Source: Nannocystis sp. SCPEA4 | GTDB lineage: Bacteria > Myxococcota_A > Polyangia > Nannocystales > Nannocystaceae | Assembly: GCF_026626685.1 (NCBI RefSeq) | Contig: NZ_JAPNJX010000021.1 | Span: 1-41,328, forward strand | Length of the DNA stretch: 41,328 nucleotides | Direction of reading: 5' to 3' | In this document: piece by piece, positions 1-41,328 of the stretch | How positions within the stretch are numbered: position 1 is the first letter of the stretch | Layout of the letters: the number at the start of each line of letters is the position of its first letter | Translations under genes and position numbers: made by a program | The notes under the pieces: model-generated | The model's input: only the letters and a program-made list of their open reading frames with translations | The model's database searches: none | Told to the model about the DNA's origin: nothing

Positions 1-299
1 TCGGTGATCGGGCTCGACTCGTGGCCGGCGAGCAGCTTGAACTCCTTGCTCACGCACAGCTTGAGCATCGTGCTGGCGAGGTAGCCGCCGGACACCGGCT
101 TCATCGGCACGCCGAACAGGTCGGGCAGGACCACCGTGAAGCCCGCGTCGGCGACCAGGTTGGCGAACGTGACCACCGCGTCGTGGATGCCGGGCACCTC
201 GGTGATGACGATGACCCCCGGGCCTCGGCCGCGTCGATAGACCGTCTTGGTGACGCCTTCGTGGGTGAACTCCGATGCGCTGTAGCCCTGGATCGACAT
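1..299 (-). CDS. dienelactone hydrolase family protein (partial; C-terminus off the window)
   Basis: The reverse strand translates as MSIQGYSASEFTHEGVTKTVYRRGRGPGVIVITEVPGIHDAVVTFANLVADAGFTVVLPDLFG..., which looks like the N-terminus of the DLH fold. ATG at about 299. It runs off the window edge, so it is absent from the ORF track. Confidence 0.55.
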   Translation of the reverse strand, partial: MSIQGYSASEFTHEGVTKTVYRRGRGPGVIVITEVPGIHDAVVTFANLVADAGFTVVLPDLFGVPMKPVSGGYLASTMLKLCVSKEFKLLAGHESSPIT

Positions 300-376
300 C
301 GGCGCCGAGTGTATCAGCCTTCCGGCCGGGGCGAGCTTGTCAAATCGCGCAGAGGCGTGCGAGGCTCGGCGCCGCC

Positions 377-739
377 GTGTCCTACGAGCTCTTCCTGGTC
401 CTCCACATCTTCGGCATCGTCCTCCTCTTTATGGGCCTCGGCGGCCTCGCGTTCCACGGCATCGCCGGCGGCACGCGTGACACCAACCCGGCGCGCGGCC
501 TCGTCGCGGGCACCCACGGTATCGGAACGCTGCTCATCGTCGTCGCCGGATTCGGCATGCTCGGCGTGAAGTACGGCGGCGCCATGCCGGGCTGGGTCCA
601 CCCCAAGTTGCTCGCGTGGATCTGTCTCGCCGCCGCCCCGGCGCTGGTCGCTCGCAAGCCCGGCGCCGGCCGCGTCCTGTGGTTCGTCGCACCGCTGCTC
701 GCCCTCGTCGCCGCCTACTTCGGCCTCAATCACAAGTAG
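377..739 (+). CDS. small polytopic membrane protein, hypothetical
   Basis: In-frame GTG at 377 inside ORF 275..739. About 4 hydrophobic helices (LFLVLHIFGIVLLFMGLGG, GIGTLLIVVAGFGMLGV, LLAWICLAAAPALV, VLWFVAPLLALVAAYF). High GC3. Confidence 0.4.
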   Translation: MSYELFLVLHIFGIVLLFMGLGGLAFHGIAGGTRDTNPARGLVAGTHGIGTLLIVVAGFGMLGVKYGGAMPGWVHPKLLAWICLAAAPALVARKPGAGRVLWFVAPLLALVAAYFGLNHK

Positions 740-2309
740 CGTCCTGCTGGAACCAGCGCGCCGCGTAAGCCTGCAGCGCGTCGATCCGACGCAGCGGCGC
801 GCGCACTGCCACGTGACCATCGGGCCTGAGCAGCACGAGTTCAGGCGCGCGCACTCTCCACCCGCGGACCATCGCGCCCGAAGGATCGCCGAGCGTGTCC
901 GCGTCGCCTGTACCCAGGACCAGGTCGCGAACCACCAGCGATCGTCCCCAGCGCTCCGCCAGCTCCCGACCCGCGATCGACAGCGCCTGCGAGCGCGACG
1001 ATCCGTGCATCAGCAAGAGCGTCATCTTCGGCGAGCTCGCCACCAGCGCGTGCAACGACACCGTAGCGTCCCCCTCGCGAAGCATCGCCGCGGGCGCACG
1101 ATCGCCGGCCCGTGGCGACGCACGCGGCCAGCTGCGCGCGTCGACCACCGGCCCCGTCTCGCGATACGACACGCCCTGCTGCGACATGCGCCGGACCAGT
1201 CGCGCCTGCAGCGACCTGAACCGCAGCACTGTGGCGACCGCCAGCTTGCGCAGCGACATCGTCCGGCGACTCGTCGCGCCGCGGAACAGCCTGTCCGTCA
1301 TCTCGAGCGTCCGCTTCGCCACCGCGTGGCGCTCCGCGTCGTAGCTCGCCAGCAGCTCCAGACGCGCCGCGCCGCGAGCCACCATCGCCAGCTTCCACGC
1401 CAGGTTGAAGGCGTCCTGGATCCCCGTGTTCATCCCCTGGCCGCCCGCGGGGCTGTGGATGTGCGCCGCATCGCCGGCGAGGAACACCGAGCCCACGGCC
1501 ATCCGCGGCACCATGCGGTGATGCAGGCGGAACCGCAGGATCCACTCCGGGTCGTGCAGCACGGCCCCTGGCACCAGCTCGTCGGCGAGCCGCTGAAACA
1601 TCTCCAGCGTCGGTTCGGGCGCGTGCCCGTCGCCGCCCATGACGATGATGCGGTAGCGATCGCGCGGCAGCGGGGCGAACACGCACAGCCCCGCGGGCCG
1701 CAGGAACGCGCAGCCGAGGCCCGGCGGCCGGTCCCAGGTAATTTTCAGATCTGCCTGATCGAACATGTCCTCATAGGCCGAACCTTCGAACGGTAAGCCG
1801 AGCCCGTGCCGCACCGCGCTGTGGGCTCCGTCGCAACCCACCAGCCAGCGCGCCGTCACCGTCTCCTCGCGTCCGTCGTCGCCGCCGATCGTCGCCACCA
1901 CCTGCGCGCCCTCGTCGCGGAACGACAGCAGCTTGCGCCCGCGCTCGACCGCGCCGCCGAGCCGCAACAGGTGGTCCTGCAGCAGCCGCTCCGTCGTGCT
2001 CTGGTCGAGGAACAGCGGCCGCGGCACCGCCGGTCCGAGCTGCTCGAGGTCGAGCTGCCCGAGCAACTCCTTCTCGAAGTACACCTGCACCGCCGCCAGC
2101 GCCTGGCCCTCGGCCTCGACCGCCGCGCGCAGGCCCATCGCCTCGAACACCTCGCGCGTGCGCGCATGCACCACCAGCGCCTTCGAGTGCTCGGTCGTGC
2201 GCGGCGCGGGATCGATCACCCGCACGCGCAACCCGAACCGCCGCAGCTCGCACGCCATCGTCAAGCCCGTGGGCCCTGCTCCAGCCACCAGCACATCGAT
2301 CGACTCCAT
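726..2309 (-). CDS. FAD-dependent aromatic-ring monooxygenase (class A flavoprotein hydroxylase, PheA/TfdB-like)
   Basis: N-terminal dinucleotide-binding motif DVLVAGAGPTGLTMA. DG and GD(A/x)AH motifs (VGCDGAHSAVR; FLAGDAAHIHSPAGGQGMNTGIQDAFNLAWKL). Start taken at MESID (ATG 2309) rather than the ORF-track 2336. Confidence 0.8.
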   Translation of the reverse strand: MESIDVLVAGAGPTGLTMACELRRFGLRVRVIDPAPRTTEHSKALVVHARTREVFEAMGLRAAVEAEGQALAAVQVYFEKELLGQLDLEQLGPAVPRPLFLDQSTTERLLQDHLLRLGGAVERGRKLLSFRDEGAQVVATIGGDDGREETVTARWLVGCDGAHSAVRHGLGLPFEGSAYEDMFDQADLKITWDRPPGLGCAFLRPAGLCVFAPLPRDRYRIIVMGGDGHAPEPTLEMFQRLADELVPGAVLHDPEWILRFRLHHRMVPRMAVGSVFLAGDAAHIHSPAGGQGMNTGIQDAFNLAWKLAMVARGAARLELLASYDAERHAVAKRTLEMTDRLFRGATSRRTMSLRKLAVATVLRFRSLQARLVRRMSQQGVSYRETGPVVDARSWPRASPRAGDRAPAAMLREGDATVSLHALVASSPKMTLLLMHGSSRSQALSIAGRELAERWGRSLVVRDLVLGTGDADTLGDPSGAMVRGWRVRAPELVLLRPDGHVAVRAPLRRIDALQAYAARWFQQDATCD

Positions 2310-2322
2310 CGCTCCGCTCCTG

Positions 2323-2382
2323 AAGTGAGTGCTCACTCACCGTGCCACGCGACCCGCCATCTTGCAAGTGAGTGCTCACTCA
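2323..2382. promoter_or_regulatory. twin palindromic operator AAGTGAGTGCTCACTCA (x2) in the divergent monooxygenase/TetR promoter
   Basis: Two identical 17-bp copies, 2323-2339 and 2366-2382, 43 bp centre-to-centre. Each is an inverted repeat AGTGAG-TG-CTCACT. They lie between the two divergent start codons (2309 and 2401). Confidence 0.55.
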
Positions 2383-2400
2383 GGCCATGATTCGCGGGCC

Positions 2401-3024
2401 ATGGCCACGCGCGAAGACGAACAAGCCCCGGTGCGCGGCGTCGAGCGCATCGTCCGCGCGGCGATCGAGGTGATCGCCGAGCGCGGCTTTCGAGGCGCCG
2501 CGACCAGCGAGATCGCCCGGCGAGCCGGCGTCGCCGAGGGCACGATCTTCCGTCACTTCAAGACCAAGCAGTTGCTGCTCGACCACATCCTCGAGCCGTT
2601 CGTCGAGCGGGTGCTGGCGCCGATCGCCTTCCGCGACGTGCACCGCCTGATCGACAGCGACTACCCCGAGTTCGCCGACTTCCTGCGGGTGTTCGCGCGC
2701 AACCGCCTCGAGGTCGCGCGCGAGAACCTGCCGGCGCTGCGGATCTTCCTGCAGGAGGTCCCGCTCAGCCCCGAGCTGCGGGCGATGGTGTTCCGCCACA
2801 TCGGCCGCCACCTCGTCCCGGAGCTGCTCGCGGTCATCCGCAAGTACCAGGCGCGCGGACAAGTCCGCGACGATCCGCCCGAGACCGTCCTGCGGATCCT
2901 CATGAGCGCCGTCGGCGGCTACATCATCACGCGCCTGGCGATCCTGCCCGAATACCCGTGGAACGACGACCTCGAGCTCGAGCGCACGATTCGCGTCGTC
3001 ACGCGCGGCCTGGCCCCCGACTGA
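2401..3024 (+). CDS. TetR/AcrR family transcriptional regulator
   Basis: N-terminal HTH typical of TetR ([41 protein letters not shown]). Start at ATG 2401 (MATRED...), downstream of the operator pair. Confidence 0.8.
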   Translation: [207 protein letters not shown]

Positions 3025-3065
3025 CCTGTCCTTTCGACCAGCCTCCGAACCGGTGCTACCTTTCA
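3021..3065. repeat. CTGTCC/GGACA-family repeat copy (intergenic, TetR to M3 peptidase)
   Basis: cctgtcctttcgaccagcctccgaaccgg... is nearly identical to the copy at 32819-32845 (cctgtcctttcagcctggcgaaccacgg). Confidence 0.45.
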
Positions 3066-3069
3066 GCCC

Positions 3070-4776
3070 GTGTTCGGCTCGCTCCCCCTGCCGCCGCGGC
3101 GCTACCTGCCCGCCAGCGTGCGCCTCGATCGGCTCGCCGACCTCGAGGCCTGCTACGGCGAGCTCGGGGCGCGGCCGCTGCCGGCCGACGATCCGTGGAT
3201 CCTCGAGCAGTGGCTGCGCGACTGGTCCGAGCTCGAGAGTCACCTGTCCGAAGCGCAGGCCCGGCGGCAGATCGCCAGCAGCTGCAGCGCCGACGATCTC
3301 GAGGCCGCGCGGGCCTGGCTGGTCCACGTCGACGTCCTCGGGCCCGCATGCAAGCCGCTGCGTCACGCGCTCGCGCGGCGCCTGGTCGAGCACCCCGCGG
3401 CCGCGCGCCTGCCTCCAGGCCACGCCTGCGCCCTCGCCGTCCTGCGCAACCGCGTCGATCTGTGGCGCCCCGGCCTCGCCCCGCTCGAGGTCGCCGAGCA
3501 GCACCTTTGCGCCGAGTACGGTCGGCTGCGCGCCGGCATGCAGGCCGCGTGGGACGGCGCCGACGCGCCGCTGACCCACGTCGAGCGCAGCGAGGACGAC
3601 CTCGATCGCGGCCGCCGCGAGACCGCCTGGCGCACCGTCGCCGCCAGCTTCCGCGCCGCCAAGCCCGAGCTCGATCACCTGTTCGACCGCCTGCTCGCCA
3701 ACCGTCGGGCCCAGGCCGCGGCCGCCGAGCTGCCTGACTATCGCGCCTATCGCTTTCGCCGCCTCGACCGCCTCGCCTACGGCCCGCGCGAGTGCCTCGC
3801 GCTGCACGACGCCATCGCCGCCGAGTTCGTCCCGCTCGCCGGCCGCGTCCTCCGCCGCCGCGCCGCCGCGCTCGGCCTGCCCGCCCTGCGCCCGTGGGAC
3901 CTCGCCGTCATGCCCGGCGGTCCCCTCGCCTCCTTCACCCGCGAGGAGCAGCTCATCGCCGGCTGCACCCGGGCCTTCGAGGCCGTCGATCCCGAGCTCG
4001 CGCGGCAGTTCTCCGTCCTCGCCGAACATGGCCTTTTGGACCTGATGTCAAGGCCAGGCAAGGCCCCCGGCGCCTTCCAGGTCCACCTCGACGCCAGTGG
4101 CCTCCCGTTCGTGTTCGCCGGCGCCGTCGGCCGCCACGAGGACCTGCTCACCGTCTTGCACGAGGCCGGCCACGCCTTTCACGCCCTCGCCTGCGCCGCC
4201 GACCCGCTGATCTGGAACCGCGGCCCGCCGATCGAGTTCTGCGAGGTCGCCAGCATGGGCATGGAGCTCCTGGGCGGGCGCCACCTCGGCGCCTTCTACG
4301 ACGCCGACGCCTGCACCTGCGCCGCGCGCCACCAGCTCGAGCAGCTCGTGCTGTTCCTGCCGCACGCCGCCGCGATCGACGCCTTCCAGCACTGGGTCTA
4401 CACCCGGCCCGAGCAGGCCCGCGACCCGCAGGCCCGCGACGCCGCCTGGCTCGCGCAGCACCGCCGCCTGTGCCCCGGCGTCGACTGGAGCGGCCTCGAC
4501 GACGACCGCGCCGCGCTGTGGCAGCGCCGCCTGCACGTGTTCGAGCTCCCCTTCTATTACATCGAGTACGCGATCGCCGGCCTCGGCGCCGTCCAGCTGC
4601 ACCGCCGCGCCCTCGCCGAGCCCGCGGCCGCCGTCGCCGACCTCCGCCGCGCCCTCGCGCTCGGCGCCCGCGCTCGCCTGCCCGACCTGTTCGCCGCCGC
4701 CGGCCTGCACTTCGGGACAGATCGCAGCAGCGTCCGCCGGGCCGCCGACGCCTGCCGCGAGCTCCTCGACCTCTGA
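3070..4776 (+). CDS. M3 family oligoendopeptidase (PepF-like)
   Basis: HEXXH zinc motif (VLHEAGHAFHAL). GKAPGAF motif typical of M3B. 568 aa. Confidence 0.8.
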   Translation: MFGSLPLPPRRYLPASVRLDRLADLEACYGELGARPLPADDPWILEQWLRDWSELESHLSEAQARRQIASSCSADDLEAARAWLVHVDVLGPACKPLRHALARRLVEHPAAARLPPGHACALAVLRNRVDLWRPGLAPLEVAEQHLCAEYGRLRAGMQAAWDGADAPLTHVERSEDDLDRGRRETAWRTVAASFRAAKPELDHLFDRLLANRRAQAAAAELPDYRAYRFRRLDRLAYGPRECLALHDAIAAEFVPLAGRVLRRRAAALGLPALRPWDLAVMPGGPLASFTREEQLIAGCTRAFEAVDPELARQFSVLAEHGLLDLMSRPGKAPGAFQVHLDASGLPFVFAGAVGRHEDLLTVLHEAGHAFHALACAADPLIWNRGPPIEFCEVASMGMELLGGRHLGAFYDADACTCAARHQLEQLVLFLPHAAAIDAFQHWVYTRPEQARDPQARDAAWLAQHRRLCPGVDWSGLDDDRAALWQRRLHVFELPFYYIEYAIAGLGAVQLHRRALAEPAAAVADLRRALALGARARLPDLFAAAGLHFGTDRSSVRRAADACRELLDL

Positions 4777-4796
4777 CACAGCCGCGACCGACGCGT

Positions 4797-4856
4797 CCCA
4801 TGTCTTTTTGAACATGCTCGAAAGGGCATGTCCAAAACAACATGACCTTCGAGCTC
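4797..4856. repeat. 4 x 14-bp phased CATG-core tandem array (CCATGTCTTTTTGA / ACATGCTCGAAAGG / GCATGTCCAAAACA / ACATGACCTTCGAG)
   Basis: CATG at 4799, 4813, 4827 and 4841, so exact 14-bp spacing. Low GC. It forms the bogus N-terminus of ORF 4808..7012. Confidence 0.6.
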
Positions 4857-5194
4857 AGCGGACCCCGCCCGCGCTCCGACCCCATCATCGGCTGACCCTC
4901 GCCGAGCCGGCGAACTTGTCCGCGCGCCCCACTCTCACGGACAATTCGGCCCCGTCCCCGCGAGAAGTCACGGTCCTCATCGCGCCTCTCACCCGCCAGC
5001 CCCGACGTCCTGACCCGCTGTCGCTCCCCGCCCTCGCACGCCCGCTCGCCCGCACCGATTCGCGTCCGGCGGCCGCGCCTCGACCTCGCAGGTGCTCCGG
5101 GTCATGTCTCCGGGGACAGCCGGAGATCGCCGCCGCGCGCGCCCGGTCGGCCCCTCTTGCGCCGCTCGCCCGCGCTCGCGCATCCTCTTCGCCC

Positions 5195-7012
5195 ATGTCG
5201 CCCCGCGTCTCGTGGCTCCTCCTCGCCCTCGCGCTCGCCTGTCGGCCCGATCCTGCGTCGCGGTCGCCCGAGTCCGCCCCAGCACCGGAGGCGGCGGCCC
5301 GGACCGCCTGGCGCGACCCTCCGCCCGTCGAGCTCGAGCGTCTGCGCGGCCACCTCGCTTTCCTCGCCGACGATGCCCAGGAGGGCCGCCCGCCCGGCAC
5401 ACCGGCCGACGCCCGGGTCGAGGATCACATCGAGCAGGCGTTCCGCGCGCTCGGCCTGCAACCTGGCTTCGGGGACAGCTACCGTCAGCAGTTCGAGTTC
5501 ACCAACGGCGTCGCCCTGCGCTCCGGCGAGCAGAGCGCCCTCGACGTCGGCGGCAAGCCGATCGCCCACACCCTCGTCCCGTTCGCCGCCGCCACCGCGG
5601 CCCCCGTGACCGCCCCGCTCGTCTACGTCGGCCACGGGATCCCCGGCGACAGCCCCGACAGCGGCGACTACGCCAAGATCCTCGCCAAGGTGAAGGGCGC
5701 GATCGTCGTCGCGCGCAGCGGCTCGCCCGCCGATCCGCACCTCGATCCGGCCAAGACGCGCGTCCAGTCGAAGGTCATCGCCGCCCGCGATCGCGGCGCT
5801 GTCGGCTTCATCCTCTGGGAGCCCGACGCTGTCGTCCCCTACCCCAACCACGGCGAGGCCAACGACCTCCAGCTGCCCGCCGTCACCGTCTCGGCCGCCG
5901 GCACGCCCGACCTGCTCAAGGCGTTCGGCAAGAAGGGTCCCGTCACGCCCACCAACCTCCACGGCGGTCTCGTGCCCGGCGCCACCAGCAAGGCCAGGGC
6001 CGCGCTGCACAGCCCGATCCAGCGCGTCACCGCCACCACCGCCAACGTCGCCGGCCTGCTCAAAGGGACAGGTTCCAGGCGCATCGTCCTCGGCGCGCAC
6101 ATGGACCACCTCGGGCGCGGCAACAACTCCTCGCTCGCGCCCGGCGTCGACGCCATCCACAACGGCGCCGACGACAACGCCTCCGGTGTCGCCGCCCTGC
6201 TCGGTGTCGCCGCCGCCCTCGCCCAGCTCCCGGCCGAGGCGCGCCCGTTCGACCTCCAGTTCGTCGCCTTCGCCGCCGAGGAGATGGGGCTGCTCGGCAG
6301 CAAGCGCGTCGTCGAGTCGCTCTCGCCCGAGGCGAAGCGGGACATCGTCGCCATGCTCAACTTCGACATGGTCGGGCGCGTGCGCGACAACACCGTCGTC
6401 GTCGTCGGTACCGGCACCAGCAGCGCCTGGCCCGGCCTGCTCGAGCGGGTCAAGGCCGACCCGCGGGACCCCGCGCGGACCCTCACCATCAAGCCGAGCG
6501 AGGACGGCTTCGGCGCCTCCGACCAGGCCAGTTACTACGCCGCCGACATCCCCGTCCTCCACTTCTTCAGCGGCGCGCACGACGACTACCACCGGCCGAC
6601 CGACGACTTCGACAAGATCAACCTCGACGGCGCCGCCGCGATCGCCGACCTCAGCGTCCGCCTGGTCGGCGTGCTCCTGCGCGAGCAGCCGGCCCTCGAC
6701 TTCAAGAAGGTCGCGGCCGCCGCTCCGCGCGGCGGTGGCTTCCGCGTCTCGCTCGGCACCGTCCCCGACTACGCCGCCAACGCCGACGGCATGAAGCTCG
6801 CAGGCGTCCGTCCGCAGAGCCCCGCCGAAGCCGCCGGGATGCGCGCCGGCGACGTCATCGTCAAGATCGGTGCCCGCGAGATCCACAACATCGACGACTA
6901 CATGGCCAGCTTCGGCGAGCTGCAGCCGGGCGTCGCCGTCCCGATCGTCGTCGAGCGCGAGGGCGCCAGGGTCGAGCTGACGATCACCCCGGCGGCTCCG
7001 ACGCGGCGCTGA
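5195..7012 (+). CDS. M28 family peptidase lipoprotein with PA domain and C-terminal PDZ domain
   Basis: Lipobox signal peptide [17 protein letters not shown]28 motifs ([38 protein letters not shown]). C-terminal PDZ-like segment ([28 protein letters not shown]). Start ATG 5195 chosen because the upstream ORF extension is repeat sequence. Confidence 0.8.
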
Positions 7013-7169
7013 CATTCCGGGCGATTGCCCGAGCGCGTTTTCGCGCATTCCTGCCGGACGTGCGACCGGCGGCGAAATCAGCGTTCATGTGCTGCCTCGC
7101 CGCCGTTGCTCCCATGCCCACGCGGCTGGTATATGCAGCGCGGACCTCCTAGGGGGAAAGATCTCGCAC

Positions 7170-8134
7170 ATGTCACGTCGCAACAAGATCACGATCGTGG
7201 GCGCCGGCAACGTCGGAGCGACGGCCGCGCACTGGGCCGCGCAGAAGCACCTGGGCGACATCGTCCTCGTCGACATTGTCCAGGGCGTACCGCAGGGCAA
7301 GGCGCTCGACCTCGCCGAGGCCGCGCCGGTCATGGGTTTCGACCTCAAGATCGTCGGCACCAACGGCTACGACGAGACGGCCGACAGCGATGTCGTCGTG
7401 ATCACCGCCGGGGTCCCGCGCAAGAAGGACCCGGTCACCGGCAAGTTCACCAGCCGCGACGAGCTCGTCGAGATCAACCGCAAGATCGTCGGCGGCGTCA
7501 CCCGCGAGATCGCCAGCCGTTCGCCGAACGCGGTGCTGATCTGCGTCAGCAACCCGCTCGACGCCATGTGCCACGTCATGTACGCCGAGTCGGGCTTCCC
7601 CAAGGAGCGCGTGATCGGCATGGCCGGCGTGCTCGACACGGCGCGCTACAAGTACTTCATCTCCGAGGCGCTGAACGTCAGCGTCGACGACATCCACGGC
7701 ATGGTGCTGGGCGGCCACGGCGACACCATGGTCCCGCTGCCGAGCCACACCTCGGTGGCCGGCATCCCGCTGACCGAGCTGCTGCCGCAGGACAAGATCG
7801 ACGCGATCATCCAGCGCACGCGCGGCGGCGGCGGCGAGATCGTCGGCCTGCTCGGCTACTCCGGCTACTACGCGCCGGCGGCGGCCTCGGTGGCGATGGT
7901 CGAGGCGATCGTCCGCGACCGCAAGCGCGTGCTCCCGTGCGCCGCCCTGCTGGCGGGCGAGTACGGCTACCGCGACCTCTTCATCGGCGTCCCGTGCGTC
8001 ATCGGCAAGGGCGGCGTCGAGAAGGTCATCGAGATGAAGCTCGGCGACAAGGAGAAGGGCATGCTCGAGGTCTCGGCCAACGCCGTGCGCGAGCTGGTGG
8101 CCCTCCTGCCCTACGGGAAAGGCCAGGCGACCTG

Positions 8135-8135
<1 letters not shown>
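7170..8135 (+). CDS. mdh: malate dehydrogenase (LDH-like family)
   Basis: [15 protein letters not shown] Rossmann motif. Conserved MDH core. Shine-Dalgarno-like AGGGGGAAAG 10 nt upstream of ATG 7170. Confidence 0.9.
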
Positions 8136-10224
<2,089 letters not shown>

Positions 10225-10245
10225 TCGCTCACCGCTTGCGATTGC

Positions 10246-10290
10246 GGGCCCGTGATGTCCTGAGGGACATCCGGGCCCGTCTCGTTTTTC
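10246..10290 (+). terminator. rho-independent terminator of the mdh-sucCD operon
   Basis: GGGCCCGTGATGTCC-TGAG-GGACATCCGGGCCC stem (14 bp, one bulged A) followed by GTCTCGTTTTTCG. 22 nt after the sucD stop. Confidence 0.75.
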
Positions 10291-10408
10291 GCGTCTTCAC
10301 GTCTCGTCGCGCGCGGACTTGCACTCGGAGCGACGTTCCGAAGCGAAGGACGAGCGACGCTCGCGCAACGCGCTTGCAATCGCGCACCAGGCGGCCTACC
10401 GTTCGGAT

Positions 10409-11503
10409 ATGCGCAGATTGGGATGGATGCTGGCGCTCGCGGCCTGCACGCCGACGGACAACATGATGACCACCGCCTCGCCGATGTCGACCACCAGCTC
10501 GACGACCGACGACGGCGGCACCGGGATCCAGACCGTCACCGGCCATCCCACCAGCAACACCGACAGCAACATCACCGCCGATCCCACCGACACCGGCGTC
10601 ACCTCGCAGGGTCCCACGAGCGAGCCCACCACCTCCACGACCGAGCCTGTCGGCGAGTGCGGCAACGGCGTGCAAGAGGGCGCCGAGGAGTGCGACGACG
10701 GCAACGACAACGACCTCGACAGCTGCACCTCGCTGTGTCGTCCGCCGGCCTGCGGCGACGGCATCATCCACGAGGGCGAGGACTGCGACGACGGCAACGA
10801 CATCAGCACCGACAGCTGCACCGAGCTGTGCCTGCTCCCGGTGTGCGGTGACGGCTGGGCCCAGGCCGGCGAGGACTGCGACGACGGCAACGACAGCGAG
10901 GTCGACGGCTGCCTCAGCGGCTGCGTCGCCGCCGCCTGCGGCGACGGCCAGATCTGGGACGGCGTCGAGGTCTGCGACGACGGCTTCAACGACAACGCCT
11001 ACAACGGCTGCGCCCCCGGCTGCGAGGATATCGGCCCGCACTGCGGCGACGGCGAGGTGTACAAGGTCGACATCAACAAGCCCAAGGGCTTCGAGTACTG
11101 CGACGGCGAGGCGCCGTACACGGGCGTCGGCTGCACCGACAAGTGCGTCTACGACTTCTCGCAGGTCCCGCAGATGTTCTGCGCCGGCAGCTGCTCGTGG
11201 GGCGGCGCCTCGGGCTGCGACAAGGCCGACGCCGACGTGTACTGCAAGCTGAAGACCGGCAACCCGGCCTCGACGTCGACCTCGTTCACCCTCGCGGCGC
11301 CGACCGACGCCGGCGGCTTCCCGTGCTCCAACCTCGCCGTGCCGATCGAGCTCGCGGGCGTCGACCCGCGGATCGACCTCGGCCCGCTCAACGATTACGG
11401 CGTCAGCAAGACGGTCTACTACCAGGTGACCAAGATCAAGACCTCGCACGGCGGCAACGCGAGCGCGACCATCGTCGGCTCGACGCTGAAGTGCTCGCCG
11501 TAG
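10409..11503 (+). CDS. secreted lipoprotein with four tandem Myxococcus cysteine-rich repeats (CGxG...ECDDGN...DxC...C, TIGR02232-like)
   Basis: Lipobox MRRLGWMLALAAC. Ser/Thr-rich linker. Four ~36-aa CGDG/ECDDGN repeats (nt ~10658-11060). C-terminal Cys-rich domain. Confidence 0.75.
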   Translation: MRRLGWMLALAACTPTDNMMTTASPMSTTSSTTDDGGTGIQTVTGHPTSNTDSNITADPTDTGVTSQGPTSEPTTSTTEPVGECGNGVQEGAEECDDGNDNDLDSCTSLCRPPACGDGIIHEGEDCDDGNDISTDSCTELCLLPVCGDGWAQAGEDCDDGNDSEVDGCLSGCVAAACGDGQIWDGVEVCDDGFNDNAYNGCAPGCEDIGPHCGDGEVYKVDINKPKGFEYCDGEAPYTGVGCTDKCVYDFSQVPQMFCAGSCSWGGASGCDKADADVYCKLKTGNPASTSTSFTLAAPTDAGGFPCSNLAVPIELAGVDPRIDLGPLNDYGVSKTVYYQVTKIKTSHGGNASATIVGSTLKCSP

Positions 11504-11623
11504 CCGCCCCCCGGCGCGCGTTCCGGACCTCCTGGGTCTGGGCCGCGCAGAACCTCGCTCGCCGCGGCTTCTCGCGTGCGACTTGCTTCAGGACCCGAGC
11601 CGTCTGAGACTTCTTTGAGCCGG

Positions 11624-12517
11624 ATGGGACCGTTCCGCCTCGAGACTCTCACCAGCCGCGACGTCCGGGACCGCCTCGAACGTCTCGAGCTCCCGTTCAA
11701 TCAGTACGGCATGGATCCGTTCGGGATCTCCAAGAAGCACCTCGGCGTCTTCTATTCGATGCTCGAGGTCTTCTACAAGACCTACTTCCGCGTGCGCTGC
11801 TTCGGCATCGAGAACGTGCCCGAGCGCGGCGGCGCCATGCTCGTCGGCAACCACTCCGGCGGCCTCCCGGTCGACGGCGGCATGGTGCTCGCCTCGCTGT
11901 TCTTCGCCCGCGACCTCCCGCGCCACGCCACCGGCATGGTCGAGAAGTTCGCCGGCAACTGGCCATTCGTCTCGGAGTGGTTCTCGCGTGTCGGTCAGCT
12001 GCCCGGACTGCCCGAGCACGCCGTGCGTCTGTTGCAGGACGGCCGCCTGCTGATGATCTTCCCCGAGGGCGCGCGCGGCACCGGCAAGCTGTTCAAGGAT
12101 CGCTACCGCCTGGTCCAGTTCGGCACCGGCTTCATGCGGATCGCCCTGCAGACCGGCGCGCCGATCGTCCCCTTCGCCTTCATCGGCGGCGAAGAGGCAC
12201 TGCCCACCGTCTACCACGCCAGGACCCTGGCCAAGATCGTCGGCGCCCCCTACTGGCCGGTCCCGCCGTACCTCGTCCCGTTCCCGCTGCCGCTCGGCTG
12301 CGAGATCCACTACGGCAAGCCGATGCACTTCCCCGGCACTGGCCGCGAGCCCGACGAGGTCATCGAGGGCTACGTCGAGCAGGTCAAGAGCGTCGTCGAG
12401 CTGCTGGTCATCCGCGGCTGCGCGCTCCACCGCCAGCGCGCCGGCACGACCTCCGAACAGGAACCAACGGACAGCCAGTCCCCCACCTCCGGCTCCGACG
12501 ACGGCACCGAACCATGA
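11624..12517 (+). CDS. lysophospholipid acyltransferase (PlsC/LPLAT) family protein
   Basis: Acyltransferase motifs VGNHSGGLPVDG (NHxxxxD) and FPEGARGTGK (block III). Start at MGPFRLE is uncertain (ORF track 11576). Confidence 0.7.
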   Translation: MGPFRLETLTSRDVRDRLERLELPFNQYGMDPFGISKKHLGVFYSMLEVFYKTYFRVRCFGIENVPERGGAMLVGNHSGGLPVDGGMVLASLFFARDLPRHATGMVEKFAGNWPFVSEWFSRVGQLPGLPEHAVRLLQDGRLLMIFPEGARGTGKLFKDRYRLVQFGTGFMRIALQTGAPIVPFAFIGGEEALPTVYHARTLAKIVGAPYWPVPPYLVPFPLPLGCEIHYGKPMHFPGTGREPDEVIEGYVEQVKSVVELLVIRGCALHRQRAGTTSEQEPTDSQSPTSGSDDGTEP

Positions 12518-13425
12518 AGATCCTGATCACCGGCATCAACGGCGCCCACGCGCGCATGGTCGCCCTGCGTCTGCGCGCCCGCGGCGACGAGATCCTCGGC
12601 ATCGATCGCCGGCCGTGGCCCGACGCGCCCGAGGGCGTGCACGTGTTCCAGACCGACGTGCGCAAGCGGCCGGCCGCCGACGTGTTCCGCCAGCACCGCC
12701 CGGACGTCGTCATCCACATGGCGACGATCACCCACTTCACGGCCAGCGCCGAGGAGCGGCTGCGCATCAACCTCCACGGCACGCGCCTCGTGTTCGAGTA
12801 CTGCCACGAGTTCGGCGTCAAGCAGGCCGTGTTCGTCGGTCGCCACACCATCTACGGCGCCGCGCCCGACGCCCCGCTGTACCGCACCGAGGAGGAGCCG
12901 CCGCTGGCCGTCTCCACCTTCCCCGAGCTGGCCGACCTCGTCGCCGCCGACCTGTTCGCCGCCGCCGCGCTGTGGCGCTGGCCCAACCTCAAGACCGCCG
13001 TGCTGCGCATGGTCTACATGCTCGGTCCGACCCACCGCGGCACGCTCGCCAGCTTCCTCGCCGGCCCGCGCGTACCGATGATCCTCGGCTTCGACCCGCT
13101 CTACCACTTCATGCACGACGAGGACGGCGTCGAGGCGATCGTCCGCGCCGTCGATCATCAGCTCAGCGGGATCTACAACGTCGCCGGCCCCCCGCCCGTC
13201 CCGCTGTCGACGCTCGCGCGCGGCACCGGCCGCCAGCCGATCCCGATCCCCGAGCCGCTCTTCAAGTACAGCGCCGGCCGCTTCGGCCTGCCCTACCTGC
13301 CGCCCGGCGCCGTCGCCCACATCAAGCACCCGATCGTCGTCGACGCCACCGCCTTCCGCCGCGCCACCAACTTCGAGCACAAGCACGACGCACACGCCGT
13401 CATGGTCAGCTTCCGCGAGTCGTGA
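12514..13425 (+). CDS. NAD-dependent epimerase/dehydratase family protein (SDR superfamily)
   Basis: [21 protein letters not shown]-terminal Rossmann. ATGA overlap with the upstream acyltransferase, so a likely operon. Confidence 0.75.
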
Positions 13426-13428
13426 CGC

Positions 13429-14154
13429 TCACGCCCCGCGGTACGGCCCGGGCCGGTAACGCAGCAGCGCGACCTCGAACGCCTCGAAGTGCTCGGCCAG
13501 CAGCTCGACCCGCCGCACCAGCACCGCCAGGGCGACCGGCGCCAGCCGCGGGTCGCGGACCGGGCGCTGCTTTTCTCCCGTCTCCGGGGACATGTCTGTA
13601 GAGCCAGCATCGAGCGCCTCGCCGAGCAGCACCGCCTCGACGTCGCGGGTCGAGATTCCGACCCGCGCGACCAGTTCGCGCTCGGCCGGCCCGAGCTCGC
13701 GGACGCTGCGGATCCAGCTCCACACCCAGCCGTCGATCGCCGCGTCGGCCGGGTCGGCGGCCTCGACCGCGAGCCGCAGCGCACGTGTCTCTCGGGCCAG
13801 CTCCGCGACGCGGGGCGGCAGGTGGTCGAGGGCCAGCGCCACGTCCGCCCCGGCCAGCGCTTGCCGCTCCATCAACCAGCCCGGGCGAGCGAGCACGCCG
13901 GAGAACACGCCAAACACGATCGTCCCCAGCAGGCTCGCGAAAAACACCAGCTCGAGCGGGTCAAACACGCCGCGGATGAGTGCGGTGACGATCACCGCGA
14001 TCGTCGACAAGGCCGCCCAGATCGCCATGATCTTCGCTCGCCGTCGGCGCTCGAGCCGGCGCGACTCGATCGCCGCAGAAGCCCGTTGGTGGCGAGCAGT
14101 GCGCGTCTGCGCCCGAATTGTGATCCCCGCCTCGTCGCCTCGCTCCGCCGCCAT
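13429..14154 (-). CDS. hypothetical membrane protein
   Basis: Two TM helices (IMAIWAALSTIAVIVTALI; LVFFASLLGTIVFGVFSGV). High GC3 on the minus strand. The competing + strand ORF is Arg-rich junk. The start could be internal (MAIWAAL). Confidence 0.45.
   Translation of the reverse strand: MAAERGDEAGITIRAQTRTARHQRASAAIESRRLERRRRAKIMAIWAALSTIAVIVTALIRGVFDPLELVFFASLLGTIVFGVFSGVLARPGWLMERQALAGADVALALDHLPPRVAELARETRALRLAVEAADPADAAIDGWVWSWIRSVRELGPAERELVARVGISTRDVEAVLLGEALDAGSTDMSPETGEKQRPVRDPRLAPVALAVLVRRVELLAEHFEAFEVALLRYRPGPYRGA
13581..13610. repeat. repeat-family copy (tctccggggacatgtctgtagagccagc) inside the CDS
   Basis: Shares the TCTCCGGGGACA word with the copy at 5103-5125. CATG/CAGC phased 14 bp apart. 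Confidence 0.4.
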
Positions 14155-14328
14155 CGCCGACCCGCAGCGTAGATCACACTCGCGTCGTCCGCAGGGGTTT
14201 GGGTGCCATCACCCCCGGAGCTTCTCCGTGCAACCCCGAACTTCCGCCCCTGCTGCAAAGCACGTTAGAATCACCGCACGCGCCGCGGTCTACGGTGCGT
14301 GCCCCTTCCCTCGCTCGCAGGAGTCCCC

Positions 14329-15078
14329 ATGACCCAGGCCACCACCTCGGACCGTCCCCTGCCTGTTCAATCCGGCCGTCGCCGACGCAAGCTCGGCCTC
14401 GCCGCTGCGGCACTCGGCGCCGCGTTGCTCGGCAGCACGGTCGCGCCCACTGACGCTGAAGCAGCGGTCCCCCGCGTGCTGCGGCCCGGCACCCGGCCCA
14501 TGCAGTTCCTGTTCGGCCTCGGCCCCTCGTGGGGCATCGGCGGTTCGTCGTACTACTACGATGCCGGCTACTACGGCTGCGGCGCACCAGGTATTCCCTG
14601 CCGCTACGGCGGCTTCGGCTACTGGGGCTCGTTCAAGCTCACGCAGGAATTCAGCGGCCACTTCAGCGGCAACGCCTCGGGTCCGGCCCTCGGCGTCCTG
14701 CTCAACGAAGAGTTCGGCTACCGCCGCTTCGGCTTCGTCATCGCCCCGAAGTTCACCTACGACATTCAGCCGAAGAAGGACCTCGGCCTCTACATCTCGC
14801 CGAACGTCTCGCTCGGCTACCACCTGCTGTCGGACCGCTGGAACTACTACAACGGCGCCTACTACCACTTCACCAACCACGCCGCGAACCTGCAGTTCGG
14901 TATCGGCCTCAAGCTCATGCTCGACGACCGCTGGATCGTCTGGCTGCAGTTCCCGCAGTTCGACATGAGCTTCGGCCCGCGCTACGGCTACGGCTGCGCC
15001 AACGCCCCCGGCGTCTACTGCCCGGCGTTCTTCGTCGCCCGCCTCAACCTGCTGGTCGGCGGCGGCGTCTCGTTCTGA
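14329..15078 (+). CDS. secreted aromatic/Gly-rich protein, probable outer-membrane beta-barrel
   Basis: Signal peptide with RRRRKLGLAAAALGAALLGS (possibly Tat-like). Tyr/Gly/Phe-rich alternating pattern. C-terminal ...GGGVSF (terminal Phe). Confidence 0.55.
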   Translation: MTQATTSDRPLPVQSGRRRRKLGLAAAALGAALLGSTVAPTDAEAAVPRVLRPGTRPMQFLFGLGPSWGIGGSSYYYDAGYYGCGAPGIPCRYGGFGYWGSFKLTQEFSGHFSGNASGPALGVLLNEEFGYRRFGFVIAPKFTYDIQPKKDLGLYISPNVSLGYHLLSDRWNYYNGAYYHFTNHAANLQFGIGLKLMLDDRWIVWLQFPQFDMSFGPRYGYGCANAPGVYCPAFFVARLNLLVGGGVSF

Positions 15079-15089
15079 GCGACCCCCTC

Positions 15090-15977
15090 GTGCTCGCAGG
15101 CGTGCGCCCGGTCGCCGTCGTCGGCGCCGGCTTCCTCGGCGCCCCGGTCGCGGCCGCCCTCGCGGCGACCGCCGATTCATCTGTCCTTACGACCACGCGC
15201 TCGGGGACATGGCCGAACGGACATGTCCCAGAGGGCATCGAGGTGCGCGCCCTCGACGTCGTCGCCGCGAGCGCCGGTGAGATCGCCGCCGTCCTCGCCG
15301 GCGCCAGCGCGCTCGTGGTCTGCTACGCCCCCGGCAAGCAGCAGGACCGCCGCGACCTCTACATCGAGGGCACCCGCCGCCTGCTCGCCGCCGCGGCCGC
15401 GCTCCCGCTGACCCGCCTCGTCTACACCTCTTCCACGTCGGCGCTGCCGGACCGCGACGCCTGGCTCGACGACGACTGCCCCGACTGGCCCGACGAGCCG
15501 CGCGGCCGCGTGCAGCGCGAGGCCGAGGAGCTCGTGCGCGAGGCCTGCGTCCGCCACGACCTCCCGTGGACGATCCTCCGCCTCGCCGGCCTCTACGGCC
15601 CCGGCCGCGAGCTGTTCCGCCTCTACCGCGGCGCCCCCGACGACGGCGTCCTGCCCGGCGACGGCATGCAGCCGACCAACCTCGTCCACCGCGACGACGC
15701 CGTCCAGGCCGTCCTCGCCGCCCTCGCCCTGCCTCCGGATCGGCGCGGGGTCGTCAACGTCGTCGACGACGACCACACCCCGCGGCGCGAGATCTTCGCC
15801 CGCCTCGCCGAACTCGCCGGCCGGCCGCCGCCGCGGTGGGAGCGACCGGCCACAGCGGCCGCGATCGGCAAGCGGGTCGCCAACGCGCGCCTCAAGGAGC
15901 TTCTGCGCGTGAAGCTCCTGCATCCCTCTCACACCCCGGAGAGCCCCCGATCTTGCACGCCTCCGCCGGGTGGTTAA
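15090..15977 (+). CDS. NAD(P)-binding Rossmann-fold protein, epimerase/dehydratase-like
   Basis: GTG start. VAVVGAGFLGAPVAAALAA dinucleotide-binding motif. Start ambiguous (GTG 15090 or 15102). Confidence 0.55.
   Translation: MLAGVRPVAVVGAGFLGAPVAAALAATADSSVLTTTRSGTWPNGHVPEGIEVRALDVVAASAGEIAAVLAGASALVVCYAPGKQQDRRDLYIEGTRRLLAAAAALPLTRLVYTSSTSALPDRDAWLDDDCPDWPDEPRGRVQREAEELVREACVRHDLPWTILRLAGLYGPGRELFRLYRGAPDDGVLPGDGMQPTNLVHRDDAVQAVLAALALPPDRRGVVNVVDDDHTPRREIFARLAELAGRPPPRWERPATAAAIGKRVANARLKELLRVKLLHPSHTPESPRSCTPPPGG
15181..15240. repeat. repeat-family copy embedded in-frame in the CDS (ctgtcc...gggacatggccgaacggacatgtcccagagggcatcg)
   Basis: CTGT 15181, CATG 15208, CATG 15222, CATC 15236, so 14-bp phasing. 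Read in the gene frame it gives ...SGTWPNGHVPEGIEV. Confidence 0.55.
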
Positions 15978-15992
15978 ACCCCTGAGCACGCC

Positions 15993-16895
15993 ATGAACGT
16001 CGCCGCGGCCGTCACCCACCTCCTTCCACTTCCGGCCGGCGGCGCCGTCGCCGCCCCTCTCGATGTCGGTGAGCTCCAGTCCGAGCTCGACATCCTCGCC
16101 GACGAGGCCCTGCGCGCGCGCCGCCAGGGCCTCTCGCTCCTGGCCGCGGTTCGTGACCCGCGTTTTCCCGCCCTCCAGAATTTCCACCAGGGCCTGCGCG
16201 ACGCCCTCTTCCTGGAGATTCCGGAAGAGCTTGAGCCGTGGGCCCGTCTCGCCGCCAACGGCGCCGGCAATCCGCCGCTGCAGCACACGCTCGTCGACTT
16301 CGCCCGCGGCGGCGAGGACGCCGACGATCGCCTCGGCGCCCTCCAGGCCGCGCTCGCCGAGCTTCTCGTGTTCGAGGCCATCCGCCTGCGCCTGTTCGTC
16401 ACCGCCTTCCGCGGCGAGGAGTTCGAGGTCGTCGGCGGTGAGGAGTCCGACGTCGACGCGATCGCCTACCGCGAGGTCGCCACGCTCCTGCACCGCCCCG
16501 AGCTCGCCGATCCCGACGTCCGTCCCCTCACTGTCCTGCTCGCGGCGGCCTCCGTCTCGCTCGCCCGCGACGCCCAGTCACGCGCCGAGGAGCTCCGCGA
16601 CACCGGCGAGGACACCCGCGAGGAGCTGCGCATGCGTGCCCGCCTCCGCGCCGCGCTCCGCGAGCTCCGCCTGCCCGAGGCCGTCCTGCTGGAGAACGCC
16701 CTCGCCGCCCTTCTCGGCGAGGAGCGGCGCGAGCTCGCCGATCTGCAGGCCGAGCGTCCCGTCGCGCTCGACGGCATGACCCGTCAGGCCATGGATCAGC
16801 GCGTGTCTCGCGGTCGGCGGGCTCTCGCCCATCCGCGGGCTGCCTGGCCGCGTCGTCGTCGGCCCGCTCTCTTCGATCTGCTCCAGCGCGCCTGA
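15993..16895 (+). CDS. hypothetical protein
   Basis: High GC3, acidic/Leu-rich, no recognisable motif. Confidence 0.45.
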   Translation: MNVAAAVTHLLPLPAGGAVAAPLDVGELQSELDILADEALRARRQGLSLLAAVRDPRFPALQNFHQGLRDALFLEIPEELEPWARLAANGAGNPPLQHTLVDFARGGEDADDRLGALQAALAELLVFEAIRLRLFVTAFRGEEFEVVGGEESDVDAIAYREVATLLHRPELADPDVRPLTVLLAAASVSLARDAQSRAEELRDTGEDTREELRMRARLRAALRELRLPEAVLLENALAALLGEERRELADLQAERPVALDGMTRQAMDQRVSRGRRALAHPRAAWPRRRRPALFDLLQRA

Positions 16896-16975
16896 GCCGC
16901 GGCTCTCGTCACGCATCCTTCGCGGCGGCCGACGGGTTCACCGCCCGCGCGACCCTGGTATGCTCCGCGCCCGCC

Positions 16976-17515
16976 ATGGCCGCCCCACCCGAACCCACAC
17001 GCGGACCGCGGATCGCCCTCGCAGCGGCGATCGCCGGTCTCAGCCTCGGCCTCGACCTTTGGAGCAAGGCCTGGGTCTGGAACAACCTCCGCGATCAGGC
17101 GGCCTGGAAGGTCAGCGACAAGCTGCTCCACTTCGACTTCGCCTGCAATCCCGGCTCGGCCTTCGGTTTCCTCAACGACGTCGACTGGGCCCGCTACTTC
17201 TTCATCGTCATCACCCTCGCGGCCGTCGGCTACCTCGTCCACCTCGCGCGGACCCTGCCGACCACGAGTCGCGCCGCCTTCATCGCCATCGGTCTGATCG
17301 CCGGCGGTGCGCTCGGCAACCTCCACGATCGCCTCGTCCGCGTCTACGCCGGCGACTACTGCGTGGTCGACTTCATCGTCGTCTACATCTGGCCCGGCAA
17401 GACCTGGCCCGCCTTCAACATCGCCGATGCCGTCCTCGTCGCCGGCGTCCTGTTGTTCCTCCTCGTGCTTCCACGCACCGAAGCCCCCACCAGTAACGCC
17501 TCCCCGTCGACCTGA
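16976..17515 (+). CDS. lspA: lipoprotein signal peptidase (signal peptidase II)
   Basis: Conserved NPGSAFGF and FNIADA motifs. 4 TM helices. Confidence 0.85.
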   Translation: MAAPPEPTRGPRIALAAAIAGLSLGLDLWSKAWVWNNLRDQAAWKVSDKLLHFDFACNPGSAFGFLNDVDWARYFFIVITLAAVGYLVHLARTLPTTSRAAFIAIGLIAGGALGNLHDRLVRVYAGDYCVVDFIVVYIWPGKTWPAFNIADAVLVAGVLLFLLVLPRTEAPTSNASPST

Positions 17516-17794
17516 GCGGGCCGGCGAAGACATCACGCCCGATCTCGCCCCCGCGGGAGGTCATGGGCGACGCTGCGGATCACCTCGTCCGCGACGACTG
17601 TCCCAGTGACGATCGATCTGCTTTTCGGCCGGACGCCGCCGCTCGAGGCCTGCGCCCGTCCGCGTCGCACGTCGCTCGGCGCGCCGCGGACCTCCTGAAC
17701 GCCCTCTGCGGGCTTTTCGCCGGGCTTCCGCCAGCGGCAGCCGCGCTTGCTCCGCCGGGCACCTCGGGTACACTGCCGAGGTTTCCGGCCGTTC

Positions 17795-18382
17795 ATGAGC
17801 GACACGCCAGCTTCGAATTCCGCCCGGCTCCGGCCGATCCTCGTCACCGCGTCTGCAGCCGCGGTGTTTCTGATCCTCGACCTCGTGACCAAGAGCTGGG
17901 CCTGGGACAACCTCCGGCCGCCGCACAAGTCGATCGCCGCGATCGGCAACTGGTTCCACTGGTCCTACAGCTTCAACACCGGCTCGGCCTTCGGCTTCCT
18001 GCGCGGCCAGGACTTCTCCCGCCCGATCTTCATCGTCGTCACCCTGATCACGGTGGTCTACATGGCCGCCCTGGTCCGGAAGCTGCCGACCGACCGCCTC
18101 TACGGCTTCTTCGCCATCGGCTGCATCATCGGCGGCGCGCTCGGCAACATGCACGACCGCCTGCTCCGCCAGGACACCGACGCGCTGGGTCAGCTCAACC
18201 ACGGCGTCGTCGACTTCATCCGCGTCTGCGCCCCGTGGAACCGCGGCCTGTGCTGGCCCAACTTCAACGTCGCCGACATCGCCCTCGTCGTCGGCGTCCT
18301 ATTGCTCATCCCCTACTTGATGTTTCACGCCCAACCGCCTGAAACCAAAGAAGATTCGCCGGCCGCCAAGGCCGTCGTCTAG
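17795..18382 (+). CDS. lspA: lipoprotein signal peptidase paralog (signal peptidase II)
   Basis: NTGSAFGF and FNVADIALVVG motifs. Start taken at MSDTPAS (ORF track 17747). Tandem to the first lspA. Confidence 0.85.
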   Translation: MSDTPASNSARLRPILVTASAAAVFLILDLVTKSWAWDNLRPPHKSIAAIGNWFHWSYSFNTGSAFGFLRGQDFSRPIFIVVTLITVVYMAALVRKLPTDRLYGFFAIGCIIGGALGNMHDRLLRQDTDALGQLNHGVVDFIRVCAPWNRGLCWPNFNVADIALVVGVLLLIPYLMFHAQPPETKEDSPAAKAVV

Positions 18383-18442
18383 ACCGCTCCGAGCCCCGCC
18401 GCGCCGCACGGTTCGAGCACGTCGAGCCACACGCTCGCCGGC

Positions 18443-19708
18443 TCACGTGCGGTCGAACGCGCGCACCTTCGCCCAGCACTCGCGGCGTTCGGCCTCGGGA
18501 TCGCTGTCGATCACGATCCCGCCGCCGCTCTGCAGCCACAGCCCGGCGGCATCGGCCACGCCCGTGCGGATCGGGATGCTGCAGCGCAACCCATCAGGCA
18601 TCAGCGCCACGATCGCCCCACAGTAGATCCCGCGAGCGCGCTGCTCGAGCCGCTCGATGTGCTCGATGGTCCGCCGCTTGGGCGCCCCCGTCACGCTGCC
18701 GCCCGGGAACACCGCCGCCACGACCTCGGCCAGCGTCCAGTCCGGGCGCAGCGTGCAACGGACCTCGGAGACCAGGTGGTGCACCGTCGGCAACGACACC
18801 AGCTCCGGACGGGCAGGCGCCCGCACCGATCCCGGGCGCGCGAGTCGGCCGAGATCGTTGCGAACAAGATCAACGATCATCACATGTTCGGCCAGATCTT
18901 TCGTGCTCTGCTTCAACTCTTCCTGGGCCGCGAGATCGCGCTCGGGAGCGCTGCCTCGAGGCCGGGTTCCCTTGATCGGCCACGACCGTGCGAGGTCTCC
19001 CCCGTCTTCTCCTGCGCCGAGCTCGATCGCGATCAGCGTCTCCGGCGAGTTGGAGATCACCCAGCGACCACACGGTCGGCCGGCCTCGACTGCCAGCAAC
19101 GCGCCCATGGTCGCCGGCGTCGCCGCCTGCAGGGCCGCGTACACCGCCGCGGCTCTGGCTGCCAGCGGCCGACCTTGCCACCCCGGCTGCCATCCGGCCA
19201 CGAACGGCTGCGTCAGGTTGATCTGGTACGTCTCGCCGGCGGCGATGTAGCCCTGCGCCCGGCGCACACGCTCGCGGTAATCCCCGGCGTCCACCAGCGC
19301 CTCGACCCGGGCGAGCGGCCACGACTGTCCCCAGGGCCAGGTGCTCTTCGCCAGCCGCGCCCGCAGCTCCGCGCCCGCCCGCGGATCGCCGTGGATCCGT
19401 TCCGTCGGCCCGAGCTCGAGCGCGGCCCGGTAGCGCCGCATCACCAGCCCCGGCAACGCCGCCCTCGGCGCCGGCCTGCCGAGCAGCGCCGCGGTGCCGG
19501 CCTCGTACGTCAACCAGCCGCACCACACGAACTCGGGCGCGGCGCGCCACGCCGCTTCGATCGCCGGCAGGGCCGAGAGGTCGTCCGCCACCACCTCGAG
19601 GTCCGGCTCGAGCGCCACGAACCCGCGTCCATCGCCGCCGTCGAGCCACGCCAGCGCCCCGCCCGGCTCCGACGCGGCCAGCGCCGCGATCTGGCGCGCG
19701 CGCGTCAC
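18443..19708 (-). CDS. chorismate-binding enzyme, aminodeoxychorismate/anthranilate synthase component I family
   Basis: C-terminal chorismate-binding signature (VFPGGSVTGAPKRRTIEHIERLE; GIYCGAIVALMPDG). Confidence 0.8.
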   Translation of the reverse strand: MTRARQIAALAASEPGGALAWLDGGDGRGFVALEPDLEVVADDLSALPAIEAAWRAAPEFVWCGWLTYEAGTAALLGRPAPRAALPGLVMRRYRAALELGPTERIHGDPRAGAELRARLAKSTWPWGQSWPLARVEALVDAGDYRERVRRAQGYIAAGETYQINLTQPFVAGWQPGWQGRPLAARAAAVYAALQAATPATMGALLAVEAGRPCGRWVISNSPETLIAIELGAGEDGGDLARSWPIKGTRPRGSAPERDLAAQEELKQSTKDLAEHVMIVDLVRNDLGRLARPGSVRAPARPELVSLPTVHHLVSEVRCTLRPDWTLAEVVAAVFPGGSVTGAPKRRTIEHIERLEQRARGIYCGAIVALMPDGLRCSIPIRTGVADAAGLWLQSGGGIVIDSDPEAERRECWAKVRAFDRT

Positions 19709-20304
19709 TCGGCGTTCTTCTGCGCCAGCGCCTCGCGGAAGCCGAACGTGTAGTCGACCGCGCTGATGATCGACACGAACACCGACAGTCCGAGCAGGAC
19801 CAGCCCGACGCGGTTGAAGTCGAGCGCCTCCTCGATCCCGGGCAGACGGTAGCGGTAGTGCATCAGGAGGAACGAGATGCCCGTCAGCTGGAACGCCGTC
19901 TTCGCTTTACCGCCCGCGCTGGCCGCGATGATGATGTTCTCCGAGCTGGCCAGCGAGCGCAGCCCGTTGATGTAGAACTCGCGGGTCAGCAGCAGCACGA
20001 CCAGCCAGGCCGGCGCGCGGTCGTCCATCACCAGATAGACCAGCACCGCCGCCACCATGATCTTGTCGGCCAGCGGGTCGACGAACTTGCCGAACACGGT
20101 GACCAGCCCGGAGCGGCGGGCCAGCCAGCCGTCGATGAGGTCGAGCAGCGACGCCACCGTGAACAGCAGCGACGCCAGCACGCAGCGCCACGGATCGGTC
20201 TTGTCGATCAGCATGAGCACCGGCGGGATGAGGAACACCCGGCCGATCGTGATCATGTTGGGGAGATTCAGGATCTCCCGGCGGAAGCCTTCGTATCTCT
20301 TCAC
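19705..20304 (-). CDS. pgsA: CDP-diacylglycerol--glycerol-3-phosphate 3-phosphatidyltransferase
   Basis: CDP-alcohol phosphatidyltransferase motif DLIDGWLARRSG...G...D...D. 4-nt overlap with the upstream gene. Confidence 0.85.
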   Translation of the reverse strand: MKRYEGFRREILNLPNMITIGRVFLIPPVLMLIDKTDPWRCVLASLLFTVASLLDLIDGWLARRSGLVTVFGKFVDPLADKIMVAAVLVYLVMDDRAPAWLVVLLLTREFYINGLRSLASSENIIIAASAGGKAKTAFQLTGISFLLMHYRYRLPGIEEALDFNRVGLVLLGLSVFVSIISAVDYTFGFREALAQKNAE

Positions 20305-20392
20305 AGAAGCCGCAGGAGCCTACCCCGAAGCCCGCGCCAGGTCCAAGACAACGACGCGCCGGCGAGCCGCCGAGCGTGAGTTGGGCGGCGGT

Positions 20393-21142
20393 TCACGGTC
20401 CGGCGATCGCCCGCGCGGGGCTCGCCCCGCCGGTTCCGTCCTGCAGCAGTCGCTCGTAGGCGTAGAACCGGCGCAGCACCGCCTTCACGTACGCCCGGAC
20501 CCCCGGGTGAGGCGGCACTCCGCCGTACTTCTGCACCGCGCCGGCGCCGGAGAAGTAGCCGGCCGCCACCAGCACCATGTCGCCGCCGAAACGATTGGCG
20601 AGCAGGCGCAGGAACTTCGCGCCGCCGTAGATGCTCTGCCGCGGGTCGAACGGCTGCTGGACCCCGAGGAAGCGCGCCGTCGACGGCATCAGCTGCGTCA
20701 GCCCCATCGCGCCCGTGCTGCTGACCGCGCCCGGATAGTAGTTGCTCTCGGTGTGAATCACCGCGCGCAGCAGCGACTCCGGCAACTGATACAGGCGCGC
20801 CGCGCCGCGGATGTGCGTCTCCCAGCGGCGCGAGCGTTCGTCGGCCAGCGCCTCCGCGACCTCCACCTGCGGATCTCGGCGTGGCGCCGCGGGCTCGGCC
20901 TCCGCTGCCGCGGTCTTCGGCGCCCCTTCGCCGCCGCTGCCGGGCATCTCCTCGACCTCGCGCCGTCCGCCCGCGCCGACAGCGCGGACCGGCGTCACGT
21001 GGACCACCCCCTGCGCGTCCGTGTAGCGGCGGTACGTCGGCTCGGCCGCGGCGATCGGCCGCGTCGACAGCCCGACCAGCGCCGCCGCCAGCATCGCCGC
21101 CGCCGCGTGGATCGGCCCCCGACCGGCGCGTCGCTGCGGCAT
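20393..21142 (-). CDS. secreted lytic transglycosylase (SLT domain)
   Basis: SLT catalytic motif HTESNYYPGAVSSTGAMGLTQLMP. N-terminal signal sequence. Confidence 0.7.
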   Translation of the reverse strand: MPQRRAGRGPIHAAAAMLAAALVGLSTRPIAAAEPTYRRYTDAQGVVHVTPVRAVGAGGRREVEEMPGSGGEGAPKTAAAEAEPAAPRRDPQVEVAEALADERSRRWETHIRGAARLYQLPESLLRAVIHTESNYYPGAVSSTGAMGLTQLMPSTARFLGVQQPFDPRQSIYGGAKFLRLLANRFGGDMVLVAAGYFSGAGAVQKYGGVPPHPGVRAYVKAVLRRFYAYERLLQDGTGGASPARAIAGP

Positions 21143-21231
21143 GGGCCGATTCGCTCCCACGCACCGAGCCTATCGCCGCCGCGGACCCTTGTCGACCGGC
21201 CCCGCCGCTCTGCTACTTTCGCCGCACGACC

Positions 21232-22845
21232 ATGACCGCCAGCACGCCGATCCATCACGCGCGCTACCTCGTGCTCGGCAGCGGGCTCGCGGGCCTCTAC
21301 TTCGCCCTCGAAGTCGCCGATCGCGGTCCGGTGGTGATCCTCACCAAGCACCGCGCCGAGTCGAGCAACACCCGCTGGGCGCAGGGCGGGATCTCGGCCG
21401 TGTTCTCCGGCGACGACTCGCTCGAGGAGCACATCGAGGACACGCTGGCCGTCGGCGCCGGCCTGTGCAACCGCGACATGGTCACCTACGCCGTCCAGCG
21501 CGGCCCCACCCTCGTGCGCCGCCTGGCCGAGCGCTACGGCGTGCGCTTCGACCGCGTCGGCGGCGACGAGCACGCCCCGTTCGAGCTCGGCCGCGAGGGC
21601 GGCCACTCGCGCCGGCGGGTCGTGCACCACCGCGACACCACCGGCCACGAGATCGAGCGCGCCCTGCTGGCGGCCGCGCACGCCCACCCCAACATCACGA
21701 TCCACGAGCACCACACCGTCATCGATCTCCTCAGTTGGTCGAAGGTCGACGGCAGCCGTGGTTGTTTCGGCGTGTACGCCCTCAACAGCGCCGCCGACCG
21801 CGTGGAGGCCTTCGTCGCCCCGATCACCGTGCTGGCCACCGGCGGCGCCGGGCGCGTCTATCGCTACACCACCAACCCGGCGGTGGCCACCGGCGACGGC
21901 GTCGCCGTCGCCTACCGGATCGGCGCTGCGGTGGCGAACCTCGAGTTCATGCAGTTCCACCCGACCTGCCTGCACCACCCGGACGCCAACACCTTCCTCA
22001 TCTCCGAGGCCCTGCGCGGCGAGGGCGGCATCTTGCGGCGGGCCGACGGCAGCGACCTCATGGCCGAGCGCCACCCGATGGGCTCGCTCGCCCCCCGTGA
22101 CGTCGTCGCCCGCGAGATCGACGCCGAGCTCAAGCGGTCGGGCGAGCGCTGCGTGTTCCTCGACATGACCCACCTCGATCCCGACTACGTCGTGGCGCGC
22201 TTCCCGGCGATCCACGCCCGCTGCATGTCGGTCGGCATCGACATGCGCAAGGATCCGATCCCCGTGGTCCCCGCCGCCCATTACATGTGCGGCGGCGTCG
22301 TCGTCGATCGCCACGGCCGCACCGAAATCCCCGGCCTGATGGCGATCGGAGAGGTGGCCATGAGCGGCCTCCACGGCGCCTGTCGGCTCGCCTCCAACAG
22401 CCTGCTCGAGGCCGTGGTGCTCGCCGACGGCGCCGCCCAGGCCTGCGACGACTTCGGCCGCGGGCCCCCCGCGCACGTGAACCCGTGGAACGAGGGCGCC
22501 GCCCGCGACAGCGACGAGGCCGTGATGGTCTCGGCCAACTGGGAAGAGGTACGCGCCGCCATGTGGAACTTCGTCGGCATCGTCCGCTCCGACAAGCGGC
22601 TCGAGCGCGGGCGCCGGCGCCTCGACCTCATCCGCGAAGAGATCCTCGAGTACTATTGGAAGTTCCGCGTCACCCGCGACGTGCTCGAGCTGCGCAACAT
22701 CTCGCTGGTCGGCAGCCTCATCATCGAGTGCGCCCGCCAGCGCAAGGAGTCGCGCGGTCTCCACTACACCATCGACTACCCCGGCATGCGCGACGACCAG
22801 GCCCACGACACCATCCTCGACAAGCGCTCGGGGCCGCGGGCCTGA
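21232..22845 (+). CDS. nadB: L-aspartate oxidase
   Basis: FAD-binding N-terminus (YLVLGSGLAGL), succinate DH/fumarate reductase flavoprotein fold, conserved RGEGG and HYxCGG motifs. Start ATG 21232 (MTASTPI). Confidence 0.9.
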   Translation: MTASTPIHHARYLVLGSGLAGLYFALEVADRGPVVILTKHRAESSNTRWAQGGISAVFSGDDSLEEHIEDTLAVGAGLCNRDMVTYAVQRGPTLVRRLAERYGVRFDRVGGDEHAPFELGREGGHSRRRVVHHRDTTGHEIERALLAAAHAHPNITIHEHHTVIDLLSWSKVDGSRGCFGVYALNSAADRVEAFVAPITVLATGGAGRVYRYTTNPAVATGDGVAVAYRIGAAVANLEFMQFHPTCLHHPDANTFLISEALRGEGGILRRADGSDLMAERHPMGSLAPRDVVAREIDAELKRSGERCVFLDMTHLDPDYVVARFPAIHARCMSVGIDMRKDPIPVVPAAHYMCGGVVVDRHGRTEIPGLMAIGEVAMSGLHGACRLASNSLLEAVVLADGAAQACDDFGRGPPAHVNPWNEGAARDSDEAVMVSANWEEVRAAMWNFVGIVRSDKRLERGRRRLDLIREEILEYYWKFRVTRDVLELRNISLVGSLIIECARQRKESRGLHYTIDYPGMRDDQAHDTILDKRSGPRA

Positions 22846-22857
22846 CGCCTGGCCTTT

Positions 22858-23586
22858 GTGACAGGAACCTTCCCACCTGTGCGAAGCATTCGTGACGATT
22901 CCGAGCGACGCGCGCGCCTGTCCGCGCCCTCGCGCTGCCCTCGGCGAGCGTCGGCGCGCCGACTCCTCGCCTGTTTCCTCCTGGTCGCTGCCTGTCGCGG
23001 CGGTGCTGGCGCCCGCAGTCCCGAGGCCTTGCGCGACGCCTATGCCCGCGCCCTCGCCGCCGACGATCCTGCGGCCGCTTACGCGCTGCTCAGCCCGGAG
23101 CTGCGCGCGGCCACCTCCAAGGAGGCGTTCACAGCCCGCTGGAAGACCCAGGCGGCCGAACGGGCCGCCGCGAAGGCGGCGCTGGACACGCTGCCGCCGG
23201 CTCTGAAGGCCCCTGTCCGCGGCGGCGAGACTCTGCACGAGGGCGCGGTGCTGTCCTGGGCCCAGGTCGGCGACGGTTATCAGGTCGTGTCAGGTTTGCC
23301 GGACCTGCCCGACCTGTCGACCCCCGCAGGAGCGATTCGGGCCTTCGTGCTCGCGGTCCGACGGGCCGATCTCGACGCGCTTTCCGCGCTGCTCGCGGAC
23401 GATCTCTCTTCGAGGCTTCGGGATGACTGGAACCGCCGGGCCGATCTGCTGGAGCAACTCCTGAAGCAACCTGGGGCAATTGAGTACACCCCCGGGATGG
23501 AACGCGCGATCCTGCGCTACGAGCCCGGGCGGGCCCTGACGCTCGAGCAGACTCCGCAGGGATGGCGGATAGTGGCCCTGCAGTGA
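22858..23586 (+). CDS. hypothetical lipoprotein
   Basis: Lipobox RRLLACFLLVAAC. The 5' end has rare codons, so the true start is uncertain (GTG 22858 or 22879). Confidence 0.5.
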   Translation: MTGTFPPVRSIRDDSERRARLSAPSRCPRRASARRLLACFLLVAACRGGAGARSPEALRDAYARALAADDPAAAYALLSPELRAATSKEAFTARWKTQAAERAAAKAALDTLPPALKAPVRGGETLHEGAVLSWAQVGDGYQVVSGLPDLPDLSTPAGAIRAFVLAVRRADLDALSALLADDLSSRLRDDWNRRADLLEQLLKQPGAIEYTPGMERAILRYEPGRALTLEQTPQGWRIVALQ

Positions 23587-24052
23587 GATATGCCAGGTTC
23601 ACACCGTTCTTTTCACTGGACGCGCCTTGGCCGGCTGCTATCTACTTTGCCCGACAGGCGGGCAAACCCGCTCGCTCTGAGGTGGCGACAGTCGTGGCCA
23701 CCTGACTTGCTGTCCGTCGGCCCTGTGTGACCCGGACGGCAAGTGGCCGACCGGTGTCCGGGCGGCCGTCCGCTCTCGACCCCCTTGGCTTGTCGCTGCT
23801 TCTTCGCCCTTTCCGCCGCGCCATCGACCGGCCGCGCAGTCAACCCGCAGTAATTGCTCTCAAACGGCCTCTTTGGCCCTTTTTCCGCTTAAAAAGAGCA
23901 ATCTGCGCCGAACTGGCGAGCTGGCCTGCACCGGGCCCAACTGTCCCGAACTACTTGAAGGTGGGGGATTTTCACCCCACAACGGACGCCGACGAGTCGG
24001 CGGCACAAGAGGTGCAGAAGGGCGCGCGCAAACGCCTGGAGACGAACTGCCG

Positions 24053-24544
24053 ATGCAACCCCGATTCAACGTTGGTGAGAAGGCCGTTTACCCGACTCAC
24101 GGTGTCGCCGAGGTCATGGCCCTCGAGACGAAAATCATCGAGTCGCGCCCGTTCCAGTTCTATCACCTGCGCGTCCTCGGCTCCGGACTCAAGATCATCG
24201 TCCCGGTGGCCAAGGCCGAAGAGAACGGCATGCGTCCGCTCGCTGACGGTGAGATGATCGACGAGCTCTACGATCTGCTGCGCGACCACGAGGTCCCGTG
24301 CGATCGCCAGACCTGGAACCGGCGCTACCGCGGCTTCATGGAGAAGATCCGCACGGGTTCGCTGTTCGAGGTCGGCGAGGTCTACCGCGATCTGAGCCTG
24401 CTCAAGCACACCAAGAATCTCTCGCACGGCGAGCGGCAGATGCTGCAGACCGCCCGGAACCTGGTCATCCGCGAGCTCTCGACCGTCCGCAACGAGCCCG
24501 AGTCCGCCATCGCCGCCGAACTGGACTCGATGCTGCAGGCTTGA
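24053..24544 (+). CDS. cdnL: CarD/CdnL family RNA-polymerase-binding transcription factor (CarD_TRCF RID domain)
   Basis: FNVGEKAVYPTHGVAEVMALETKII... RID domain. About 163 aa. Start ATG 24053 (MQPRF). Confidence 0.8.
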   Translation: MQPRFNVGEKAVYPTHGVAEVMALETKIIESRPFQFYHLRVLGSGLKIIVPVAKAEENGMRPLADGEMIDELYDLLRDHEVPCDRQTWNRRYRGFMEKIRTGSLFEVGEVYRDLSLLKHTKNLSHGERQMLQTARNLVIRELSTVRNEPESAIAAELDSMLQA

Positions 24545-24557
24545 GTAAGGTCCGCGC

Positions 24558-25085
24558 GTGGCCACCGACATCAACGAGTCCGTCGAGATCCAGATCTCGA
24601 CCTTGCCCTGGGAACAGATCGCGGTCGACGCCTTCGTGTGTCCGACCAACTCCGAGGGCGTGATGAGTCACTTCCCGGCCAACAAGATCCGCGACCTCGC
24701 CGGTCGTGAGGTCGAGGCCATGGTCAAGGAGCACACGCCGCTAGCGATCGGCGCCGCGTTCGTCACGCCTGCGGGCAAGATGAAGGCGAAGTACCTCATC
24801 CACGTGCCCAACACCGATCGCCCCGGCGGTCGCGTCCAGGTCGAAGACGTCCTGCGGGCCACGGCGGCGGTGCTGGTCGCCTGCAAGGTCAAGGGCTTCA
24901 CGAGCGTGGCCGTCCCGCTGATGGGAGCGTTCGAGCTCGGGATCCCGGCCGAGGAGGCCGCGCGCGCGATCCACAGCGAGCTCAAGGTCTACCGCGGCGA
25001 CCGCCCCCTGCGCGCCTTCCTCATGGCCAAGGACGCCGACGACGTCGAGGTGTTCGAGCTCGCCATGGAAGGGAACATCCCGTAA
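24558..25085 (+). CDS. macro domain protein (ADP-ribose binding / O-acetyl-ADP-ribose deacetylase-like)
   Basis: Divergent macro fold pattern: IAVDAFVCPTNSEG ... IGAAFVTPAGKMKAKYLIHVPN ... FTSVAVPLMGAFELGIPAEEAARAI. Confidence 0.65.
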   Translation: MATDINESVEIQISTLPWEQIAVDAFVCPTNSEGVMSHFPANKIRDLAGREVEAMVKEHTPLAIGAAFVTPAGKMKAKYLIHVPNTDRPGGRVQVEDVLRATAAVLVACKVKGFTSVAVPLMGAFELGIPAEEAARAIHSELKVYRGDRPLRAFLMAKDADDVEVFELAMEGNIP

Positions 25086-25436
25086 ATGGGCCCGCTGCTC
25101 GACTACTTGCCGCTCGCGGCCGCCGTCGGGTTCGTCGGCGTGATCGGCGGTCTGGTCCGCGCCCGCGTGCGACCGCCGGCCCCCGCGCCCGACGCGAGCG
25201 AGAGTCTGGTCCAGTTGCGCCCCCGCCGACCCGTCGACGCCGGCGGGCTGCTCGCCCTCGCCGGCCTCGGCTTCGCCCTCGCCCTCGCCCTCGTCCTGTT
25301 CGCGCCGACGGCGGCGGTGTGCCTGTCCAGCACGACATGTCCTGAAGGACCTGCCCTTTGGGTCAGTGCTGCCGGCCTCGGCCTGCTCGGCCTGGCCACC
25401 GCGATCGCCTGGCCCTCGCTGACGCGCGCGCCATGA
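25086..25436 (+). CDS. small hypothetical membrane protein
   Basis: ATG immediately after the upstream stop. 3 hydrophobic helices. Contains a repeat copy at 25323-25367 read as ...STTCPEGPALW.... Confidence 0.4.
   Translation: MGPLLDYLPLAAAVGFVGVIGGLVRARVRPPAPAPDASESLVQLRPRRPVDAGGLLALAGLGFALALALVLFAPTAAVCLSSTTCPEGPALWVSAAGLGLLGLATAIAWPSLTRAP
25323..25367. repeat. repeat-family copy inside the CDS (ctgtccagcacgacatgtcctgaaggacctgccctttgggtcag)
   Basis: CTGT 25323, CATG 25337, CTGC 25351, so exact 14-bp phasing. Confidence 0.5.
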
Positions 25437-26728
25437 CCCTCGCGGTCGTCGCCTCCCCTGCGGCCACGGACTCGTCGCGCCTCTCGCAACCGCGATCGAG
25501 CTCGCCGAGCTCGCGCCGCCTCGCAAGCATCTGCCTCGCGCTCGGGATGCTCGCGCTCGTCGGCTGCGCCGCTCCACCGACCGGCGTGCGGGCCGAGCCG
25601 TCGACGCTGGTGTTCACGCCGGCGGCCGAGCGGCTCGAGCTGCGCCTCGTGAACCATGGCGAGGCGGCGGCGCCGCTGACGGCCATCCGTTTCGACTCGC
25701 GCACCCCGGACTGGAGCGCCTTCGCGATCGAGGATCGCGAGTACCCGCGGGAGATCGCTGCCGGCGGAGCCGTGAGCCTGCGCCTCCGCGTCGACCACGA
25801 TCACTTCACGCGAGGTGGCGCGCCGCGGTCGGGCAGCGCGCGCCTCCTCTTTGCGGCGGGCGCGGCGCCGCAGATCGTCGAGCTTCGCTACGCGCAACCC
25901 GACCCCGCAGGCGATCTGCTCCGCGCCGGAATCCGCACCGCGGTGCTGCTGGCGCTCGCCGCGCTGGCGTGGATCGGGACGCGGCGGCTCAAACCGCCGC
26001 TGACCTGGCCGGCGTGGTTACCGCTGATCGCCGCGTTCGCGCTGCTGCCGTTCGGCCCCGGCCTCTGTCCCGATGCGATTGGTCGACCCCTGTCCGCCGC
26101 CGACGTCGAGCAGTGCGCCGCGGGTCGCGGCGGCGTTCCGCTCGCACTCGTCGCCGTCGGTGAGGGCTGGATCGTCTATCTCGTCGCGCTGGTGATCGCC
26201 GCTCTCGGTCGCCTCACCGACACGACGCCGCTGGCACGGCGGCTCGCCTCGCGCGACCTCGCCCTTGCGGCCGCATTCGCCGGTCCGTTGCTGGCCTTTG
26301 GGACCCTCGATCCACGGCGCCTCGTGGGCGAGCAAGCTGTGGGTCTCTTCCACGGCGCCGCGATCTTCCCCGGCTGGGGTCTCGTCGTGCAACCGATCGC
26401 CGCCGCGGTGACGCTCGCGGTCGCGGCCGCGCCGCCGACGGGACGACTCGAGCGACTGGGCTTCGCAGCGGTGTTCGTCGCCTGCTTCCTCGGGGGTGCC
26501 GGTTTGCCGATGCTCCCCCTCGCCGGCGCCGTCCACGGCCTCGCGCTGTTCATCGGCGCAGTCGTGCTGGCGGCGAAGATCGCTGCCGTCGCGTGGCTCG
26601 TGCAACGACTGCACGCGACGGCCAGCGGCTCGCGTGCGCGCGCCGCTCTCTTCTTCTTCGAGCGGGCCGCGATACCCCTGGCGCTTGCGAATTTGCTGGT
26701 GACGTCGGCGTACGCCCTGCTTCGCTGA
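25433..26728 (+). CDS. hypothetical polytopic membrane (lipo)protein
   Basis: N-terminal lipobox LALVGC plus a soluble domain, then 8 or more TM helices. Start ambiguous (25433 MTLAV or later). Confidence 0.5.
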   Translation: MTLAVVASPAATDSSRLSQPRSSSPSSRRLASICLALGMLALVGCAAPPTGVRAEPSTLVFTPAAERLELRLVNHGEAAAPLTAIRFDSRTPDWSAFAIEDREYPREIAAGGAVSLRLRVDHDHFTRGGAPRSGSARLLFAAGAAPQIVELRYAQPDPAGDLLRAGIRTAVLLALAALAWIGTRRLKPPLTWPAWLPLIAAFALLPFGPGLCPDAIGRPLSAADVEQCAAGRGGVPLALVAVGEGWIVYLVALVIAALGRLTDTTPLARRLASRDLALAAAFAGPLLAFGTLDPRRLVGEQAVGLFHGAAIFPGWGLVVQPIAAAVTLAVAAAPPTGRLERLGFAAVFVACFLGGAGLPMLPLAGAVHGLALFIGAVVLAAKIAAVAWLVQRLHATASGSRARAALFFFERAAIPLALANLLVTSAYALLR

Positions 26729-27068
26729 TGTCGCTCGCGAGCAGGGCTCGTCGGCCAGGTCCCGAAAGACTCGTTCCGCTTGCGCACTCAGCGCGCAGCT
26801 TGTCGAGTGTCTCCAACGTAGCTTTTTTCCGAAGCAGGTGTTAGCGTGGCCGGCGAAAAGCCTTTACCGCAGGCTTGCCCGGCGAGCGCGGATGCTAGTT
26901 CGGACGCCAAACCTCGTAATCCGAGTGAGACGGGACACACGCGACGCCGTTACGGCCCCACGGTCCTGGGCTGAGATGGCGTCGCCGCAGGCTCGCGTGA
27001 AGAACCTGTCCCAAAGATATGAGCAGGCGCGGTATTGTACCCAGACCAATCTCGTGGGGAGCTGTCCC

Positions 27069-27097
27069 CGCGATCGCGGTCGCGGCCCATGTGGGCC
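27069..27097. promoter_or_regulatory. adjacent palindromes CGCGATCGCG and GGCCCA-TG-TGGGCC just upstream of the RBS (GGGGAGG) of the DUF4388 gene
   Basis: Perfect 10-bp palindrome 27069-27078 and 6-2-6 inverted repeat 27084-27097, 15 nt before ATG 27113. Confidence 0.4.
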
Positions 27098-27112
27098 ACG
27101 GGGAGGCAAGTA

Positions 27113-28045
27113 ATGGCAACCACGATCGCCCAGATCGGTGGCTTTGAACTTTGGGACATCCTGCAACTTGCGCAGACGTCGCGCATGTCGATCAAGCTGT
27201 CCGTCGAGTCGCCGCACGGCGTCGGCGCGATGTTCTTCCAGGGCGGCAACCTCGTCCACGCCGAGACCGGCGCGGCCCAGGGTGACGACGCCGTCAACAC
27301 CATCCTCGACTGGCGCGAGGGCAGCGTCTCGTCTTCGCAGTTGCCCGAGAACTGCCCGCAGACGGTGCGACACACGTCGATCGTCGCGCTGTTGATGGAC
27401 CGCGCCCGCCAGCGCGACGAGGCCTCGCGCAACGAGCCGCCGCCGCGCAGCGAGCCACCCGCGCGCAGCGAACCGGCGCCGCGCCACGATCCTCCGCAGC
27501 GCGCCGCCAACCCGCCCTCCCCTCCGCCGGTGCCCGTGATCGAGAAGCCGCAGCGCGCTCCGCCGGTCACCGTACCGCCACTTCCGCCGCTGCCGATCAC
27601 GACACCGTCCCCGGTATTCCCGGCTGCGCCCAACCTTGCATCGCGCGACAAGGAGCTGTCAGACATGGACCTCAAGGTCGTGAAGGCCATCCTCGAGGAG
27701 CTCGACGACCACCTCATGGGCGGCCTCATCAGCGTCGACATCATCAGCAAGGCCTCGGGCATGTCGCTCGCGGGGATCAACTCGGCGCCCAAGGCGTGCG
27801 CCATGTTCAACCGCCTGTCCGAGCAGCTGCACACCGCGCTGACCCGCTCCGAAGACGCCCTCGCCAAGGGCATCAACAAGTTCATCATCGAGGGCGACAA
27901 CGGCCTCCTGATCTTCGTCATCGAGCTCGACGAGCGCCACCGCTGGGCGATCCTCGTCGACGGCGTCAAGGCGCAGCTCGGCTGGGTGTTCGTCATCATC
28001 CCCGAGATCCAGCCGCGCCTGATCGCCGCGCTCAAGGGGCGCTGA
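27113..28045 (+). CDS. DUF4388 (PatA-like N-terminal) domain + Pro-rich linker + roadblock/LC7 (MglB-like) domain protein
   Basis: N-terminus IGGFELWDILQLAQTSRMSIKLSV...GAMFFQGGNLVHAETGAAQGDDAVNTILDWREGSV matches the DUF4388 pattern. The C-terminal ~120 aa alpha/beta segment (LLIFVIELDERHRWAILVDG...) resembles roadblock/LC7. RBS GGGGAGG. Confidence 0.6.
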   Translation: MATTIAQIGGFELWDILQLAQTSRMSIKLSVESPHGVGAMFFQGGNLVHAETGAAQGDDAVNTILDWREGSVSSSQLPENCPQTVRHTSIVALLMDRARQRDEASRNEPPPRSEPPARSEPAPRHDPPQRAANPPSPPPVPVIEKPQRAPPVTVPPLPPLPITTPSPVFPAAPNLASRDKELSDMDLKVVKAILEELDDHLMGGLISVDIISKASGMSLAGINSAPKACAMFNRLSEQLHTALTRSEDALAKGINKFIIEGDNGLLIFVIELDERHRWAILVDGVKAQLGWVFVIIPEIQPRLIAALKGR

Positions 28046-28101
28046 GCTGTCCTGTGGGACATGCCCTTCGAGGCATGTCCCCTGGCGCATGCACCTCGGC
28101 A
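28046..28101. repeat. 3 x 14-bp phased palindromic repeat array (ctgtcctgtgggaCATGcccttcgaggCATGtcccctggcgCATGcacctcgg)
   Basis: CATG at 28060, 28074 and 28088. GGGACATGCCC / GGGCATGTCCC inverted arms around TTCGA. Intergenic. Confidence 0.65.
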
Positions 28102-28136
28102 CCAGCCCTCTTATACCTGGCCGATCGGACAGCCCC

Positions 28137-28742
28137 GTGGTCTACATCAGCAAGGTCTACACCAAGTTCGGCGACCGCGGCGACACCATGCTCGCCAGCG
28201 GCGACACCGTCGGCAAGGACGCCCCGCGCGTCGCGGCCTACGGCGACGTCGACGAGCTCAACGCCGTGCTCGGCGTGCTGCGCGTCGAGCTGGCCCGCGT
28301 CGAGCCCGCCGCGCAGCGCGAGCTGCTGACGGCGCTGGACGCCCAGCTGGGGCGGATCCAGCAGGAGCTGTTCGACCTCGGCGCCGAGCTGGCGACGCCG
28401 GGCGCGACCGAGGGCAAGGCCCCGTTGCGCGTCGAGGAGGCCGACGTCACACGGCTCGAGCAAGAGCTCGACGCGTGGAACGCCGACCTGCCGCCGCTGC
28501 GCAGCTTCATCCTGCCGGGCGGCGGCCCGCTCGGCGCCTACGCCCACCTCGCCCGCACCGTCTGTCGCCGGGCCGAGCGCACCGTGGTCGCGCTGACCCG
28601 CGTCGAGCCGGTCCGCGCCGAGGCCGTCCGCTATCTCAACCGCCTCAGCGATTACTTCTTCGTCGTCGCCCGCGCCGTCGCCCACGCGTTCGCCGTGCCC
28701 GAGGTCCTGTGGGATACGCATCGCCGGAGCTCCACCCCGTGA
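28137..28742 (+). CDS. PduO-type ATP:cob(I)alamin adenosyltransferase
   Basis: VYISKVYTKFGDRGDTML...RVAAYGDVDELNAVLGV signature. GTG start 28137. Confidence 0.8.
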   Translation: MVYISKVYTKFGDRGDTMLASGDTVGKDAPRVAAYGDVDELNAVLGVLRVELARVEPAAQRELLTALDAQLGRIQQELFDLGAELATPGATEGKAPLRVEEADVTRLEQELDAWNADLPPLRSFILPGGGPLGAYAHLARTVCRRAERTVVALTRVEPVRAEAVRYLNRLSDYFFVVARAVAHAFAVPEVLWDTHRRSSTP

Positions 28743-28975
28743 CCCAGCCCGGCCCGCCCCTCCTCAAGTTCCGCTACGAGTACCCGCCCGGCGAGGCGCA
28801 CTTCCTCGAGGCGCCCTCGGCCGAGGCCGCGGTCCGCTTCCTGCGGCGCACGTACCCGCACAACCCCGTCGACGTGCTGCCCACGCTGCGCGAGATCTCG
28901 CGCTGGCCCGCCTTCTGGAAGACCGTCGACGCCCAGGGGCTCGTCGTCCCCGACAACGCCAGGCCGCGCTCCTGA
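28739..28975 (+). CDS. small hypothetical protein (78 aa)
   Basis: GTG overlapping the upstream stop (GTGA). Uniformly high GC3. No recognisable motif. Confidence 0.45.
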   Translation: MTQPGPPLLKFRYEYPPGEAHFLEAPSAEAAVRFLRRTYPHNPVDVLPTLREISRWPAFWKTVDAQGLVVPDNARPRS

Positions 28976-29037
28976 GCCGTTCTGGCGCGTCGAGGCTCGC
29001 TTGACAGGGCCCGGGGCCCCGCCCACCCTCCGAGGCG

Positions 29038-29847
29038 ATGGCCGACGACGATCCGATCACCGAGGGTTACTTCGATCGCCACCTGCATCGGCCGCTCGCA
29101 GCGTGGGTCCTGGGCCGGGTGCGACCGGCGCCGAGCCTCGAGCTGCTGACCCTCGCCGGGCTCGTGGTCGGCCTCACCGGCGCCGTCGCCGTGCTCCTCG
29201 CCTCGCCGCGCAGCGTCGACTGGATCTTCCCCGCGTGGCTGCTGTTCGCGTTCACCGTCGCCAGCAGCGGTCGTCGCCTCCTCGCCGGTCATTCGGGCGC
29301 CGAGCCCGAGGCCGGGATGCTGGAGTTCGCGATCGGCGCCGCCTTCTGGATCGCGCTGACGCTGCGCGCCGCGCCGGACAGCGCGTGGACGTGCACCGTC
29401 GCCTCGATCGCGCTGGTCAGTGCTCTGGTCCACGTCGGCCTCCAGGCCGAGCTGCGGCGGCGCTTCGCCGAGCTCACCGGCGGTGACGGCGACGTCGCGC
29501 CTCCCTCGCCGCGGCCCTCGGTGGCTGCGCTGGCGCGCGGGCTGGCGCCCGCCGTGTTCCACGACCTCGCGGCCGCACTGCTCGGGCCCGAACACCTCGG
29601 CGGCCGGCCCCCGCCGGGCGCCGCGCGCTCGCTCCTCGCCGCGCCGATGCGCATGGCCGCATGGCTCGGTCACGACACCCACCTCGCCCTGCTCTACGTC
29701 GCCACCGCGGTCGCCGCGGTCCGCATCGACCTGGCCTTCTGGACAGTCGCCCTCGCGGTCGCGGTCGGCCTCAATCTTTGGGCGCTGCTGGTCGTGGCCG
29801 GCTGGCGCCGCGCCGAGGCGCTGGTCCGCCGGCTCGCGCCCGTGTGA
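29038..29847 (+). CDS. hypothetical polytopic membrane protein
   Basis: 6 or more hydrophobic helices. No catalytic motif recognised. Confidence 0.5.
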   Translation: MADDDPITEGYFDRHLHRPLAAWVLGRVRPAPSLELLTLAGLVVGLTGAVAVLLASPRSVDWIFPAWLLFAFTVASSGRRLLAGHSGAEPEAGMLEFAIGAAFWIALTLRAAPDSAWTCTVASIALVSALVHVGLQAELRRRFAELTGGDGDVAPPSPRPSVAALARGLAPAVFHDLAAALLGPEHLGGRPPPGAARSLLAAPMRMAAWLGHDTHLALLYVATAVAAVRIDLAFWTVALAVAVGLNLWALLVVAGWRRAEALVRRLAPV

Positions 29848-30011
29848 AGCGCGGCCGAGGATCGGGCGAGACAACCGCAGCGCCCGACGAGCGAAGCGCC
29901 CCGGAACGCCCGGGCTCGGCCCGTGCACGCGTTGCTGCGCCTGCGGACCCCGCGACGACGAGCGCGCCCGGGCTGCGACGAGCGCAGCGCGGGCGCGGAG
30001 GGATGGCCGAT

Positions 30012-30058
30012 CGCACATGTCCCGAGGACCCTGTCCCCGGGGCCATGCGCCGGGCTCA
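30012..30058. repeat. repeat-family copy between convergent genes (gcaCATGtcccgaggaccCTGTccccggggcCATGcgccgggctc)
   Basis: CATG 30016, CTGT 30031, CATG 30044, a 14/15-bp phase. Contains a CCCCGGGG palindrome. Sits at the ACP 3' end, so it may be a bidirectional terminator. Confidence 0.55.
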
Positions 30059-30322
30059 GGACGCGGCGGCCTGCTTCTCCTGCAGCGTCTTGTGCAGCAG
30101 GTCGACCAGCTCGTTGATGTTGGTCAGCTTGTTGAGCTCGGCGCGGGGGATCTTCACCTTGAGCTCGCGCATGCTGCAGGAGACGACCTCGACGATGTCG
30201 AGACTGTTGGCGCCGAGGTCCTTCATCGACTTCGCGGGGTCGACCTGGGCCGAATCGATCCCTTCGACGGTGTCCACGAGGTGGCGCTTGACGACGGCCA
30301 AGACATCATCGCGGGTGCTCAT
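30056..30322 (-). CDS. acyl carrier protein
   Basis: DLGANSLDIVEVV with the phosphopantetheine-attachment Ser. 88 aa. Confidence 0.85.
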   Translation of the reverse strand: MSTRDDVLAVVKRHLVDTVEGIDSAQVDPAKSMKDLGANSLDIVEVVSCSMRELKVKIPRAELNKLTNINELVDLLHKTLQEKQAAAS

Positions 30323-30385
30323 TCTCGGTTCTCCTTGGTGGGCGCGGGGCAGACGGCCCGCAGCGAATCTCGCAGGAAATGAAGC

Positions 30386-31201
30386 TCAAAAACTCAGCCC
30401 GTGGCGCTCGCGCGCAGAGAACAGGCGAACGACGTTGTCGGCGAAACCGAGCCCTCTGTCCAGTAGCAGAATCTGCCCCTTGACCCCGTCCATGAGGCCG
30501 CTGCAGAGGGCCAGCGCCGCGGCCGCGACCTCGTCGGGGTCGATGAACCAGCCCTCCGAGTAGTACTTCTTGCAGAACGGCACGAAGTCGGGCCCGAAGG
30601 TCGCTTCCAGCGATGCAGTCTCGACCGGGTTCGCGCGCAGGATGTTGATGCGAACATCCTCACTGAGCAGATCTGCCGTGAGGTAGCGACAGAAGGTCTC
30701 CATCACGGTCTTGCTCGCGGCGACGAAGTCATAGCCCGGCAGGAAGTACTCGGGCCCGCGCGACGACATTCCCACGGCGTACTTCGGCCAGCGGCCGAAG
30801 GTCTCGCGCACCGCCTGCAGGTAGCCGACGAACGGCCACGCGCTGTAGCCGAGGCTGCGCAGGAACGACTTCTTGTCGAGGTCCTCGTGCGACTTGCTGA
30901 CGTGGGCGAACGACACGTTGCTGATCAGCGCGAACACGGCGTCGTGGTCGCGGCGGATCAGCTGCATCAGCGCCTCGGTGTCCTCGTCCTGCGACGCGTC
31001 GGCCTCGACGATCGTCGGCGCCGGCGCGCCCGCGGCCTCGAACTGCGCGCGCAGCTCGTCCTCGTCGGCCGAGCCCCAGCGGTGCGTGAGGTACACGTGC
31101 GCGCCGTGCTTGCCGAACAGGAGGCCCGTCGCCAGGCCGATGCCCGCCGTCCCGCCGGTGACGATGACGGCCTTGCCCTTGAGATCGTTGCGGAGGATCA
31201 C
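30386..31201 (-). CDS. FabI-like enoyl-[ACP] reductase (SDR family)
   Basis: GKAVIVTGGTAGIGL Rossmann. Y-x6-K dyad (YDFVAASK) typical of FabI-type ER. GTG start with a GGAAGGGA Shine-Dalgarno. The ORF-track N-terminal extension is Arg-rich junk. Confidence 0.7.
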   Translation of the reverse strand: MILRNDLKGKAVIVTGGTAGIGLATGLLFGKHGAHVYLTHRWGSADEDELRAQFEAAGAPAPTIVEADASQDEDTEALMQLIRRDHDAVFALISNVSFAHVSKSHEDLDKKSFLRSLGYSAWPFVGYLQAVRETFGRWPKYAVGMSSRGPEYFLPGYDFVAASKTVMETFCRYLTADLLSEDVRINILRANPVETASLEATFGPDFVPFCKKYYSEGWFIDPDEVAAAALALCSGLMDGVKGQILLLDRGLGFADNVVRLFSARERHGLSF

Positions 31202-32013
31202 GACGCCGTCCCTTCCTTGTCGGTGCCGCCGACGAGGCGGGGCCCGAGCGTGGCGATGTTGTCGACGAACGCGGCCCCGCGGTCGAGCGTCAGCACCTGC
31301 CCGCCCATCGCGTCGAACAGGCCGCTGCACAGCGCGAGCGCGGTGTCGGCGACCTCGTCGACCGTGCACGCGAACTCAGGGAACTTGCCGGCCAGCGCGC
31401 GCTGCTCGGCGGCGAACATCTGCTCGTAGCTCTCGGTCATCACCTGGCGGGTGCGCAGCGCGTTGACGATGCAGCCGTGCTCGTACAGGTGCGTGCTCAT
31501 GTAGCGCACGAACGTCTCGAGCACCGCCTTGGCCACGGCCACGTAGTCGTAGCCCGGGTAGTGGGTGTCGGGGCCGTCGGACGACATCGCCAGGGCGTAG
31601 CGCGGGTAGCGACCGAACGCGGCGTGCAGCGCCTGCAGGTAGCCGACGAACGGCCAGCTCGAGTACTCGAGGCTCTTGTACAGCGCGCGCCGGCTGTGAC
31701 TCATCGGCCCGTCGCCGCGCTGGACCACGCACACGTTGCTGATGAAGGCCCACACGCCGTCGCACTCCTCCTTGAGGCGCGCCGTCAGCTTGTCGGTGTC
31801 CTCCTCGCGCGAGGCGTCGGCCTCGATCACCAGCGGCGCCGGGGCGCCCGCGGCGATGAACCGGGCCCGCAGCGCGTCCTCGTCGGCCGAGCCCCAGCGG
31901 TGCGTCAGCACCGTGCGCGCGCCGTGGCGACCGAACGCGAGCGCGCACGCGAGGCCGATGCCCCGCGTCCCGCCCGTGATCAAGACGACCCTGTCCTTCA
32001 AGTCATGCAGCAA
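31198..32013 (-). CDS. FabI-like enoyl-[ACP] reductase paralog (SDR family)
   Basis: About 45% identical to the downstream paralog (DRVVLITGGTRGIGL; YDYVAVAK). TTG start preceded by GGAGGAAGA. The first codons are rare and contain a CCTGTCC word. Confidence 0.65.
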   Translation of the reverse strand: MLHDLKDRVVLITGGTRGIGLACALAFGRHGARTVLTHRWGSADEDALRARFIAAGAPAPLVIEADASREEDTDKLTARLKEECDGVWAFISNVCVVQRGDGPMSHSRRALYKSLEYSSWPFVGYLQALHAAFGRYPRYALAMSSDGPDTHYPGYDYVAVAKAVLETFVRYMSTHLYEHGCIVNALRTRQVMTESYEQMFAAEQRALAGKFPEFACTVDEVADTALALCSGLFDAMGGQVLTLDRGAAFVDNIATLGPRLVGGTDKEGTAS

Positions 32014-32042
32014 GCGTCTTCCTCCGTTGCCTCGTCCGTGCG

Positions 32043-32816
32043 CTACCCGGAGCCCTTGGCGTAGTTCGTGCGGATCCGCGCCACCGTCTCCGGGTCGGCG
32101 AAGCATACCTCGTGCATCATCGACTCGACCGTGCGCGCCTCCTCGAACGCGCGCCGCCGCGGCAACGCCAGCGCACGCTTGAGCAATAGCAGCGCAGCGC
32201 GCGGCTTGTCGGCGATCCGCGCCGCCATGTCGATCGCCCGCGGCAGCACCTCGGCGCGCGGCACGACCGCGTTGACCTGGCCGCGCCCGGCCAGCTGCTC
32301 GCCGCGGAAGTACTGCCCGCCGAACAGCATCTCGGCCGCGACGTACTCGCCGAACGCGAACTGCAGCAGCCGCGTCGAGCCCATCCCCGGGGTGAAGCCC
32401 AGGTCCATGAAGTTGGCGCCGTAGCGGCTCTCGCGGGCCAGCACGACCATGTCGCAGGCCAGCCCGAACACGAGGCCGCCGCCGACCGCCGGCCCGGCCA
32501 TCGCCGCGACCGTCGGCACCGGCGCCTCGAGCAGCGCCCGCGTCAGCACCAGATCGTACGGCGCGATCGTGCCCTCGGCCAGGCCGAGCAGCACGTCGCG
32601 GTCGCCGCCGGCCGAGAACACCTCGGGCAGCCCCGCGATCACGCACACGCGCACGTCGGCGCGCCGGCCGAGGTCCTCGAGCGCCTGCGTCAGCGCGGCC
32701 GCGAACGCGCGGCTGAACGCGTTCTTGCCCGCCACGTCGCGCATGGTCAGCACCGCCAGCCCCTCGCGCTCGAGCGTCACGTCGACGAGGCTGTCTGTTG
32801 GGACATGCGCGTTCAT
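32043..32816 (-). CDS. enoyl-CoA hydratase/isomerase (crotonase) family protein, ECH of the beta-branching cassette
   Basis: Crotonase fold (VCVIAGLPEVFSAGGD; GPAVGGGLVFGLACD). ATG 32816. Confidence 0.8.
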   Translation of the reverse strand: MNAHVPTDSLVDVTLEREGLAVLTMRDVAGKNAFSRAFAAALTQALEDLGRRADVRVCVIAGLPEVFSAGGDRDVLLGLAEGTIAPYDLVLTRALLEAPVPTVAAMAGPAVGGGLVFGLACDMVVLARESRYGANFMDLGFTPGMGSTRLLQFAFGEYVAAEMLFGGQYFRGEQLAGRGQVNAVVPRAEVLPRAIDMAARIADKPRAALLLLKRALALPRRRAFEEARTVESMMHEVCFADPETVARIRTNYAKGSG

Positions 32817-32835
32817 TCCTGTCCTTTCAGCCTGG
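32791..32835. repeat. repeat-family copy spanning a start codon and RBS (ctgtctgttgggacatgcgcgttcattcctgtcctttcagcctgg)
   Basis: On the minus strand it reads GAAAGGACAGGA-ATG-AACGCGCATGTCCCAACAGACAG, that is RBS + MNAHVPTD. The CCTGTCCTTTC half matches the copy at 3024-3034. Confidence 0.55.
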
Positions 32836-33568
32836 CGAACCACGGCGGCGCTTGCCCGTCGGCCAGCAGGGCGGCCAGCGCCGCCCGCAGTTCGGGGTCC
32901 TCGAGGTCGGCCGCGGTCTGGGCCACCCCGCCCTGCCCGGCCGTCGCGGTGATCCGCTTGAGCGTCGCCACCGCCTGCGGGCGGGCCCGCAGCAGCGAGC
33001 GCATGAGCCCGCGCAGGGCCGTATTCGGCTCGTCCGCGACCACGTCGACGAGCCCCCACGGCTCGGCCTGGGCGGCCGTCACGACCTCGCCGGTAAGCGC
33101 CAGCCGCCGGGTCCGCCGCGCGCCGAGGCGCGCTTCGAGGGCCGGCAGGATCACCGCCGGCACCAGCCCGTAGCGCAGCTCCGGCAGCGCGAACGTGGCC
33201 GCGGGGCCGGCGATCACCAGGTCGCAGGCAGCAGCCAGCCCGACCCCGCCGCCGCTGGCCGCGCCGATGACCACCGCGATCGTCGCCAGCGGCGCGCTCG
33301 CCAGCAGCTCGAGACAGCCGGCGTAGCGCTCCATCGCCACGCGCATCGGCCCCGACCCGGTCTTCAGCGCCGCCGCCAGGTCCATGCCGGCGCAGAACTC
33401 CGCCGCCTCGCTGGCGATCACCAGCGCGCGCGCCGACGCGGCGACCGCCTGCTCGACGGCGTCGGCCAGCGCCGCGATCCCGTCGGGGTCGAGAGCGACA
33501 TGTCCCCCGGGACCTGCCCCGAGGTACAGCCGCCAGATCAGCTCGCCCTCTTCGCAGCGGACGCGCAT
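32813..33568 (-). CDS. enoyl-CoA hydratase/isomerase (crotonase) family protein, second ECH
   Basis: Crotonase fold (FCAGMDL; GAASGGGVGLAAACD). 4-nt overlap with the downstream ECH. The N-terminus contains a repeat copy (GAGPGGHVALDPDG). Confidence 0.75.
   Translation of the reverse strand: MRVRCEEGELIWRLYLGAGPGGHVALDPDGIAALADAVEQAVAASARALVIASEAAEFCAGMDLAAALKTGSGPMRVAMERYAGCLELLASAPLATIAVVIGAASGGGVGLAAACDLVIAGPAATFALPELRYGLVPAVILPALEARLGARRTRRLALTGEVVTAAQAEPWGLVDVVADEPNTALRGLMRSLLRARPQAVATLKRITATAGQGGVAQTAADLEDPELRAALAALLADGQAPPWFARLKGQE
33491..33525. repeat. repeat-family copy inside the CDS (gagagcgacatgtcccccgggacctgccccgaggt)
   Basis: CATG 33499, CTGC 33514. GGGACATGTCCCCC palindromic core. 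Confidence 0.5.
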
Positions 33569-33604
33569 GGCTCAACTCCTGGGCCGAGGGGCGGACGGGC
33601 GCGG

Positions 33605-33630
33605 CATAACATGTCCCTCAGGACAGGCGG
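33605..33630. repeat. repeat-family copy in the 49-bp gap between HMGS and ECH (cataacatgtccctcaggacaggcgg)
   Basis: TGTCCC-TCA-GGACA inverted repeat. The GGACAGG also serves as a Shine-Dalgarno-like sequence for the ECH gene. Confidence 0.5.
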
Positions 33631-34859
33631 TACTCCCGCTGCCAGCCGCGCACCGCGTCGAGGACGAGCCGGCCCTTGCCGGCGTAGGCGCGCTCGTACA
33701 GCCCGCGCAGCCCCGACTGGTCGACCTCGTAGTCGCTCTGATCGATGTAGCCGGCCCGCAGCCGCTCGAGCGCCTCGTACTCGGCGATCGTCAGCGGCAT
33801 GCGGCGGTCGAGGCCGGCGGCGATCCGCTGGCTGGCGACCCGCTCGCGCGCGCGCTCGCCGACGGTCGTGCGGTAGAACTCGGCGCACGAGCCCGAGCCG
33901 TAGGAGAAGATCGACACCTGGTCGCCGGCGTGCAGCTCGGGGTCGGCGTCGATGAGCCCGAGCATGGCGATGAAGGTCGCCGACGTGTAGGTGCCGCCGA
34001 AGCGCGAGTTGTAGCGCAGCGCCGCCTTCGACTTGCGCTCGAAGTGGGCCTTCGCCTCGCGCAGCGACATCTCGTGCGGCCCGCGGCGCAGCAGCGCCCG
34101 GTGGGCGCGGAACGTCATGCCGCCGAACGGCACGTGGTAGATGTGGCGGGCGAACGCGGCGTCGTAGTCGACCATGCCCGAGCGAGCGACGTAGTGGTCG
34201 TACGCGCCCTCGAGCGCGTCGAGGTAGCCGTACAGGCTGGTGTCGGCGTGGCCGACCTCCTTGGTCGACGTCGGCCGGTAGGTGTCGAAGATCTCCTGCG
34301 TCCAGTAGCCGCAGGTGTCGAGGTCGATCTCGAGGACGTCCGGCTCGGCGCTGACCAGCATCGCCGTGGCCGCCGCGCCGAGCACGTACTCCCACGGCTG
34401 CCCGAGGTGCACGCGGCTCTGGTCGGTGCACACCACCAGCGCCTTCTTGCCCGGGGCCGCGCCCGACGCGACCCAGTGGGCCGCCATCATCAGGCCGCCG
34501 GTGCCGCCGTAGCAGGCGTGCTTGGTCTCGAAGTTGCGGCAGTTGGCCGTGAGCCCGCAGTAGCGCTGCACGTAGGTCGAGATCGGCTTGCCGAAGTCGA
34601 CCGACGACTCGGTGCCGACGATCACGAGCTCGATGTCCTTGCGGTCCTCGGGCCCGACGATCTGCAGCGCGGCGTTGACCGCCATCGTCACCGGGTCCTC
34701 CCACGCGGGGTTCAGCGACCGCTCGCTCACCCACAGCTCCTCGAGCGGGTGGCGCGGATCGTGGTCGCGCGCCTCTGCGAGCAGCTTCATGTCGAGCGAG
34801 AGCGTGCACGGGTAGGCCGTGATCCGCTCGATGCCGACGCGCGGCCGGTGGTGCGCCAT
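33618..34859 (-). CDS. hydroxymethylglutaryl-CoA/ACP synthase family (HMGS, PksG/TaC-like beta-branching enzyme)
   Basis: HMGS active-site region NFETKHACYGGTGGLMMAAHWV (catalytic Cys). 413 aa. Thiolase-like fold. Confidence 0.85.
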   Translation of the reverse strand: MAHHRPRVGIERITAYPCTLSLDMKLLAEARDHDPRHPLEELWVSERSLNPAWEDPVTMAVNAALQIVGPEDRKDIELVIVGTESSVDFGKPISTYVQRYCGLTANCRNFETKHACYGGTGGLMMAAHWVASGAAPGKKALVVCTDQSRVHLGQPWEYVLGAAATAMLVSAEPDVLEIDLDTCGYWTQEIFDTYRPTSTKEVGHADTSLYGYLDALEGAYDHYVARSGMVDYDAAFARHIYHVPFGGMTFRAHRALLRRGPHEMSLREAKAHFERKSKAALRYNSRFGGTYTSATFIAMLGLIDADPELHAGDQVSIFSYGSGSCAEFYRTTVGERARERVASQRIAAGLDRRMPLTIAEYEALERLRAGYIDQSDYEVDQSGLRGLYERAYAGKGRLVLDAVRGWQREYRLS

Positions 34860-34872
34860 CGTCTTCCCCCTC

Positions 34873-35616
34873 TCAGTACGTCCAGTCGAGGCCGCCCGTG
34901 ACCGGCACGACCTGACCGTTGATGAAGCTGCCGCCGTCGGCGAGGAACAGCACCACGGCGGCGAGCTCGTCGAGCGTGCCCATGCGGCCCTTGGGCATCG
35001 GGCAGTACTGCTGCCAGTAGTCCTTGGCCGCCTGCGGCATGGTCTCGCGCGTCATGTCGGTGTCGAAGAAGCCGGGCACGACGACGTTGGCGGTGATGCC
35101 CTTGCGCCCGTACTCCTTGGCGAGCGACTGGGTGAAGCCGTGCAGCCCGGCCTTGCTGGCGGCGTAGTTGGCCTGGCCGGCCGCACCGTTGTGCTGGATC
35201 GACGAGATGTTGACGATCCGGCCGAAGCGCGCCGCCAGCATCTGCGACAGGAACGCGCGCACGACGTAGAACGGCCCGTGGAGGTTGGTGGCGATCACGT
35301 CGTGCCACTCCTCGTCGGACATCGAGACCACCAGGTTGGCGCGGTTGATGCCGGCGCAGTTGACCACGACCTCGACGCTGTCGAAATCGTTCAGCACCTC
35401 GTCGGCGACCTCGGCGACCCGCTCGGCGCGGCTGACGTCGAGCGCGTAGCCCTTGCACTTCGCGCCCGGGCGCAGCGCCGCGGCCTCGGCCTCGATCTTG
35501 CGCGCGGCCTCGTCGTTGCTGCGGTAGGCGAACGCGACGTCGTGACCGGCGCGCACCGCCGCGAGCACGATCCCGGCGCCGATCCCCCGCGAACCTCCGG
35601 TGACGAAGAAGTTCAT
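34873..35616 (-). CDS. fabG: 3-oxoacyl-[ACP] reductase
   Basis: MNFFVTGGSRGIGAGIV; NISSIQHNGAAGQANYAASKAG (S-Y-K triad); 247 aa classical SDR. Confidence 0.85.
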   Translation of the reverse strand: MNFFVTGGSRGIGAGIVLAAVRAGHDVAFAYRSNDEAARKIEAEAAALRPGAKCKGYALDVSRAERVAEVADEVLNDFDSVEVVVNCAGINRANLVVSMSDEEWHDVIATNLHGPFYVVRAFLSQMLAARFGRIVNISSIQHNGAAGQANYAASKAGLHGFTQSLAKEYGRKGITANVVVPGFFDTDMTRETMPQAAKDYWQQYCPMPKGRMGTLDELAAVVLFLADGGSFINGQVVPVTGGLDWTY

Positions 35617-35624
35617 GGCGCGGC

Positions 35625-36935
35625 TCACAGGGCGTTCGGGTCCCACCGGCGGTACAGCGCGCAGCAATTGAGGCCGCCGAAGCCGAACGAGTTCTTGACC
35701 ATGAGGTTGATGCGGTGCTCGACCGCCTTGTTGGCGCACACGTCGACGTCGACCTCGGGGTCGAGCTCGTCGATGTTGATCGACGGGTGCAGCACGCCGC
35801 CGCGCATCTGCAGCAGCGCCGCGACCGTCTCGACCGCCGGCGCCGACCAGCAGGTGTGGCCGAGCATCGACTTCGGCGCGTTGATCTTGAGCCGCTTGGC
35901 GTGGTCGCCGAACACCTTGCGGATCGCGTTGAGCTCCGACAGGTCGCCGAGCGGCGTGCTGGTCGCGTGGGCGCAGATGAAGTCGATCTCCTCGGGCCGC
36001 ACCTGCGCGCGCCGCAGCAGGCGCTCGAGCGTGCGCGCCTGGCCCTCGGTCGACGGCGACGGCAGGTGACAGCCGTCCGACGTCGAGGTGCAGCCGAGCA
36101 CCTCGGCGTAGATCGTCGCGCCGCGCTTGAGCGCGTGGCCGAGCTCCTCGAGCACCAGCGCGCCCGCCCCGTGCGACGGCACGAAGCCCTCGCGGCGGGA
36201 GTCGTAGGGCCGGCTGGCCAGCTCGGGCGTGTCGTTGAAGCTTTCGAAGGTGATGGCGCCGAGCAGCGCCATCGCGTGCACGCCCATCTGCGAGAAGTCG
36301 AGCACCGCGCCGACCACCATCGCCATGTCGTGGTCGTGGTGGCGGATCTCGTCGATCGCGTTGCGCAGGGCCACGTTGGCGCTGGCGCACGCGCCACCCA
36401 GCGTGTAGCAGGAGCCCTTCCAGCCCAGCATCTCGCTCACCGATCCGGCGTGGTCGGTGTCGAGCATGTGCAGCGCCGCCATCGAGTCGATGTAGTCGGG
36501 GTCCTCGGTCTGGAAGGTGACGTAGTTGTCGGCGAAGTAGCGCTCGTTGAGGTTGTGGCCGCCGACCAGCACCGCGCAGCGCGTCGGGTCCGCGACCTCG
36601 ACCATGCCGGCGTCGCGCCAGGCGTCGGCGGCGCACAGCACCGACAGCGACGTCGAGAACGGCGCCTTGTTGCACAGGAGGCGCGCCCGCTTGTGCACCT
36701 CGGCCGGCAGCACGTCGCGCAGGCGCGCGAGCTTGGCCTTGACGTCGTACTCCGACAGATCGCCGCCGATCTTCGAGTAGACGCCCTCGTTGTTGTGCCA
36801 CTTCCAGCGCGTGATGGCGGACTTGCCGGCGACGAGGTTGGCGTAGAACGTGTCGAGATCGTCGCCGAGCGGCGTGTTGATACCGAGGCCGGTGATGACC
36901 ACGCGGCGGGGCGATTGTGCCTGCGATGAGACCAT
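35625..36935 (-). CDS. beta-ketoacyl-[ACP] synthase (FabF/FabB-like; active-site Cys retained)
   Basis: GGACASANVAL (Cys), CAHATSTPLGD (His), SMLGHTCWSAP (His). 436 aa. Confidence 0.85.
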   Translation of the reverse strand: MVSSQAQSPRRVVITGLGINTPLGDDLDTFYANLVAGKSAITRWKWHNNEGVYSKIGGDLSEYDVKAKLARLRDVLPAEVHKRARLLCNKAPFSTSLSVLCAADAWRDAGMVEVADPTRCAVLVGGHNLNERYFADNYVTFQTEDPDYIDSMAALHMLDTDHAGSVSEMLGWKGSCYTLGGACASANVALRNAIDEIRHHDHDMAMVVGAVLDFSQMGVHAMALLGAITFESFNDTPELASRPYDSRREGFVPSHGAGALVLEELGHALKRGATIYAEVLGCTSTSDGCHLPSPSTEGQARTLERLLRRAQVRPEEIDFICAHATSTPLGDLSELNAIRKVFGDHAKRLKINAPKSMLGHTCWSAPAVETVAALLQMRGGVLHPSINIDELDPEVDVDVCANKAVEHRINLMVKNSFGFGGLNCCALYRRWDPNAL

Positions 36936-36951
36936 GCGTGCTCTCTGGGGG

Positions 36952-37506
36952 TCAGTCCATCAGGTAGACCTCGAACACCGCGAGGGCCTGGACCTCCTCG
37001 CCGCGGAGGGCCTGACCGACGCAGGTCGAGACGTAGTCGCTGTGCTCGAGCGAGCGGGCGAGCAGCGTCAGCCGGTCGCCCGGGCGGACGCCGCCCTGGA
37101 ACAGGGCGTGGTGGACCTTGAGCAGCCGCAGCCGCGCCGGAGCGTCGGTCGCGTCGATGCGGGCTGTCCCTTTGGCCATGAGGTGCAAGAGACAGATCCC
37201 GAGCTGCCCGATCGCCTCGACCAGCAGCACCCCCGGGTACACCGGGTCGCCGGGGAAGTGGCCGGCGAACACCGCGTCGCCGGCGTCGATCGTGCGCGCG
37301 CCCCGGATCATCCCCGGCTCCTCGGCGCTGCGCGGCAGCTCGACCGCGTCGATCGCGTCGACGAACAGGAACGGGTCGCGGTGCGGCAGCATCCGCTCGA
37401 TGTCCGCGCGGCCGAACTCCACCCGCGTGGAGCCCTCCCCGGGCACGAACACCGGCCGGCGCCGGTGCTGCTTGATCAGCGTGTCGAGGCCGCTCAGCTC
37501 GTCCAC
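36952..37506 (-). CDS. fabZ: 3-hydroxyacyl-[ACP] dehydratase (hotdog fold)
   Basis: LPHRDPFLFVDAI...GHFPGDPVYPGVLLVEAIGQ. GTG start with an AGGAGG Shine-Dalgarno, overlapping the stop of the upstream acyltransferase. The ORF-track N-terminal extension is discarded. Confidence 0.8.
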   Translation of the reverse strand: MDELSGLDTLIKQHRRRPVFVPGEGSTRVEFGRADIERMLPHRDPFLFVDAIDAVELPRSAEEPGMIRGARTIDAGDAVFAGHFPGDPVYPGVLLVEAIGQLGICLLHLMAKGTARIDATDAPARLRLLKVHHALFQGGVRPGDRLTLLARSLEHSDYVSTCVGQALRGEEVQALAVFEVYLMD

Positions 37507-38504
37507 GACGCCTCCTGAGCCTTGTCCTTGCGCGTCGTCGGCGGCAGGTGCTGGCGCAGCGCCGCGAGCACGCCGGCGAGGTGCCCGGGGGCGTCGTCGC
37601 GGCTGTCGGTGGCGTACTTCGGGCGCGTCGACCACTTGCGGTCGAGCAGGTTGTGCAGCACCTGGCGCGGACCGACCTCGACGAACACCGCGCCCGGGTG
37701 GCGCTCGGCGACGCGGTCGATCGACTTGCGCCACAGCACCGGCGTGTGCACGTGCGCCTCGAGCAGGTCGACGAAGTCGGTGCGCGTCGGCGCCGGCACG
37801 AACTCGCCGCGGCGGTTCGGCAGGTACGGCAGCCGCGGCGCGCGGAAGCGGGCCCGCTGCAGGTGCGGCCGCAGAGCCACGCCGACCGGCTCGAACAGCG
37901 ACGAGTGCATCGGCACCTGGCGCTCGATGATCGTCGGCACCACGAAGTGCTCGTCCTCGAGCAGCGTCACCGCGGCCTCGACCGCGGCGGCGTCGCCCGA
38001 CAGCACGTGCTGCTTCGGCGAGTTGAGGTTGACGATCTCGAGCACGCCGAGGCCCTGGCCGCGGATCTGCTCGACCACCTCCTCGAGCGTCTCGAGGTCG
38101 AGCGGCTGGACCGAGGCCATCATCCCGCGCGGGCCGGCGTCGTAGGCCTCGCCGCGGGCCTGGACCAGGCGCAGCGCCTCCGGCAGCTCGAGCGCGCCGA
38201 TGTGCACGAGGTGGTTGTACTCGCCGAGCGACAGCCCCAGCGACAGCTCGGCGTCGACGCCCTCGGCCTGCAGCAGGCTGAGCATCATGTGATTGGCGAC
38301 GAACACCCCGACCTGGACGTCGACGTTGCGATCGAACGCCGTCGGGTTGTCCTCGCTGGTGTGGGCGTTGAGGTCGCGGCCGAGGACGTCGCTGCACACC
38401 GCCAGCACCTCGGCCGCGCGGCGATGCAGCCGGGCCAGCTTGCCGAGCATCCCCGGGTAGCGCGAGCTCTGCCCTGGGAACATGAACACCAGCGTCGTCA
38501 TCAT
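37494..38504 (-). CDS. ACP S-malonyltransferase-like acyltransferase (FabD family)
   Basis: FPGQSS and GLSLGEY (active-site Ser) motifs. 336 aa. Confidence 0.8.
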   Translation of the reverse strand: MMTTLVFMFPGQSSRYPGMLGKLARLHRRAAEVLAVCSDVLGRDLNAHTSEDNPTAFDRNVDVQVGVFVANHMMLSLLQAEGVDAELSLGLSLGEYNHLVHIGALELPEALRLVQARGEAYDAGPRGMMASVQPLDLETLEEVVEQIRGQGLGVLEIVNLNSPKQHVLSGDAAAVEAAVTLLEDEHFVVPTIIERQVPMHSSLFEPVGVALRPHLQRARFRAPRLPYLPNRRGEFVPAPTRTDFVDLLEAHVHTPVLWRKSIDRVAERHPGAVFVEVGPRQVLHNLLDRKWSTRPKYATDSRDDAPGHLAGVLAALRQHLPPTTRKDKAQEASWTS

Positions 38505-38526
38505 CGTGCCCCCTGCCCTGTCCCGC

Positions 38527-39786
38527 TCACTCGGCCGCCTCGTCGACGCGGCCGCGGATGATCGTGTCCTCGAGGATCTCGAGCGCGCGGTCGAGGTCGG
38601 CGCGCGTGTGCGCGGCCGTGATCGCGACGCGGAAGCGCAGGCCGTCCTCCGGCACCGAGGGGTAGTCGACCGGCGCGAGGAACAGCCCGCGGCGGTGCAA
38701 CGTGCGCGTCAACTCATACAGCCGTCGGCGATCCGATCCGACCATGATCGGCACCACCTGACTCGAACCGTGCCCGAGGTCGAGCCCGATCTGCAGCGCC
38801 TTCTCCCGGAAGTAGCGGGTGTTGGCCCACAGCGTCTCGCGCAGCGAATTGTCGCGCGTCGCCACCTCGAGCGCCTTGCGCAGGCCGGCCACCACCGCCG
38901 GCGGCAGCGCGCAGCTGAAGCCGTAGGCGTTGATGTAGTAGCGCATGTAGTGCAGCAGCGCGCGCGGCCCGACGGTGAAGCCGCCGCAGCCGGCGAACGC
39001 CTTGCTGAAGGTCGCGAACTGCAGGCCGATCGACTTCTCGGCGCCGTAGTGCTCGACCACGCCGCGGCCGTGCGCGCCGTACACGAGGATCGAGTGGGCC
39101 TCGTCGATCAGCACGCCGACGCCGTGCTTCTCGGCCACCGGCAGGAGCCGCGGCAGATCGGCCGTGTCACCGTCCATCGAGTACACGCCCTCGACGACCA
39201 CCAGGCGGCGCGCGCCCTCGCTGTCGGTCAGCGCCTGGTCGAGCGAGTCGGGATCGTTGTGGTCGAAGAACACCAGCTTGGCGCGCGACAGCTTGACGCC
39301 GTCGATCGAGCACAGGTGCGTCTTGGCGTCGAGGATGGCGACGTCGCCCTTGCGCAGCACGCCCGCCAGCGTGCCCATGCCGCCGGCGAAGCCGCTGTTG
39401 AAGAGGATGCAGTCCTCCTGTCCGAGGAACGCCGCGAGCTCGCGCTCGAGCCCGCGGTGCAGATCGGACAGTCCCGACAGCAACGGCGAACCACAAGCCC
39501 CGGTGCCGTAGGTGCGCAGGGCCTCCTGCGCCGCCTCGACGACCTCGGGGTGCGTAGCGAGCCCGAGGTAGTTGTACGAGCTGAGGTTGATGACGTCGCT
39601 GCGCTCGCCGGCCCGCTCGATCGCCATGCGCGGTGCGACGGCCCCCAACATGTGGGGTTCGTACATCGACATCGCCCACGAGCCGGCTTCGGCCCACTGC
39701 ACGAAGCCCTCGGGTGGACAGAGCGGATCGTCGCTGTCCGAGAAGTAGAAGTCGGCCAAACTGTGCTCGGCTTCGCGGCCCATCAC
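38527..39786 (-). CDS. alpha-oxoamine synthase family PLP enzyme (serine palmitoyltransferase / 8-amino-7-oxononanoate synthase / KBL-like)
   Basis: PLP-lysine motif FATFSKAFAGCGGF. SMDGD and HGxGxxE motifs. About 70-aa N-terminal extension. AGGGGAG Shine-Dalgarno before GTG/ATG 39786/39783. First gene of the operon. Confidence 0.8.
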   Translation of the reverse strand: MMGREAEHSLADFYFSDSDDPLCPPEGFVQWAEAGSWAMSMYEPHMLGAVAPRMAIERAGERSDVINLSSYNYLGLATHPEVVEAAQEALRTYGTGACGSPLLSGLSDLHRGLERELAAFLGQEDCILFNSGFAGGMGTLAGVLRKGDVAILDAKTHLCSIDGVKLSRAKLVFFDHNDPDSLDQALTDSEGARRLVVVEGVYSMDGDTADLPRLLPVAEKHGVGVLIDEAHSILVYGAHGRGVVEHYGAEKSIGLQFATFSKAFAGCGGFTVGPRALLHYMRYYINAYGFSCALPPAVVAGLRKALEVATRDNSLRETLWANTRYFREKALQIGLDLGHGSSQVVPIMVGSDRRRLYELTRTLHRRGLFLAPVDYPSVPEDGLRFRVAITAAHTRADLDRALEILEDTIIRGRVDEAAE

Positions 39787-39976
39787 GGAACTCCCCTGTA
39801 CGTCGGGGCCCGGCGTAGTTACAGCGAAAGTATCGCGGCTGTCACGGAAATTTTGTTCGCCAGCGGTTCCCCTGCGCTGTCGAGCACGTGTAGCGCGCGG
39901 TGTCGCGTCGCTGCGTGTGTTGCAGATTGCATCGCGCTGGCCTTATCGCCGAACTTTTTAAACCGATGCATAAGTT

Positions 39977-40017
39977 GATGCGGGGAAATGCGGCCGCATG
40001 CGGCGGGTATGGCCGCT
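39977..40017. promoter_or_regulatory. four 10-bp-phased direct repeats ATGCGGC in the divergent promoter region
   Basis: gATGCGGGGaa ATGCGGCCGC ATGCGGCGGGt ATGGCCGC, with starts at 39978, 39988, 39998 and 40008. Lies in the low-GC 450-bp gap between the AOS operon and the epimerase gene. Confidence 0.45.
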
Positions 40018-40239
40018 GCTAGTTAATCTCGAGTGCAACAATCTCGCAGGCTCAGCGAGCGACCTCGACGGTCTGCTCGCGCGTGCGCTCGCGTGTGGAC
40101 TGCGAAACGCGTCGCACACTGTCTGAATGTCACGCGGGCGCGGACAGCCGACCGCAGAGCGTCGAACGCGTGGCGAAGCTCTCGGGTCCGATGTCACAGC
40201 CTTGACGTCGCACCGACCGGGTGGTTATCCCCCGCGTCG

Positions 40240-41328
40240 TGAGCACGAAGGTGGTCGTCACCGGCGCGAACGGGTTCATCGGCAGTCACCTCGTCGATCG
40301 CTTGCTCGCCGAGGGCCACGCGGTGCGGGCGATGGTCCGCGCCGGGGCCAACCTCGACAACCTCGCCGACGCGTTCGCGCGGCCGTCCGGGCGGCCCGAG
40401 CTGGCCCACGCCACGCTCGCCGACGTCGACGCGATGACCACGGCGTTCGACGGCGCCGACGTCGTCTATCACGTGGCCGGACTGACCGCCGCGTTCACGC
40501 GCGAGGAGTTCGCGCGGGCCAACGCCGTCGGGGTCGCCAACGTGCTCGCGGCGATCCGCAACGCGCCTGGTCGGCCGCGGCGGCTGGTCTACGTGTCGTC
40601 GCTGATGGCCGCCGGCCCCTCGCACCCCGAGGTCGCGCGCCGCGAACACCACGCCCCGCGCGTCGGCTTCACCCTCTACGGCGACAGCAAGCTCGACGGC
40701 GAGAAGCTGGTCTTCGCGGCCGCGCGCGCCGGCGACGTCGAGGCCGTGATCGTGCGCCCGCCCGCGGTCTACGGCCCGCGCGACGCCGACATGCTGCAGA
40801 TGATCCGCTCGGCCAAATTCGGCGTGATCGCCCAGCCCGGCCTGCGCCCGGCGTGGATGTCGTTCATCCACGCGCTCGACCTCGTCGACGGCATCGCCCG
40901 CGCCGGCGCCCGTGGGCGCCCGATCCCCCGCGACGGCGACCACGTGCTCGACGATCGAGGCTGTCCCTTCGACCATGTCCCCGAGGACCCGTCGCACCCG
41001 GTCGGCGCAGGCATCTACTACTTCACCGACGGCCAGCGCAGCACCGTCGTCGGCTTCGGCCGGGCCGCCGCCGCCGCACTCGGCCGCCGCGCGCTCGCGC
41101 TGCCGATGCCGCGCGCGGCCGTGTGGACCGTCGCCGGCATCAACCACGCGATCGGCAAGCTCCGCGGCAAGGCCCCGGCGCTCACCCTCGACAAGGCCCG
41201 CGGCAGCATGGCGCCGGGCTGGTGGTGCGACGACAGCAAGGCGGTCCGCGAGCTCGACTACGCCCCGCAGTGGCCGCTCGCGCGGGGGCTCGAGCACACC
41301 GTCGCGTGGGCGCGCGCTGCAGGCCGCC
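40240..41328 (+). CDS. NAD-dependent epimerase/dehydratase family reductase (partial, 3' end off the window)
   Basis: GTG start. VVVTGANGFIGSHLV Rossmann. YGDSK catalytic dyad. Not in the ORF track (no stop in the window). The minus-strand ORF 40194..41297 is its antisense artefact. Confidence 0.7.
40961..40992. repeat. repeat-family copy embedded in-frame in the epimerase CDS (ctgtcccttcgaccatgtccccgaggacccgt)
   Basis: Encodes CPFDHVPEDP within an apparent ~25-aa insertion between the conserved ...GIARAGARG and GAGIYYFTDG segments. Confidence 0.6.

Follow-up and report, generated by a model that had tools for sequence, protein, structure and literature searches.

Short interspersed palindromes of the REP/BIME type, found in Enterobacteria, Pseudomonas and Stenotrophomonas (BIMEs are described in PMC2817692), are the closest counterpart of the repeat reported here from the genus Nannocystis. 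Elements of this type are imperfect palindromes of about 20-40 nt, are conserved in sequence as well as in structure, are lineage-specific and reach a high copy number (the criterion being more than 100 per genome). They form regularly spaced clusters, are found chiefly beyond the 3′ ends of genes and in convergent intergenic regions but seldom in promoter regions, are predicted to fold into stable stem-loops, and vary in unit number at one locus among related genomes. The Nannocystis repeat is like them in most of these respects, its copy number being an extrapolation and its extragenic placement a bias per base. In contrast to REP/BIME, its unit is just 14-18 bp long with an arm that is itself self-complementary, its units overlap by CATG at a strict 14-bp period, a GTAG-type 5′ tetranucleotide is missing, a third of the perfect double units lie in coding sequences (CDSs) with constrained silent sites, and several of its arrays are kept in register genus-wide. 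REP elements are further associated with a REP-associated tyrosine transposase (RAYT, PF01797 type), which has the repeats on its flanks.

Another interspersed, intergenic element, the 44-bp hairpin repeat of Mesorhizobium (CCCCCCTCTGTCCTGCCGGACATGTCCGGCAGGACAGAGGGGGG), has the core TGTCC-N4-GGACATGTCC-N4-GGACA in common with ours. It is, however, a single long and perfect hairpin in which the spacers are fixed and complementary to each other and the ends are G/C runs, and it is not arranged in phased arrays whose spacers are free. Since the phylum is unrelated, the resemblance is probably convergent.

Protein-binding sites and uptake signals offer further parallels. Palindromic units also abut head-to-tail at an exact period in the tandem operators of cooperative repressors (MetJ met-boxes, omega heptads), and the half-site geometry of the Crp/Fnr family, TTGAT-N4-ATCAA, is that of TGTCC-N4-GGACA. 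Those sites are located in the promoters of specific regulons, whereas the Nannocystis copies are also found inside genes, are scarce in the promoter regions between divergent genes and, by extrapolation, run into the thousands. The DUS of Neisseria and the USS of Pasteurellaceae are taxon-specific, over-represented words present in coding and intergenic DNA, and also in terminator stems, at a density of roughly one per kb; DNA that carries them is taken up preferentially by competent cells. Our repeat shares with them the taxon-specific over-representation of a word that shapes codon and residue choice and the occurrence of copies in terminator stems, a comparison drawn here from the genomic signature. 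It differs in its palindromy, in its phased tandem arrays, in its lower density and in its bias toward 3′ ends.

A palindromic unit with a 14-bp phase

The window analyzed in this study is a 41,328-nucleotide stretch of Nannocystis sp. SCPEA4 DNA. A first-pass annotation had associated rare-codon islands in its genes with TGTCC/GGACA words. The pentamer alone is not over-represented, either in the whole window (88 vs 72±8.7 expected) or in its CDSs (64 vs 60.9±5.5). The true signal is the palindrome TGTCC-N4-GGACA, mostly as CATGTCC-N4-GGACATG, which occurs with at most two mismatches 52 times in the window against 16±3.7 expected. When the spacer in TGTCC-N(k)-GGACA was varied from k=0 to 12 over 445 kb, 59 copies were found at k=4 and 0-2 at each other k, and the same scan gave 38 copies of GGACA-N0-TGTCC. 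TGTCC ranks first of all 1,024 5-mer arms at N4 spacing (59 observed vs 0.5 expected). From its profile the palindrome spans 18-24 nt (ggaCATGTCC-N4-GGACATGtcc), and no GTAG-like 5′ tetranucleotide is visible in the flanks.

Neighbouring units are arranged head-to-tail with CATG common to both, which gives a strict period of 14 bp consisting of the self-complementary decamer GGACATGTCC and a 4-nt spacer. At this exact period arrays contain 2-7 units, and an alternating orientation within them is undefinable for a unit that equals its reverse complement. Two enriched CATG-CATG distances, 14 and 28 bp, mark the arrays; the distance of 42 bp is also enriched, mostly from in-CDS pairs that are no arrays. 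The 59 perfect units in 445 kb amount to one in about 7.5 kb; extrapolated rather than counted directly, this gives more than 1,000 copies for a genome of 12-13 Mb.

In its exact form the two-unit pattern is essentially limited to Nannocystis. A scan of 185,579 species genomes (596 Gb) returned 65 stretches, about 48 of them from this genus, with 2-17 perfect double units per individual Nannocystis genome. Nannocystis loci hold 6-16 units with at most one mismatch per 20-41 kb; three related Nannocystaceae loci hold none, and the sister genera are without the repeat. The 14-bp phased palindromic repeat of Nannocystis is previously undescribed. A chance or compositional artefact of a 70% GC genome, which could draw on the weak enrichment of the pentamer alone and on the fact that 24 of the 38 CDS matches with up to two mismatches are expected by chance, has a negligible probability: it is ruled out by the excess of palindromes and of perfect units, the restriction of the spacing to N4, the near-confinement of the two-unit pattern to one genus and the zero copies in outgroup loci.

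Placement at the 3′ ends of genes

Convergent intergenic DNA, 2.8% of the sequence, holds 16 of the 48 perfect two-unit copies; 12 lie in tandem intergenic DNA (8%), three in divergent intergenic DNA (4.9%) and 16 in CDSs (82%). Per kb, copies number 5.1, 1.75 and 0.67 in convergent, tandem and divergent regions, an enrichment per base that is strongest in the first, lower in the second and weak or absent in the third. Many of the two-unit copies are found 1-30 bp from stop codons. Compared with the extragenic 3′ location of REP/BIME, convergent and tandem DNA and the vicinity of stop codons are strongly enriched per base, yet a third of the double units are in CDSs, as are 10 of the 16 window units with at most one mismatch. 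The intergenic copies in the window, without strand assignment unless a strand is given, are the following.

3025..3040: single unit CCTGTCCTTTCGACCA starting 1 bp past the stop codon (3022-3024) of a TetR-family gene, with the match at 3027; kept in L001 and L079 and doubled in L079.
4799..4856: four-unit 14-bp phased array with CATG at 4799, 4813, 4827 and 4841, 22 bp past the M3 peptidase stop codon; CATG and core are the same in L001 and spacers differ; predicted hairpin of -22.5 kcal/mol (z -2.4).
5103..5120: single unit CATGTCTCCGGGGACAGC with one mismatch, some 75 bp ahead of the start codon of the M28 peptidase gene; arms kept with other loops in L077 and L079, unit absent from L078.
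10244..10290, + strand: canonical terminator-like hairpin after sucD, with the perfect unit TGTCCTGAGGGACA (10256-10269) as its apex and then a T-run; predicted at -35.9 kcal/mol (z -6.9), identical in L001 and missing from L002.
28046..28131: six-unit phased array filling the gap from the stop codon of a DUF4388 gene (28045) to the start of a cobalamin adenosyltransferase gene (28137); in an alignment of seven genomes (A3), C[AC]TG[TC]CC heptads are kept every 14 bp and spacers vary.
30002..30050: array of three units between convergent genes, whose end lies 6 bp from the stop codon (30056) of the ACP gene; kept in six genomes (alignment A5), the remaining intergenic region being hypervariable.
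33609..33627: one perfect unit, ACATGTCCCTCAGGACAGG, which overlaps the stop codon of the HMG-CoA synthase gene; right arm conserved as coding sequence, left arm only in the pusilla/radixulma group, where the palindrome was therefore gained.

An array is present at the 3′ end of the M3 peptidase gene in each of five genomes, with one to seven units. The first-pass annotation had described the element as a feature of genes, but its main home is intergenic DNA at gene 3′ ends. The strongest copies (4799-4855, 10256, 28046-28131, 30002-30050 and 33612) are intergenic and were missing from its examples.

Copies inside genes and the rare-codon islands

The six strings quoted by the first-pass annotation are all present in the window, displaced by 1-5 bp or less, and all lie inside real CDSs (Pfam, gene map). 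Its proposal that rare codons cluster in islands was borne out. In the window CDSs there are 50 islands with at least four rare codons in 10, against 27.3±3.7 in synonymous shuffles that keep both amino acids and codon usage fixed, and none of 300 shuffles reached 50; for at least five rare codons in 10 the numbers are 20 and 6.9±2.2. The proposed coincidence with TGTCC/GGACA is partly real. The words lie inside 14 of the 50 islands against 2.4±1.4 expected, and a TGTCCN4GGACA-like site is overlapped by 14 of the 50 against 1.0±0.9 (0/300 shuffles in both cases), so that about a quarter of the islands are in-gene copies of the Nannocystis-only palindromic repeat; about 70% of islands are motif-free. 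Palindromes with at most one mismatch (10 vs 2.5±1.4) and 14-bp tandem pairs (5 vs 1.1±0.8) both exceed the synonymous shuffles in window CDSs. The in-gene sites, all without strand assignment, are as follows.

4027..4044: unit CATGGCCTTTTGGACC in the M3 peptidase gene, two mismatches; rare codons CAT, CTT, TTG and CCA kept in L001, L077, L078 and L079, even where protein identity falls to 72%.
6055..6072: unit CCTGCTCAAAGGGACAGG in the M28 peptidase gene, two mismatches; arms and rare codons ACA and GGT kept in L077 and L078, loops variable.
8415..8428: site TGACCATTCAGACA in sucC, a weak match with two mismatches.
15180..15239: four-unit array in an epimerase-like CDS (15090-15977), encoding ..TTRSGTWPNGHVPEG..; rare codons ACA, GGA and CAT kept in 7-8 genomes.
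25322..25366: three-unit array toward the 3′ end of a small ORF (25086-25436); ACA TGT CCn GAA GGA CCT kept in 5/5 other genomes.
33494..33530: array of two units at codons 13-25 in an enoyl-CoA hydratase CDS (32813-33568, minus strand); rare codons GCA, GGT, GGA and CAT kept in L068, L070, L072 and L073.
37163..37180: unit GCTGTCCCTTTGGCCATG in a FabA-like dehydratase gene, one mismatch, within a rare-codon island.
40960..40991: two-unit array in an epimerase CDS (40239-41327; ..GCPFDHVPEDP..).

The first-pass annotation had also held that the DNA word is maintained against codon bias, and silent sites compared across orthologues support this for part of the data, the word being the 14-18 bp palindrome and not TGTCC. 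Rare codons whose third base falls on the motif core are conserved in 62 of 64 ortholog comparisons vs 47% elsewhere. Counted per site, 14 of 16 on the core are fully conserved vs 146 of 404 (36%) elsewhere (p=5e-5). This conservation holds for all three reading frames. In the intergenic arrays, too, the cores stay in register across 6-7 genomes, with drift in the 4-nt spacers and flanks. A word kept against codon bias in this part of the data implies a nucleotide-level constraint.

The six original examples fared unevenly. A palindrome with at most two mismatches is found in four (M3 peptidase 4029, M28 peptidase 6057, sucC 8415 and FabA-like 37165) and not in the other two; the M3 and M28 examples pass the ortholog comparison, the rare codons of the sucC (8420) and membrane protein (26070) examples are gone from other Nannocystis genomes, and the monooxygenase example is weak. 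In sucC the codons ATT, ACA and GAA are all swapped for common ones in L077, L079 and L002, and the site is probably no functional copy; the window SucC is 99% identical to that of N. pusilla. Nor does the statement that islands are not insertions always apply, as the array in the epimerase-like gene occupies a variable loop with a 2-codon gap in the motif-free outgroup L076.

A translational cause of the islands, such as ribosome pausing, co-translational folding or 5′-end mRNA accessibility, with word overlap as a by-product, would account for the motif-free majority, several of which are also conserved between genomes (e.g. 27122-27175, codons 3-20 of the DUF4388 gene). Moreover, any A/T-containing word necessarily uses rare codons in this GC3-rich genome. 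As the general explanation this is very improbable, and for motif-bearing islands it is largely refuted: the overlap with the palindrome far exceeds that in shuffles with unchanged amino acids and codon usage, conservation attaches specifically to the core of the motif, and the palindrome also dominates between genes, where codon choice plays no part.

Stem-loop, binding site or uptake signal

Our preferred but tentative reading, with a probability of about 0.45, is that the repeat is a REP/BIME-like family of stem-loops at gene 3′ ends with a sequence-specific partner. The repeat shares with REP/BIME the stem-loop palindrome, the lineage specificity and copy number (an extrapolated count) and the regular clusters, and its 3′-end placement together with stem pairing leads us to read it as a bidirectional 3′-end element. 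Neighbouring decamers, when single-stranded as RNA or DNA, would pair with each other, giving stems of 7-13 bp that are closed by a loop of 4 nt. Lying mainly between a few bases and a few tens past stop codons and most densely between convergent genes, such stem-loops may set the ends of transcripts that arrive from either side, or shield them. A putative sequence-specific protein would recognise them, since the stem sequence is conserved beyond complementarity alone. Word-bearing islands in genes would be the low-density tail of the family, placed in loops that tolerate them or accommodated by synonymous rare codons, and held by the same sequence-specific pressure. What the sequences show is the motif with its exact spacing and phasing, its limitation to the genus, its bias to 3′ ends, its conservation among species and the constraint on silent sites; from this pattern we infer stem-loop formation in vivo, an effect on transcripts and a protein partner.

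Predicted stems are 7-13 bp long with 4-nt loops (10-13 bp in hairpin folding of arrays), and folding z-scores are -5 to -7 at the loci that the two-unit scan returned, with -2.4 for the arrays of the window. Many copies are lone units with a 5-7 bp stem that is marginally stable. The array alignments contained no compensatory (covarying) stem changes and no excess of double changes, and Rfam gave no match at the gathering threshold within the window. On the sense strand of tandem intergenic regions, G·U-compatible mismatches (128) are no commoner than A·C mismatches (115), and there is therefore no RNA-specific signature. In an intrinsic terminator a GC-rich hairpin directly precedes a U-tract; a T-rich tract (at least four T in 6 nt, about 18 nt downstream or less) follows just 8-9% of arrays, and most are therefore no canonical intrinsic terminators, the sucD hairpin at 10244-10290 being a clear exception. 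A third of the perfect two-unit copies lying in CDSs, and being strongly conserved there, is not expected of a 3′-end element or a selfish REP.

Several of these results would also suit double-stranded sites for an abundant Nannocystis-specific dimeric protein of the nucleoid-associated, roadblock or global-regulator type, an explanation we consider rather unlikely. The 14-bp arrays would load successive dimers round the helix, as MetJ does on met-boxes and omega on heptads, with copies tolerated at gene ends and in genes and selected against in promoter regions. This possibility is supported by the 5-4-5 geometry shared with the FNR-type operator, the exact N4 and N0 spacings, the conservation of sequence identity rather than complementarity, the lack of G·U vs A·C strand asymmetry, the silent sites kept in three frames within CDSs and the scarcity of copies in divergent regions. 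In an N. punicea array, moreover, CCTG variants break the palindrome and the direct repeat ACCTGYCC still recurs every 14 bp. However, a period made of a self-complementary decamer and a minimal 4-nt loop is more simply explained by a hairpin, the preference for positions past stop codons and the T-run terminator apex have no obvious rationale for such a protein, and a unit number that differs by species at one locus is unusual for an operator.

It is improbable that the repeat is an uptake or recombination signal of the DUS/USS kind (as in Neisseria or Haemophilus), multiplied by a sequence-biased process such as DNA uptake, repair or gene conversion at any site that tolerates it, among them coding DNA by way of rare codons and terminators as inverted pairs. 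DUS/USS are neither palindromic nor arranged in phased tandem arrays, perfect units here are far sparser, and the exact N4 spacing and common CATG indicate a structural unit. The genus-specific over-representation, the presence in intergenic DNA and in genes (in all frames, shaping codons and loop residues), the copy in the sucD terminator stem and the palindrome arm gained beside an existing half-site at 33609..33627 are nevertheless what such a signal would produce. Among the functions suggested by the first-pass annotation, the data do not decide between protein site, RNA structure and uptake signal, and nothing in them points to restriction-modification.

It is possible, though unlikely, that the repeat is the footprint of an undescribed Nannocystis sequence-specific system, for example an abundant DNA-binding protein that coats the 14-bp phased arrays at gene ends in a chromosome-organising or transcription-roadblock role, or a DUS-like drive. 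If this were true, the pressure exerted by that system would override codon bias and shape protein loops throughout the genus.

Sequence and spacing of the palindromic element

The window has a GC content of about 70%, and coding sequence makes up 89.9% of it. GC3 frame plots were too noisy for gene calling, and we relied instead on Pfam scans of long ORFs, which gave a dense gene map across the window, on tblastn of called genes with manual checks, by which 43 CDSs were mapped, and on a codon log-odds gene finder written for this analysis, which recovered 42 of the 43 window stop codons and was applied to all the Nannocystis loci. The genes include a FAD monooxygenase, a TetR-family regulator, M3 and M28 peptidases, mdh, sucC, sucD, a DUF4215 protein, epimerases, two copies of lspA, nadB, cdnL and a PduO-type adenosyltransferase. 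No entry on record matches the window's SucC exactly; its homologue in Nannocystis pusilla shares 99% identity with it, and an N. pusilla contig (L001) shows about 96% DNA identity to the window. Codon bias is extreme (CAC 93% and CAT 7%; GGC 73% and GGA 4%). The DUF4215 gene carries about three tandem copies of a cysteine-rich 93-bp (31-codon) repeat at 10677-10984. The cluster listed below combines a beta-branching cassette with a lipid- or polyketide-type pathway; it is followed by a divergent spacer of 450 bp and lower GC (39787-40238).

Several TGTCC and GGACA matches lie 9 bp apart in the window. The palindrome that they form, TGTCCNNNNGGACA, occurs 52 times with at most two mismatches, compared with 16±3.7 expected, and neighbouring matches adjoin at exactly 14 bp with a common CATG.

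Features of the window
4799-4855: example array, CATGTCTTTTTGAA CATGCTCGAAAGGG CATGTCCAAAACAA CATGACC
Starting at 15180, 25323, 28046, 30002, 33494 and 40960: similar 14-bp arrays
30056-39786, minus strand: lipid- or polyketide-like cluster with ACP, two SDRs, two enoyl-CoA hydratases (ECHs), HMG-CoA synthase, KR, KS, a FabA-like dehydratase, an acyltransferase (AT) and an AONS-like aminotransferase
37165: FabA-like site, 1 mismatch

The grammar of the element is exact: the spacers are N4 and N0, and the period is 14 bp. We pooled 445 kb of Nannocystis DNA and took out the neighbourhoods of perfect matches to an exact two-unit pattern, which had been scanned over 185,579 species with one genome each. 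In this sample 59 copies of TGTCC-N(k)-GGACA have k=4, and each other k from 0 to 12 yields 0-2; for GGACA-N(k)-TGTCC there are 38 copies with k=0 and 0-2 with any other k. Among the 1,024 possible 5-mer arms at N4, TGTCC ranks first by far (59 against 0.5 expected), and the base profile around it widens the element to ggaCATGTCC-N4-GGACATGtcc. The arrays were not reported by Tandem Repeats Finder because the unit spacers are too divergent. A literature search turned up nothing about this motif in bacteria, and GGACATGTCC matched only papers on p53 response elements.

Rare codons and copies inside genes

The first-pass annotation had proposed that rare-codon islands in conserved genes coincide with TGTCC/GGACA words. 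The six strings it gave as examples are all present in the window, displaced by 1-5 bp, and all fall within CDSs. Rare codons do cluster: at a threshold of 4 or more in 10 codons there are 50 islands, compared with 27.3±3.7 in within-gene synonymous shuffles (0 of 300 shuffles reach this number), and at 5 or more in 10 there are 20, compared with 6.9±2.2. The tie to the words holds for some of the islands, since TGTCC or GGACA occurs in 14 of the 50 (2.4±1.4 in shuffles), but about 70% are free of the motif. A TGTCCN4GGACA-like site is overlapped by 14 of the 50 (1.0±0.9 in shuffles), and the pentamer itself is barely enriched, with 88 copies against 72±8.7 in the whole window and 64 against 60.9±5.5 in CDSs. 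The observation is thus real, yet incomplete.

Within CDSs the palindrome exceeds what synonymous shuffles yield at every level that was counted, with 38 copies at no more than two mismatches (24.0±3.5 in shuffles), 10 at no more than one (2.5±1.4) and 5 tandem pairs (1.1±0.8); in each case none of 500 shuffles reaches the observed number. In-gene units are found in all three reading frames. That the DNA word is maintained at silent sites is borne out across orthologues. Rare codons whose third base falls on a motif core were kept in 62 of 64 comparisons pooled over four divergent genomes, compared with 729 of 1561 elsewhere, figures that include pseudo-replication; when each site is counted once, 14 of 16 motif-core rare codons are fully conserved, compared with 146 of 404 elsewhere (p=5e-5). 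In the array of an epimerase-like gene (15180-15239), ACA, GGA and CAT are conserved in eight genomes. In a motif-free outgroup the corresponding loop is without the motif and shorter by two codons, so the DNA word has shaped a variable protein loop. Of the two arms of the unit at 33612, one is coding and old, and the other is confined to the pusilla/radixulma group, which marks this palindrome as a gain.

The individual examples fared unequally. In the M3 gene (4027-4044) CAT, CTT, TTG and CCA persist in orthologues with as little as 72% protein identity, and in the M28 gene (6055-6072) the loops vary between conserved arms, with the rare codons ACA and GGT retained. The FabA-like example is the site at 37165 listed above. 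The monooxygenase example (1761) retains GAT and GCA but no other rare codons, and its unit has 3 mismatches. The sucC example (8415) did not hold up, as ATT, ACA and GAA are all swapped for common codons in three genomes, nor did the membrane-protein example (26066-26095), which is not conserved and is without the palindrome.

Three islands (27122-27175, which covers codons 3-20 of a DUF4388 gene, 26261-26338 and 30443-30475) have no motif or a weak one, yet the rare codons TTT, GAA, CTT, CAA, CTA and GGT are kept in them across all the Nannocystis genomes compared. Some further silent-site constraint, apart from the motif, therefore also exists.

Placement, turnover and taxonomic range

Across the Nannocystis loci, units with at most one mismatch number 1.1-1.7/kb in intergenic DNA compared with 0.24-0.39/kb in CDSs, and intergenic density is 5.1/kb between convergent genes, 1.75/kb between tandem genes and 0.67/kb between divergent genes. 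Among 48 perfect double units, 16 are convergent (2.8% of DNA), 12 tandem (8%), 3 divergent (4.9%) and 16 in CDSs (82%). Many of them lie 1-30 bp from stop codons on both sides, and the element is present at most of the gene 3′ ends sampled. The longest intergenic arrays have 6-7 units, and those in CDSs mostly have 1-2.

The six-unit array at 28046-28131, which separates the DUF4388 gene from cobO, occupies the same place in the same register in seven genomes, with C[AC]TG[TC]CC heptads conserved every 14 bp and 4-nt spacers that vary freely; in N. punicea CCTG replaces CATG. At 28089-28137, two assemblies start cobO (adenosyltransferase) 15 codons earlier, at an ATG within the array CATG. 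This ATG is absent from other genomes. The GTG at 28137 is conserved and is the likely start, so the repeat produces start-codon miscalls.

The array at 30002-30050, beside the ACP stop codon, is conserved in six genomes while the surrounding spacer is hypervariable. The same convergent spacer, downstream of the ACP gene, holds a 45-nt block, CGACGAGCGCGCCCGGGCTGCGACGAGCGCAGCGCGGGCGCGGA (29950-29995), which consists of two direct repeats of about 20 nt, is near-invariant in six Nannocystis genomes and may be a small RNA or 3′-UTR element. In two genomes the variable spacer also contains several copies of a sister palindrome family, CACCTGGCC-N4-GGCCAGGTG (multi-genome alignment A5):
L070:16520-16760: sister palindrome copies
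L072:16330-16460: sister palindrome copies

At the 3′ end of the M3 gene an array was found in 5 of 5 genomes examined, with 1, about 3, 4, 4 and 6-7 units, which indicates that arrays also expand and contract. The M3-M28 spacer (4777-5194) is unusually long at 418 bp, differs by an 83-bp indel between the window and N. pusilla L001, and elsewhere contains whole inserted genes (eutBC in L078, a 397-aa ORF in L079). After the TetR stop codon of N. pusilla Na p29 (L079:5190-5290), copies of a 20-bp direct duplication, CCTGTCCCTTCGACCAGCCT, flank a 45-bp insert with another unit, in what looks like a local duplication that lengthened an array.

The element is restricted to one genus. The two-unit scan returned 65 stretches, about 48 of them from Nannocystis (N. 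punicea, N. bainbridge, N. pusilla, N. exedens, N. radixulma, RBIL2 and MAGs); three others are singletons, and about 14 belong to a different Mesorhizobium repeat, CCCCCCTCTGTCCTGCCGGACATGTCCGGCAGGACAGAGGGGGG, an interspersed 44-bp perfect hairpin (e.g. L005:4311-4366; also L008, L010, L014 and other loci) that has the core in common with the Nannocystis unit but whose own spacers are fixed and complementary. Nannocystis loci carry 6-16 units with at most one mismatch, compared with about 0.5-1 expected. No such units were found at the sucC-region loci (21 kb each) of Nannocystaceae ST9, Paraliomyxa and one MAG, which is labelled Nannocystis and has a SucC identity of 78%.

Possible roles of the element

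Since the 14-bp period corresponds to a decamer plus a minimal loop, and since the units lie after stop codons and between convergent genes, we suggest a REP/BIME-like stem-loop element at gene 3′ ends that would work in both directions. When folded, adjoining self-complementary decamers pair into 10-13 bp stems with 4-nt loops, with z-scores of -5 to -7 at the two-unit scan loci and -2.4 for the window arrays, and the classic T-run terminator downstream of sucD (z -6.9) has one unit at its apex. The element differs from REP/BIME in its very short self-complementary arm, in units that overlap with an exact 14-bp period, in being conserved in register throughout the genus, and in its conserved occurrence inside genes.

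Several observations speak against a role in RNA structure alone. Among double changes at mirrored positions there was no excess of compensatory ones, a test confounded by the GC-rich background; there is no sense-strand G·U excess (128 compared with 115 A·C), U-tracts follow only 8-9% of arrays, the window has no Rfam matches, and the element is strongly conserved within genes. Separately, a simple consensus terminator/promoter scan of positions 1-20000 gave 1 terminator-like site compared with 5.6 expected and missed the sucD hairpin. CCTGYCC variants in tandem intergenic DNA are found 31 times in sense and 13 times in antisense orientation, a weak bias that may be compositional. Because the sequence itself is conserved, a sequence-specific reader would be expected to act on the element. 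An array of double-stranded DNA-binding sites, with a 5-4-5 operator geometry and MetJ- or omega-like tandem loading, is a live alternative to the 3′-end stem-loop, and so is a DUS/USS-like drive.

Other known elements were set aside. MrpC or CRP boxes, FNR boxes, parS, matS, DnaA boxes, LexA boxes and ECF promoters differ in sequence or spacing. Polar words of the KOPS or Chi type were dropped because the element is palindromic, and CRISPR was considered and dropped as well. Restriction-modification sites, which are normally avoided in genomes, were dropped as the element is enriched.

Myxobacteria have large genomes that are searched intensively for natural products, and the non-coding architecture of these genomes is barely described. 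With its exact grammar, confinement to one genus, position at 3′ ends and measurable silent-site conservation, the element offers a clean handle for finding the factor that reads it. It would help to locate transcript ends in an organism of 70% GC, where U-tract terminators are rare, and knowing it would improve the annotation of gene starts and ends, as with the cobO start miscalled inside an array. Codon-usage and selection analyses that assume neutral silent sites could be corrected for it, and it is a natural test case for the colonisation of coding sequence by an interspersed repeat.

Follow-up and report, generated by a model that had tools for sequence, protein, structure and literature searches.

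Organisation of the gap between two peptidase genes

The window, by which we mean the whole stretch of 41,328 nucleotides of Nannocystis sp. SCPEA4 DNA that was analysed, has a GC content of 71% and carries at 4777-5194 a gap between two plus-strand genes. The first-pass annotation of this DNA had described both neighbours as peptidase genes and Pfam agrees, identifying an M3 peptidase upstream and an M28/PA/PDZ peptidase with an N-terminal signal peptide downstream (Table 1). Genes were called with our own GC3-based caller, which reproduced the stop codons of the comparison locus L001 and gives start positions approximately; M3 orthologues of 568 aa were called in L001, L123 and L124. The M28 product matches a protein recorded at NCBI for Nannocystis sp. 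SCPEA4 with 100% identity over 605 aa and, among the at least 120 homologues listed, nearly all are ~ 580-630 aa long. Given this match and these lengths, the M28 start is placed at ATG 5195, and the 129 upstream codons of the ORF 4808-7012 are therefore non-coding, as had been claimed. The ORF is too long because its beginning falls inside the repeat array that follows the M3 gene.

Table 1. Genes and features at the M3-M28 gap, in window positions
Feature	Position	Strand	Remarks
M3 peptidase gene	3070-4776	+	Pfam PF01432, E = 1.5e-28; stop codon 4774-4776
Four-unit array	4796-4847		TCCCATGTCT tttt GAACATGCTC gaaa GGGCATGTCC aaaa CAACATGACC
Imperfect long hairpin of the array	4799-4844	+	8-bp apical stem with GAAA loop, inside two further 5-bp helices
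Array module 1, TGTCT-TTTT-GAACA	4801-4814		abuts module 2
Array module 2, TGCTC-GAAA-GGGCA	4815-4828		abuts modules 1 and 3
Array module 3, TGTCC-AAAA-CAACA	4829-4842		abuts module 2
C-rich, fast-evolving spacer	4857-5099		featureless by the analyses run; holds an inverted repeat at 4909-4951
Family copy of 1.5 modules, GGTCA/TGTCT-CCGG-GGACA/G	5100-5119		module at 5105-5118, ending 76 nt before the M28 ATG
Promoter-like block	5157-5186	+	TTGCGC (5157-5162), N18, CATCCT (5181-5186); M28 ATG 8 nt downstream
M28/PA/PDZ peptidase gene	5195-7012	+	Pfam domains; N-terminal signal peptide; start ATG 5195

Right after the M3 stop, the array of four 14-bp CATG units that had been described from the letters is indeed present. 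CATG occurs at 4799, 4813, 4827 and 4841 with an exact spacing of 14 bp, the first one 22 nt past the stop codon, and the four units can equivalently be read as three abutting modules. The array lies ~ 20 nt past the M3 stop and ~ 345 nt ahead of the M28 start, which is typical of the positions taken by its family. Its outer units also pair: two arms of 19 nt, at 4799-4817 and 4826-4844, show 84% complementarity. Folded as RNA, the plus strand of the array reaches -22.3 kcal/mol (z = -3.4, with none of 200 shuffles as good) and the minus strand -24.6 kcal/mol (z = -2.7). Tandem Repeats Finder did not report the array at minimum scores down to 30 because the units diverge too far outside CATG, and a consensus promoter and terminator scan came up empty for the gap, with no terminator-like site over 4400-5500 and no U-tract after the array. 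The array was also considered as coding sequence and this reading was rejected, since a 14-nt period breaks the reading frame and copies of the family are mostly intergenic. For the same two reasons, the overlap of CATG arrays with genes is taken to be incidental; one family copy lies within the epimerase gene at window 15204-15229.

The spacer that follows the array contains ORFs without any Pfam match and shares just 65% identity with the N. pusilla spacer in the latter's M28-proximal part. In N. bainbridge, the closest species that shares the gene layout, the middle ~ 240 nt of the gap are essentially unalignable. They form an unconstrained spacer at an indel hotspot, where a lipoprotein gene or an eutBC gene is found in other species. 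A hairpin with an 11-bp stem had been noted at about 4910-4952. An inverted repeat does exist there (4909-4951, with 14-nt arms that are 79% complementary) but shuffled sequence folds just as well (z = -0.17 on the plus strand and -0.11 on the minus strand), and the repeat cannot be aligned in N. bainbridge; it was dropped as a meaningful element for its chance-level fold and lack of conservation. A second candidate, the SCPEA4-specific stem TCTCCGG/CCGGAGA at 5106-5126, was dropped as well (z = -0.9, not conserved).

The further family copy that had been proposed upstream of M28 is found at 5100-5119 and is conserved in five Nannocystis species. Both of its 5-nt arms are invariant in SCPEA4, N. 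bainbridge, ILAH1, N. punicea and N. pusilla, while its loop varies over the five (CCGG/TCGG/CCGA/CCCG/CCGA). Downstream of it, the promoter-like block shows ~ 90% identity across five Nannocystis species, and a partial version of it, TTGTCA-N18-CATCCT, occurs in the more distant MAG L125; a scan with the sigma-70 consensus did not pick it up. Its sequence and conservation suggest that the block may be the M28 promoter, from which M28 would be transcribed on its own, probably as a leaderless or near-leaderless mRNA.

Three readings had been offered for the gap as a whole. According to the first, it would be a structured RNA; we considered this in the form of a small RNA or of a cis-regulatory element, such as a riboswitch, an attenuator or an element of the 5' UTR, that would control M28. 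The length of the intergenic gap and the conserved module at 5100-5119 are in keeping with such a role. However, Rfam 15 gave no match at the gathering score in the whole window and none even at E <= 5 over 4700-5300, the fold of the entire gap is not unusual (z = -0.3) and the middle 240 nt are not conserved. Moreover, the promoter-like block lies downstream of both family copies and so close to the ATG (8 nt) that a leader would not fit between them. A structured RNA covering the gap is therefore not supported, and a regulatory RNA of any of these kinds is highly improbable here. The second reading, a repeat nest, holds in that the gap contains two family copies, but the long hairpin between them belongs to nothing detectable. 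The third, a composite terminator and promoter, comes closest, as the array resembles a 3'-end hairpin of M3 and the last ~ 50 nt form a conserved, promoter-like stretch for M28.

A 14-nt module tiled head to tail

In the window, the pattern GGGACATG-N10-CATGTCCC has eight matches with at most three mismatches against 0.17 expected, and reading the window in the 14-nt register gives about ten loci with 2-7 units, each roughly GGACATGTCC plus four nucleotides. The family was surveyed in 80 Nannocystis sequences totalling 694 kb, in which 216 arrays of 2-6 units were found (153 of two units, 34 of three, 10 of four, 15 of five and 4 of six). Good units form 331 pairs at a distance of 14 bp, compared to at most six at 12, 13 or 15 bp and a single pair in shuffled sequence, and multiples of 14 bp are enriched too (153 pairs at 28, 101 at 42 and 44 at 56). 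The unit logo reads G-G-A/g-C-A-T-G-T/c-C-C, after which come four variable bases. Over the 85 kb that lie outside selection by the search pattern, 37 modules and 18 arrays were found, where shuffles give ~ 1.4 modules per 41 kb.

Arrays are built from one elementary module, the inverted repeat TGTCC-N4-GGACA of 14 nt, whose copies follow one another head to tail. It has fixed arms and a spacer that is strictly 4 nt long and free in sequence. Two observations identify it as such. The arrays end in half-modules, with cTGTCC at the left edge and GGACAg at the right one, as the module model predicts, and exact matches to TGTCC-N-GGACA peak solely at N = 4, with 96 matches compared to 0-1 at each other N from 0 to 11. 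Hence, CATG is the mere A/T junction of abutting modules (...GGACA/TGTCC...) and for that reason recurs every 14 bp. The spacer follows a rule that is strand-symmetric in every context, its first base being rarely A and its last rarely T. The family thus consists of a short imperfect palindrome present in many, mostly extragenic copies, as do REP/REPIN-RAYT systems.

Pairing between adjacent units

From one unit to the next, covariation is seen at the variable positions of the stem (z = 5.2 for 8/3', 4.3 for 9/2' and 3.8 for 3/8'), and palindromy within a single unit is negatively correlated. Since it is adjacent units that co-vary, the symmetry axis is placed in the 4-nt spacer, which gives a 10-bp stem with a 4-nt loop. 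Compensated pairs are found in the long arrays (GCTC/GAGC, GCCC/GGGC and GACC/GGTC), examples being GGACATGCTC-gaac-GAGCATGTCC, TGACATGCCC-cgac-GGGCATGTCA and GAGCATGACC-gatg-GGTCATGCCC. This pattern supports a model in which adjacent 10-nt units of single-stranded RNA or DNA would pair into such a stem and loop; the covariation itself is silent on the type of strand and on whether selection or copying is its source. Each 10-mer taken as an independent palindromic protein site was rejected, given that symmetry within the unit is anti-correlated. Among sense-strand mismatches in tandem contexts, 49 G.U were counted vs 38 A.C (p = 0.28), where a function in RNA only predicts an excess of G.U, and the loops displayed no strand-specific preference for stable tetraloops (GNRA/UNCG).

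Hairpin stability does not explain the fixed arms, the strict 4-nt spacer and the strand-symmetric loop rule, and these features point to a putative sequence-specific factor or copying mechanism. Because of them, and of the exact abutment of modules and the intragenic copies, a DNA-binding or mobilising factor stays in play. One form of it would be a dedicated trans-acting factor that reads TGTCC-N4-GGACA as a hairpin or as a duplex, either within a sequence-specific 3'-end system (for termination, roadblock or processing), in a genome with seemingly scarce hairpin-plus-T-run terminators, or for a RAYT-free propagation of REP-like elements; we consider this unlikely on balance.

Another form would be a sequence-specific dimeric protein, be it nucleoid-associated, of the gyrase/topoisomerase type or a roadblock, for which the modules are duplex DNA sites. 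It would polymerise along abutting 14-bp sites and either affect DNA topology or stop RNA polymerase where genes end. Gyrase and IHF are known to bind the BIME/REP elements of E. coli, and a protein of this kind would account for invariant arms around a spacer of strictly 4 bp, for a spacer rule (not-A ... not-T) that is the same on both strands in all contexts, for modules that abut exactly and for mismatches without a significant strand asymmetry. The module upstream of M28 fits as well, its arms being invariant and its spacer free in five species, in three of which the surrounding region is divergent and calls for no terminator. On the other hand, complementary covariation between units together with anti-correlation within them fits nucleic-acid pairing and not independent half-sites, no candidate protein was identified, and the sites cluster where convergent genes end and seldom occur in promoter regions. 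We regard duplex protein sites as an unlikely basis for the family.

Position of the arrays relative to genes

Over the 216 arrays, 93 lie in convergent spacers, 51 in tandem spacers, 5 in divergent spacers, 52 inside predicted genes and 15 at locus edges; once the arrays selected by the search pattern are removed, these numbers become 49, 34, 5, 40 and 8 respectively. Intergenic arrays are thus 62% convergent, 34% tandem and 3% divergent, and the family shares with REP/REPIN-RAYT systems a bias towards gene 3' ends and a near-absence from divergent spacers. An array is found in 72 of the 106 convergent spacers of all 80 sequences and in 3 of 11 where sequences were not pattern-selected. The median distance from stop codon to array is 26 nt, the commonest distances being 0-20 nt, and in tandem contexts the median distance from the array to the next start codon is ~ 250 nt. 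Module density is 6.7 per kb in convergent spacers vs 0.27 per kb within genes, and roughly one array in four, together with 38% of the single modules, falls within predicted genes. An array of transcription-factor operators was considered and set aside, with just 3% of intergenic arrays in divergent spacers and arms that co-vary complementarily.

Comparison across species

A module is found 4-24 nt past the M3 stop in five of seven related loci. SCPEA4 has three modules at this position and N. bainbridge five units, and ILAH1, N. pusilla and the MAG L125 have one or two modules. These M3-proximal modules are present whatever gene lies downstream: M28 follows M3 directly in SCPEA4 and N. bainbridge, a convergent minus-strand lipoprotein gene of 398 aa stands between M3 and M28 in N. 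punicea, N. pusilla and ILAH1, and eutBC comes after M3 in L125 and L127. The gap of ~ 418 bp is common to SCPEA4 and N. bainbridge, and the two arrays align with their CATGs in register. They have four and five units respectively and differ in their loops and outer stem positions, the pairing partners inside the N. bainbridge array not being those of SCPEA4. The last ~ 130 nt of the gap are ~ 90% identical between the two. Orthologous copies keep their stems while their loops drift.

Arrays also vary in number and presence. Exactly between two convergent stops, N. punicea and N. pusilla carry a 3-unit array where SCPEA4 reads TGA-CGC-TCA without any array, and at the DLH/PepSY site orthologous arrays have 4-7 units. 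Loops within arrays are mostly unrelated, with identical neighbours slightly in excess (4 vs 1.4 expected), and one clear recent duplication was seen, in L102. Arrays are hence for the most part old and slip only occasionally. By eye, none of the eight genes that are flanked by arrays on both sides in the sampled loci resembles a RAYT or transposase; their products all look like ordinary proteins, most of them secreted.

These dynamics bear on the reading in which the repeat is selfish or neutral and has no function here, being copied, for instance, by a hairpin transposase, by fold-back synthesis or by slippage, with gene 3' ends merely tolerant of it. Tolerance of insertions has likewise been argued for REP elements (PMC1525189). 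The 3-unit array that SCPEA4 lacks, the differing copy numbers of orthologous arrays (four vs five units here, 4-7 at DLH/PepSY), the excess of identical neighbouring loops with the duplication in L102, and the many intragenic copies are all what it would lead one to see. It sits less well with stems that are kept in orthologous copies while loops drift, with a position past the M3 stop that is kept in five lineages although the downstream genes differ, with arrays that are old yet intact and have mostly unrelated loops, and with the lack of a transposase among the eight array-flanked genes inspected. We hold a selfish or neutral repeat without function at this locus to be improbable.

The lipoprotein gene raises a further reading, namely that the array is the remnant 5' end of a lipoprotein gene whose body SCPEA4 lost. 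L001, L002 and L123 have this gene, whereas the window and L124 lack it. Its 5' end is AT-rich like the SCPEA4 array and carries three to four CATGs at 14-bp spacing over the signal-peptide codons, and BLAST gives weak matches between its array and that of SCPEA4 (75-83% over 23-32 nt, E = 0.016-0.046). However, all arrays of the family show a similar mutual resemblance, and ILAH1 and N. pusilla, which have the lipoprotein gene, retain modules right after the M3 stop. Furthermore, the sequence immediately to the right of the SCPEA4 array finds its counterpart in the 345 nt of the 555-nt spacer that lie nearest to M28, and this aligned part is ~ 175 nt away from the array of the lipoprotein gene. 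A gene remnant is very unlikely. Given that an array overlaps its signal-peptide codons, the lipoprotein gene of N. punicea and N. pusilla has probably been called too short.

Taxonomic distribution

A genome scan for an exact 16-base pattern, with one genome per species over 185,579 species, returned at least 120 loci. Among the 120 loci listed, 77 are from Nannocystis, representing at least eight Nannocystis species or MAGs, and the listed matches outside Nannocystis are all singletons, mostly ordinary hairpins, several of them with T-runs after. Per 8 kb, 4.9 modules are found in Nannocystis vs 0-2 elsewhere. The related metagenome contig L127, whose M28 is 64% identical to that of SCPEA4 and whose gene order is the same, holds 15 modules in 22 kb. 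They are spaced by 14, 21, 33 bp or larger distances, and CCTG stands at the junctions of the 14-bp run. In L126, a relative at 53% identity, no modules were found. The module hence predates the CATG arrangement. The family is hence highly enriched in Nannocystis and one close relative and is not spread across bacteria, and a literature search found no description of it.

Proposed function and relation to known systems

The array very probably belongs to a REP-like family of 3'-end repeats. As it begins 22 nt past the M3 stop, it would form the 3'-terminal hairpin of the M3 transcript, where, by analogy with REP elements, its most likely role would be leaky termination, the blocking of 3'-5' exonucleases or the two together. 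Considered on its own, a mechanism of termination or stabilisation, which is drawn from this analogy, has about an even chance of being right; the statement as a whole, a REP-like family member acting at the 3' end as a leaky terminator or exonuclease block, is one that we favour slightly.

Of the E. coli REP elements, ~ 60% lie between convergent genes, 40% between tandem genes and 1% between divergent ones, and ~ 30% of convergent spacers hold them (bioRxiv 10.64898/2026.03.23.713779). Experimental evidence exists for REP arrays as leaky terminators and exonuclease roadblocks (2026 preprint 10.64898/2026.03.23.713779; see also PMC1525189). The positions of the Nannocystis family (62/34/3%) are almost equal to these (~ 60/40/1%). 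The family also resembles REP/BIME elements of Enterobacteria and Pseudomonas, including REPINs, in being a short hairpin repeat of high copy number that is lineage-specific and often arrayed, in showing copy-number and presence/absence polymorphism between relatives, and in the role that would be expected of it, a context-dependent 3'-UTR terminator or exonuclease block. The differences lie in its architecture and host. The module is just 14 nt compared to 20-40 nt for REP, its arms are fixed and its loop is free, and modules abut with a rigid 14-bp period whereas REP elements alternate in orientation with variable linkers. Unlike REP, the family is hosted by a myxobacterium and has a sizeable intragenic fraction. 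A GTAG-like 5' tetranucleotide, as in REP/REPIN-RAYT systems, is absent from the array flanks, which carry only the degenerate half-modules cTGTCC and GGACAg.

Intrinsic and bidirectional terminators are the other obvious comparison. Like them, the family places a hairpin a few to tens of nt past the stop, is enriched between convergent genes and is a palindrome that can serve both strands. An intrinsic terminator is a GC-rich hairpin followed by a U-tract; the array has the hairpin itself but, as with most other copies, no U-tract, and monomer stems are very short, at 5-6 bp too weak thermodynamically for efficient intrinsic termination. Neither was any T enrichment found after arrays in general. 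Moreover, the stem sequence is conserved genome-wide in Nannocystis, which is never so for ordinary terminators. One copy comes nearer: after sucD (window 10243-10290) a module tips a long GC stem, then comes TCTCGTTTTT, with a T-run 5 nt past the stem, and from its sequence this copy looks like an intrinsic terminator. Consensus hairpin-plus-T-run sites occur once per 20 kb in the window vs 5-5.6 times in shuffles.

Short fixed, lineage-specific oligomers that are greatly over-represented are also known as the uptake sequences DUS/USS in Neisseria and Haemophilus and as the palindrome HIP1 in cyanobacteria, and inverted pairs of DUS/USS often make up the stems of 3' hairpins in terminators. 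A strict 4-nt spacer and a 14-bp tiling are not known from either of them, and nothing ties the Nannocystis modules to DNA uptake or methylation.

Significance

In a genome of 71% GC and 12-13 Mb, with consensus hairpin-plus-T-run terminators scarce in the window, the repeat is the most recognisable signal of a gene 3' end. It could thereby help to delimit transcription units, to mend gene starts and to account for indel hotspots. Its positioning is REP-like in a myxobacterium, with an architecture that is simpler and more rigid and with no visible RAYT signature. The family therefore offers a clean test of whether such a position bias reflects a function in termination or in stabilising RNA, or simply the fact that insertions there are tolerated. 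Finally, Nannocystis is a natural-product producer, and if termination or stabilisation proves true, the modules could serve as short, portable 3'-end parts.

Family modules within coding regions

In the case of the 398-aa convergent lipoprotein gene lying between the M3 and M28 peptidase genes in N. punicea (locus L001) and N. pusilla (locus L002), the called start, MAVVTGC..., is probably too far inside the gene. An in-frame ATG further upstream provides a proper signal peptide, MNMWLRTWYIGHVFGFMAVVTGC, of which the N. pusilla version is MIRTWYIGHVLGFMAVVTGC, and the AT-rich codons of this signal peptide themselves form a CATG array of the family. An exact copy of the family pattern, GGGACATG-N10-CATGTCCC, falls within the codons of a gene for an NAD-binding epimerase-like protein; for this gene the GC3-based gene caller predicted a start too far downstream. 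The copy translates as GTWPNGHVP, and N. punicea and N. pusilla both retain it, differing in the loop codons alone; furthermore, a module occupies the equivalent position in L127, a related metagenome contig.

In N. punicea, the sole Nannocystis locus without a module after the M3 stop, the M3 peptidase gene ends in a stretch of ~110 nt that occurs three times in tandem. These tandem copies immediately precede the convergent lipoprotein gene.

Coordinates of the repeats and related features
Feature	Locus	Positions	Copies or units
Lipoprotein 5' end with CATG array	L001	9437-9490	3-4 units
Lipoprotein 5' end with CATG array	L002	9442-9485	3-4 units
Family copy in epimerase-like gene	window	15204-15229	
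M3 3'-end triplication	L001	7835-8248	3 in tandem
M3 end, real copy	L001	7835-8012	
M3 end, extra copies	L001	8027-8133; 8140-8248	
Terminator-like structure with module at its tip, 3' of sucD	window	10243-10290	
93-bp tandem repeat, intragenic	window	10677-10984	~3
16-bp near-palindrome AGTGAGTGCTCACTCA (region 2322-2383)	window	2325-2340; 2368-2383	2, 43 bp apart
Array between convergent stops	L001	18426-18463	3 units
Array between convergent stops	L002	18339-18376	3 units
Convergent stops, array absent	window	13425-13429	

Terminators and other repeats

Downstream of sucD a family module forms the tip of a hairpin, GGGCCCGTGA-TGTCC-TGAG-GGACA-TCCGGGCCC, followed by TCTCGTTTTT, and the whole is terminator-like. 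Consensus hairpin-plus-T-run terminators are rarer than expected, with 1 per 20 kb in positions 1-40000 of the window compared to 5-5.6 in shuffled sequence.

The pattern scan also returned a closely similar hairpin, GGGGACATGC(A/G)C-loop-G(C/T)GCATGTCCCC, common to L010, L033, L088, L105, L108, L111 and L118 (six Caulobacteraceae and one metagenome assembly, L033). Each locus has a single copy, and the hairpin could be either a separate small repeat or a conserved terminator. The 93-bp tandem repeat is ordinary coding repetition, the orthologues of its gene having a DUF4215, Cys/Asp-rich repeat. An FAD monooxygenase gene (-) and a TetR-family gene (+) diverge from the spacer that contains both copies of the near-palindrome, and the two copies resemble paired TetR operators.

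Array presence and absence between convergent stop codons

N. punicea and N. pusilla carry an array between two convergent stop codons where SCPEA4 displays just TGA-CGC-TCA. The array is a clean presence/absence polymorphism between SCPEA4 and these two species.

Follow-up and report, generated by a model that had tools for sequence, protein, structure and literature searches.

Organization of the lspA locus

The sequence under study is a 41,328-nt stretch of DNA from Nannocystis sp. SCPEA4 (contig NZ_JAPNJX010000021.1), referred to here as the window, in which two genes for signal peptidase II (LspA) lie next to each other on the same strand and outside any biosynthetic cluster. With gene calls taken from related assemblies and Pfam scans, the features of the locus are as follows.

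16976..17515, + strand: lspA-a, signal peptidase II of 179 aa, ATG start, as in the ORF list
17516..17794, no strand assigned: non-coding spacer of 279 nt between lspA-a and lspA-b
17733..17794, + strand: conserved 62-nt block directly 5′ of lspA-b
17795..18382, + strand: lspA-b, signal peptidase II of 195 aa, ATG start

The ORF list extends the lspA-b frame to 17747..18382 on the + strand (211 aa, TTG start), and the 195 aa counted from the ATG at 17795 are the length annotated for the N. pusilla counterpart. The preliminary description of this DNA had placed two complete lspA paralogues here, and its coordinates, lengths, spacing of about 280 nt and identity of about 40% were right: 279 nt (17516-17794) separate the stop of lspA-a from the ATG of lspA-b, and the two proteins are 44% identical over 176 columns (BLASTP, E 5e-37). 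Three antisense ORFs on the - strand (16796-17536, 17533-17949 and 17561-18202) were rejected as high-GC artefacts, with no gene called at these positions in neighbouring assemblies.

Both copies are full-length members of the LspA family (MEROPS A8) at curated cutoffs. The PF01252 Peptidase_A8 model, with a cutoff of 25 bits, matches lspA-a with 106.5 bits (E 1.7e-30, model positions 2-138 of 142) and lspA-b with 109.6 bits (E 2e-31, positions 2-142 of 142), and the TIGR00077 lspA equivalog cutoff of 73.95 bits is passed by lspA-a (83.2 bits) and lspA-b (74.8 bits). An exact-sequence look-up returned no identical entry for either protein; lspA-b is 97% identical to P0241, which carries the NCBI name 'signal peptidase II [Nannocystis pusilla]'.

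Catalytic residues and predicted structure

The 14 highly conserved residues of LspA, including the catalytic dyad D118/D136 of S. aureus, have been listed previously (PMC6952399), and their counterparts were located through alignments to the P. aeruginosa structure 5dir together with that list. The 14 columns are invariant in three alignments made of LspA sequences, and all 14 residues are kept in lspA-a (D27, K31, N58, G60, G111, N115, D118, R119, V130, D132, F147, N148, A150, D151) as well as in lspA-b (D29, K33, N61, G63, G114, N118, D121, R122, V138, D140, F157, N158, A160, D161). By alignment, the catalytic aspartate pair is D132/D151 in lspA-a and D140/D161 in lspA-b. The NxGxAFG and FNxAD motifs, previously reported for both genes from inspection of the sequence, are indeed present in each, as N58-P-G60-S-A-F-G and F147-N-I-A-D151 in lspA-a and as N61-T-G63-S-A-F-G and F157-N-V-A-D161 in lspA-b.

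AlphaFold models of the two copies contain four long helices and beta strands, as does the four-TM/beta-cradle fold of LspA, with a pLDDT of 90.2 and a TM-score of 0.76-0.89 to 5dir for lspA-a and a pLDDT of 82.6 and a TM-score of 0.64-0.86 for lspA-b. In Foldseek searches of the PDB, both models retrieved only LspA chains at E <= 1e-7 (5dir, 6ryo and 6ryp, with TM-scores up to 0.89), while lspA-a also matches 5dir in phmmer with E 2e-14, and the identity of the window copies to solved LspA structures is 28-35%. The canonical enzymes of P. aeruginosa (5dir), S. aureus (6ryo/6ryp) and E. coli have the same fold, the same 14 residues and the same aspartate dyad as the window copies. Each of these three species has one lspA per genome (in an operon with ileS in E. 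coli), whereas the window has two in tandem. Signal peptidase II activity is predicted for both copies from these sequence features; each would be a four-helix membrane aspartyl protease that removes the signal peptide from diacylglyceryl-modified prolipoproteins by a cut immediately before the lipobox cysteine.

Conservation of the pair in Nannocystis

The window is ~96.6% identical at the nucleotide level to N. pusilla (L085), which has the same arrangement, and the pair and its neighbours are alike in four other Nannocystis assemblies, namely N. pusilla L085 and the Logan assemblies L001, L002 and L003. The order common to these four is a hypothetical 300-aa gene, lspA-a, lspA-b, a chorismate-binding gene, pgsA, SLT and nadB, and both lspA frames are intact in all of them. 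A Nannocystis metagenome-assembled genome (MAG, L029) likewise has a tandem lspA pair, and in a MAG relative (L006) the upstream copy is broken across two frames, which may be an assembly error. Many of the a-type and b-type matches in Nannocystaceae sit on equal-sized contigs, and this suggests that the two genes are co-located in many assemblies of the family. On these sequence comparisons, the pair is best described as vertically inherited and not strain-specific.

The spacer is more variable than the genes that it separates. Its length is 277 nt between called genes in N. pusilla L085, where it is ~90% identical with indels, 61 nt in L003 and 4 nt in L001, and of the genomes compared, only those of the N. 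pusilla lineage have its first ~217 nt. No coding GC3 signature was found in any frame of the spacer. Other identities considered for it were rejected: Rfam has no match to it at E <= 1 that would mark an RNA element, a second copy expected of a mobile or repeated element is absent from the window and from 88 loci, tblastn for an lgt relic gives noise only (best E 0.15), and there is no similarity to the 280-nt gap that follows lspA-b in L003.

The 62-nt block at the 3′ end of the spacer is nearly invariant relative to N. pusilla and 87% identical to L003 over its 62 nt, and the remaining spacer has no counterpart in L003. It holds the hexamers TTGCTC (17747-17752) and TACACT (17769-17774) separated by 16 nt, and on this basis may be an internal promoter of lspA-b. 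A consensus promoter scan reported no promoter; the block escaped it with a match at just 7 of the 12 hexamer positions. A terminator scan gave one terminator-like hairpin, which is inside lspA-b and within chance expectation.

These data bear on whether one copy is decaying, as a cryptic pseudogene or an unexpressed gene. The 279-nt spacer could cut lspA-b off from an upstream promoter, and the split frame in L006 is what a decaying copy could look like; against this, a conserved block precedes lspA-b, and the L006 split may be no property of the genome itself. Neither window copy contains an internal stop, the GC3 values are 0.89 for lspA-a and 0.92 for lspA-b, and dN/dS between the window and three related genomes is 0.10-0.38 over both copies (0.10-0.27 for lspA-a and somewhat higher, 0.27-0.38, for lspA-b), well below 1 and indicative of purifying selection. 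For these reasons neither copy is a pseudogene, a possibility that the preliminary description had raised, and with intact frames in the window and in four related assemblies and with invariant catalytic residues, decay of either copy is highly improbable.

Phylogeny and origin of the duplication

In neighbour-joining trees of 150-170 columns, in which deep nodes are weak, both window copies fall in a Nannocystaceae-only clade with 100% bootstrap support, and the Myxococcus and Sorangium pairs fall outside it. All 227 homologues among the matches listed for either copy belong to one clade with both window copies. The Nannocystaceae clade splits into a b-type group of 82 sequences (cluster representatives), with 96-98% bootstrap support, and an a-side of 147, among the matches listed. 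M. xanthus LspA1 and LspA2 group together (68-79% bootstrap), and the pairs of Sorangium and relatives of the Polyangiaceae are in a clade apart (82-98% bootstrap), which has two sub-clades of its own. No Myxococcus-named protein is among the best 120 matches of either window copy, which speaks only indirectly against an affinity to M. xanthus LspA3 or LspA4. The matches listed for a Myxococcus LspA1 query were all LspA1 orthologues (identity at least 67%).

Since the Nannocystaceae clade excludes the Myxococcus pair, the window copies are analogues and not one-to-one orthologues of LspA1 and LspA2, a relationship that had been put forward earlier for examination by phylogeny. The duplication therefore appears, as far as the trees indicate, to be specific to Nannocystaceae and not common to Myxococcus. 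In the Sorangium group, the separate clade with its two sub-clades points to a separate duplication or to lineage-specific homogenisation. In these trees, the pairs of Nannocystaceae, of the Sorangium group and of Myxococcus look like the products of separate duplications, and they are often located beside lgt.

Two-copy lspA loci are frequent in the phylum, at 8 of the 11 Myxococcota loci sampled versus 3 of 69 other loci (Fisher p 8e-7). On this sample, a second, tandem lspA is the norm in Myxococcota and apparently part of core lipoprotein maturation. The gene lgt adjoins or separates the lspA copies in Myxococcus, Sorangium, MAG87 and two Nannocystaceae MAGs, being adjacent in L018, L084, L010, L014 and L025 and located between the copies in L004 and L005 (Nannocystaceae). 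With Myxococcus and Nannocystaceae Lgt queries, tblastn detected no lgt in the 41-kb window, nor in four Nannocystis loci (L001, L003, L029 and L085). The duplication would have arisen inside the Nannocystaceae lineage. A lipoprotein-maturation operon was its probable setting, since some members of the family still carry lspA-lgt-lspA; in Nannocystis, where lgt is not near the pair, this operon link would be only ancestral.

Divergence of the two copies

The two branches of the Nannocystaceae clade differ in how far they depart from the family consensus. The active-site flank of lspA-a is the general LspA consensus WP-A-FN, while that of lspA-b is WP-N-FN, with S replacing A ahead of the N-x-G motif. 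In addition, lspA-b has the C-terminal signature LIPYLMFHA and a periplasmic loop 11 residues longer than in lspA-a, and the b-type proteins share conserved signature positions (S59, T86, K96, I112, N156, L171 and a C-terminal P-x-L-x-x-H). Judged by these residues, lspA-b is the derived copy and lspA-a retains the general consensus.

One explanation for this divergence is neofunctionalisation, in which lspA-b would process special substrates such as lipoproteins with an unusual lipobox or lipidated peptides and take no part in general maturation. The separate and well-supported b-type clade, the signature positions and enlarged loop, the somewhat higher dN/dS and a promoter block that may belong to lspA-b alone are all consistent with this explanation. 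Nevertheless, lspA-b keeps every catalytic and substrate-binding consensus residue, its predicted fold is that of a canonical LspA, no dedicated substrate gene is nearby, and, as an analogy, the LspA1 and LspA2 enzymes of M. xanthus are regarded as housekeeping and redundant (PMC8689077), so that a complete change of function is unlikely. As lspA-a holds to the general consensus and lspA-b is derived, the most likely state, as inferred from sequence features, is that the two are partly redundant and to some extent divide a large lipoproteome between them; substrate specialisation between the copies is possible.

Genomic neighbourhood and the HMGS operon

The genes around the pair are mdh, sucCD, an acyltransferase, epimerases, a pabB-like gene, pgsA, SLT, nadB and carD. 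The HMGS-containing lipid operon, which had been placed about 12 kb away in the preliminary description, was found and starts 11.7 kb downstream of the pair. It is composed of 11 discrete type-II genes and includes an AONS/SPT-like aminotransferase. The ~12 kb in between hold the pabB-like gene, pgsA, SLT, nadB, carD, a macro gene and a cobalamin adenosyltransferase, and are syntenic in relatives. In the 41-kb window, neither a PKS/NRPS gene or megasynthase nor a link between the HMGS operon and LspA was found. The HMGS genes make up a small type-II lipid operon, a unit separate from the lspA pair. Myxovirescin biosynthesis also employs HMGS cassettes.

Of the four lspA genes of M. xanthus, two are in the myxovirescin (TA) cluster (PMC8689077, PMC8048626), as the preliminary description had recounted. 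LspA-based self-resistance has been proposed for these two genes, lspA3 and lspA4, and has a further precedent in the globomycin producer (PMC8689077, PMC8048626). By analogy, one of the two window copies could be insensitive to an inhibitor or overexpressed and thereby shield the producer from an LspA-targeting metabolite of its own making, in whose synthesis the HMGS operon might take part. Beyond the precedents, this target-duplication explanation draws on the HMGS beta-branching cassette 12 kb away and on the residue by which lspA-b differs beside its FNxAD motif. However, the pair is outside any biosynthetic cluster and is followed by the syntenic housekeeping genes before the HMGS operon begins, that operon consists of discrete type-II genes with no megasynthase found in the window, and all 14 of the inhibitor-contacting conserved residues are kept in both copies. 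Conservation of the pair also reaches well past a single species, as that of a resistance gene confined to one strain would not. We know of no sequence signature of LspA-inhibitor resistance. The suggestion made earlier that the duplication could confer resistance to an endogenous LspA-targeting metabolite is consequently unsupported, given the conservation across Nannocystis with the same housekeeping neighbours and no megasynthase in the window, and self-resistance is quite improbable as the role of this pair.

Comparison with the lspA genes of M. xanthus and other Myxococcota

In M. xanthus, lspA1 (MXAN_0368) and lspA2 (MXAN_0369) lie in tandem within the lgt operon and have been proposed to be housekeeping genes (Xiao & Wall 2014, as cited in PMC8689077), and single lspA1 or lspA2 mutants develop normally (bioRxiv 10.64898/2026.08.28.747804). 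The tandem lspA1-lspA2 arrangement with lgt is seen in the Myxococcus loci L084 and L018. Like the window pair, M. xanthus lspA1 and lspA2 are head-to-tail on one strand and outside antibiotic clusters, with both copies intact and the full catalytic consensus in place. The differences are in the lgt link, which is direct in Myxococcus, kept in some Nannocystaceae (L004, L005) and absent from the window; in a long insertion that follows helix 1 of the Myxococcus LspA proteins and that the window proteins do not have; in the intergenic gap, of 279 nt in the window versus 33 nt in Myxococcus L084; and in the lack of one-to-one orthology in the neighbour-joining trees. The Sorangium/Polyangiaceae-related loci L010, L014 and L025 have a tandem same-strand lspA-lspA arrangement like that of the window, but followed by lgt.

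The M. xanthus lspA3 and lspA4 genes resemble the window pair in being extra LspA paralogues of the same enzyme family in a myxobacterium. They are inside a large PKS/NRPS cluster and tied to antibiotic resistance or regulation, whereas the window pair is among housekeeping genes, with the nearest specialised operon 11.7 kb away, and is conserved family-wide. The closest analogue of the window pair is lspA1/lspA2, and not the resistance-linked lspA3/lspA4; functionally, the pair would be analogous to the lspA1-lspA2(-lgt) housekeeping pair.

Because of its family-wide conservation, its housekeeping neighbours and its resemblance to lspA1 and lspA2, the window pair is read as ordinary and not as a self-resistance device. 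Taken together, the data make it quite likely that both genes are functional, vertically inherited housekeeping LspA isozymes that were duplicated within Nannocystaceae and retained. Of the preliminary interpretation, the paralogues, the M. xanthus facts and the distance to the HMGS operon hold, and the resistance idea does not; the tandem housekeeping pair lspA1/lspA2 had been overlooked. The alternative allowed for in that description, that both copies are housekeeping duplicates shared by all Myxococcales, is largely borne out, except that the duplication is apparently specific to Nannocystaceae and that two copies are present at 8 of 11 and not all Myxococcota loci. For the mining of myxobacterial genomes, for example in ARTS-style searches, duplication of lspA alone is accordingly not a signal of target-duplication resistance.

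A tandem pair of housekeeping lspA genes is a known kind of arrangement, and the small new point is that there are three apparently separate duplications, which, if their separateness holds, suggests that selection has favoured two LspA isoforms more than once in bacteria whose lipoproteomes are very large. A bolder and unlikely extension is that tandem lspA was fixed independently at least three times in Myxococcota (in Nannocystaceae, in the Sorangium/Polyangiaceae group and in Myxococcaceae), each time beside lgt, with the b-type serving as an intrinsically inhibitor-tolerant back-up enzyme or as a specialist for a subset of the lipoproteome. If true, this would mean recurrent selection on these predators for two distinct LspA isoforms, and the b-type, with its WP-N-FN flank and enlarged periplasmic loop, could guard against LspA inhibitors, such as myxovirescin, that competing myxobacteria produce.

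Two intact lspA genes

The tandem genes lspA-a and lspA-b probably encode two housekeeping isozymes of signal peptidase II, both presumably active, and the present pair would derive from an lspA duplication at the level of the Nannocystaceae that was originally linked to lgt, analogous to lspA1/lspA2 of Myxococcus xanthus. The pair is another case of an already known type, the tandem myxobacterial lspA. The genes and their upstream neighbor are as follows.

15993-16895, forward strand: conserved 300-aa hypothetical gene, directly upstream of lspA-a with a gap of 80 nt
16976-17515, forward strand: lspA-a, ATG start, 179 aa in the ORF list
17747-18382, forward strand: lspA-b as listed, TTG start, 211 aa

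For lspA-b, an in-frame ATG at 17795 gives a product of 195 aa, the annotated length of the Nannocystis pusilla orthologue, and lies 279 nt beyond the stop of lspA-a. The Pfam family Peptidase_A8 covers both products almost end to end (E 1.7e-30 for copy a and 2e-31 for copy b), both exceed the TIGR00077 lspA equivalog cutoff, and the two copies share 44% identity (E 5e-37). The ORF list, family models and pairwise comparison agree in every detail with the preliminary description of two full lspA genes, including coordinates, lengths, spacing and approximate identity. Antisense ORFs of 138-246 aa over the genes and their spacer (16796-17536, 17533-17949 and 17561-18202, all on the reverse strand) are treated as artefacts because such frames are typical of 70% GC DNA and no gene is called there in related assemblies.

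The 14 highly conserved LspA residues, which include the catalytic dyad D118/D136 in Staphylococcus aureus numbering (PMC6952399), are all found in both copies and are invariant across alignments of 23-31 homologues.

Conserved LspA residues in the two copies
lspA-a: D27, K31, N58, G60, G111, N115, D118, R119, V130, D132, F147, N148, A150, D151
lspA-b: D29, K33, N61, G63, G114, N118, D121, R122, V138, D140, F157, N158, A160, D161

Both copies align to Pseudomonas aeruginosa LspA (5dir) over nearly the full length. Their AlphaFold models (pLDDT 90.2 for a and 82.6 for b) each contain four long helices and a beta-cradle, and a PDB structure search with both returns LspA structures as the sole matches (TM up to 0.89). 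That one copy is a pseudogene, as the preliminary description had considered, is very unlikely in view of the coding GC3 of both genes (0.89 for lspA-a and 0.92 for lspA-b) and of their dN/dS, which in comparisons with N. pusilla and two less closely related assemblies is 0.10-0.27 (copy a) and 0.27-0.38 (copy b).

Divergence of copy b and the intergenic spacer

Judged by sequence, copy b is the more derived of the two. Copy a retains the general LspA consensus and, like the P. aeruginosa protein, has WP-A-FN, whereas in copy b WP-N-FN (residues 156-160, window 18260-18274) replaces this near-universal motif beside the catalytic FNxAD. Copy b also has S for A two residues ahead of the N-x-G asparagine, further derived positions at T86, K96, I112 and L171, a conserved LIPYL..H motif at the C-terminus, and a periplasmic loop (residues 126-153) that is 11 residues longer and in Nannocystis contains two cysteines, which could form a disulfide. 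These differences from copy a are compatible with some specialization, and a specialized role for copy b is a slim possibility.

The spacer (17516-17794) is non-coding, with no frame showing a coding GC3 signature. Its N. pusilla counterpart between the called genes is 277 nt long and about 90% identical, with indels, and the spacer shortens to 61 nt and 4 nt in two other Nannocystis loci (L003 and L001, respectively). Searches of the spacer found no Rfam match, no repeat copies elsewhere and no lgt relic, so that none of these explains the origin of the extra ~217 nt. Conservation is confined to the last 62 nt (17733-17794), and this block holds TTGCTC and, after 16 nt, TACACT, a weak promoter-like pair on which a consensus promoter scan is silent.

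Gene neighborhood and the HMGS operon

Over 20 kb, the window shares 96-97% nucleotide identity with N. pusilla GCA_020073745.1, and gene orders from Pfam scans of the window and gene calls of four related assemblies agree. The pair is preceded by mdh, sucC, sucD, genes for a DUF4215 protein, an acyltransferase and an epimerase, two hypothetical genes, a further epimerase and the 300-aa hypothetical. It is followed on the opposite strand by a chorismate-binding (pabB-like) gene, pgsA (CDP-alcohol phosphatidyltransferase) and an SLT transglycosylase gene, and further on by a nadB-like gene, carD, a macro-domain gene, a DUF4388/PatA_N gene and a cobalamin adenosyltransferase gene. This is a housekeeping neighborhood. 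The 300-aa hypothetical has no Pfam match, shows strong purifying selection (dN/dS 0.03-0.19), is syntenic in every Nannocystis locus examined and may share a transcript with the pair. Two features lie toward the far end of the window.

30,056-39,942, reverse strand: HMGS operon of 11 genes (AONS/SPT-like aminotransferase, AT, FabA/ApeI-like dehydratase, KS, KR, HMG-CoA-synthase-like, two ECH, two SDR, ACP)
40206-41328, forward strand: NAD-dependent reductase, divergent to the operon

The operon comprises discrete type-II enzymes with an HMGS beta-branching cassette, is also present in two Nannocystis genomes (L086 and L087), and may direct synthesis of a candidate beta-branched amino lipid or sphingoid-like lipid. 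Its distance from the pair, put at about 12 kb in the preliminary description, is ~11.7 kb. The accompanying proposal that a second LspA protects the cell from an LspA inhibitor of its own making is unlikely, as this interval consists of syntenic housekeeping genes, nothing ties the operon to LspA, the Pfam scans and the relatives' gene calls place no PKS, NRPS or transporter gene next to the pair, and no megasynthase was found within the 41-kb window to which the survey of Nannocystis sp. SCPEA4 was limited.

Distribution and relation to other myxobacterial pairs

Where named, the best 120 matches of each copy belong to Nannocystis, Nannocystaceae, Enhygromyxa or 'Myxococcales bacterium', and among these many a-type and b-type homologues have contigs of equal length, which suggests that the two types occur together on one contig. 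A tree of 255 sequences places all 227 of these best matches in one clade with both window copies, divided into a b-type clade of 82 sequences and an a-side of 147. A family-profile scan with one genome per species provided a sample of 80 loci among the matches listed, in which 8 of 11 Myxococcota loci have a further lspA no more than a few kb away, compared with 3 of the 69 remaining loci (Fisher p 8e-7), single-copy loci being possibly slightly over-counted because some sit near contig ends. The three outside pairs are in a Gemmatimonadales MAG (L058, 5935-7025), a bacterium clustering with it (L075, 5293-6372) and a Pseudobdellovibrionaceae MAG (L072, 5498-6450).

Neighbour-joining trees (Kimura distances, 200 bootstraps), which of the four M. 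xanthus paralogues include LspA1 and LspA2, unite all Nannocystaceae-type sequences of both copies (100%) and recover a b-type clade (96-98%), Myxococcus LspA1 with LspA2 (68-79%) and a separate clade of Sorangium/Polyangiaceae pairs (82-98%). Both Myxococcus proteins further have a long insertion following helix 1, which is missing from the window proteins. With moderate confidence, owing to weak deep branches and the simple method, these groupings and the missing insertion point to the window genes as analogues rather than one-to-one orthologues of lspA1/lspA2, and the duplications look lineage-specific or homogenized within lineages.

In M. xanthus, two of the four lspA genes belong to the myxovirescin cluster, and the tandem lspA1 and lspA2, in one operon with lgt, are proposed to be housekeeping genes (PMC8689077). 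These two are MXAN_0368 and MXAN_0369, and single mutants develop normally (2026 preprint, bioRxiv 10.64898/2026.08.28.747804). The order lspA-lspA-lgt occurs in an M. xanthus chromosome (L084), Myxococcus sp. Y35 (L018), Sorangium (L010 and L014) and a Myxococcales MAG (L025). Two Nannocystaceae MAGs have the order lspA-lgt-lspA (L004, 5980-7982; L005, 4510-6540). In Nannocystis no lgt is found close to the pair, and the 41-kb window as a whole contains none. Evidently, this operon for lipoprotein maturation has gone through repeated rearrangement. In a separate uncultured Myxococcales MAG (L006), the upstream lspA (5250-5858) lies in two reading frames, reflecting either a true frameshift or a MAG assembly error.

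Follow-up and report, generated by a model that had tools for sequence, protein, structure and literature searches.

An eleven-gene operon of Nannocystis that probably builds a methyl-branched, sphingolipid-like lipid

Described systems with shared parts

Described systems that share parts with the operon reported here include: (i) the HMG synthase (HMGS) cassettes of polyketide synthase (PKS) loci (e.g., AcpK/PksC/F/G/H/I of B. subtilis, CurB-F, and TaB/C/K/X/Y), in most of which the ketosynthase (KS) is a Cys-to-Ser decarboxylase, (ii) the alternative isovaleryl-CoA route of myxobacteria, composed of MvaS, LiuC, AibA/B and AibC, and (iii) bacterial pathways to sphingolipids. The isovaleryl-CoA route joins acetoacetyl and acetyl units to form HMG, which is dehydrated, decarboxylated and reduced to isovaleryl, the starter for iso-branched chains. 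Of the sphingolipid pathways, SgaAB(C) of Pseudomonas fluorescens MYb115 and its Burkholderia homologues pair a PKS with a stand-alone alpha-oxoamine synthase (AOS) to make sphinganines (PMC12134224), and in the Spt/AcpR/AasR/CerS/CerR ceramide pathway of Caulobacter, Spt works with a dedicated acyl carrier protein (ACP) (PMC11324152, PMC11087976). The fogacin type II PKS of Actinoplanes, as cited in PMC11522927 (ref 12 therein), carries beta-alkylation machinery.

The operon of Nannocystis sp. SCPEA4 unites three elements: a private fatty acid synthase (FAS), a cassette for methyl branching of a kind that elsewhere belongs to polyketide pathways, and a condensing enzyme of the sphingolipid type. 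Its product is probably a methyl-branched, sphingolipid-like lipid that is previously undescribed. With moderate confidence, held jointly for the whole explanation, the eleven genes are read as one operon for a self-contained lipid-building machine, in which branched acyl-ACP from the dedicated FAS would be converted by AOS to a sphingoid-like base that is then reduced, N-acylated and glycosylated. The sequences show to which families the genes belong, their catalytic motifs, the type of the cassette, and that the set is conserved and co-located; the substrate order, branch position, chain length, amino acid and downstream steps of this pathway are predicted. No paper describing the operon architecture was found in the literature, nor were lipid data for Nannocystis, which counts against the explanation. 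The preliminary description of the pathway as an unrecognized one stands for the architecture but not for the function, for which SgaAB is a precedent (PMC12134224).

Operon layout and proposed chain elongation

The window (the whole stretch of 41,328 nucleotides analysed) contains eleven minus-strand genes at 30056-39786, as delimited by third-position GC analysis and start-codon inspection. The block first outlined is thus borne out, and its family assignments all agree with Pfam and NCBIfam. The gene order is AOS, acyltransferase (AT), FabZ, KS, FabG, HMGS, ECH1, ECH2, SDR1, SDR2 and ACP, with successive junctions of +22, -13, +16, +8, +13, +49, -4, +29, -4 and +63 nt; the gaps and overlaps had been put at 50 nt or less, which holds for all junctions except SDR2-ACP (63 nt). 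The G+C content of the operon equals that of its flanks, the surroundings are housekeeping genes, and no PKS or NRPS gene is present within the 41-kb window, in agreement with the absence of a megasynthase noted earlier. The 455-bp region that separates AOS from a divergent reductase gene (39784-40238), as read from the sequence, is presumed to serve as a shared promoter and regulatory region for both. The 29700-40400 interval yielded neither a sigma-70 consensus nor an intrinsic terminator, such signals being a weak guide in a myxobacterium.

With about 50 loci of several phyla carrying this gene set, the arrangement is far beyond chance. The set-bearing taxa include Nannocystis, Enhygromyxa, Plesiocystis, Pseudenhygromyxa and other Myxococcota metagenome-assembled genomes (MAGs), as well as Planctomycetota/Phycisphaeraceae, Armatimonadota, Nitrospinota and other MAGs. 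The operon is found in all Nannocystaceae genomes and genera sampled; synteny is kept across these genera and further afield. In two loci (L005 and L054), the order is reshuffled into HMGS-ECH-ECH, KS-FabG-SDR-SDR and ACP-AOS-AT-FabZ units. That the set survives such rearrangement is better explained by a functional module than by inherited synteny.

AT, FabZ, KS and FabG, all on the minus strand, belong to FAS-type families and score below the curated cutoffs. The FabD-like AT (37494-38504; PF00698 9.5e-21) scores 145 against fabD TIGR00128 (cutoff 261) and keeps the 'GLSLGE' serine motif and 'VPMHSS' across 35 orthologues. The FabZ-type 3-hydroxyacyl-ACP dehydratase (36952-37506; PF07977 1.8e-19) is read from a GTG start, shares 13 nt with the end of AT, and conserves the 'GHFPGDPVYPG' and 'E..GQ' motifs, with sub-cutoff scores of 74-81 bits to FabZ models. 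The FabG-type 3-ketoacyl-ACP reductase (34873-35616; adh_short_C2 1.9e-52) scores 245 against TIGR01830 (cutoff 298) and has the classical Y-x3-K spacing of E. coli FabG.

The sole KS of the operon is of the FabF family (35625-36935; PF00109/PF02801), with PRK07103 polyketide KS (357, cutoff 445) as its best NCBIfam match followed by fabF (328, cutoff 494). Alignment to E. coli FabF (32% identity) reveals conserved C164, H304, H341, K336 and F401 residues, a 14-aa insertion, and 'GGHNLN' in place of the FabF 'GSGIGG'. The Cys-His-His triad is intact, and the Cys of 'GGACAS', reported as retained in the preliminary description, does not vary among 43 orthologues. The KS had also been equated with the dedicated KS of the canonical branching cassette; a KS is indeed present, but not the Cys-to-Ser decarboxylase.

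SDR1 (31198-32013; adh_short_C2 3.8e-26; TTG start) and SDR2 (30386-31201; adh_short_C2 3.9e-32; GTG start) are enoyl reductase paralogues of the SDR type, the genes of which overlap by 4 nt. Both have the Y-x6-K spacing of enoyl reductases; that of SDR1 aligns with Y156/K163 of E. coli FabI, and that of SDR2 is invariant in 53 sequences. SDR1 scores 48-70 bits to FabL/FabI models, and SDR2 matches FabI/FabL weakly. In Pseudenhygromyxa, the two are fused in one 576-aa ORF. The pair probably forms one heteromeric reductase; the earlier assignment as FabI-like holds, but probably not the count of two separate enoyl reductases. In the proposed pathway, AT would place malonyl on the operon's own ACP, where the single KS together with FabG, FabZ and the paired-SDR reductase would extend the chain.

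The methyl-branching cassette and its possible acceptor

HMGS (33618-34859, minus strand), the putative beta-branching aldol enzyme, has CurD as its best PDB match (269 bits), followed by PksG (238), 8s81 (228), M. xanthus MvaS (223) and other MvaS proteins (177-190). The M. xanthus MvaS alignment stops at residue 369 of the 413 of HMGS, which has a C-terminal segment that MvaS lacks. HMGS is therefore assigned by sequence to the ACP-dependent CurD/PksG type and not to MvaS, in line with the kinship to PksG proposed earlier. It is not, however, a typical PKS-type enzyme, which is a point against the proposed pathway: its beta6-beta7 loop is missing the 7+3 residue insertions of CurD and PksG. 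The loop length is presumably that of acetoacetyl-specific HMG-CoA synthases. All orthologues of at least 51% identity come from clusters of the present type, while orthologues below 50% belong to modular PKS loci.

The two crotonase-fold genes, which overlap by 4 nt, separate as anticipated into an ECH1-position hydratase and an ECH2 decarboxylase. ECH2 (ECH-b; 32043-32816, minus strand) exceeds the NF005496 cutoff (271 versus 215) and matches PksI (157 bits) and the CurF ECH2 (140) in the PDB, with the next match at 93 bits; it lacks the crotonase Glu pair, has a conserved C-terminal 'MH', and by its sequence is clearly classed as a PksI/CurF-type decarboxylase. ECH1 (ECH-a; 32813-33568, minus strand; ECH_1 3e-31) is best matched by PRK07112 in NCBIfam (125, cutoff 250) and matches PksH at just 70 bits in the PDB. 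It occupies the middle slot of HMGS-ECH1-ECH2, is the best match of the ECH1 gene from PKS cassettes, and is presumed, mainly by gene position, to be an HMG-ACP dehydratase. Among the core genes, ECH1 is conserved least, and the Nitrospinota loci lack it. The dedicated ACP (30056-30322, minus strand; PF00550 5.6e-09), the last gene of the operon, has a conserved 'GANSLDIVEVV' motif and is best matched by PRK07117 (62, cutoff 79), with housekeeping ACP models at about 36. It is 44-59% identical to the ACPs downstream of ECH2 in PKS HMGS cassettes.

The operon thus shares with the PKS cassettes an ACP-type HMGS, an ECH1-position crotonase, an ECH2 above the curated cutoff, a small cassette-like ACP, a malonyl AT, and the HMGS-ECH1-ECH2-ACP order (as in loci L055-L066). 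By contrast, it has neither a PKS megasynthase nor a separate acceptor ACP, its KS keeps the Cys, its HMGS lacks the loop insertions, and its cassette is set within a complete KR/DH/ER cycle. The fogacin system sets a precedent in that its HMGS cassette serves discrete type II enzymes in place of a modular PKS; it differs in forming an aromatic polyketide via KS-CLF pairs, with no reductive FAS cycle or AOS. The presence of one ACP and no Cys-to-Ser KS to account for the acetyl donor of HMGS counts against the proposed pathway.

HMGS would add an acetate unit at one or more beta-keto stages, after which ECH1 may dehydrate and ECH2 decarboxylate the intermediate to leave a methyl branch. In the preferred version, the acceptor is acetoacetyl-ACP, which would be converted to 3-methylcrotonyl-ACP and isovaleryl-ACP, a starter that would give an iso-branched chain end. 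This sequence would parallel the Aib/MvaS route of myxobacteria, but with ACP-bound intermediates and with PksG/PksI-type enzymes and SDR reductases; the Aib/MvaS route runs on CoA thioesters, its synthase being of the MvaS type, its decarboxylase glutaconate-CoA-transferase-like and its reductase an MDR. A less probable but still sizeable possibility is that the same enzymes branch the chain elsewhere, either at a late beta-ketoacyl-ACP, to put the methyl by the amino-ketone head, or over multiple rounds, to give an isoprenoid-like chain. In the majority of trans-AT PKS pathways, the substrates of HMGS are long intermediates (PMC11522927), FabG and FabZ are conserved beside the cassette and, thus, beta-keto intermediates of every length are available, and the sequences contain nothing that fixes the HMGS acceptor. 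The short loop of HMGS, the lack of an obvious way for an iterative system to pick one late round, and the myxobacterial precedent for iso-primer logic instead favor acetoacetyl-ACP.

Proposed off-loading and modification of the chain

AOS (38527-39783, minus strand; PF00155 4.5e-47), the first gene of the operon, is predicted to encode a PLP-dependent acyl-thioester:amino acid C-acyltransferase and has the catalytic His, DEAHS, FSK Lys and RFR Arg motifs. Its BioF, Kbl, SPT and CFAT scores lie close together, as found with NCBIfam (bioF 325, BioF/Kbl family 319, Kbl 302 and SPT 297/285, all sub-cutoff) and the PDB (SPT 246, Thermus BioF/KBL 245 and CFAT 202 bits), and its identity to E. coli BioF, Kbl and a Burkholderia SgaB-like AOS is 34-37%. 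While bioF is nominally the top NCBIfam match and source databases name the orthologues 'BioF' or 'Kbl', it is very improbable that the locus is a set of unrelated genes, i.e., an MvaS-type HMGS for mevalonate or isovaleryl-CoA, a BioF/Kbl AOS for biotin or threonine, and spare FAS genes. AOS misses the bioF (426) and Kbl (460) cutoffs, and no bioA/B/D, tdh, HMG-CoA reductase or mevalonate kinase gene is present in the window; the earlier view that AOS is not a genuine BioF of a biotin locus is upheld. Together with the HMGS and ECH2 types, the junctions of -13 to +63 nt and the joint travel of the set across phyla, even when rearranged, these findings effectively refute a reading as unrelated genes.

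At least three AOS lineages, with mutual identity of only 34-38%, occur on the same core, which suggests that the conserved element is a branched acyl-ACP factory followed by AOS off-loading. AOS would release the acyl chain by Claisen condensation with an amino acid, serine being favored, to form a branched 2-amino-3-ketoalkane, i.e., a 3-ketosphinganine-like base. Similarly to SgaAB, the chain would come from a dedicated synthase rather than the housekeeping FAS, a stand-alone AOS would off-load it as a sphinganine-type base, and a reductase gene is adjacent. SgaA is, however, one iterative type I PKS polypeptide, as opposed to discrete type II proteins with a free-standing ACP, and SgaAB has no HMGS, ECH1 or ECH2; the two AOS proteins share only 37% identity, and each is at least as close to E. 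coli BioF/Kbl.

The divergent gene (40239-41327, plus strand) encodes an extended SDR of the NAD-dependent epimerase/3beta-HSD family (PF01370 4e-34, PF01073 1.2e-20), the reading frame of which opens with GTG at 40239 and extends through the final complete codon, with the stop at the window edge. The best NCBIfam matches, HpnA (115) and the OleD 2-alkyl-3-oxoalkanoate reductase (74), are sub-cutoff. The enzyme is a candidate 3-keto reductase, predicted from sequence to reduce the ketone of the AOS product. The reductase placed by the preliminary description at 40240 onward is thus present, but it is conserved with the operon in Nannocystaceae only: it is divergent from AOS in all loci of the family and absent in other phyla. 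Loci without it have an additional classical SDR.

A GNAT of 380-410 aa adjoins AOS in marine Nannocystaceae. In Polyangia MAGs, the GNAT gene follows the cluster ACP and is accompanied by a second ACP and a fatty acyl-AMP ligase (FAAL), while in N. punicea the GNAT/ACP/FAAL trio is at a distant locus. In Nannocystis, the GNAT encoded elsewhere may use its own ACP and FAAL to N-acylate the amine, and glycosylation would probably follow. A UDPGP gene lies behind the extended SDR in Nannocystis, and the best match of an Enhygromyxa GT4 is a lipid glycosyltransferase. Likenesses to the Caulobacter pathway include an AOS-family condensing enzyme with a dedicated ACP, a putative N-acyltransferase, an AMP-forming ligase-ACP pair in the wider gene set, and, at the superfamily level, an extended SDR (CerR is NDUFA9-like). 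By contrast, AasR charges AcpR with a ready-made fatty acid, whereas the AOS-side ACP of Nannocystis would be served by its own FAS and branching cassette, the ligase-ACP pair sits with the GNAT, and the Nannocystis AOS falls below all three NCBIfam SPT equivalog cutoffs.

A small diffusible specialised metabolite, such as a CAI-1/LAI-1-like signal (an alpha-amino or alpha-hydroxy ketone) or a pyrazine from dimerization of a short branched aminoketone, is an improbable product. In its favor, signals are made by AOS enzymes such as CqsA, the NCBIfam model of which matches AOS distantly (198 bits, cutoff 428), and AurF-like and amine-oxidase neighbours in a Planctomycetota locus (L003) suggest tailoring chemistry; in the PDB, however, CqsA is among the weakest matches of AOS (97 bits). 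The complete KS/KR/DH/ER set implies repeated reductive elongation, and the cluster is present in every Nannocystaceae genome sampled and lies amid housekeeping genes. The GNAT/ACP/FAAL genes, lipid exporters, additional SDRs and GT4 of lipid type in related loci are indicative of a lipid as the product, and thereby support and strengthen the amino-lipid or sphingoid reading first put forward. The exporter-type neighbours are FtsX-type ABC, MMPL, MlaA and LolA-like genes that flank the Nitrospinota locus; FtsX and lipoprotein-sorting neighbours of the same kind are found at a Burkholderia SgaAB-type PKS-AOS locus (L089).

Layout of the operon and its surroundings

The operon is formed by eleven minus-strand genes, which were called through third-position GC and start-codon context in a window of ~70% G+C and confirmed in family by Pfam. 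In order these encode AOS (a PLP-dependent, Claisen-type alpha-oxoamine synthase, 38527-39783), AT (37494-38504), FabZ (36952-37506), KS (35625-36935), FabG (34873-35616), HMGS (33618-34859), the crotonases ECH-a (32813-33568) and ECH-b (32043-32816), the paired reductases SDR1 (31198-32013) and SDR2 (30386-31201), and ACP (30056-30322). The eleven-gene arrangement of the preliminary description is thereby confirmed in coordinates and families. Its packing limit of 50 nt holds at all junctions save one, as these range from a 13-nt overlap up to the 63-nt gap between SDR2 and ACP.

Plus-strand genes border the operon at both ends. Upstream of AOS, a divergent gene for an extended SDR, the candidate 3-keto reductase, begins with a GTG start at 40239 and is full length but for its stop codon. 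The 455-bp intergenic region between the two (39784-40238) is lower in G+C than its surroundings and includes palindromic stretches (e.g., ~39960-40010); a shared regulatory role for both transcription directions is possible. A promoter and terminator scan of 29700-40400 returned nothing, Rfam and tRNA scans of the whole window were empty, and no compositional break was found across the window. Convergent with the ACP gene is a plus-strand gene (29038-29847) for a predicted multi-pass membrane protein of 269 aa with no Pfam hit, which is found in Nannocystis loci only.

The remaining genes of the window are housekeeping in character (malate dehydrogenase, succinyl-CoA ligase, peptidases, a chorismate-binding enzyme, cobalamin adenosyltransferase and a macro-domain protein). 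A plus-strand gene at 24050-24544 has, by eye, the look of a CarD/CdnL-family transcription factor ('...VYPTHGVAEV...') and bears no relation to the operon. The longest open reading frames of an SLT-domain gene (20393-21160, minus strand) and of an aspartate-oxidase/fumarate-reductase-like flavoprotein (20881-22845, plus strand) overlap by ~280 nt; the true start of the flavoprotein probably lies further downstream, as its Pfam domain does not start until residue 130.

A FAS-like cycle with an HMGS branching cassette

The operon encodes a type II FAS of discrete KS, KR, DH, ER, AT and ACP proteins with intact catalytic motifs, including the His and Glu of FabZ, the GxSxG of AT and the ACP serine. 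All of the FAS proteins score under the housekeeping equivalog cutoffs of NCBIfam and are, thus, a divergent dedicated set rather than the primary FAS of the cell. FabG retains the classical Y-x3-K. In the AT, 'GLSLGE' replaces the usual 'GHSLGE', a variant that is conserved in the family.

The KS shares 32% identity with E. coli FabF, including the Cys, His, His, Lys and gating Phe residues, and differs from it by a family-wide insertion of 14 residues and by the motif 'GGHNLN', where FabF has 'GSGIGG'. At the position of the chain-length residue I108 of FabF, this family-specific stretch has an Asn, and comparison of the acyl pocket with that of FabF gave no clear chain-length information. 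The KS of a branching cassette is typically a Cys-to-Ser decarboxylase. The operon KS, described from the outset as retaining its Cys, aligns with FabF across the Cys-His-His triad and keeps the Cys in 43 of 43 orthologues; hence, it is not a decarboxylase of the usual cassette kind.

SDR1 and SDR2 are paralogues in which Y-x6-K aligns with Y156/K163 of FabI, and they have an unusual 'LTHRWGSADE' motif in common (30386-32013). The pair is a single fused ORF of 576 aa in Pseudenhygromyxa (L002, 12878-14608), the catalytic Tyr stretch is absent from one copy in a Nitrospinota locus (L004, 12005-12724), and both copies remain with KS-FabG where the cluster is split. These three features suggest that SDR1 and SDR2 are subunits of a single heteromeric enoyl reductase, one of them possibly non-catalytic, and not two reductases acting separately.

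Within this cycle lies the cassette of HMGS, ECH-a and ECH-b. Among PDB matches, HMGS scores highest with CurD (269 bits) and PksG (238), followed by MvaS of Myxococcus xanthus (223) and of Gram-positive bacteria (177-190). The alignments with CurD and PksG extend to residue 411 of 413, while those with MvaS end near residue 369. This C-terminal reach agrees with the extension described for PKS-type HMGS (PMC11522927). The question of whether HMGS is of the PksG/TaC type or of the MvaS type is, thus, answered in favor of the ACP-dependent enzymes. With the MvaS model TIGR01835, HMGS scores 254 against a cutoff of 360. A mevalonate function is rejected on the same CurD/PksG-type assignment and because genes for HMG-CoA reductase and mevalonate kinase are missing from the window. 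The protein is nevertheless set apart from CurD and PksG by a loop after 'DQSRVHLGQ' (HMGS residues ~148-165), where 7+3 residues present in both are missing, a comparison that separates the proteins and does not fix the acceptor. Judged from these alignments, HMGS is intermediate between the PKS-type HMGS and the HMG-CoA synthases.

The proposed division of the two crotonases into ECH1 and ECH2 clades is borne out for one of them. ECH-b exceeds the cutoff of NF005496 (271 versus 215) and matches PksI (157 bits) and CurF (140) in the PDB well ahead of the next protein (93); its predicted identity as an ECH2 decarboxylase is unambiguous. ECH-a is ECH1 by position, and is the best match for the ECH1 genes of PKS cassettes, but by score is a generic crotonase (PRK07112 125, cutoff 250; PksH only 70 bits). 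The ECH1 gene is missing from two of the related loci (L004 and L042). The generic ECH2 domain model is the sole NCBIfam cutoff (June 2026) passed among the eleven proteins.

A single ACP is available in the operon for the donor and acceptor roles. It scores 62 with PRK07117 (cutoff 79) compared to ~36 with generic and housekeeping ACP models, and shares 44-59% identity with the ACPs of PKS cassettes; by these measures it seems to resemble the cassette ACPs more than a housekeeping ACP. Neither the 41-kb window, as the preliminary description had held, nor the cluster-type loci contain a PKS or NRPS gene, and the cassette is not one that acts in trans on the acceptor ACP of a modular PKS.

Proposed AOS off-loading and conservation of the gene set

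The AOS carries the catalytic motifs of its family ('DEAHS', 'TFSK', 'RFR' and a stacking His), which include the PLP Lys, the Asp/His and the carboxylate-binding Arg, and is encoded in the same operon as an ACP. Its 'THLCS' corresponds to 'SHAS' of E. coli BioF and 'NHAS' of Kbl, and is conserved in the family. Substrate class was compared by NCBIfam, PDB, plasmid tblastn and a pairwise matrix. The AOS reaches no equivalog cutoff of NCBIfam, including those for SPT (NF047600 297, cutoff 640; NF047599 285, cutoff 500; NF047603 230, cutoff 670) and bioF (TIGR00858 325, cutoff 426), and the scores for BioF, BioF/Kbl-family, Kbl, SPT and CFAT lie close together. Likewise, BioF, Kbl, SPT, CFAT and SgaB-like AOS are all at ~34-39% identity or near-equal scores (e.g., 34% for E. 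coli BioF and 37% for an SgaB-like AOS of Burkholderia). Of the earlier choice between SPT, BioF and CqsA/Cfat, a BioF of biotin synthesis is rejected, as the bioF cutoff is missed and no bio genes (bioA/B/D) occur in the window; near-equal scores assign the AOS to no class. A capnine-type sulfonolipid, formed if the AOS were to use cysteate, is one possible amino-acid variant of the product: CFAT matches the AOS with 202 bits, but the neighborhood lacks a gene for cysteate synthase.

The HMGS has many homologues in Nannocystaceae and metagenomes. A survey of 80 loci, based on one genome per species and screened with twelve window proteins, reveals that, at HMGS identities of 51% or more and on contigs of sufficient length, HMGS always occurs with KS, FabG, ECH, the SDR pair, ACP, FabZ, AT and AOS. 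Below 50% identity, the surroundings are those of modular PKSs in Chloroflexota and actinomycetes. Synteny, suggested in the preliminary description as a test, is conserved in every sampled genus of Nannocystaceae, i.e., Nannocystis (eight species/strains), Enhygromyxa, Plesiocystis and Pseudenhygromyxa along with isolate ST9, in many Polyangia and Myxococcota MAGs, and in uncultured lineages of several other phyla, with MAGs labelled Phycisphaeraceae, Planctomycetota, Armatimonadota, Nitrospinota, Pseudomonadota and Eisenbacteria. A locus of Nannocystis radixulma (L049) encodes nearly the same proteins as the window (97-100% identity). In some loci (L005, L054) the set is reshuffled into three units (HMGS-ECH-ECH, KS-FabG-SDR-SDR and ACP-AOS-AT-FabZ); that the genes are kept together after rearrangement argues for one functional module.

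At least three AOS lineages, 34-38% identical among themselves, are found on the same core. The AOS proteins of L004, L005, L045, L048 and L054, from some of the phyla, share only 36-38% identity with the Nannocystis type and only 34% with each other. Thus, the constant element would be a branched acyl-ACP factory followed by AOS off-loading, with the off-loading AOS having been exchanged during evolution while the FAS/HMGS core stayed. In one Nannocystis pusilla assembly (L001, GCA_049060185.1) the operon is in fragments (AOS of 184 aa, KS of 185 aa, fused ECH genes and a split SDR2); since sister genomes are intact, these breaks are most likely frameshift errors of long-read assembly and not pseudogenes.

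Predicted pathway and its precedents

In the proposed pathway, AT would charge the ACP with malonate, the KS would serve initiation and elongation alike, and FabG, FabZ and the SDR reductase would finish ordinary cycles. HMGS, ECH1 and ECH2 would convert one beta-keto intermediate to a methyl-branched enoyl-ACP, and the AOS would join the finished acyl-ACP to an amino acid to release a 2-amino-3-ketoalkane, the ketone of which would be reduced by the extended SDR or, in other phyla, by an extra SDR. The amino-lipid or sphingoid interpretation of the preliminary description is, with these refinements, supported as a prediction. Branching at the acetoacetyl stage, in which isovaleryl-ACP would prime the synthesis of an iso-terminal chain, is the favored, if tentatively held, form of this step, as an iterative system would then need no further selectivity and as the chemistry mirrors the known isovaleryl route of myxobacteria (MvaS/LiuC/AibAB/AibC). 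Far less probable is an iterative use of the cassette in the type II FAS, in which several branches would be introduced to form an all-acetate sphingoid base that mimics an isoprenoid and serves as a core envelope lipid of Nannocystaceae. The Nannocystaceae are sterol-producing; iterative branching, if true, would amount to a bacterial membrane pairing of sterol and sphingolipid whose biosynthetic route has no relation to the eukaryotic one.

Accessory genes suggest how the product of AOS off-loading may be completed. A GNAT of 380-410 aa, weakly matched by PF13480, is encoded between the reductase and AOS genes in marine Nannocystaceae, and after the cluster ACP in four Polyangia MAGs (L014, L016, L018 and L025), where a fatty acyl-AMP ligase (FAAL) and a second ACP accompany it. 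In N. punicea the GNAT-ACP-FAAL trio is far from the operon (L086, 8001-11279; CP114040.1, ~12.2 Mb). The trio is likely an N-acylation module for the operon product, in which the GNAT would acylate the amine with the fatty acid that FAAL has activated and the second ACP carries. Enhygromyxa loci have an additional GT4, with a lipid glycosyltransferase as its best model, that would glycosylate the product. This scheme is the simplest one employing every gene. Further accessory genes include a UDP-sugar pyrophosphorylase behind the reductase in Nannocystis, an extra classical SDR in place of the extended SDR at loci outside Nannocystaceae, an additional C45-family acyltransferase in Phycisphaeraceae and Planctomycetota, and FtsX-type ABC, MMPL, MlaA and LolA-like genes flanking the Nitrospinota locus; the accessory functions are all lipid-handling. 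Source-database names are generic for the AOS, GNAT and HMGS homologues. The AOS orthologue of Plesiocystis pacifica (L031, P0348) is annotated at source as 'possible BioF2'; BioF2 of Mycobacterium tuberculosis is a GNAT-AOS fusion, an echo of the GNAT adjoining AOS in marine Nannocystaceae.

If the prediction holds, the operon would be a third way for bacteria to make sphingoid-type bases, the other two being Spt, which uses housekeeping or AcpR-bound acyl chains, and the iterative PKS of SgaAB. It would also contain the first HMGS branching cassette inside a FAS-like cycle rather than on a polyketide assembly line. The enzymes would then be a compact, portable means of adding acetate-derived methyl branches to fatty chains. 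As the cluster spans the sampled genera of Nannocystaceae and several uncultured lineages, its product could be a widespread, as yet unassigned environmental lipid and potential biomarker. The operon is of interest for the uncommon setting of its branching cassette, for its taxonomic spread and for a predicted lipid that is directly testable.

The operon belongs to a known category, in which a dedicated synthase and an AOS together yield a sphingoid or amino-lipid, rather than to a new one. The Caulobacter pathway pairs the bacterial Spt with a dedicated ACP and further includes an AMP-forming ligase, an N-acyltransferase and an NDUFA9-like reductase (PMC11324152, PMC11087976); an extended SDR and a GNAT of the general classes to which CerR and bCerS belong are associated with the operon cluster. 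HMGS cassettes have been described for PKSs of the trans-AT and cis-AT kinds and for one aromatic type II PKS (PMC11522927). Neither these systems nor SgaAB unite an HMGS cassette with an AOS and a reductive type II cycle, and a full-text literature search found no description of such a cluster. A survey of conserved Myxococcota BGCs lists geosmin as the only characterized conserved cluster for Nannocystis. The closest functional precedent is SgaAB of Pseudomonas, which produces sphinganines through an iterative type I PKS together with a stand-alone AOS and a reductase and has thousands of homologues, chiefly in Burkholderia (PMC12134224). The AOS of the operon is likewise stand-alone; by contrast, its synthase is composed of discrete proteins rather than an iterative type I PKS. 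In an SgaAB-type example from Burkholderia (L089), genes for FtsX-type ABC proteins and lipoprotein sorting come after those for the type I PKS, the AOS and an alcohol dehydrogenase.

Follow-up and report, generated by a model that had tools for sequence, protein, structure and literature searches.

The ATGA junction of two crotonase genes in a Nannocystis beta-branching operon and its resemblance to a dispersed Nannocystaceae repeat

When the start of a gene appears to lie inside a copy of a dispersed palindromic repeat, does the repeat govern translation of that gene, or does the arrangement of the genes account for it? The question is raised by a stretch of 41,328 nucleotides from Nannocystis sp. 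SCPEA4 (contig NZ_JAPNJX010000021.1, hereafter the window), in which two crotonase genes, called here ECH1 and ECH2, meet on the minus strand. A sequence-only reading of this DNA had proposed that a repeat copy at the junction supplies both the ribosome-binding site and the early codons of ECH2, and that it may modulate translational coupling or mRNA structure within the operon.

The upstream gene, ECH1 (32813-33568, minus strand), encodes a crotonase of 251 amino acids, assigned by Pfam (ECH_1, E 3e-31) and synteny. The downstream gene, ECH2 (32043-32816, minus strand), encodes a PksI-like crotonase of 257 amino acids (ECH_1, E 7e-47), which is 91% identical to a protein of Nannocystis sp. 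ILAH1 and whose homologues carry the JGI name PksI. The exact ECH2 protein of the window had no record among assemblies, and its orthologues were found by way of homologues. According to Pfam, the operon contains an HMG-CoA synthase (HMGS) gene followed by the two crotonase-fold genes, and it includes KS and ACP genes; the order HMGS/ECH1/ECH2 is kept across orthologous loci. On this gene content, the lipid/polyketide operon of Nannocystis can be assigned to the HMGS beta-branching cassettes (HMGS + ECH1 + ECH2 + ACP + KS), with enzyme roles that are predicted: ECH1 would be the dehydratase-type and ECH2 the PksI-type crotonase. A scan of 29800-34000 for sigma-70 promoters and intrinsic terminators returned none.

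The two genes are co-directional and share four nucleotides: the ECH2 ATG (32816-32814) and the ECH1 TGA (32815-32813) form an ATGA overlap at 32813-32816 on the minus strand, as read directly from the ends of the open reading frames. On this strand, positions 32828-32791 read GAAAGGACAGGA ATG AAC GCG CAT GTC CCA ACA GAC AG, with GGACAGG at 32824-32818 and CATGTCCC at 32807-32800. The sequence-only reading had described this sequence, the coordinates of the two genes and the use of CAT GTC CCA as ECH2 codons 4-6 (H-V-P) correctly, and it had rightly counted the final ECH1 codons, AAA GGA CAG GAA TGA, as part of the element. It had also considered that ECH2 might start elsewhere. All 25 distinct orthologous ECH1/ECH2 junctions have an (A/G)TGA overlap, the N-terminal peptide MN(A/G/E)(H/Q)V(P)xD(S/I)L is kept in more than 14 homologues, third-base variation among the ECH2 orthologues agrees with the frame from 32816, and all database gene calls place the start there. 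The conserved N-terminus and the overlaps both point to 32816, and on these comparisons the start is secure.

The proposal that GGACAGG is the ribosome-binding site of ECH2 holds for the upstream purine stretch, which is Shine-Dalgarno (SD)-like, but strictly the SD is GAAAGGA (32822-32828, minus strand, 5 nt 5' of the ATG and within the last ECH1 codons), which shares only the first three bases of GGACAGG and which we take to be complementary to the 3' tail of the 16S rRNA (UCCUUUC). Every orthologue has a purine-rich SD-like run 5' of the ECH2 start, with GGAGGA, GAGGA or GAGGGA at the SD position. The (A/G)TGA overlap is also found in ECH2 clades that lack the repeat motif; therefore, the element is not required for coupling, and the conserved overlap would suffice to explain it. 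A second GGACAGG had been proposed to act as an SD at 33605-33630, between HMGS and ECH1, and this proposal fails: the word lies there on the plus strand (33621-33627), antisense to the operon, the mRNA of the gap reads CCUGUCC UGA GGGACAUG, with CTG TCC as the final two HMGS codons (L-S), and ECH1 has its own SD, AGGAG, which occupies -12 to -8 relative to its ATG at 33568. The word reported in the first codons of the FabI paralogue is present, as GGACAGG in codons 7-8 (31990-31996; coding strand AAG GAC AGG).

The repeat to which the junction was assigned, described by our covariance model R1, is a real Nannocystaceae family and is REP-like. Its unit is a self-palindrome, GGRCATGYCC, of 10-12 bp with a 14-nt period, and neighbouring units pair into hairpins of 10-14 bp. 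The palindrome GGGACATG-N10-CATGTCCC occurs at no fewer than 120 loci in a search of 185,579 species, 78 of those listed being from Nannocystis or Nannocystaceae. We call the family REP-like because 69 of 82 copies (84%) are extragenic, nearly all of these lie 3' of stop codons, and none occupies a divergent gap (44 are in convergent and 18 in co-directional gaps). The hairpins often begin about 10 nt past the stop codon, and beyond the fixed arms, complementary bases face each other at inner stem positions in 65-77% of copies and at outer ones in 49-63%. In the window, CATGTCCC is found 10 times against 1.04 expected and GGACAGG 16 times against 6.6 expected, counts that none of 100 shuffles reached in either case. 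At no more than one mismatch, the palindromic word of the family occurs about once per 4 kb. It is overrepresented in Nannocystis loci, and the family predates the genus Nannocystis, since the word is also enriched in non-Nannocystis Nannocystaceae loci (12 matches versus 1.8 expected) and an orthologous variant copy lies 5' of the adenosyltransferase gene in locus L128. A scan of the whole window against Rfam returned no family. Neither a motif regular expression nor tblastn with E. coli RayT gave a RAYT match in the roughly 1 Mb of loci sampled, which is too little for this purpose. Our literature search on REP-like repeats in Nannocystis or myxobacteria returned nothing relevant, and the family, with its self-palindromic units, its 14-nt period and its location behind genes, is a by-product of this work for which we found no published description.

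Several other copies lie in the window. The full copy at 28048-28089 (44.7 bits, E 1e-11), which serves as the reference, has a hairpin of the form GGGACATGCCC-TTCG-AGGCATGTCCC that begins 10 nt past the stop of the gene at 27185-28045; it folds at -26.7 kcal/mol (z -3.3) and has orthologous copies in loci L001 and L023. A four-unit array at 4796-4850 (28 bits, E 2e-6) starts 20 nt past the stop of the gene at 3070-4776. Downstream of the ACP gene, where the operon ends, the convergent gap contains degenerate copies (29992-30045; 13.7 bits, fold -31.9 kcal/mol) that are conserved in L001 and L123. The HMGS/ECH1 gap holds another degenerate copy (33580-33625; 11.8 bits, E 0.2), which reads CCTGTCC TGA GGGACATG-N10-CCCGTCCG on the mRNA strand; this gap measures 49 nt here, whereas ILAH1 and N. 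pusilla, which keep the unit, have a gap of 108 nt, and remoter orthologues, which are devoid of it, one of 4-31 nt. The CCTGTCC of this gap was considered as a third half-site, and is explained by the HMGS codons L-S, being variable in other orthologues. Finally, one full copy lies inside the coding sequence of an epimerase (15196-15237; 44 bits, fold z -3.9), where it encodes GTWPNGHVP. An in-frame insertion of the repeat was ruled out in this case because the peptide is ancient: TWPxG(H/P)VPEGI is found in homologues down to 50% identity. The epimerase palindrome was completed through codon choice on an old peptide.

How well does the junction itself match this family? Three units can be aligned on the minus strand. 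Unit 1 (GGACAGGAAT, 32815-32824) matches GGRCATGYCC at 6 of 10 positions and encodes G-Q-E-stop of ECH1; unit 2 (GCGCATGTCC, 32801-32810), which starts 3 nt past the ECH1 stop, matches at 9 of 10 and covers ECH2 codons 3-6 (A-H-V-P); unit 3 (AGACAGCCTC, 32787-32796), 14 nt past unit 2, matches at 6 of 10 and covers codons 7-10 (T-D-S-L). Their cores, CAGG, CATG and CAGC, follow each other in exact 14-nt steps. Unit 1 is GGACATG in L140, L145 and L154, and unit 3 is GGACATCCTC in L145 and L154. The junction differs from the typical family members, which are short, abundant, lineage-specific extragenic palindromes arranged as inverted doublets, in that it lies wholly within coding sequence and not in an extragenic position behind a stop. 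The earlier identification of a repeat copy here thus stands in part: the three units are spaced at 14 nt and orthologous junctions match the family significantly, but the segment of the window in the R1 hairpin register (32792-32833) scores at noise level, with 10.6 bits and an E-value of 0.46. At the same register, R1 gives 28.1 bits in L154, 24.5 in L140, 24.1 in L145, 20.1 in L212 and 18.9 in L124 (E 2.5e-6 to 2e-3), each being the best match within its locus; these five matches represent about three clades with shared ancestry and are not independent events. It is this comparison of orthologues that speaks for a real resemblance of the junction to the family.

Three other readings of the junction were weighed against these data. 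That ordinary coding sequence and an SD happen to resemble the repeat is already disfavoured and, in our opinion, very unlikely. Such a resemblance would agree with the score in the window, with the single CATGTCCC or so expected there by chance, and with a three-unit periodic score of 21 that should arise by chance 0.5-1 times per window; GGA-CAG-G also follows from Gly-Gln and the SD, and GTC-CC from Val-Pro. It does not agree with the significant scores of the orthologous junctions in the same register (their three-unit scores rise up to 25), nor with the spacing, which is exactly the family period, at which 19 positions score 21 or more versus 0-6 at other periods, nor with the concentration at the junction of the rare codons CAT, GGA, CCA and ACA. 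We also consider it unlikely, if less remote than mere chance, that the junction is an RNA device in which a helix between units 1 and 2 (unit 1 containing the 3' half of the SD), or between units 2 and 3, hides or exposes the ECH2 initiation region, ECH2 being translated only once the ribosome finishing ECH1 melts the hairpin. The GGACA and UGUCC arms do flank the start codon, their helix is present in the minimum free energy (MFE) fold of 60 nt, and it is precisely with the invariant T of CAT and C of GTC that A and G in GGACA pair. Among 13 orthologues, moreover, 83% of the cells are paired in the inner helix and 90% in the unit 2/unit 3 helix, and in L154, the only strongly structured orthologue, the GUG start lies within a hairpin of 13 bp (-28.5 kcal/mol, z -2.55). 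Yet the helix has 5 bp and only -4.3 kcal/mol, whereas the copy at 28056-28081 reaches -19.9 kcal/mol. In a context of 161 nt, the pair probability of the helix is about zero, and the fold of the 60-nt region does not surpass that of shuffles (z +0.66). Most orthologous junctions fold worse than their shuffles (z +0.7 to +1.15) and their MFE folds differ from each other; the two candidate helices show zero compensatory changes in the 13 orthologues, where pairing does not exceed that of column shuffles, and L130 and L151 retain CATGTC although their left arm is unable to pair. A stable, conserved and covarying structure over the ECH2 SD and start was thus not found by folding, pair probability or covariation across the 13 orthologues; few initiation regions of the operon are predicted to be as open as this one. 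The suggestion that the repeat modulates mRNA structure was not borne out in this genome, where the predicted folds give no sign of RNA-switch action at the junction.

The third alternative starts from the codons. His4 of ECH2 is CAT in nine of nine orthologues versus one of 28 histidines elsewhere in the same genes, and it is the sole A/T-ending consensus codon in 222 columns. GGA (5/5) and GTC (13/13) are also kept synonymously, T at +12 is fixed, and conservation peaks locally at -4 to +25; the CATG core of unit 2 is under synonymous constraint. The same succession of rare codons, GGA CAT GTC, is kept across genera at three separate coding sites: ECH2 codons 3-5, ECH1 codons 22-24 and epimerase codons 41-43, the last even at 60% protein identity. 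A general preference for A/T at third positions of early codons is a weak explanation for CAT at codon 4, as early codons in the window show almost no such shift (GC3 of 0.88-0.95 for the first codons and 0.88-1.00 for codons 2-15, versus 0.94 overall). Avoidance of CAC-GTC was rejected: with 157 such pairs in Nannocystis ORFs, this combination is common and codon-pair avoidance is therefore no explanation (the count of CAT-GTC in these ORFs is inflated by miscalled ORFs across repeat arrays). Could the 10-bp palindrome GGACATGTCC then be a word recognised by a putative host factor, for example a protein that binds DNA or RNA, an enzyme such as a nuclease or methylase, or a system akin to uptake sequences, and selected wherever it is present? 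The junction would then be one of several coding sites, its overlap with the start being incidental or giving the factor control over ECH2. Tentatively, GGACATGTCC may be a functional Nannocystaceae word that purifying selection would keep, down to synonymous positions, at three unrelated coding sites and that would be multiplied as hairpin arrays behind genes, in which case the ECH2:ECH1 translation ratio would be set by the factor or by alternative pairings among the three units at the overlap, and a REP-like element would have become a conserved intra-operon translational control site. The conservation of GGA CAT GTC, the enrichment in Nannocystis and related lineages, and the palindrome finished on the old epimerase peptide agree with this. 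We nevertheless regard it as rather doubtful: the literature search gave no candidate factor, the inner stem positions of the intergenic copies covary while their sequence is not conserved, indicating hairpins and not a sequence-specific site, the junction unit in the window departs from the exact word (GCGCATGTCC and GGACAGG), and few independent lineages are available.

With slightly better than even confidence, we therefore favour the reading that the junction is an ordinary termination-reinitiation coupling site built on an ancient, degenerate three-unit copy of the family. A ribosome ending ECH1 at the UGA would sit over the overlapping AUG, and the SD, 5 nt upstream, would aid its reinitiation on ECH2; alternatively, the open site would be bound by a new 30S subunit. 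The DNA of the SD and start would derive from a REP-like copy (GGRCATGYCC, 14-nt period) that was fixed in the tail of ECH1 and the head of ECH2 before the genus Nannocystis diverged, and that would no longer make a meaningful hairpin in this genome. Its sequence would be kept because it is coding, because it provides the SD and start, and because the CATG-centred word is under nucleotide-level constraint. The present data fit an origin from the repeat and convergence on a selected word alike; the epimerase offers the parallel of a palindrome written by codon choice on an ancient peptide. If the favoured reading is true, this is a routine coupling junction, mainly of use for annotation: the ECH2 start is fixed and both beta-branching crotonases would be made in a coupled way. 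A further by-product is that copies of the core word lie inside coding sequences and are synonymously conserved across genera. This is unusual for a class of elements whose definition includes an extragenic position and fast evolution, and it makes testable whether sequence derived from, or mimicking, a repeat can serve as SD, start codon and N-terminal codons.

Among known systems, the family is closest to the REP, BIME and REPIN elements of Gammaproteobacteria (PMC3116915, PMC3337134, bioRxiv 10.1101/2021.07.10.451892), with which it shares short, imperfect, lineage-specific palindromes in many copies, mostly extragenic, behind genes and in convergent gaps, forming hairpins as inverted doublets and inherited vertically at orthologous positions. 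It differs from them in that the unit itself is a CATG-centred palindrome of 10-12 bp in strict 14-nt arrays, in that no GTAG-type head is evident, and in that several copies are embedded and conserved in coding sequences. Palindromic elements of another kind, those of Rickettsia, are in-frame insertions of 100-150 bp. As in the family described here, these palindromic repeats are read through and translated within proteins (PMC1166351). The Nannocystaceae coding copies, in contrast, span 10-42 nt, and that of the epimerase at least is an old peptide and not an insertion. Liang, Rudd and Deutscher in 2015 reportedly found that E. coli REP hairpins at most about 15 nt from the stop codon stall terminating ribosomes and reduce expression of the upstream gene. 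The position is similar here, family hairpins commonly starting about 10 nt past stops and unit 2 of the junction 3 nt past that of ECH1. Such stalling is unlikely at the junction because no stable hairpin forms there in this genome; by analogy, it may apply to true copies, e.g., that at 28048-28089. The DUS of Neisseria and the USS of Pasteurellaceae are asymmetric words, found about once per kb and tied to competence. They resemble the Nannocystaceae word in being genus- or family-specific 10-12-mers, in often forming terminator-like hairpins as inverted pairs behind genes and in being conserved in coding sequences too, whereas the latter is palindromic and rarer.

The closest counterpart of the junction is the class of ATGA gene pairs that couple through termination-reinitiation (PMC6728339, PMC10666635, PMC12548453). 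With these pairs, ECH1 and ECH2 share the co-directional 4-nt overlap, its presence in all orthologues, a downstream SD inside the upstream reading frame, and products that are predicted to be successive enzymes of one pathway. Coupling, which we infer here from sequence, would be typical in every respect, and only the kinship to a dispersed repeat sets this junction apart.

The ECH1/ECH2 junction belongs to an operon on the minus strand that spans 39786 to 30056, as delineated by a GC3-based gene map of the window (G+C about 70%) with domains assigned with Pfam. The operon encodes, in order, a class I/II aminotransferase (alpha-oxoamine-synthase-like), an acyltransferase (AT), a FabA-like dehydratase, a ketosynthase (KS), a ketoreductase (KR), an HMG-CoA synthase (HMGS, 33618-34859), the crotonases ECH1 (32813-33568) and ECH2 (32043-32816), two FabI-like reductases (ER) and, as last gene, an ACP. 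ECH2 is 91% identical to a protein of Nannocystis sp. ILAH1, and homologues carry the JGI name PksI. One protein encoded in the window is 100% identical to a protein of Nannocystis sp. SCPEA4. The whole operon (30056-39786), with this gene set and flanking sugar-nucleotide enzymes, is syntenic across the Nannocystaceae, including the comparison loci L001 (ILAH1), L212 and L213. The FabI-like genes are tandem paralogues (30386-32013) of 271 aa each, offset by 818 nt and 72-78% identical in nucleotides, a duplication kept in all orthologous operons. The operon may be undergoing decay in the N. pusilla strain (L123, 4001-8459), where ECH2 is a truncated protein of 232 aa, the second FabI-like gene is broken into two pieces, the ACP has been shortened and a gene for a DDE transposase follows immediately downstream of the operon. 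Elsewhere in the window, three 93-nt tandem repeats (10658-10936, mutual identity 67-72%) encode a Cys-rich module, CG.G....GE.CDDGN, which resembles myxobacterial Cys-rich repeat proteins.

From 32828 to 32791, the minus strand reads GAAAGGACAGGA ATG AAC GCG CAT GTC CCA ACA GAC AG, and the ECH2 ATG (32816-32814) overlaps the ECH1 TGA (32815-32813) as ATGA. The ECH2 start at 32816 is real: the N-terminus MN(A/G/E)(H/Q)V(P)xD(S/I)L begins ECH2 homologues down to about 68% identity, variation among them falls on third codon positions in the frame set by this start, all source gene calls end ECH1 4 nt past it, and 25/25 distinct junctions from orthologous operons have an (A/G)TGA overlap, even in clades whose N-terminus differs. 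These observations together dispose of a true start elsewhere, which the sequence-only reading had named as its possible refutation. That reading took GGACAGG as the ECH2 ribosome-binding site; the best reading of the Shine-Dalgarno sequence is GAAAGGA (32828-32822), which lies 5 nt before the ATG and shares only the first three bases of GGACAGG. Its second Shine-Dalgarno assignment, at 33605-33630, fails, since the plus strand, which is antisense to the operon, carries GGACAGG there; what the mRNA contains is CCUGUCC, in the two final HMGS codons before the UGA, and the Shine-Dalgarno sequence of ECH1 is AGGAG at -12 to -8. The word reported within the FabI paralogue does exist as GGACAGG, but as plain coding sequence (AAG GAC AGG).

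Copies of the Nannocystaceae palindromic repeat family were sought in the window with R1, a covariance model of its hairpin. Clear copies lie at 28048-28089 (44.7 bits), 15196-15237 (44 bits) and 4801-4842 (28 bits), the last within a four-unit array at 4796-4850, and marginal ones at 33501-33528, 29992-30031 and 33580-33625. The array (CCATGTC / GAACATGCTC / GGGCATGTCC / AACATGACC) sits in a locally AT-rich stretch, 20 nt beyond the stop codon of the gene at 3070-4776. Three units of 14-nt period at 25319-25370, kept in L001 (18432-18460), lie inside a doubtful 116-aa ORF (25086-25436), which may be a miscalled repeat region. Behind the ACP gene, a convergent gap (29992-30045) contains degenerate units together with a strong hairpin, CCCCGGGGACAGGGUCCUCGGG (-31.9 kcal/mol), with no T-run; it is plausibly the end of the operon transcript. 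Some units are embedded in coding sequence. At 40957-40994, TGTCCC-N8-CATGTCCC-CGA-GGACCC codes for HVPED in a second epimerase gene and is kept in L001 (about 1778). GGA CAT GTC, with rare codons, recurs at ECH1 codons 22-24 (33496-33505, G-H-V), where it is kept in L001, L123, L126 and L131 and replaced by GGT CAG GTC in L128 and GGC CGC GTC in L124. It recurs also at 15219-15228, within a perfect palindrome (15196-15237) of the epimerase gene 15102-15977 which codes for GTWPNGHVP with rare ACA, GGA, CAT and CCA; GGA CAT GTC CC is kept in the L214 epimerase (60% protein identity), and the left arm, GGG ACA TGG, only in the Nannocystis orthologues examined. An origin of this palindrome by insertion was rejected, the peptide being ancient.

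Codon comparison of 13 distinct ECH2 orthologues shows that the CATG-centred word at the junction is constrained by more than protein sequence. His4 is CAT in 9/9, whereas His elsewhere in these genes is CAC 27 times and CAT once; His4 is also the only A/T-ending consensus codon among 222 majority-residue columns; Gly3 is GGA in 5/5 (background 13/362) and Val5 is GTC in 13/13 (background 146/289). CAC-GTC is frequent elsewhere, the general A/T bias of early codons is weak in the window, and the window junction also uses CCA and ACA, each at about 3% usage. Conservation peaks locally from -4 to +25. Selection of the word by a putative factor would fit this constraint and ranks first among the rival explanations, although we consider it unlikely; any cause assigned to the constraint is likewise putative.

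A hairpin acting as a coupling device ranks second and is slightly less probable still. The sequence-only reading had proposed that the repeats may modulate translational coupling or mRNA structure; for this genome, the evidence does not favour an RNA switch. The junction GGACA/UGUCC helix reaches -4.3 kcal/mol versus -19.9 for a true copy, its predicted pair probability is about 0 in a 161-nt context, and the ECH2 Shine-Dalgarno sequence and start are predicted to be among the least paired of the operon. Folding of the 60-nt junction region does not surpass that of shuffled sequences (z +0.66, compared with -2.6 to -3.9 for true copies). Orthologue folds differ, with strong structure only in L154, and the two candidate helices showed no compensatory change and no pairing above column shuffles. 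Coincidence, the last of the rivals, would suit the window alone, where R1 gives the junction (32792-32833) 10.6 bits with an E-value of about 0.46. When the window was scanned for three units at 14-nt spacing, 19 positions scored at least 21, all within loci found by R1; the junction was the weakest, at exactly 21, and simulated sequences reach this level 0.5-1 times per window, so that on the window alone it is indistinguishable from chance. The orthologues make coincidence quite improbable: in L154 (28.1 bits, E 2.5e-6), L140 (24.5, 3.2e-5), L145 (24.1, 4.3e-5), L212 (20.1, 1e-3) and L124 (18.9, 2e-3), the best R1 match falls on the corresponding junction, in an unchanged register (-17 to +25). 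In L145 it reads GGACATG AATGAAC GGACATGTCC CATC GGACATCC, three units in 14-nt steps (tri-unit score 25). The arm positions deviating from GGGACATG-N10-CATGTCCC differ between lineages. 

The best-supported account is a conventional termination-reinitiation site (PMC6728339, PMC10666635, PMC12548453) whose signals lie on a REP-like repeat of the Nannocystaceae, in an ancient and degenerate copy embedded in coding sequence; ribosomes terminating ECH1 would reinitiate on ECH2 at the overlap, and we infer repeat ancestry rather than convergence. The unit in the HMGS/ECH1 gap is a younger insertion: distant orthologues have a gap of 4-31 nt that lacks the repeat, whereas in Nannocystis the gap measures 49-108 nt and contains a unit.

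In the window, CATGTCCC occurs 10 times (1.04 expected), GGACAGG 16 times (6.6 expected) and the perfect palindrome GGGACATG-N10-CATGTCCC twice. Scanning one genome per species in 185,579 species found this palindrome at at least 120 loci; among the matches listed, 78/120 belong to seven or eight Nannocystis species or to Nannocystaceae MAGs, the others being mostly scattered singles with a few Caulobacter-group loci sharing one loop sequence. The 82 Nannocystis copies among these matches show arrays in which the self-palindromic unit GGRCATGYCC(C) repeats every 14 nt. Stem positions on the inner side of the fixed arms are complementary in 65-77% of copies and those on the outer side in 49-63%, despite varying sequence, which means that neighbouring units pair into tetraloop hairpins of 10-14 bp. 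Although coding sequence makes up 84% of the DNA, 69 of these 82 copies are extragenic, 44 lying between convergent genes, 18 between co-directional and none between divergent ones, with a typical distance of 5-60 nt between the preceding stop codon and the start of the copy (mode 10 nt). Nine hairpins (loci L004-L122, among the matches listed) start at exactly 10 nt, a number that may include some orthologous sites more than once, from different species. The family is older than the genus, since non-Nannocystis Nannocystaceae loci hold 12 hits to the word (at most one mismatch) versus 1.8 expected and L128 carries a variant copy orthologous to 28048-28089. A second, unrelated hairpin repeat with UUCG loops, CCTGGCCTTCGGGCCAGGTGCGGACTTCGGGCGG, is present three times behind the ACP gene of ILAH1 (L001, 12900-13080) and N. 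pusilla (L123, 6860-7010). Rfam returned no family matching the main repeat, no description of it was found in the literature on Nannocystis or myxobacterial REP-like repeats, and no RAYT gene was seen in about 1 Mb of fetched loci, too small a sample to decide. The interest of these results is modest and comes from this apparently undescribed family and its conserved coding-embedded copies. Being palindromic, mostly extragenic behind genes and arranged as hairpin doublets, the family behaves like the REP/BIME repeats.
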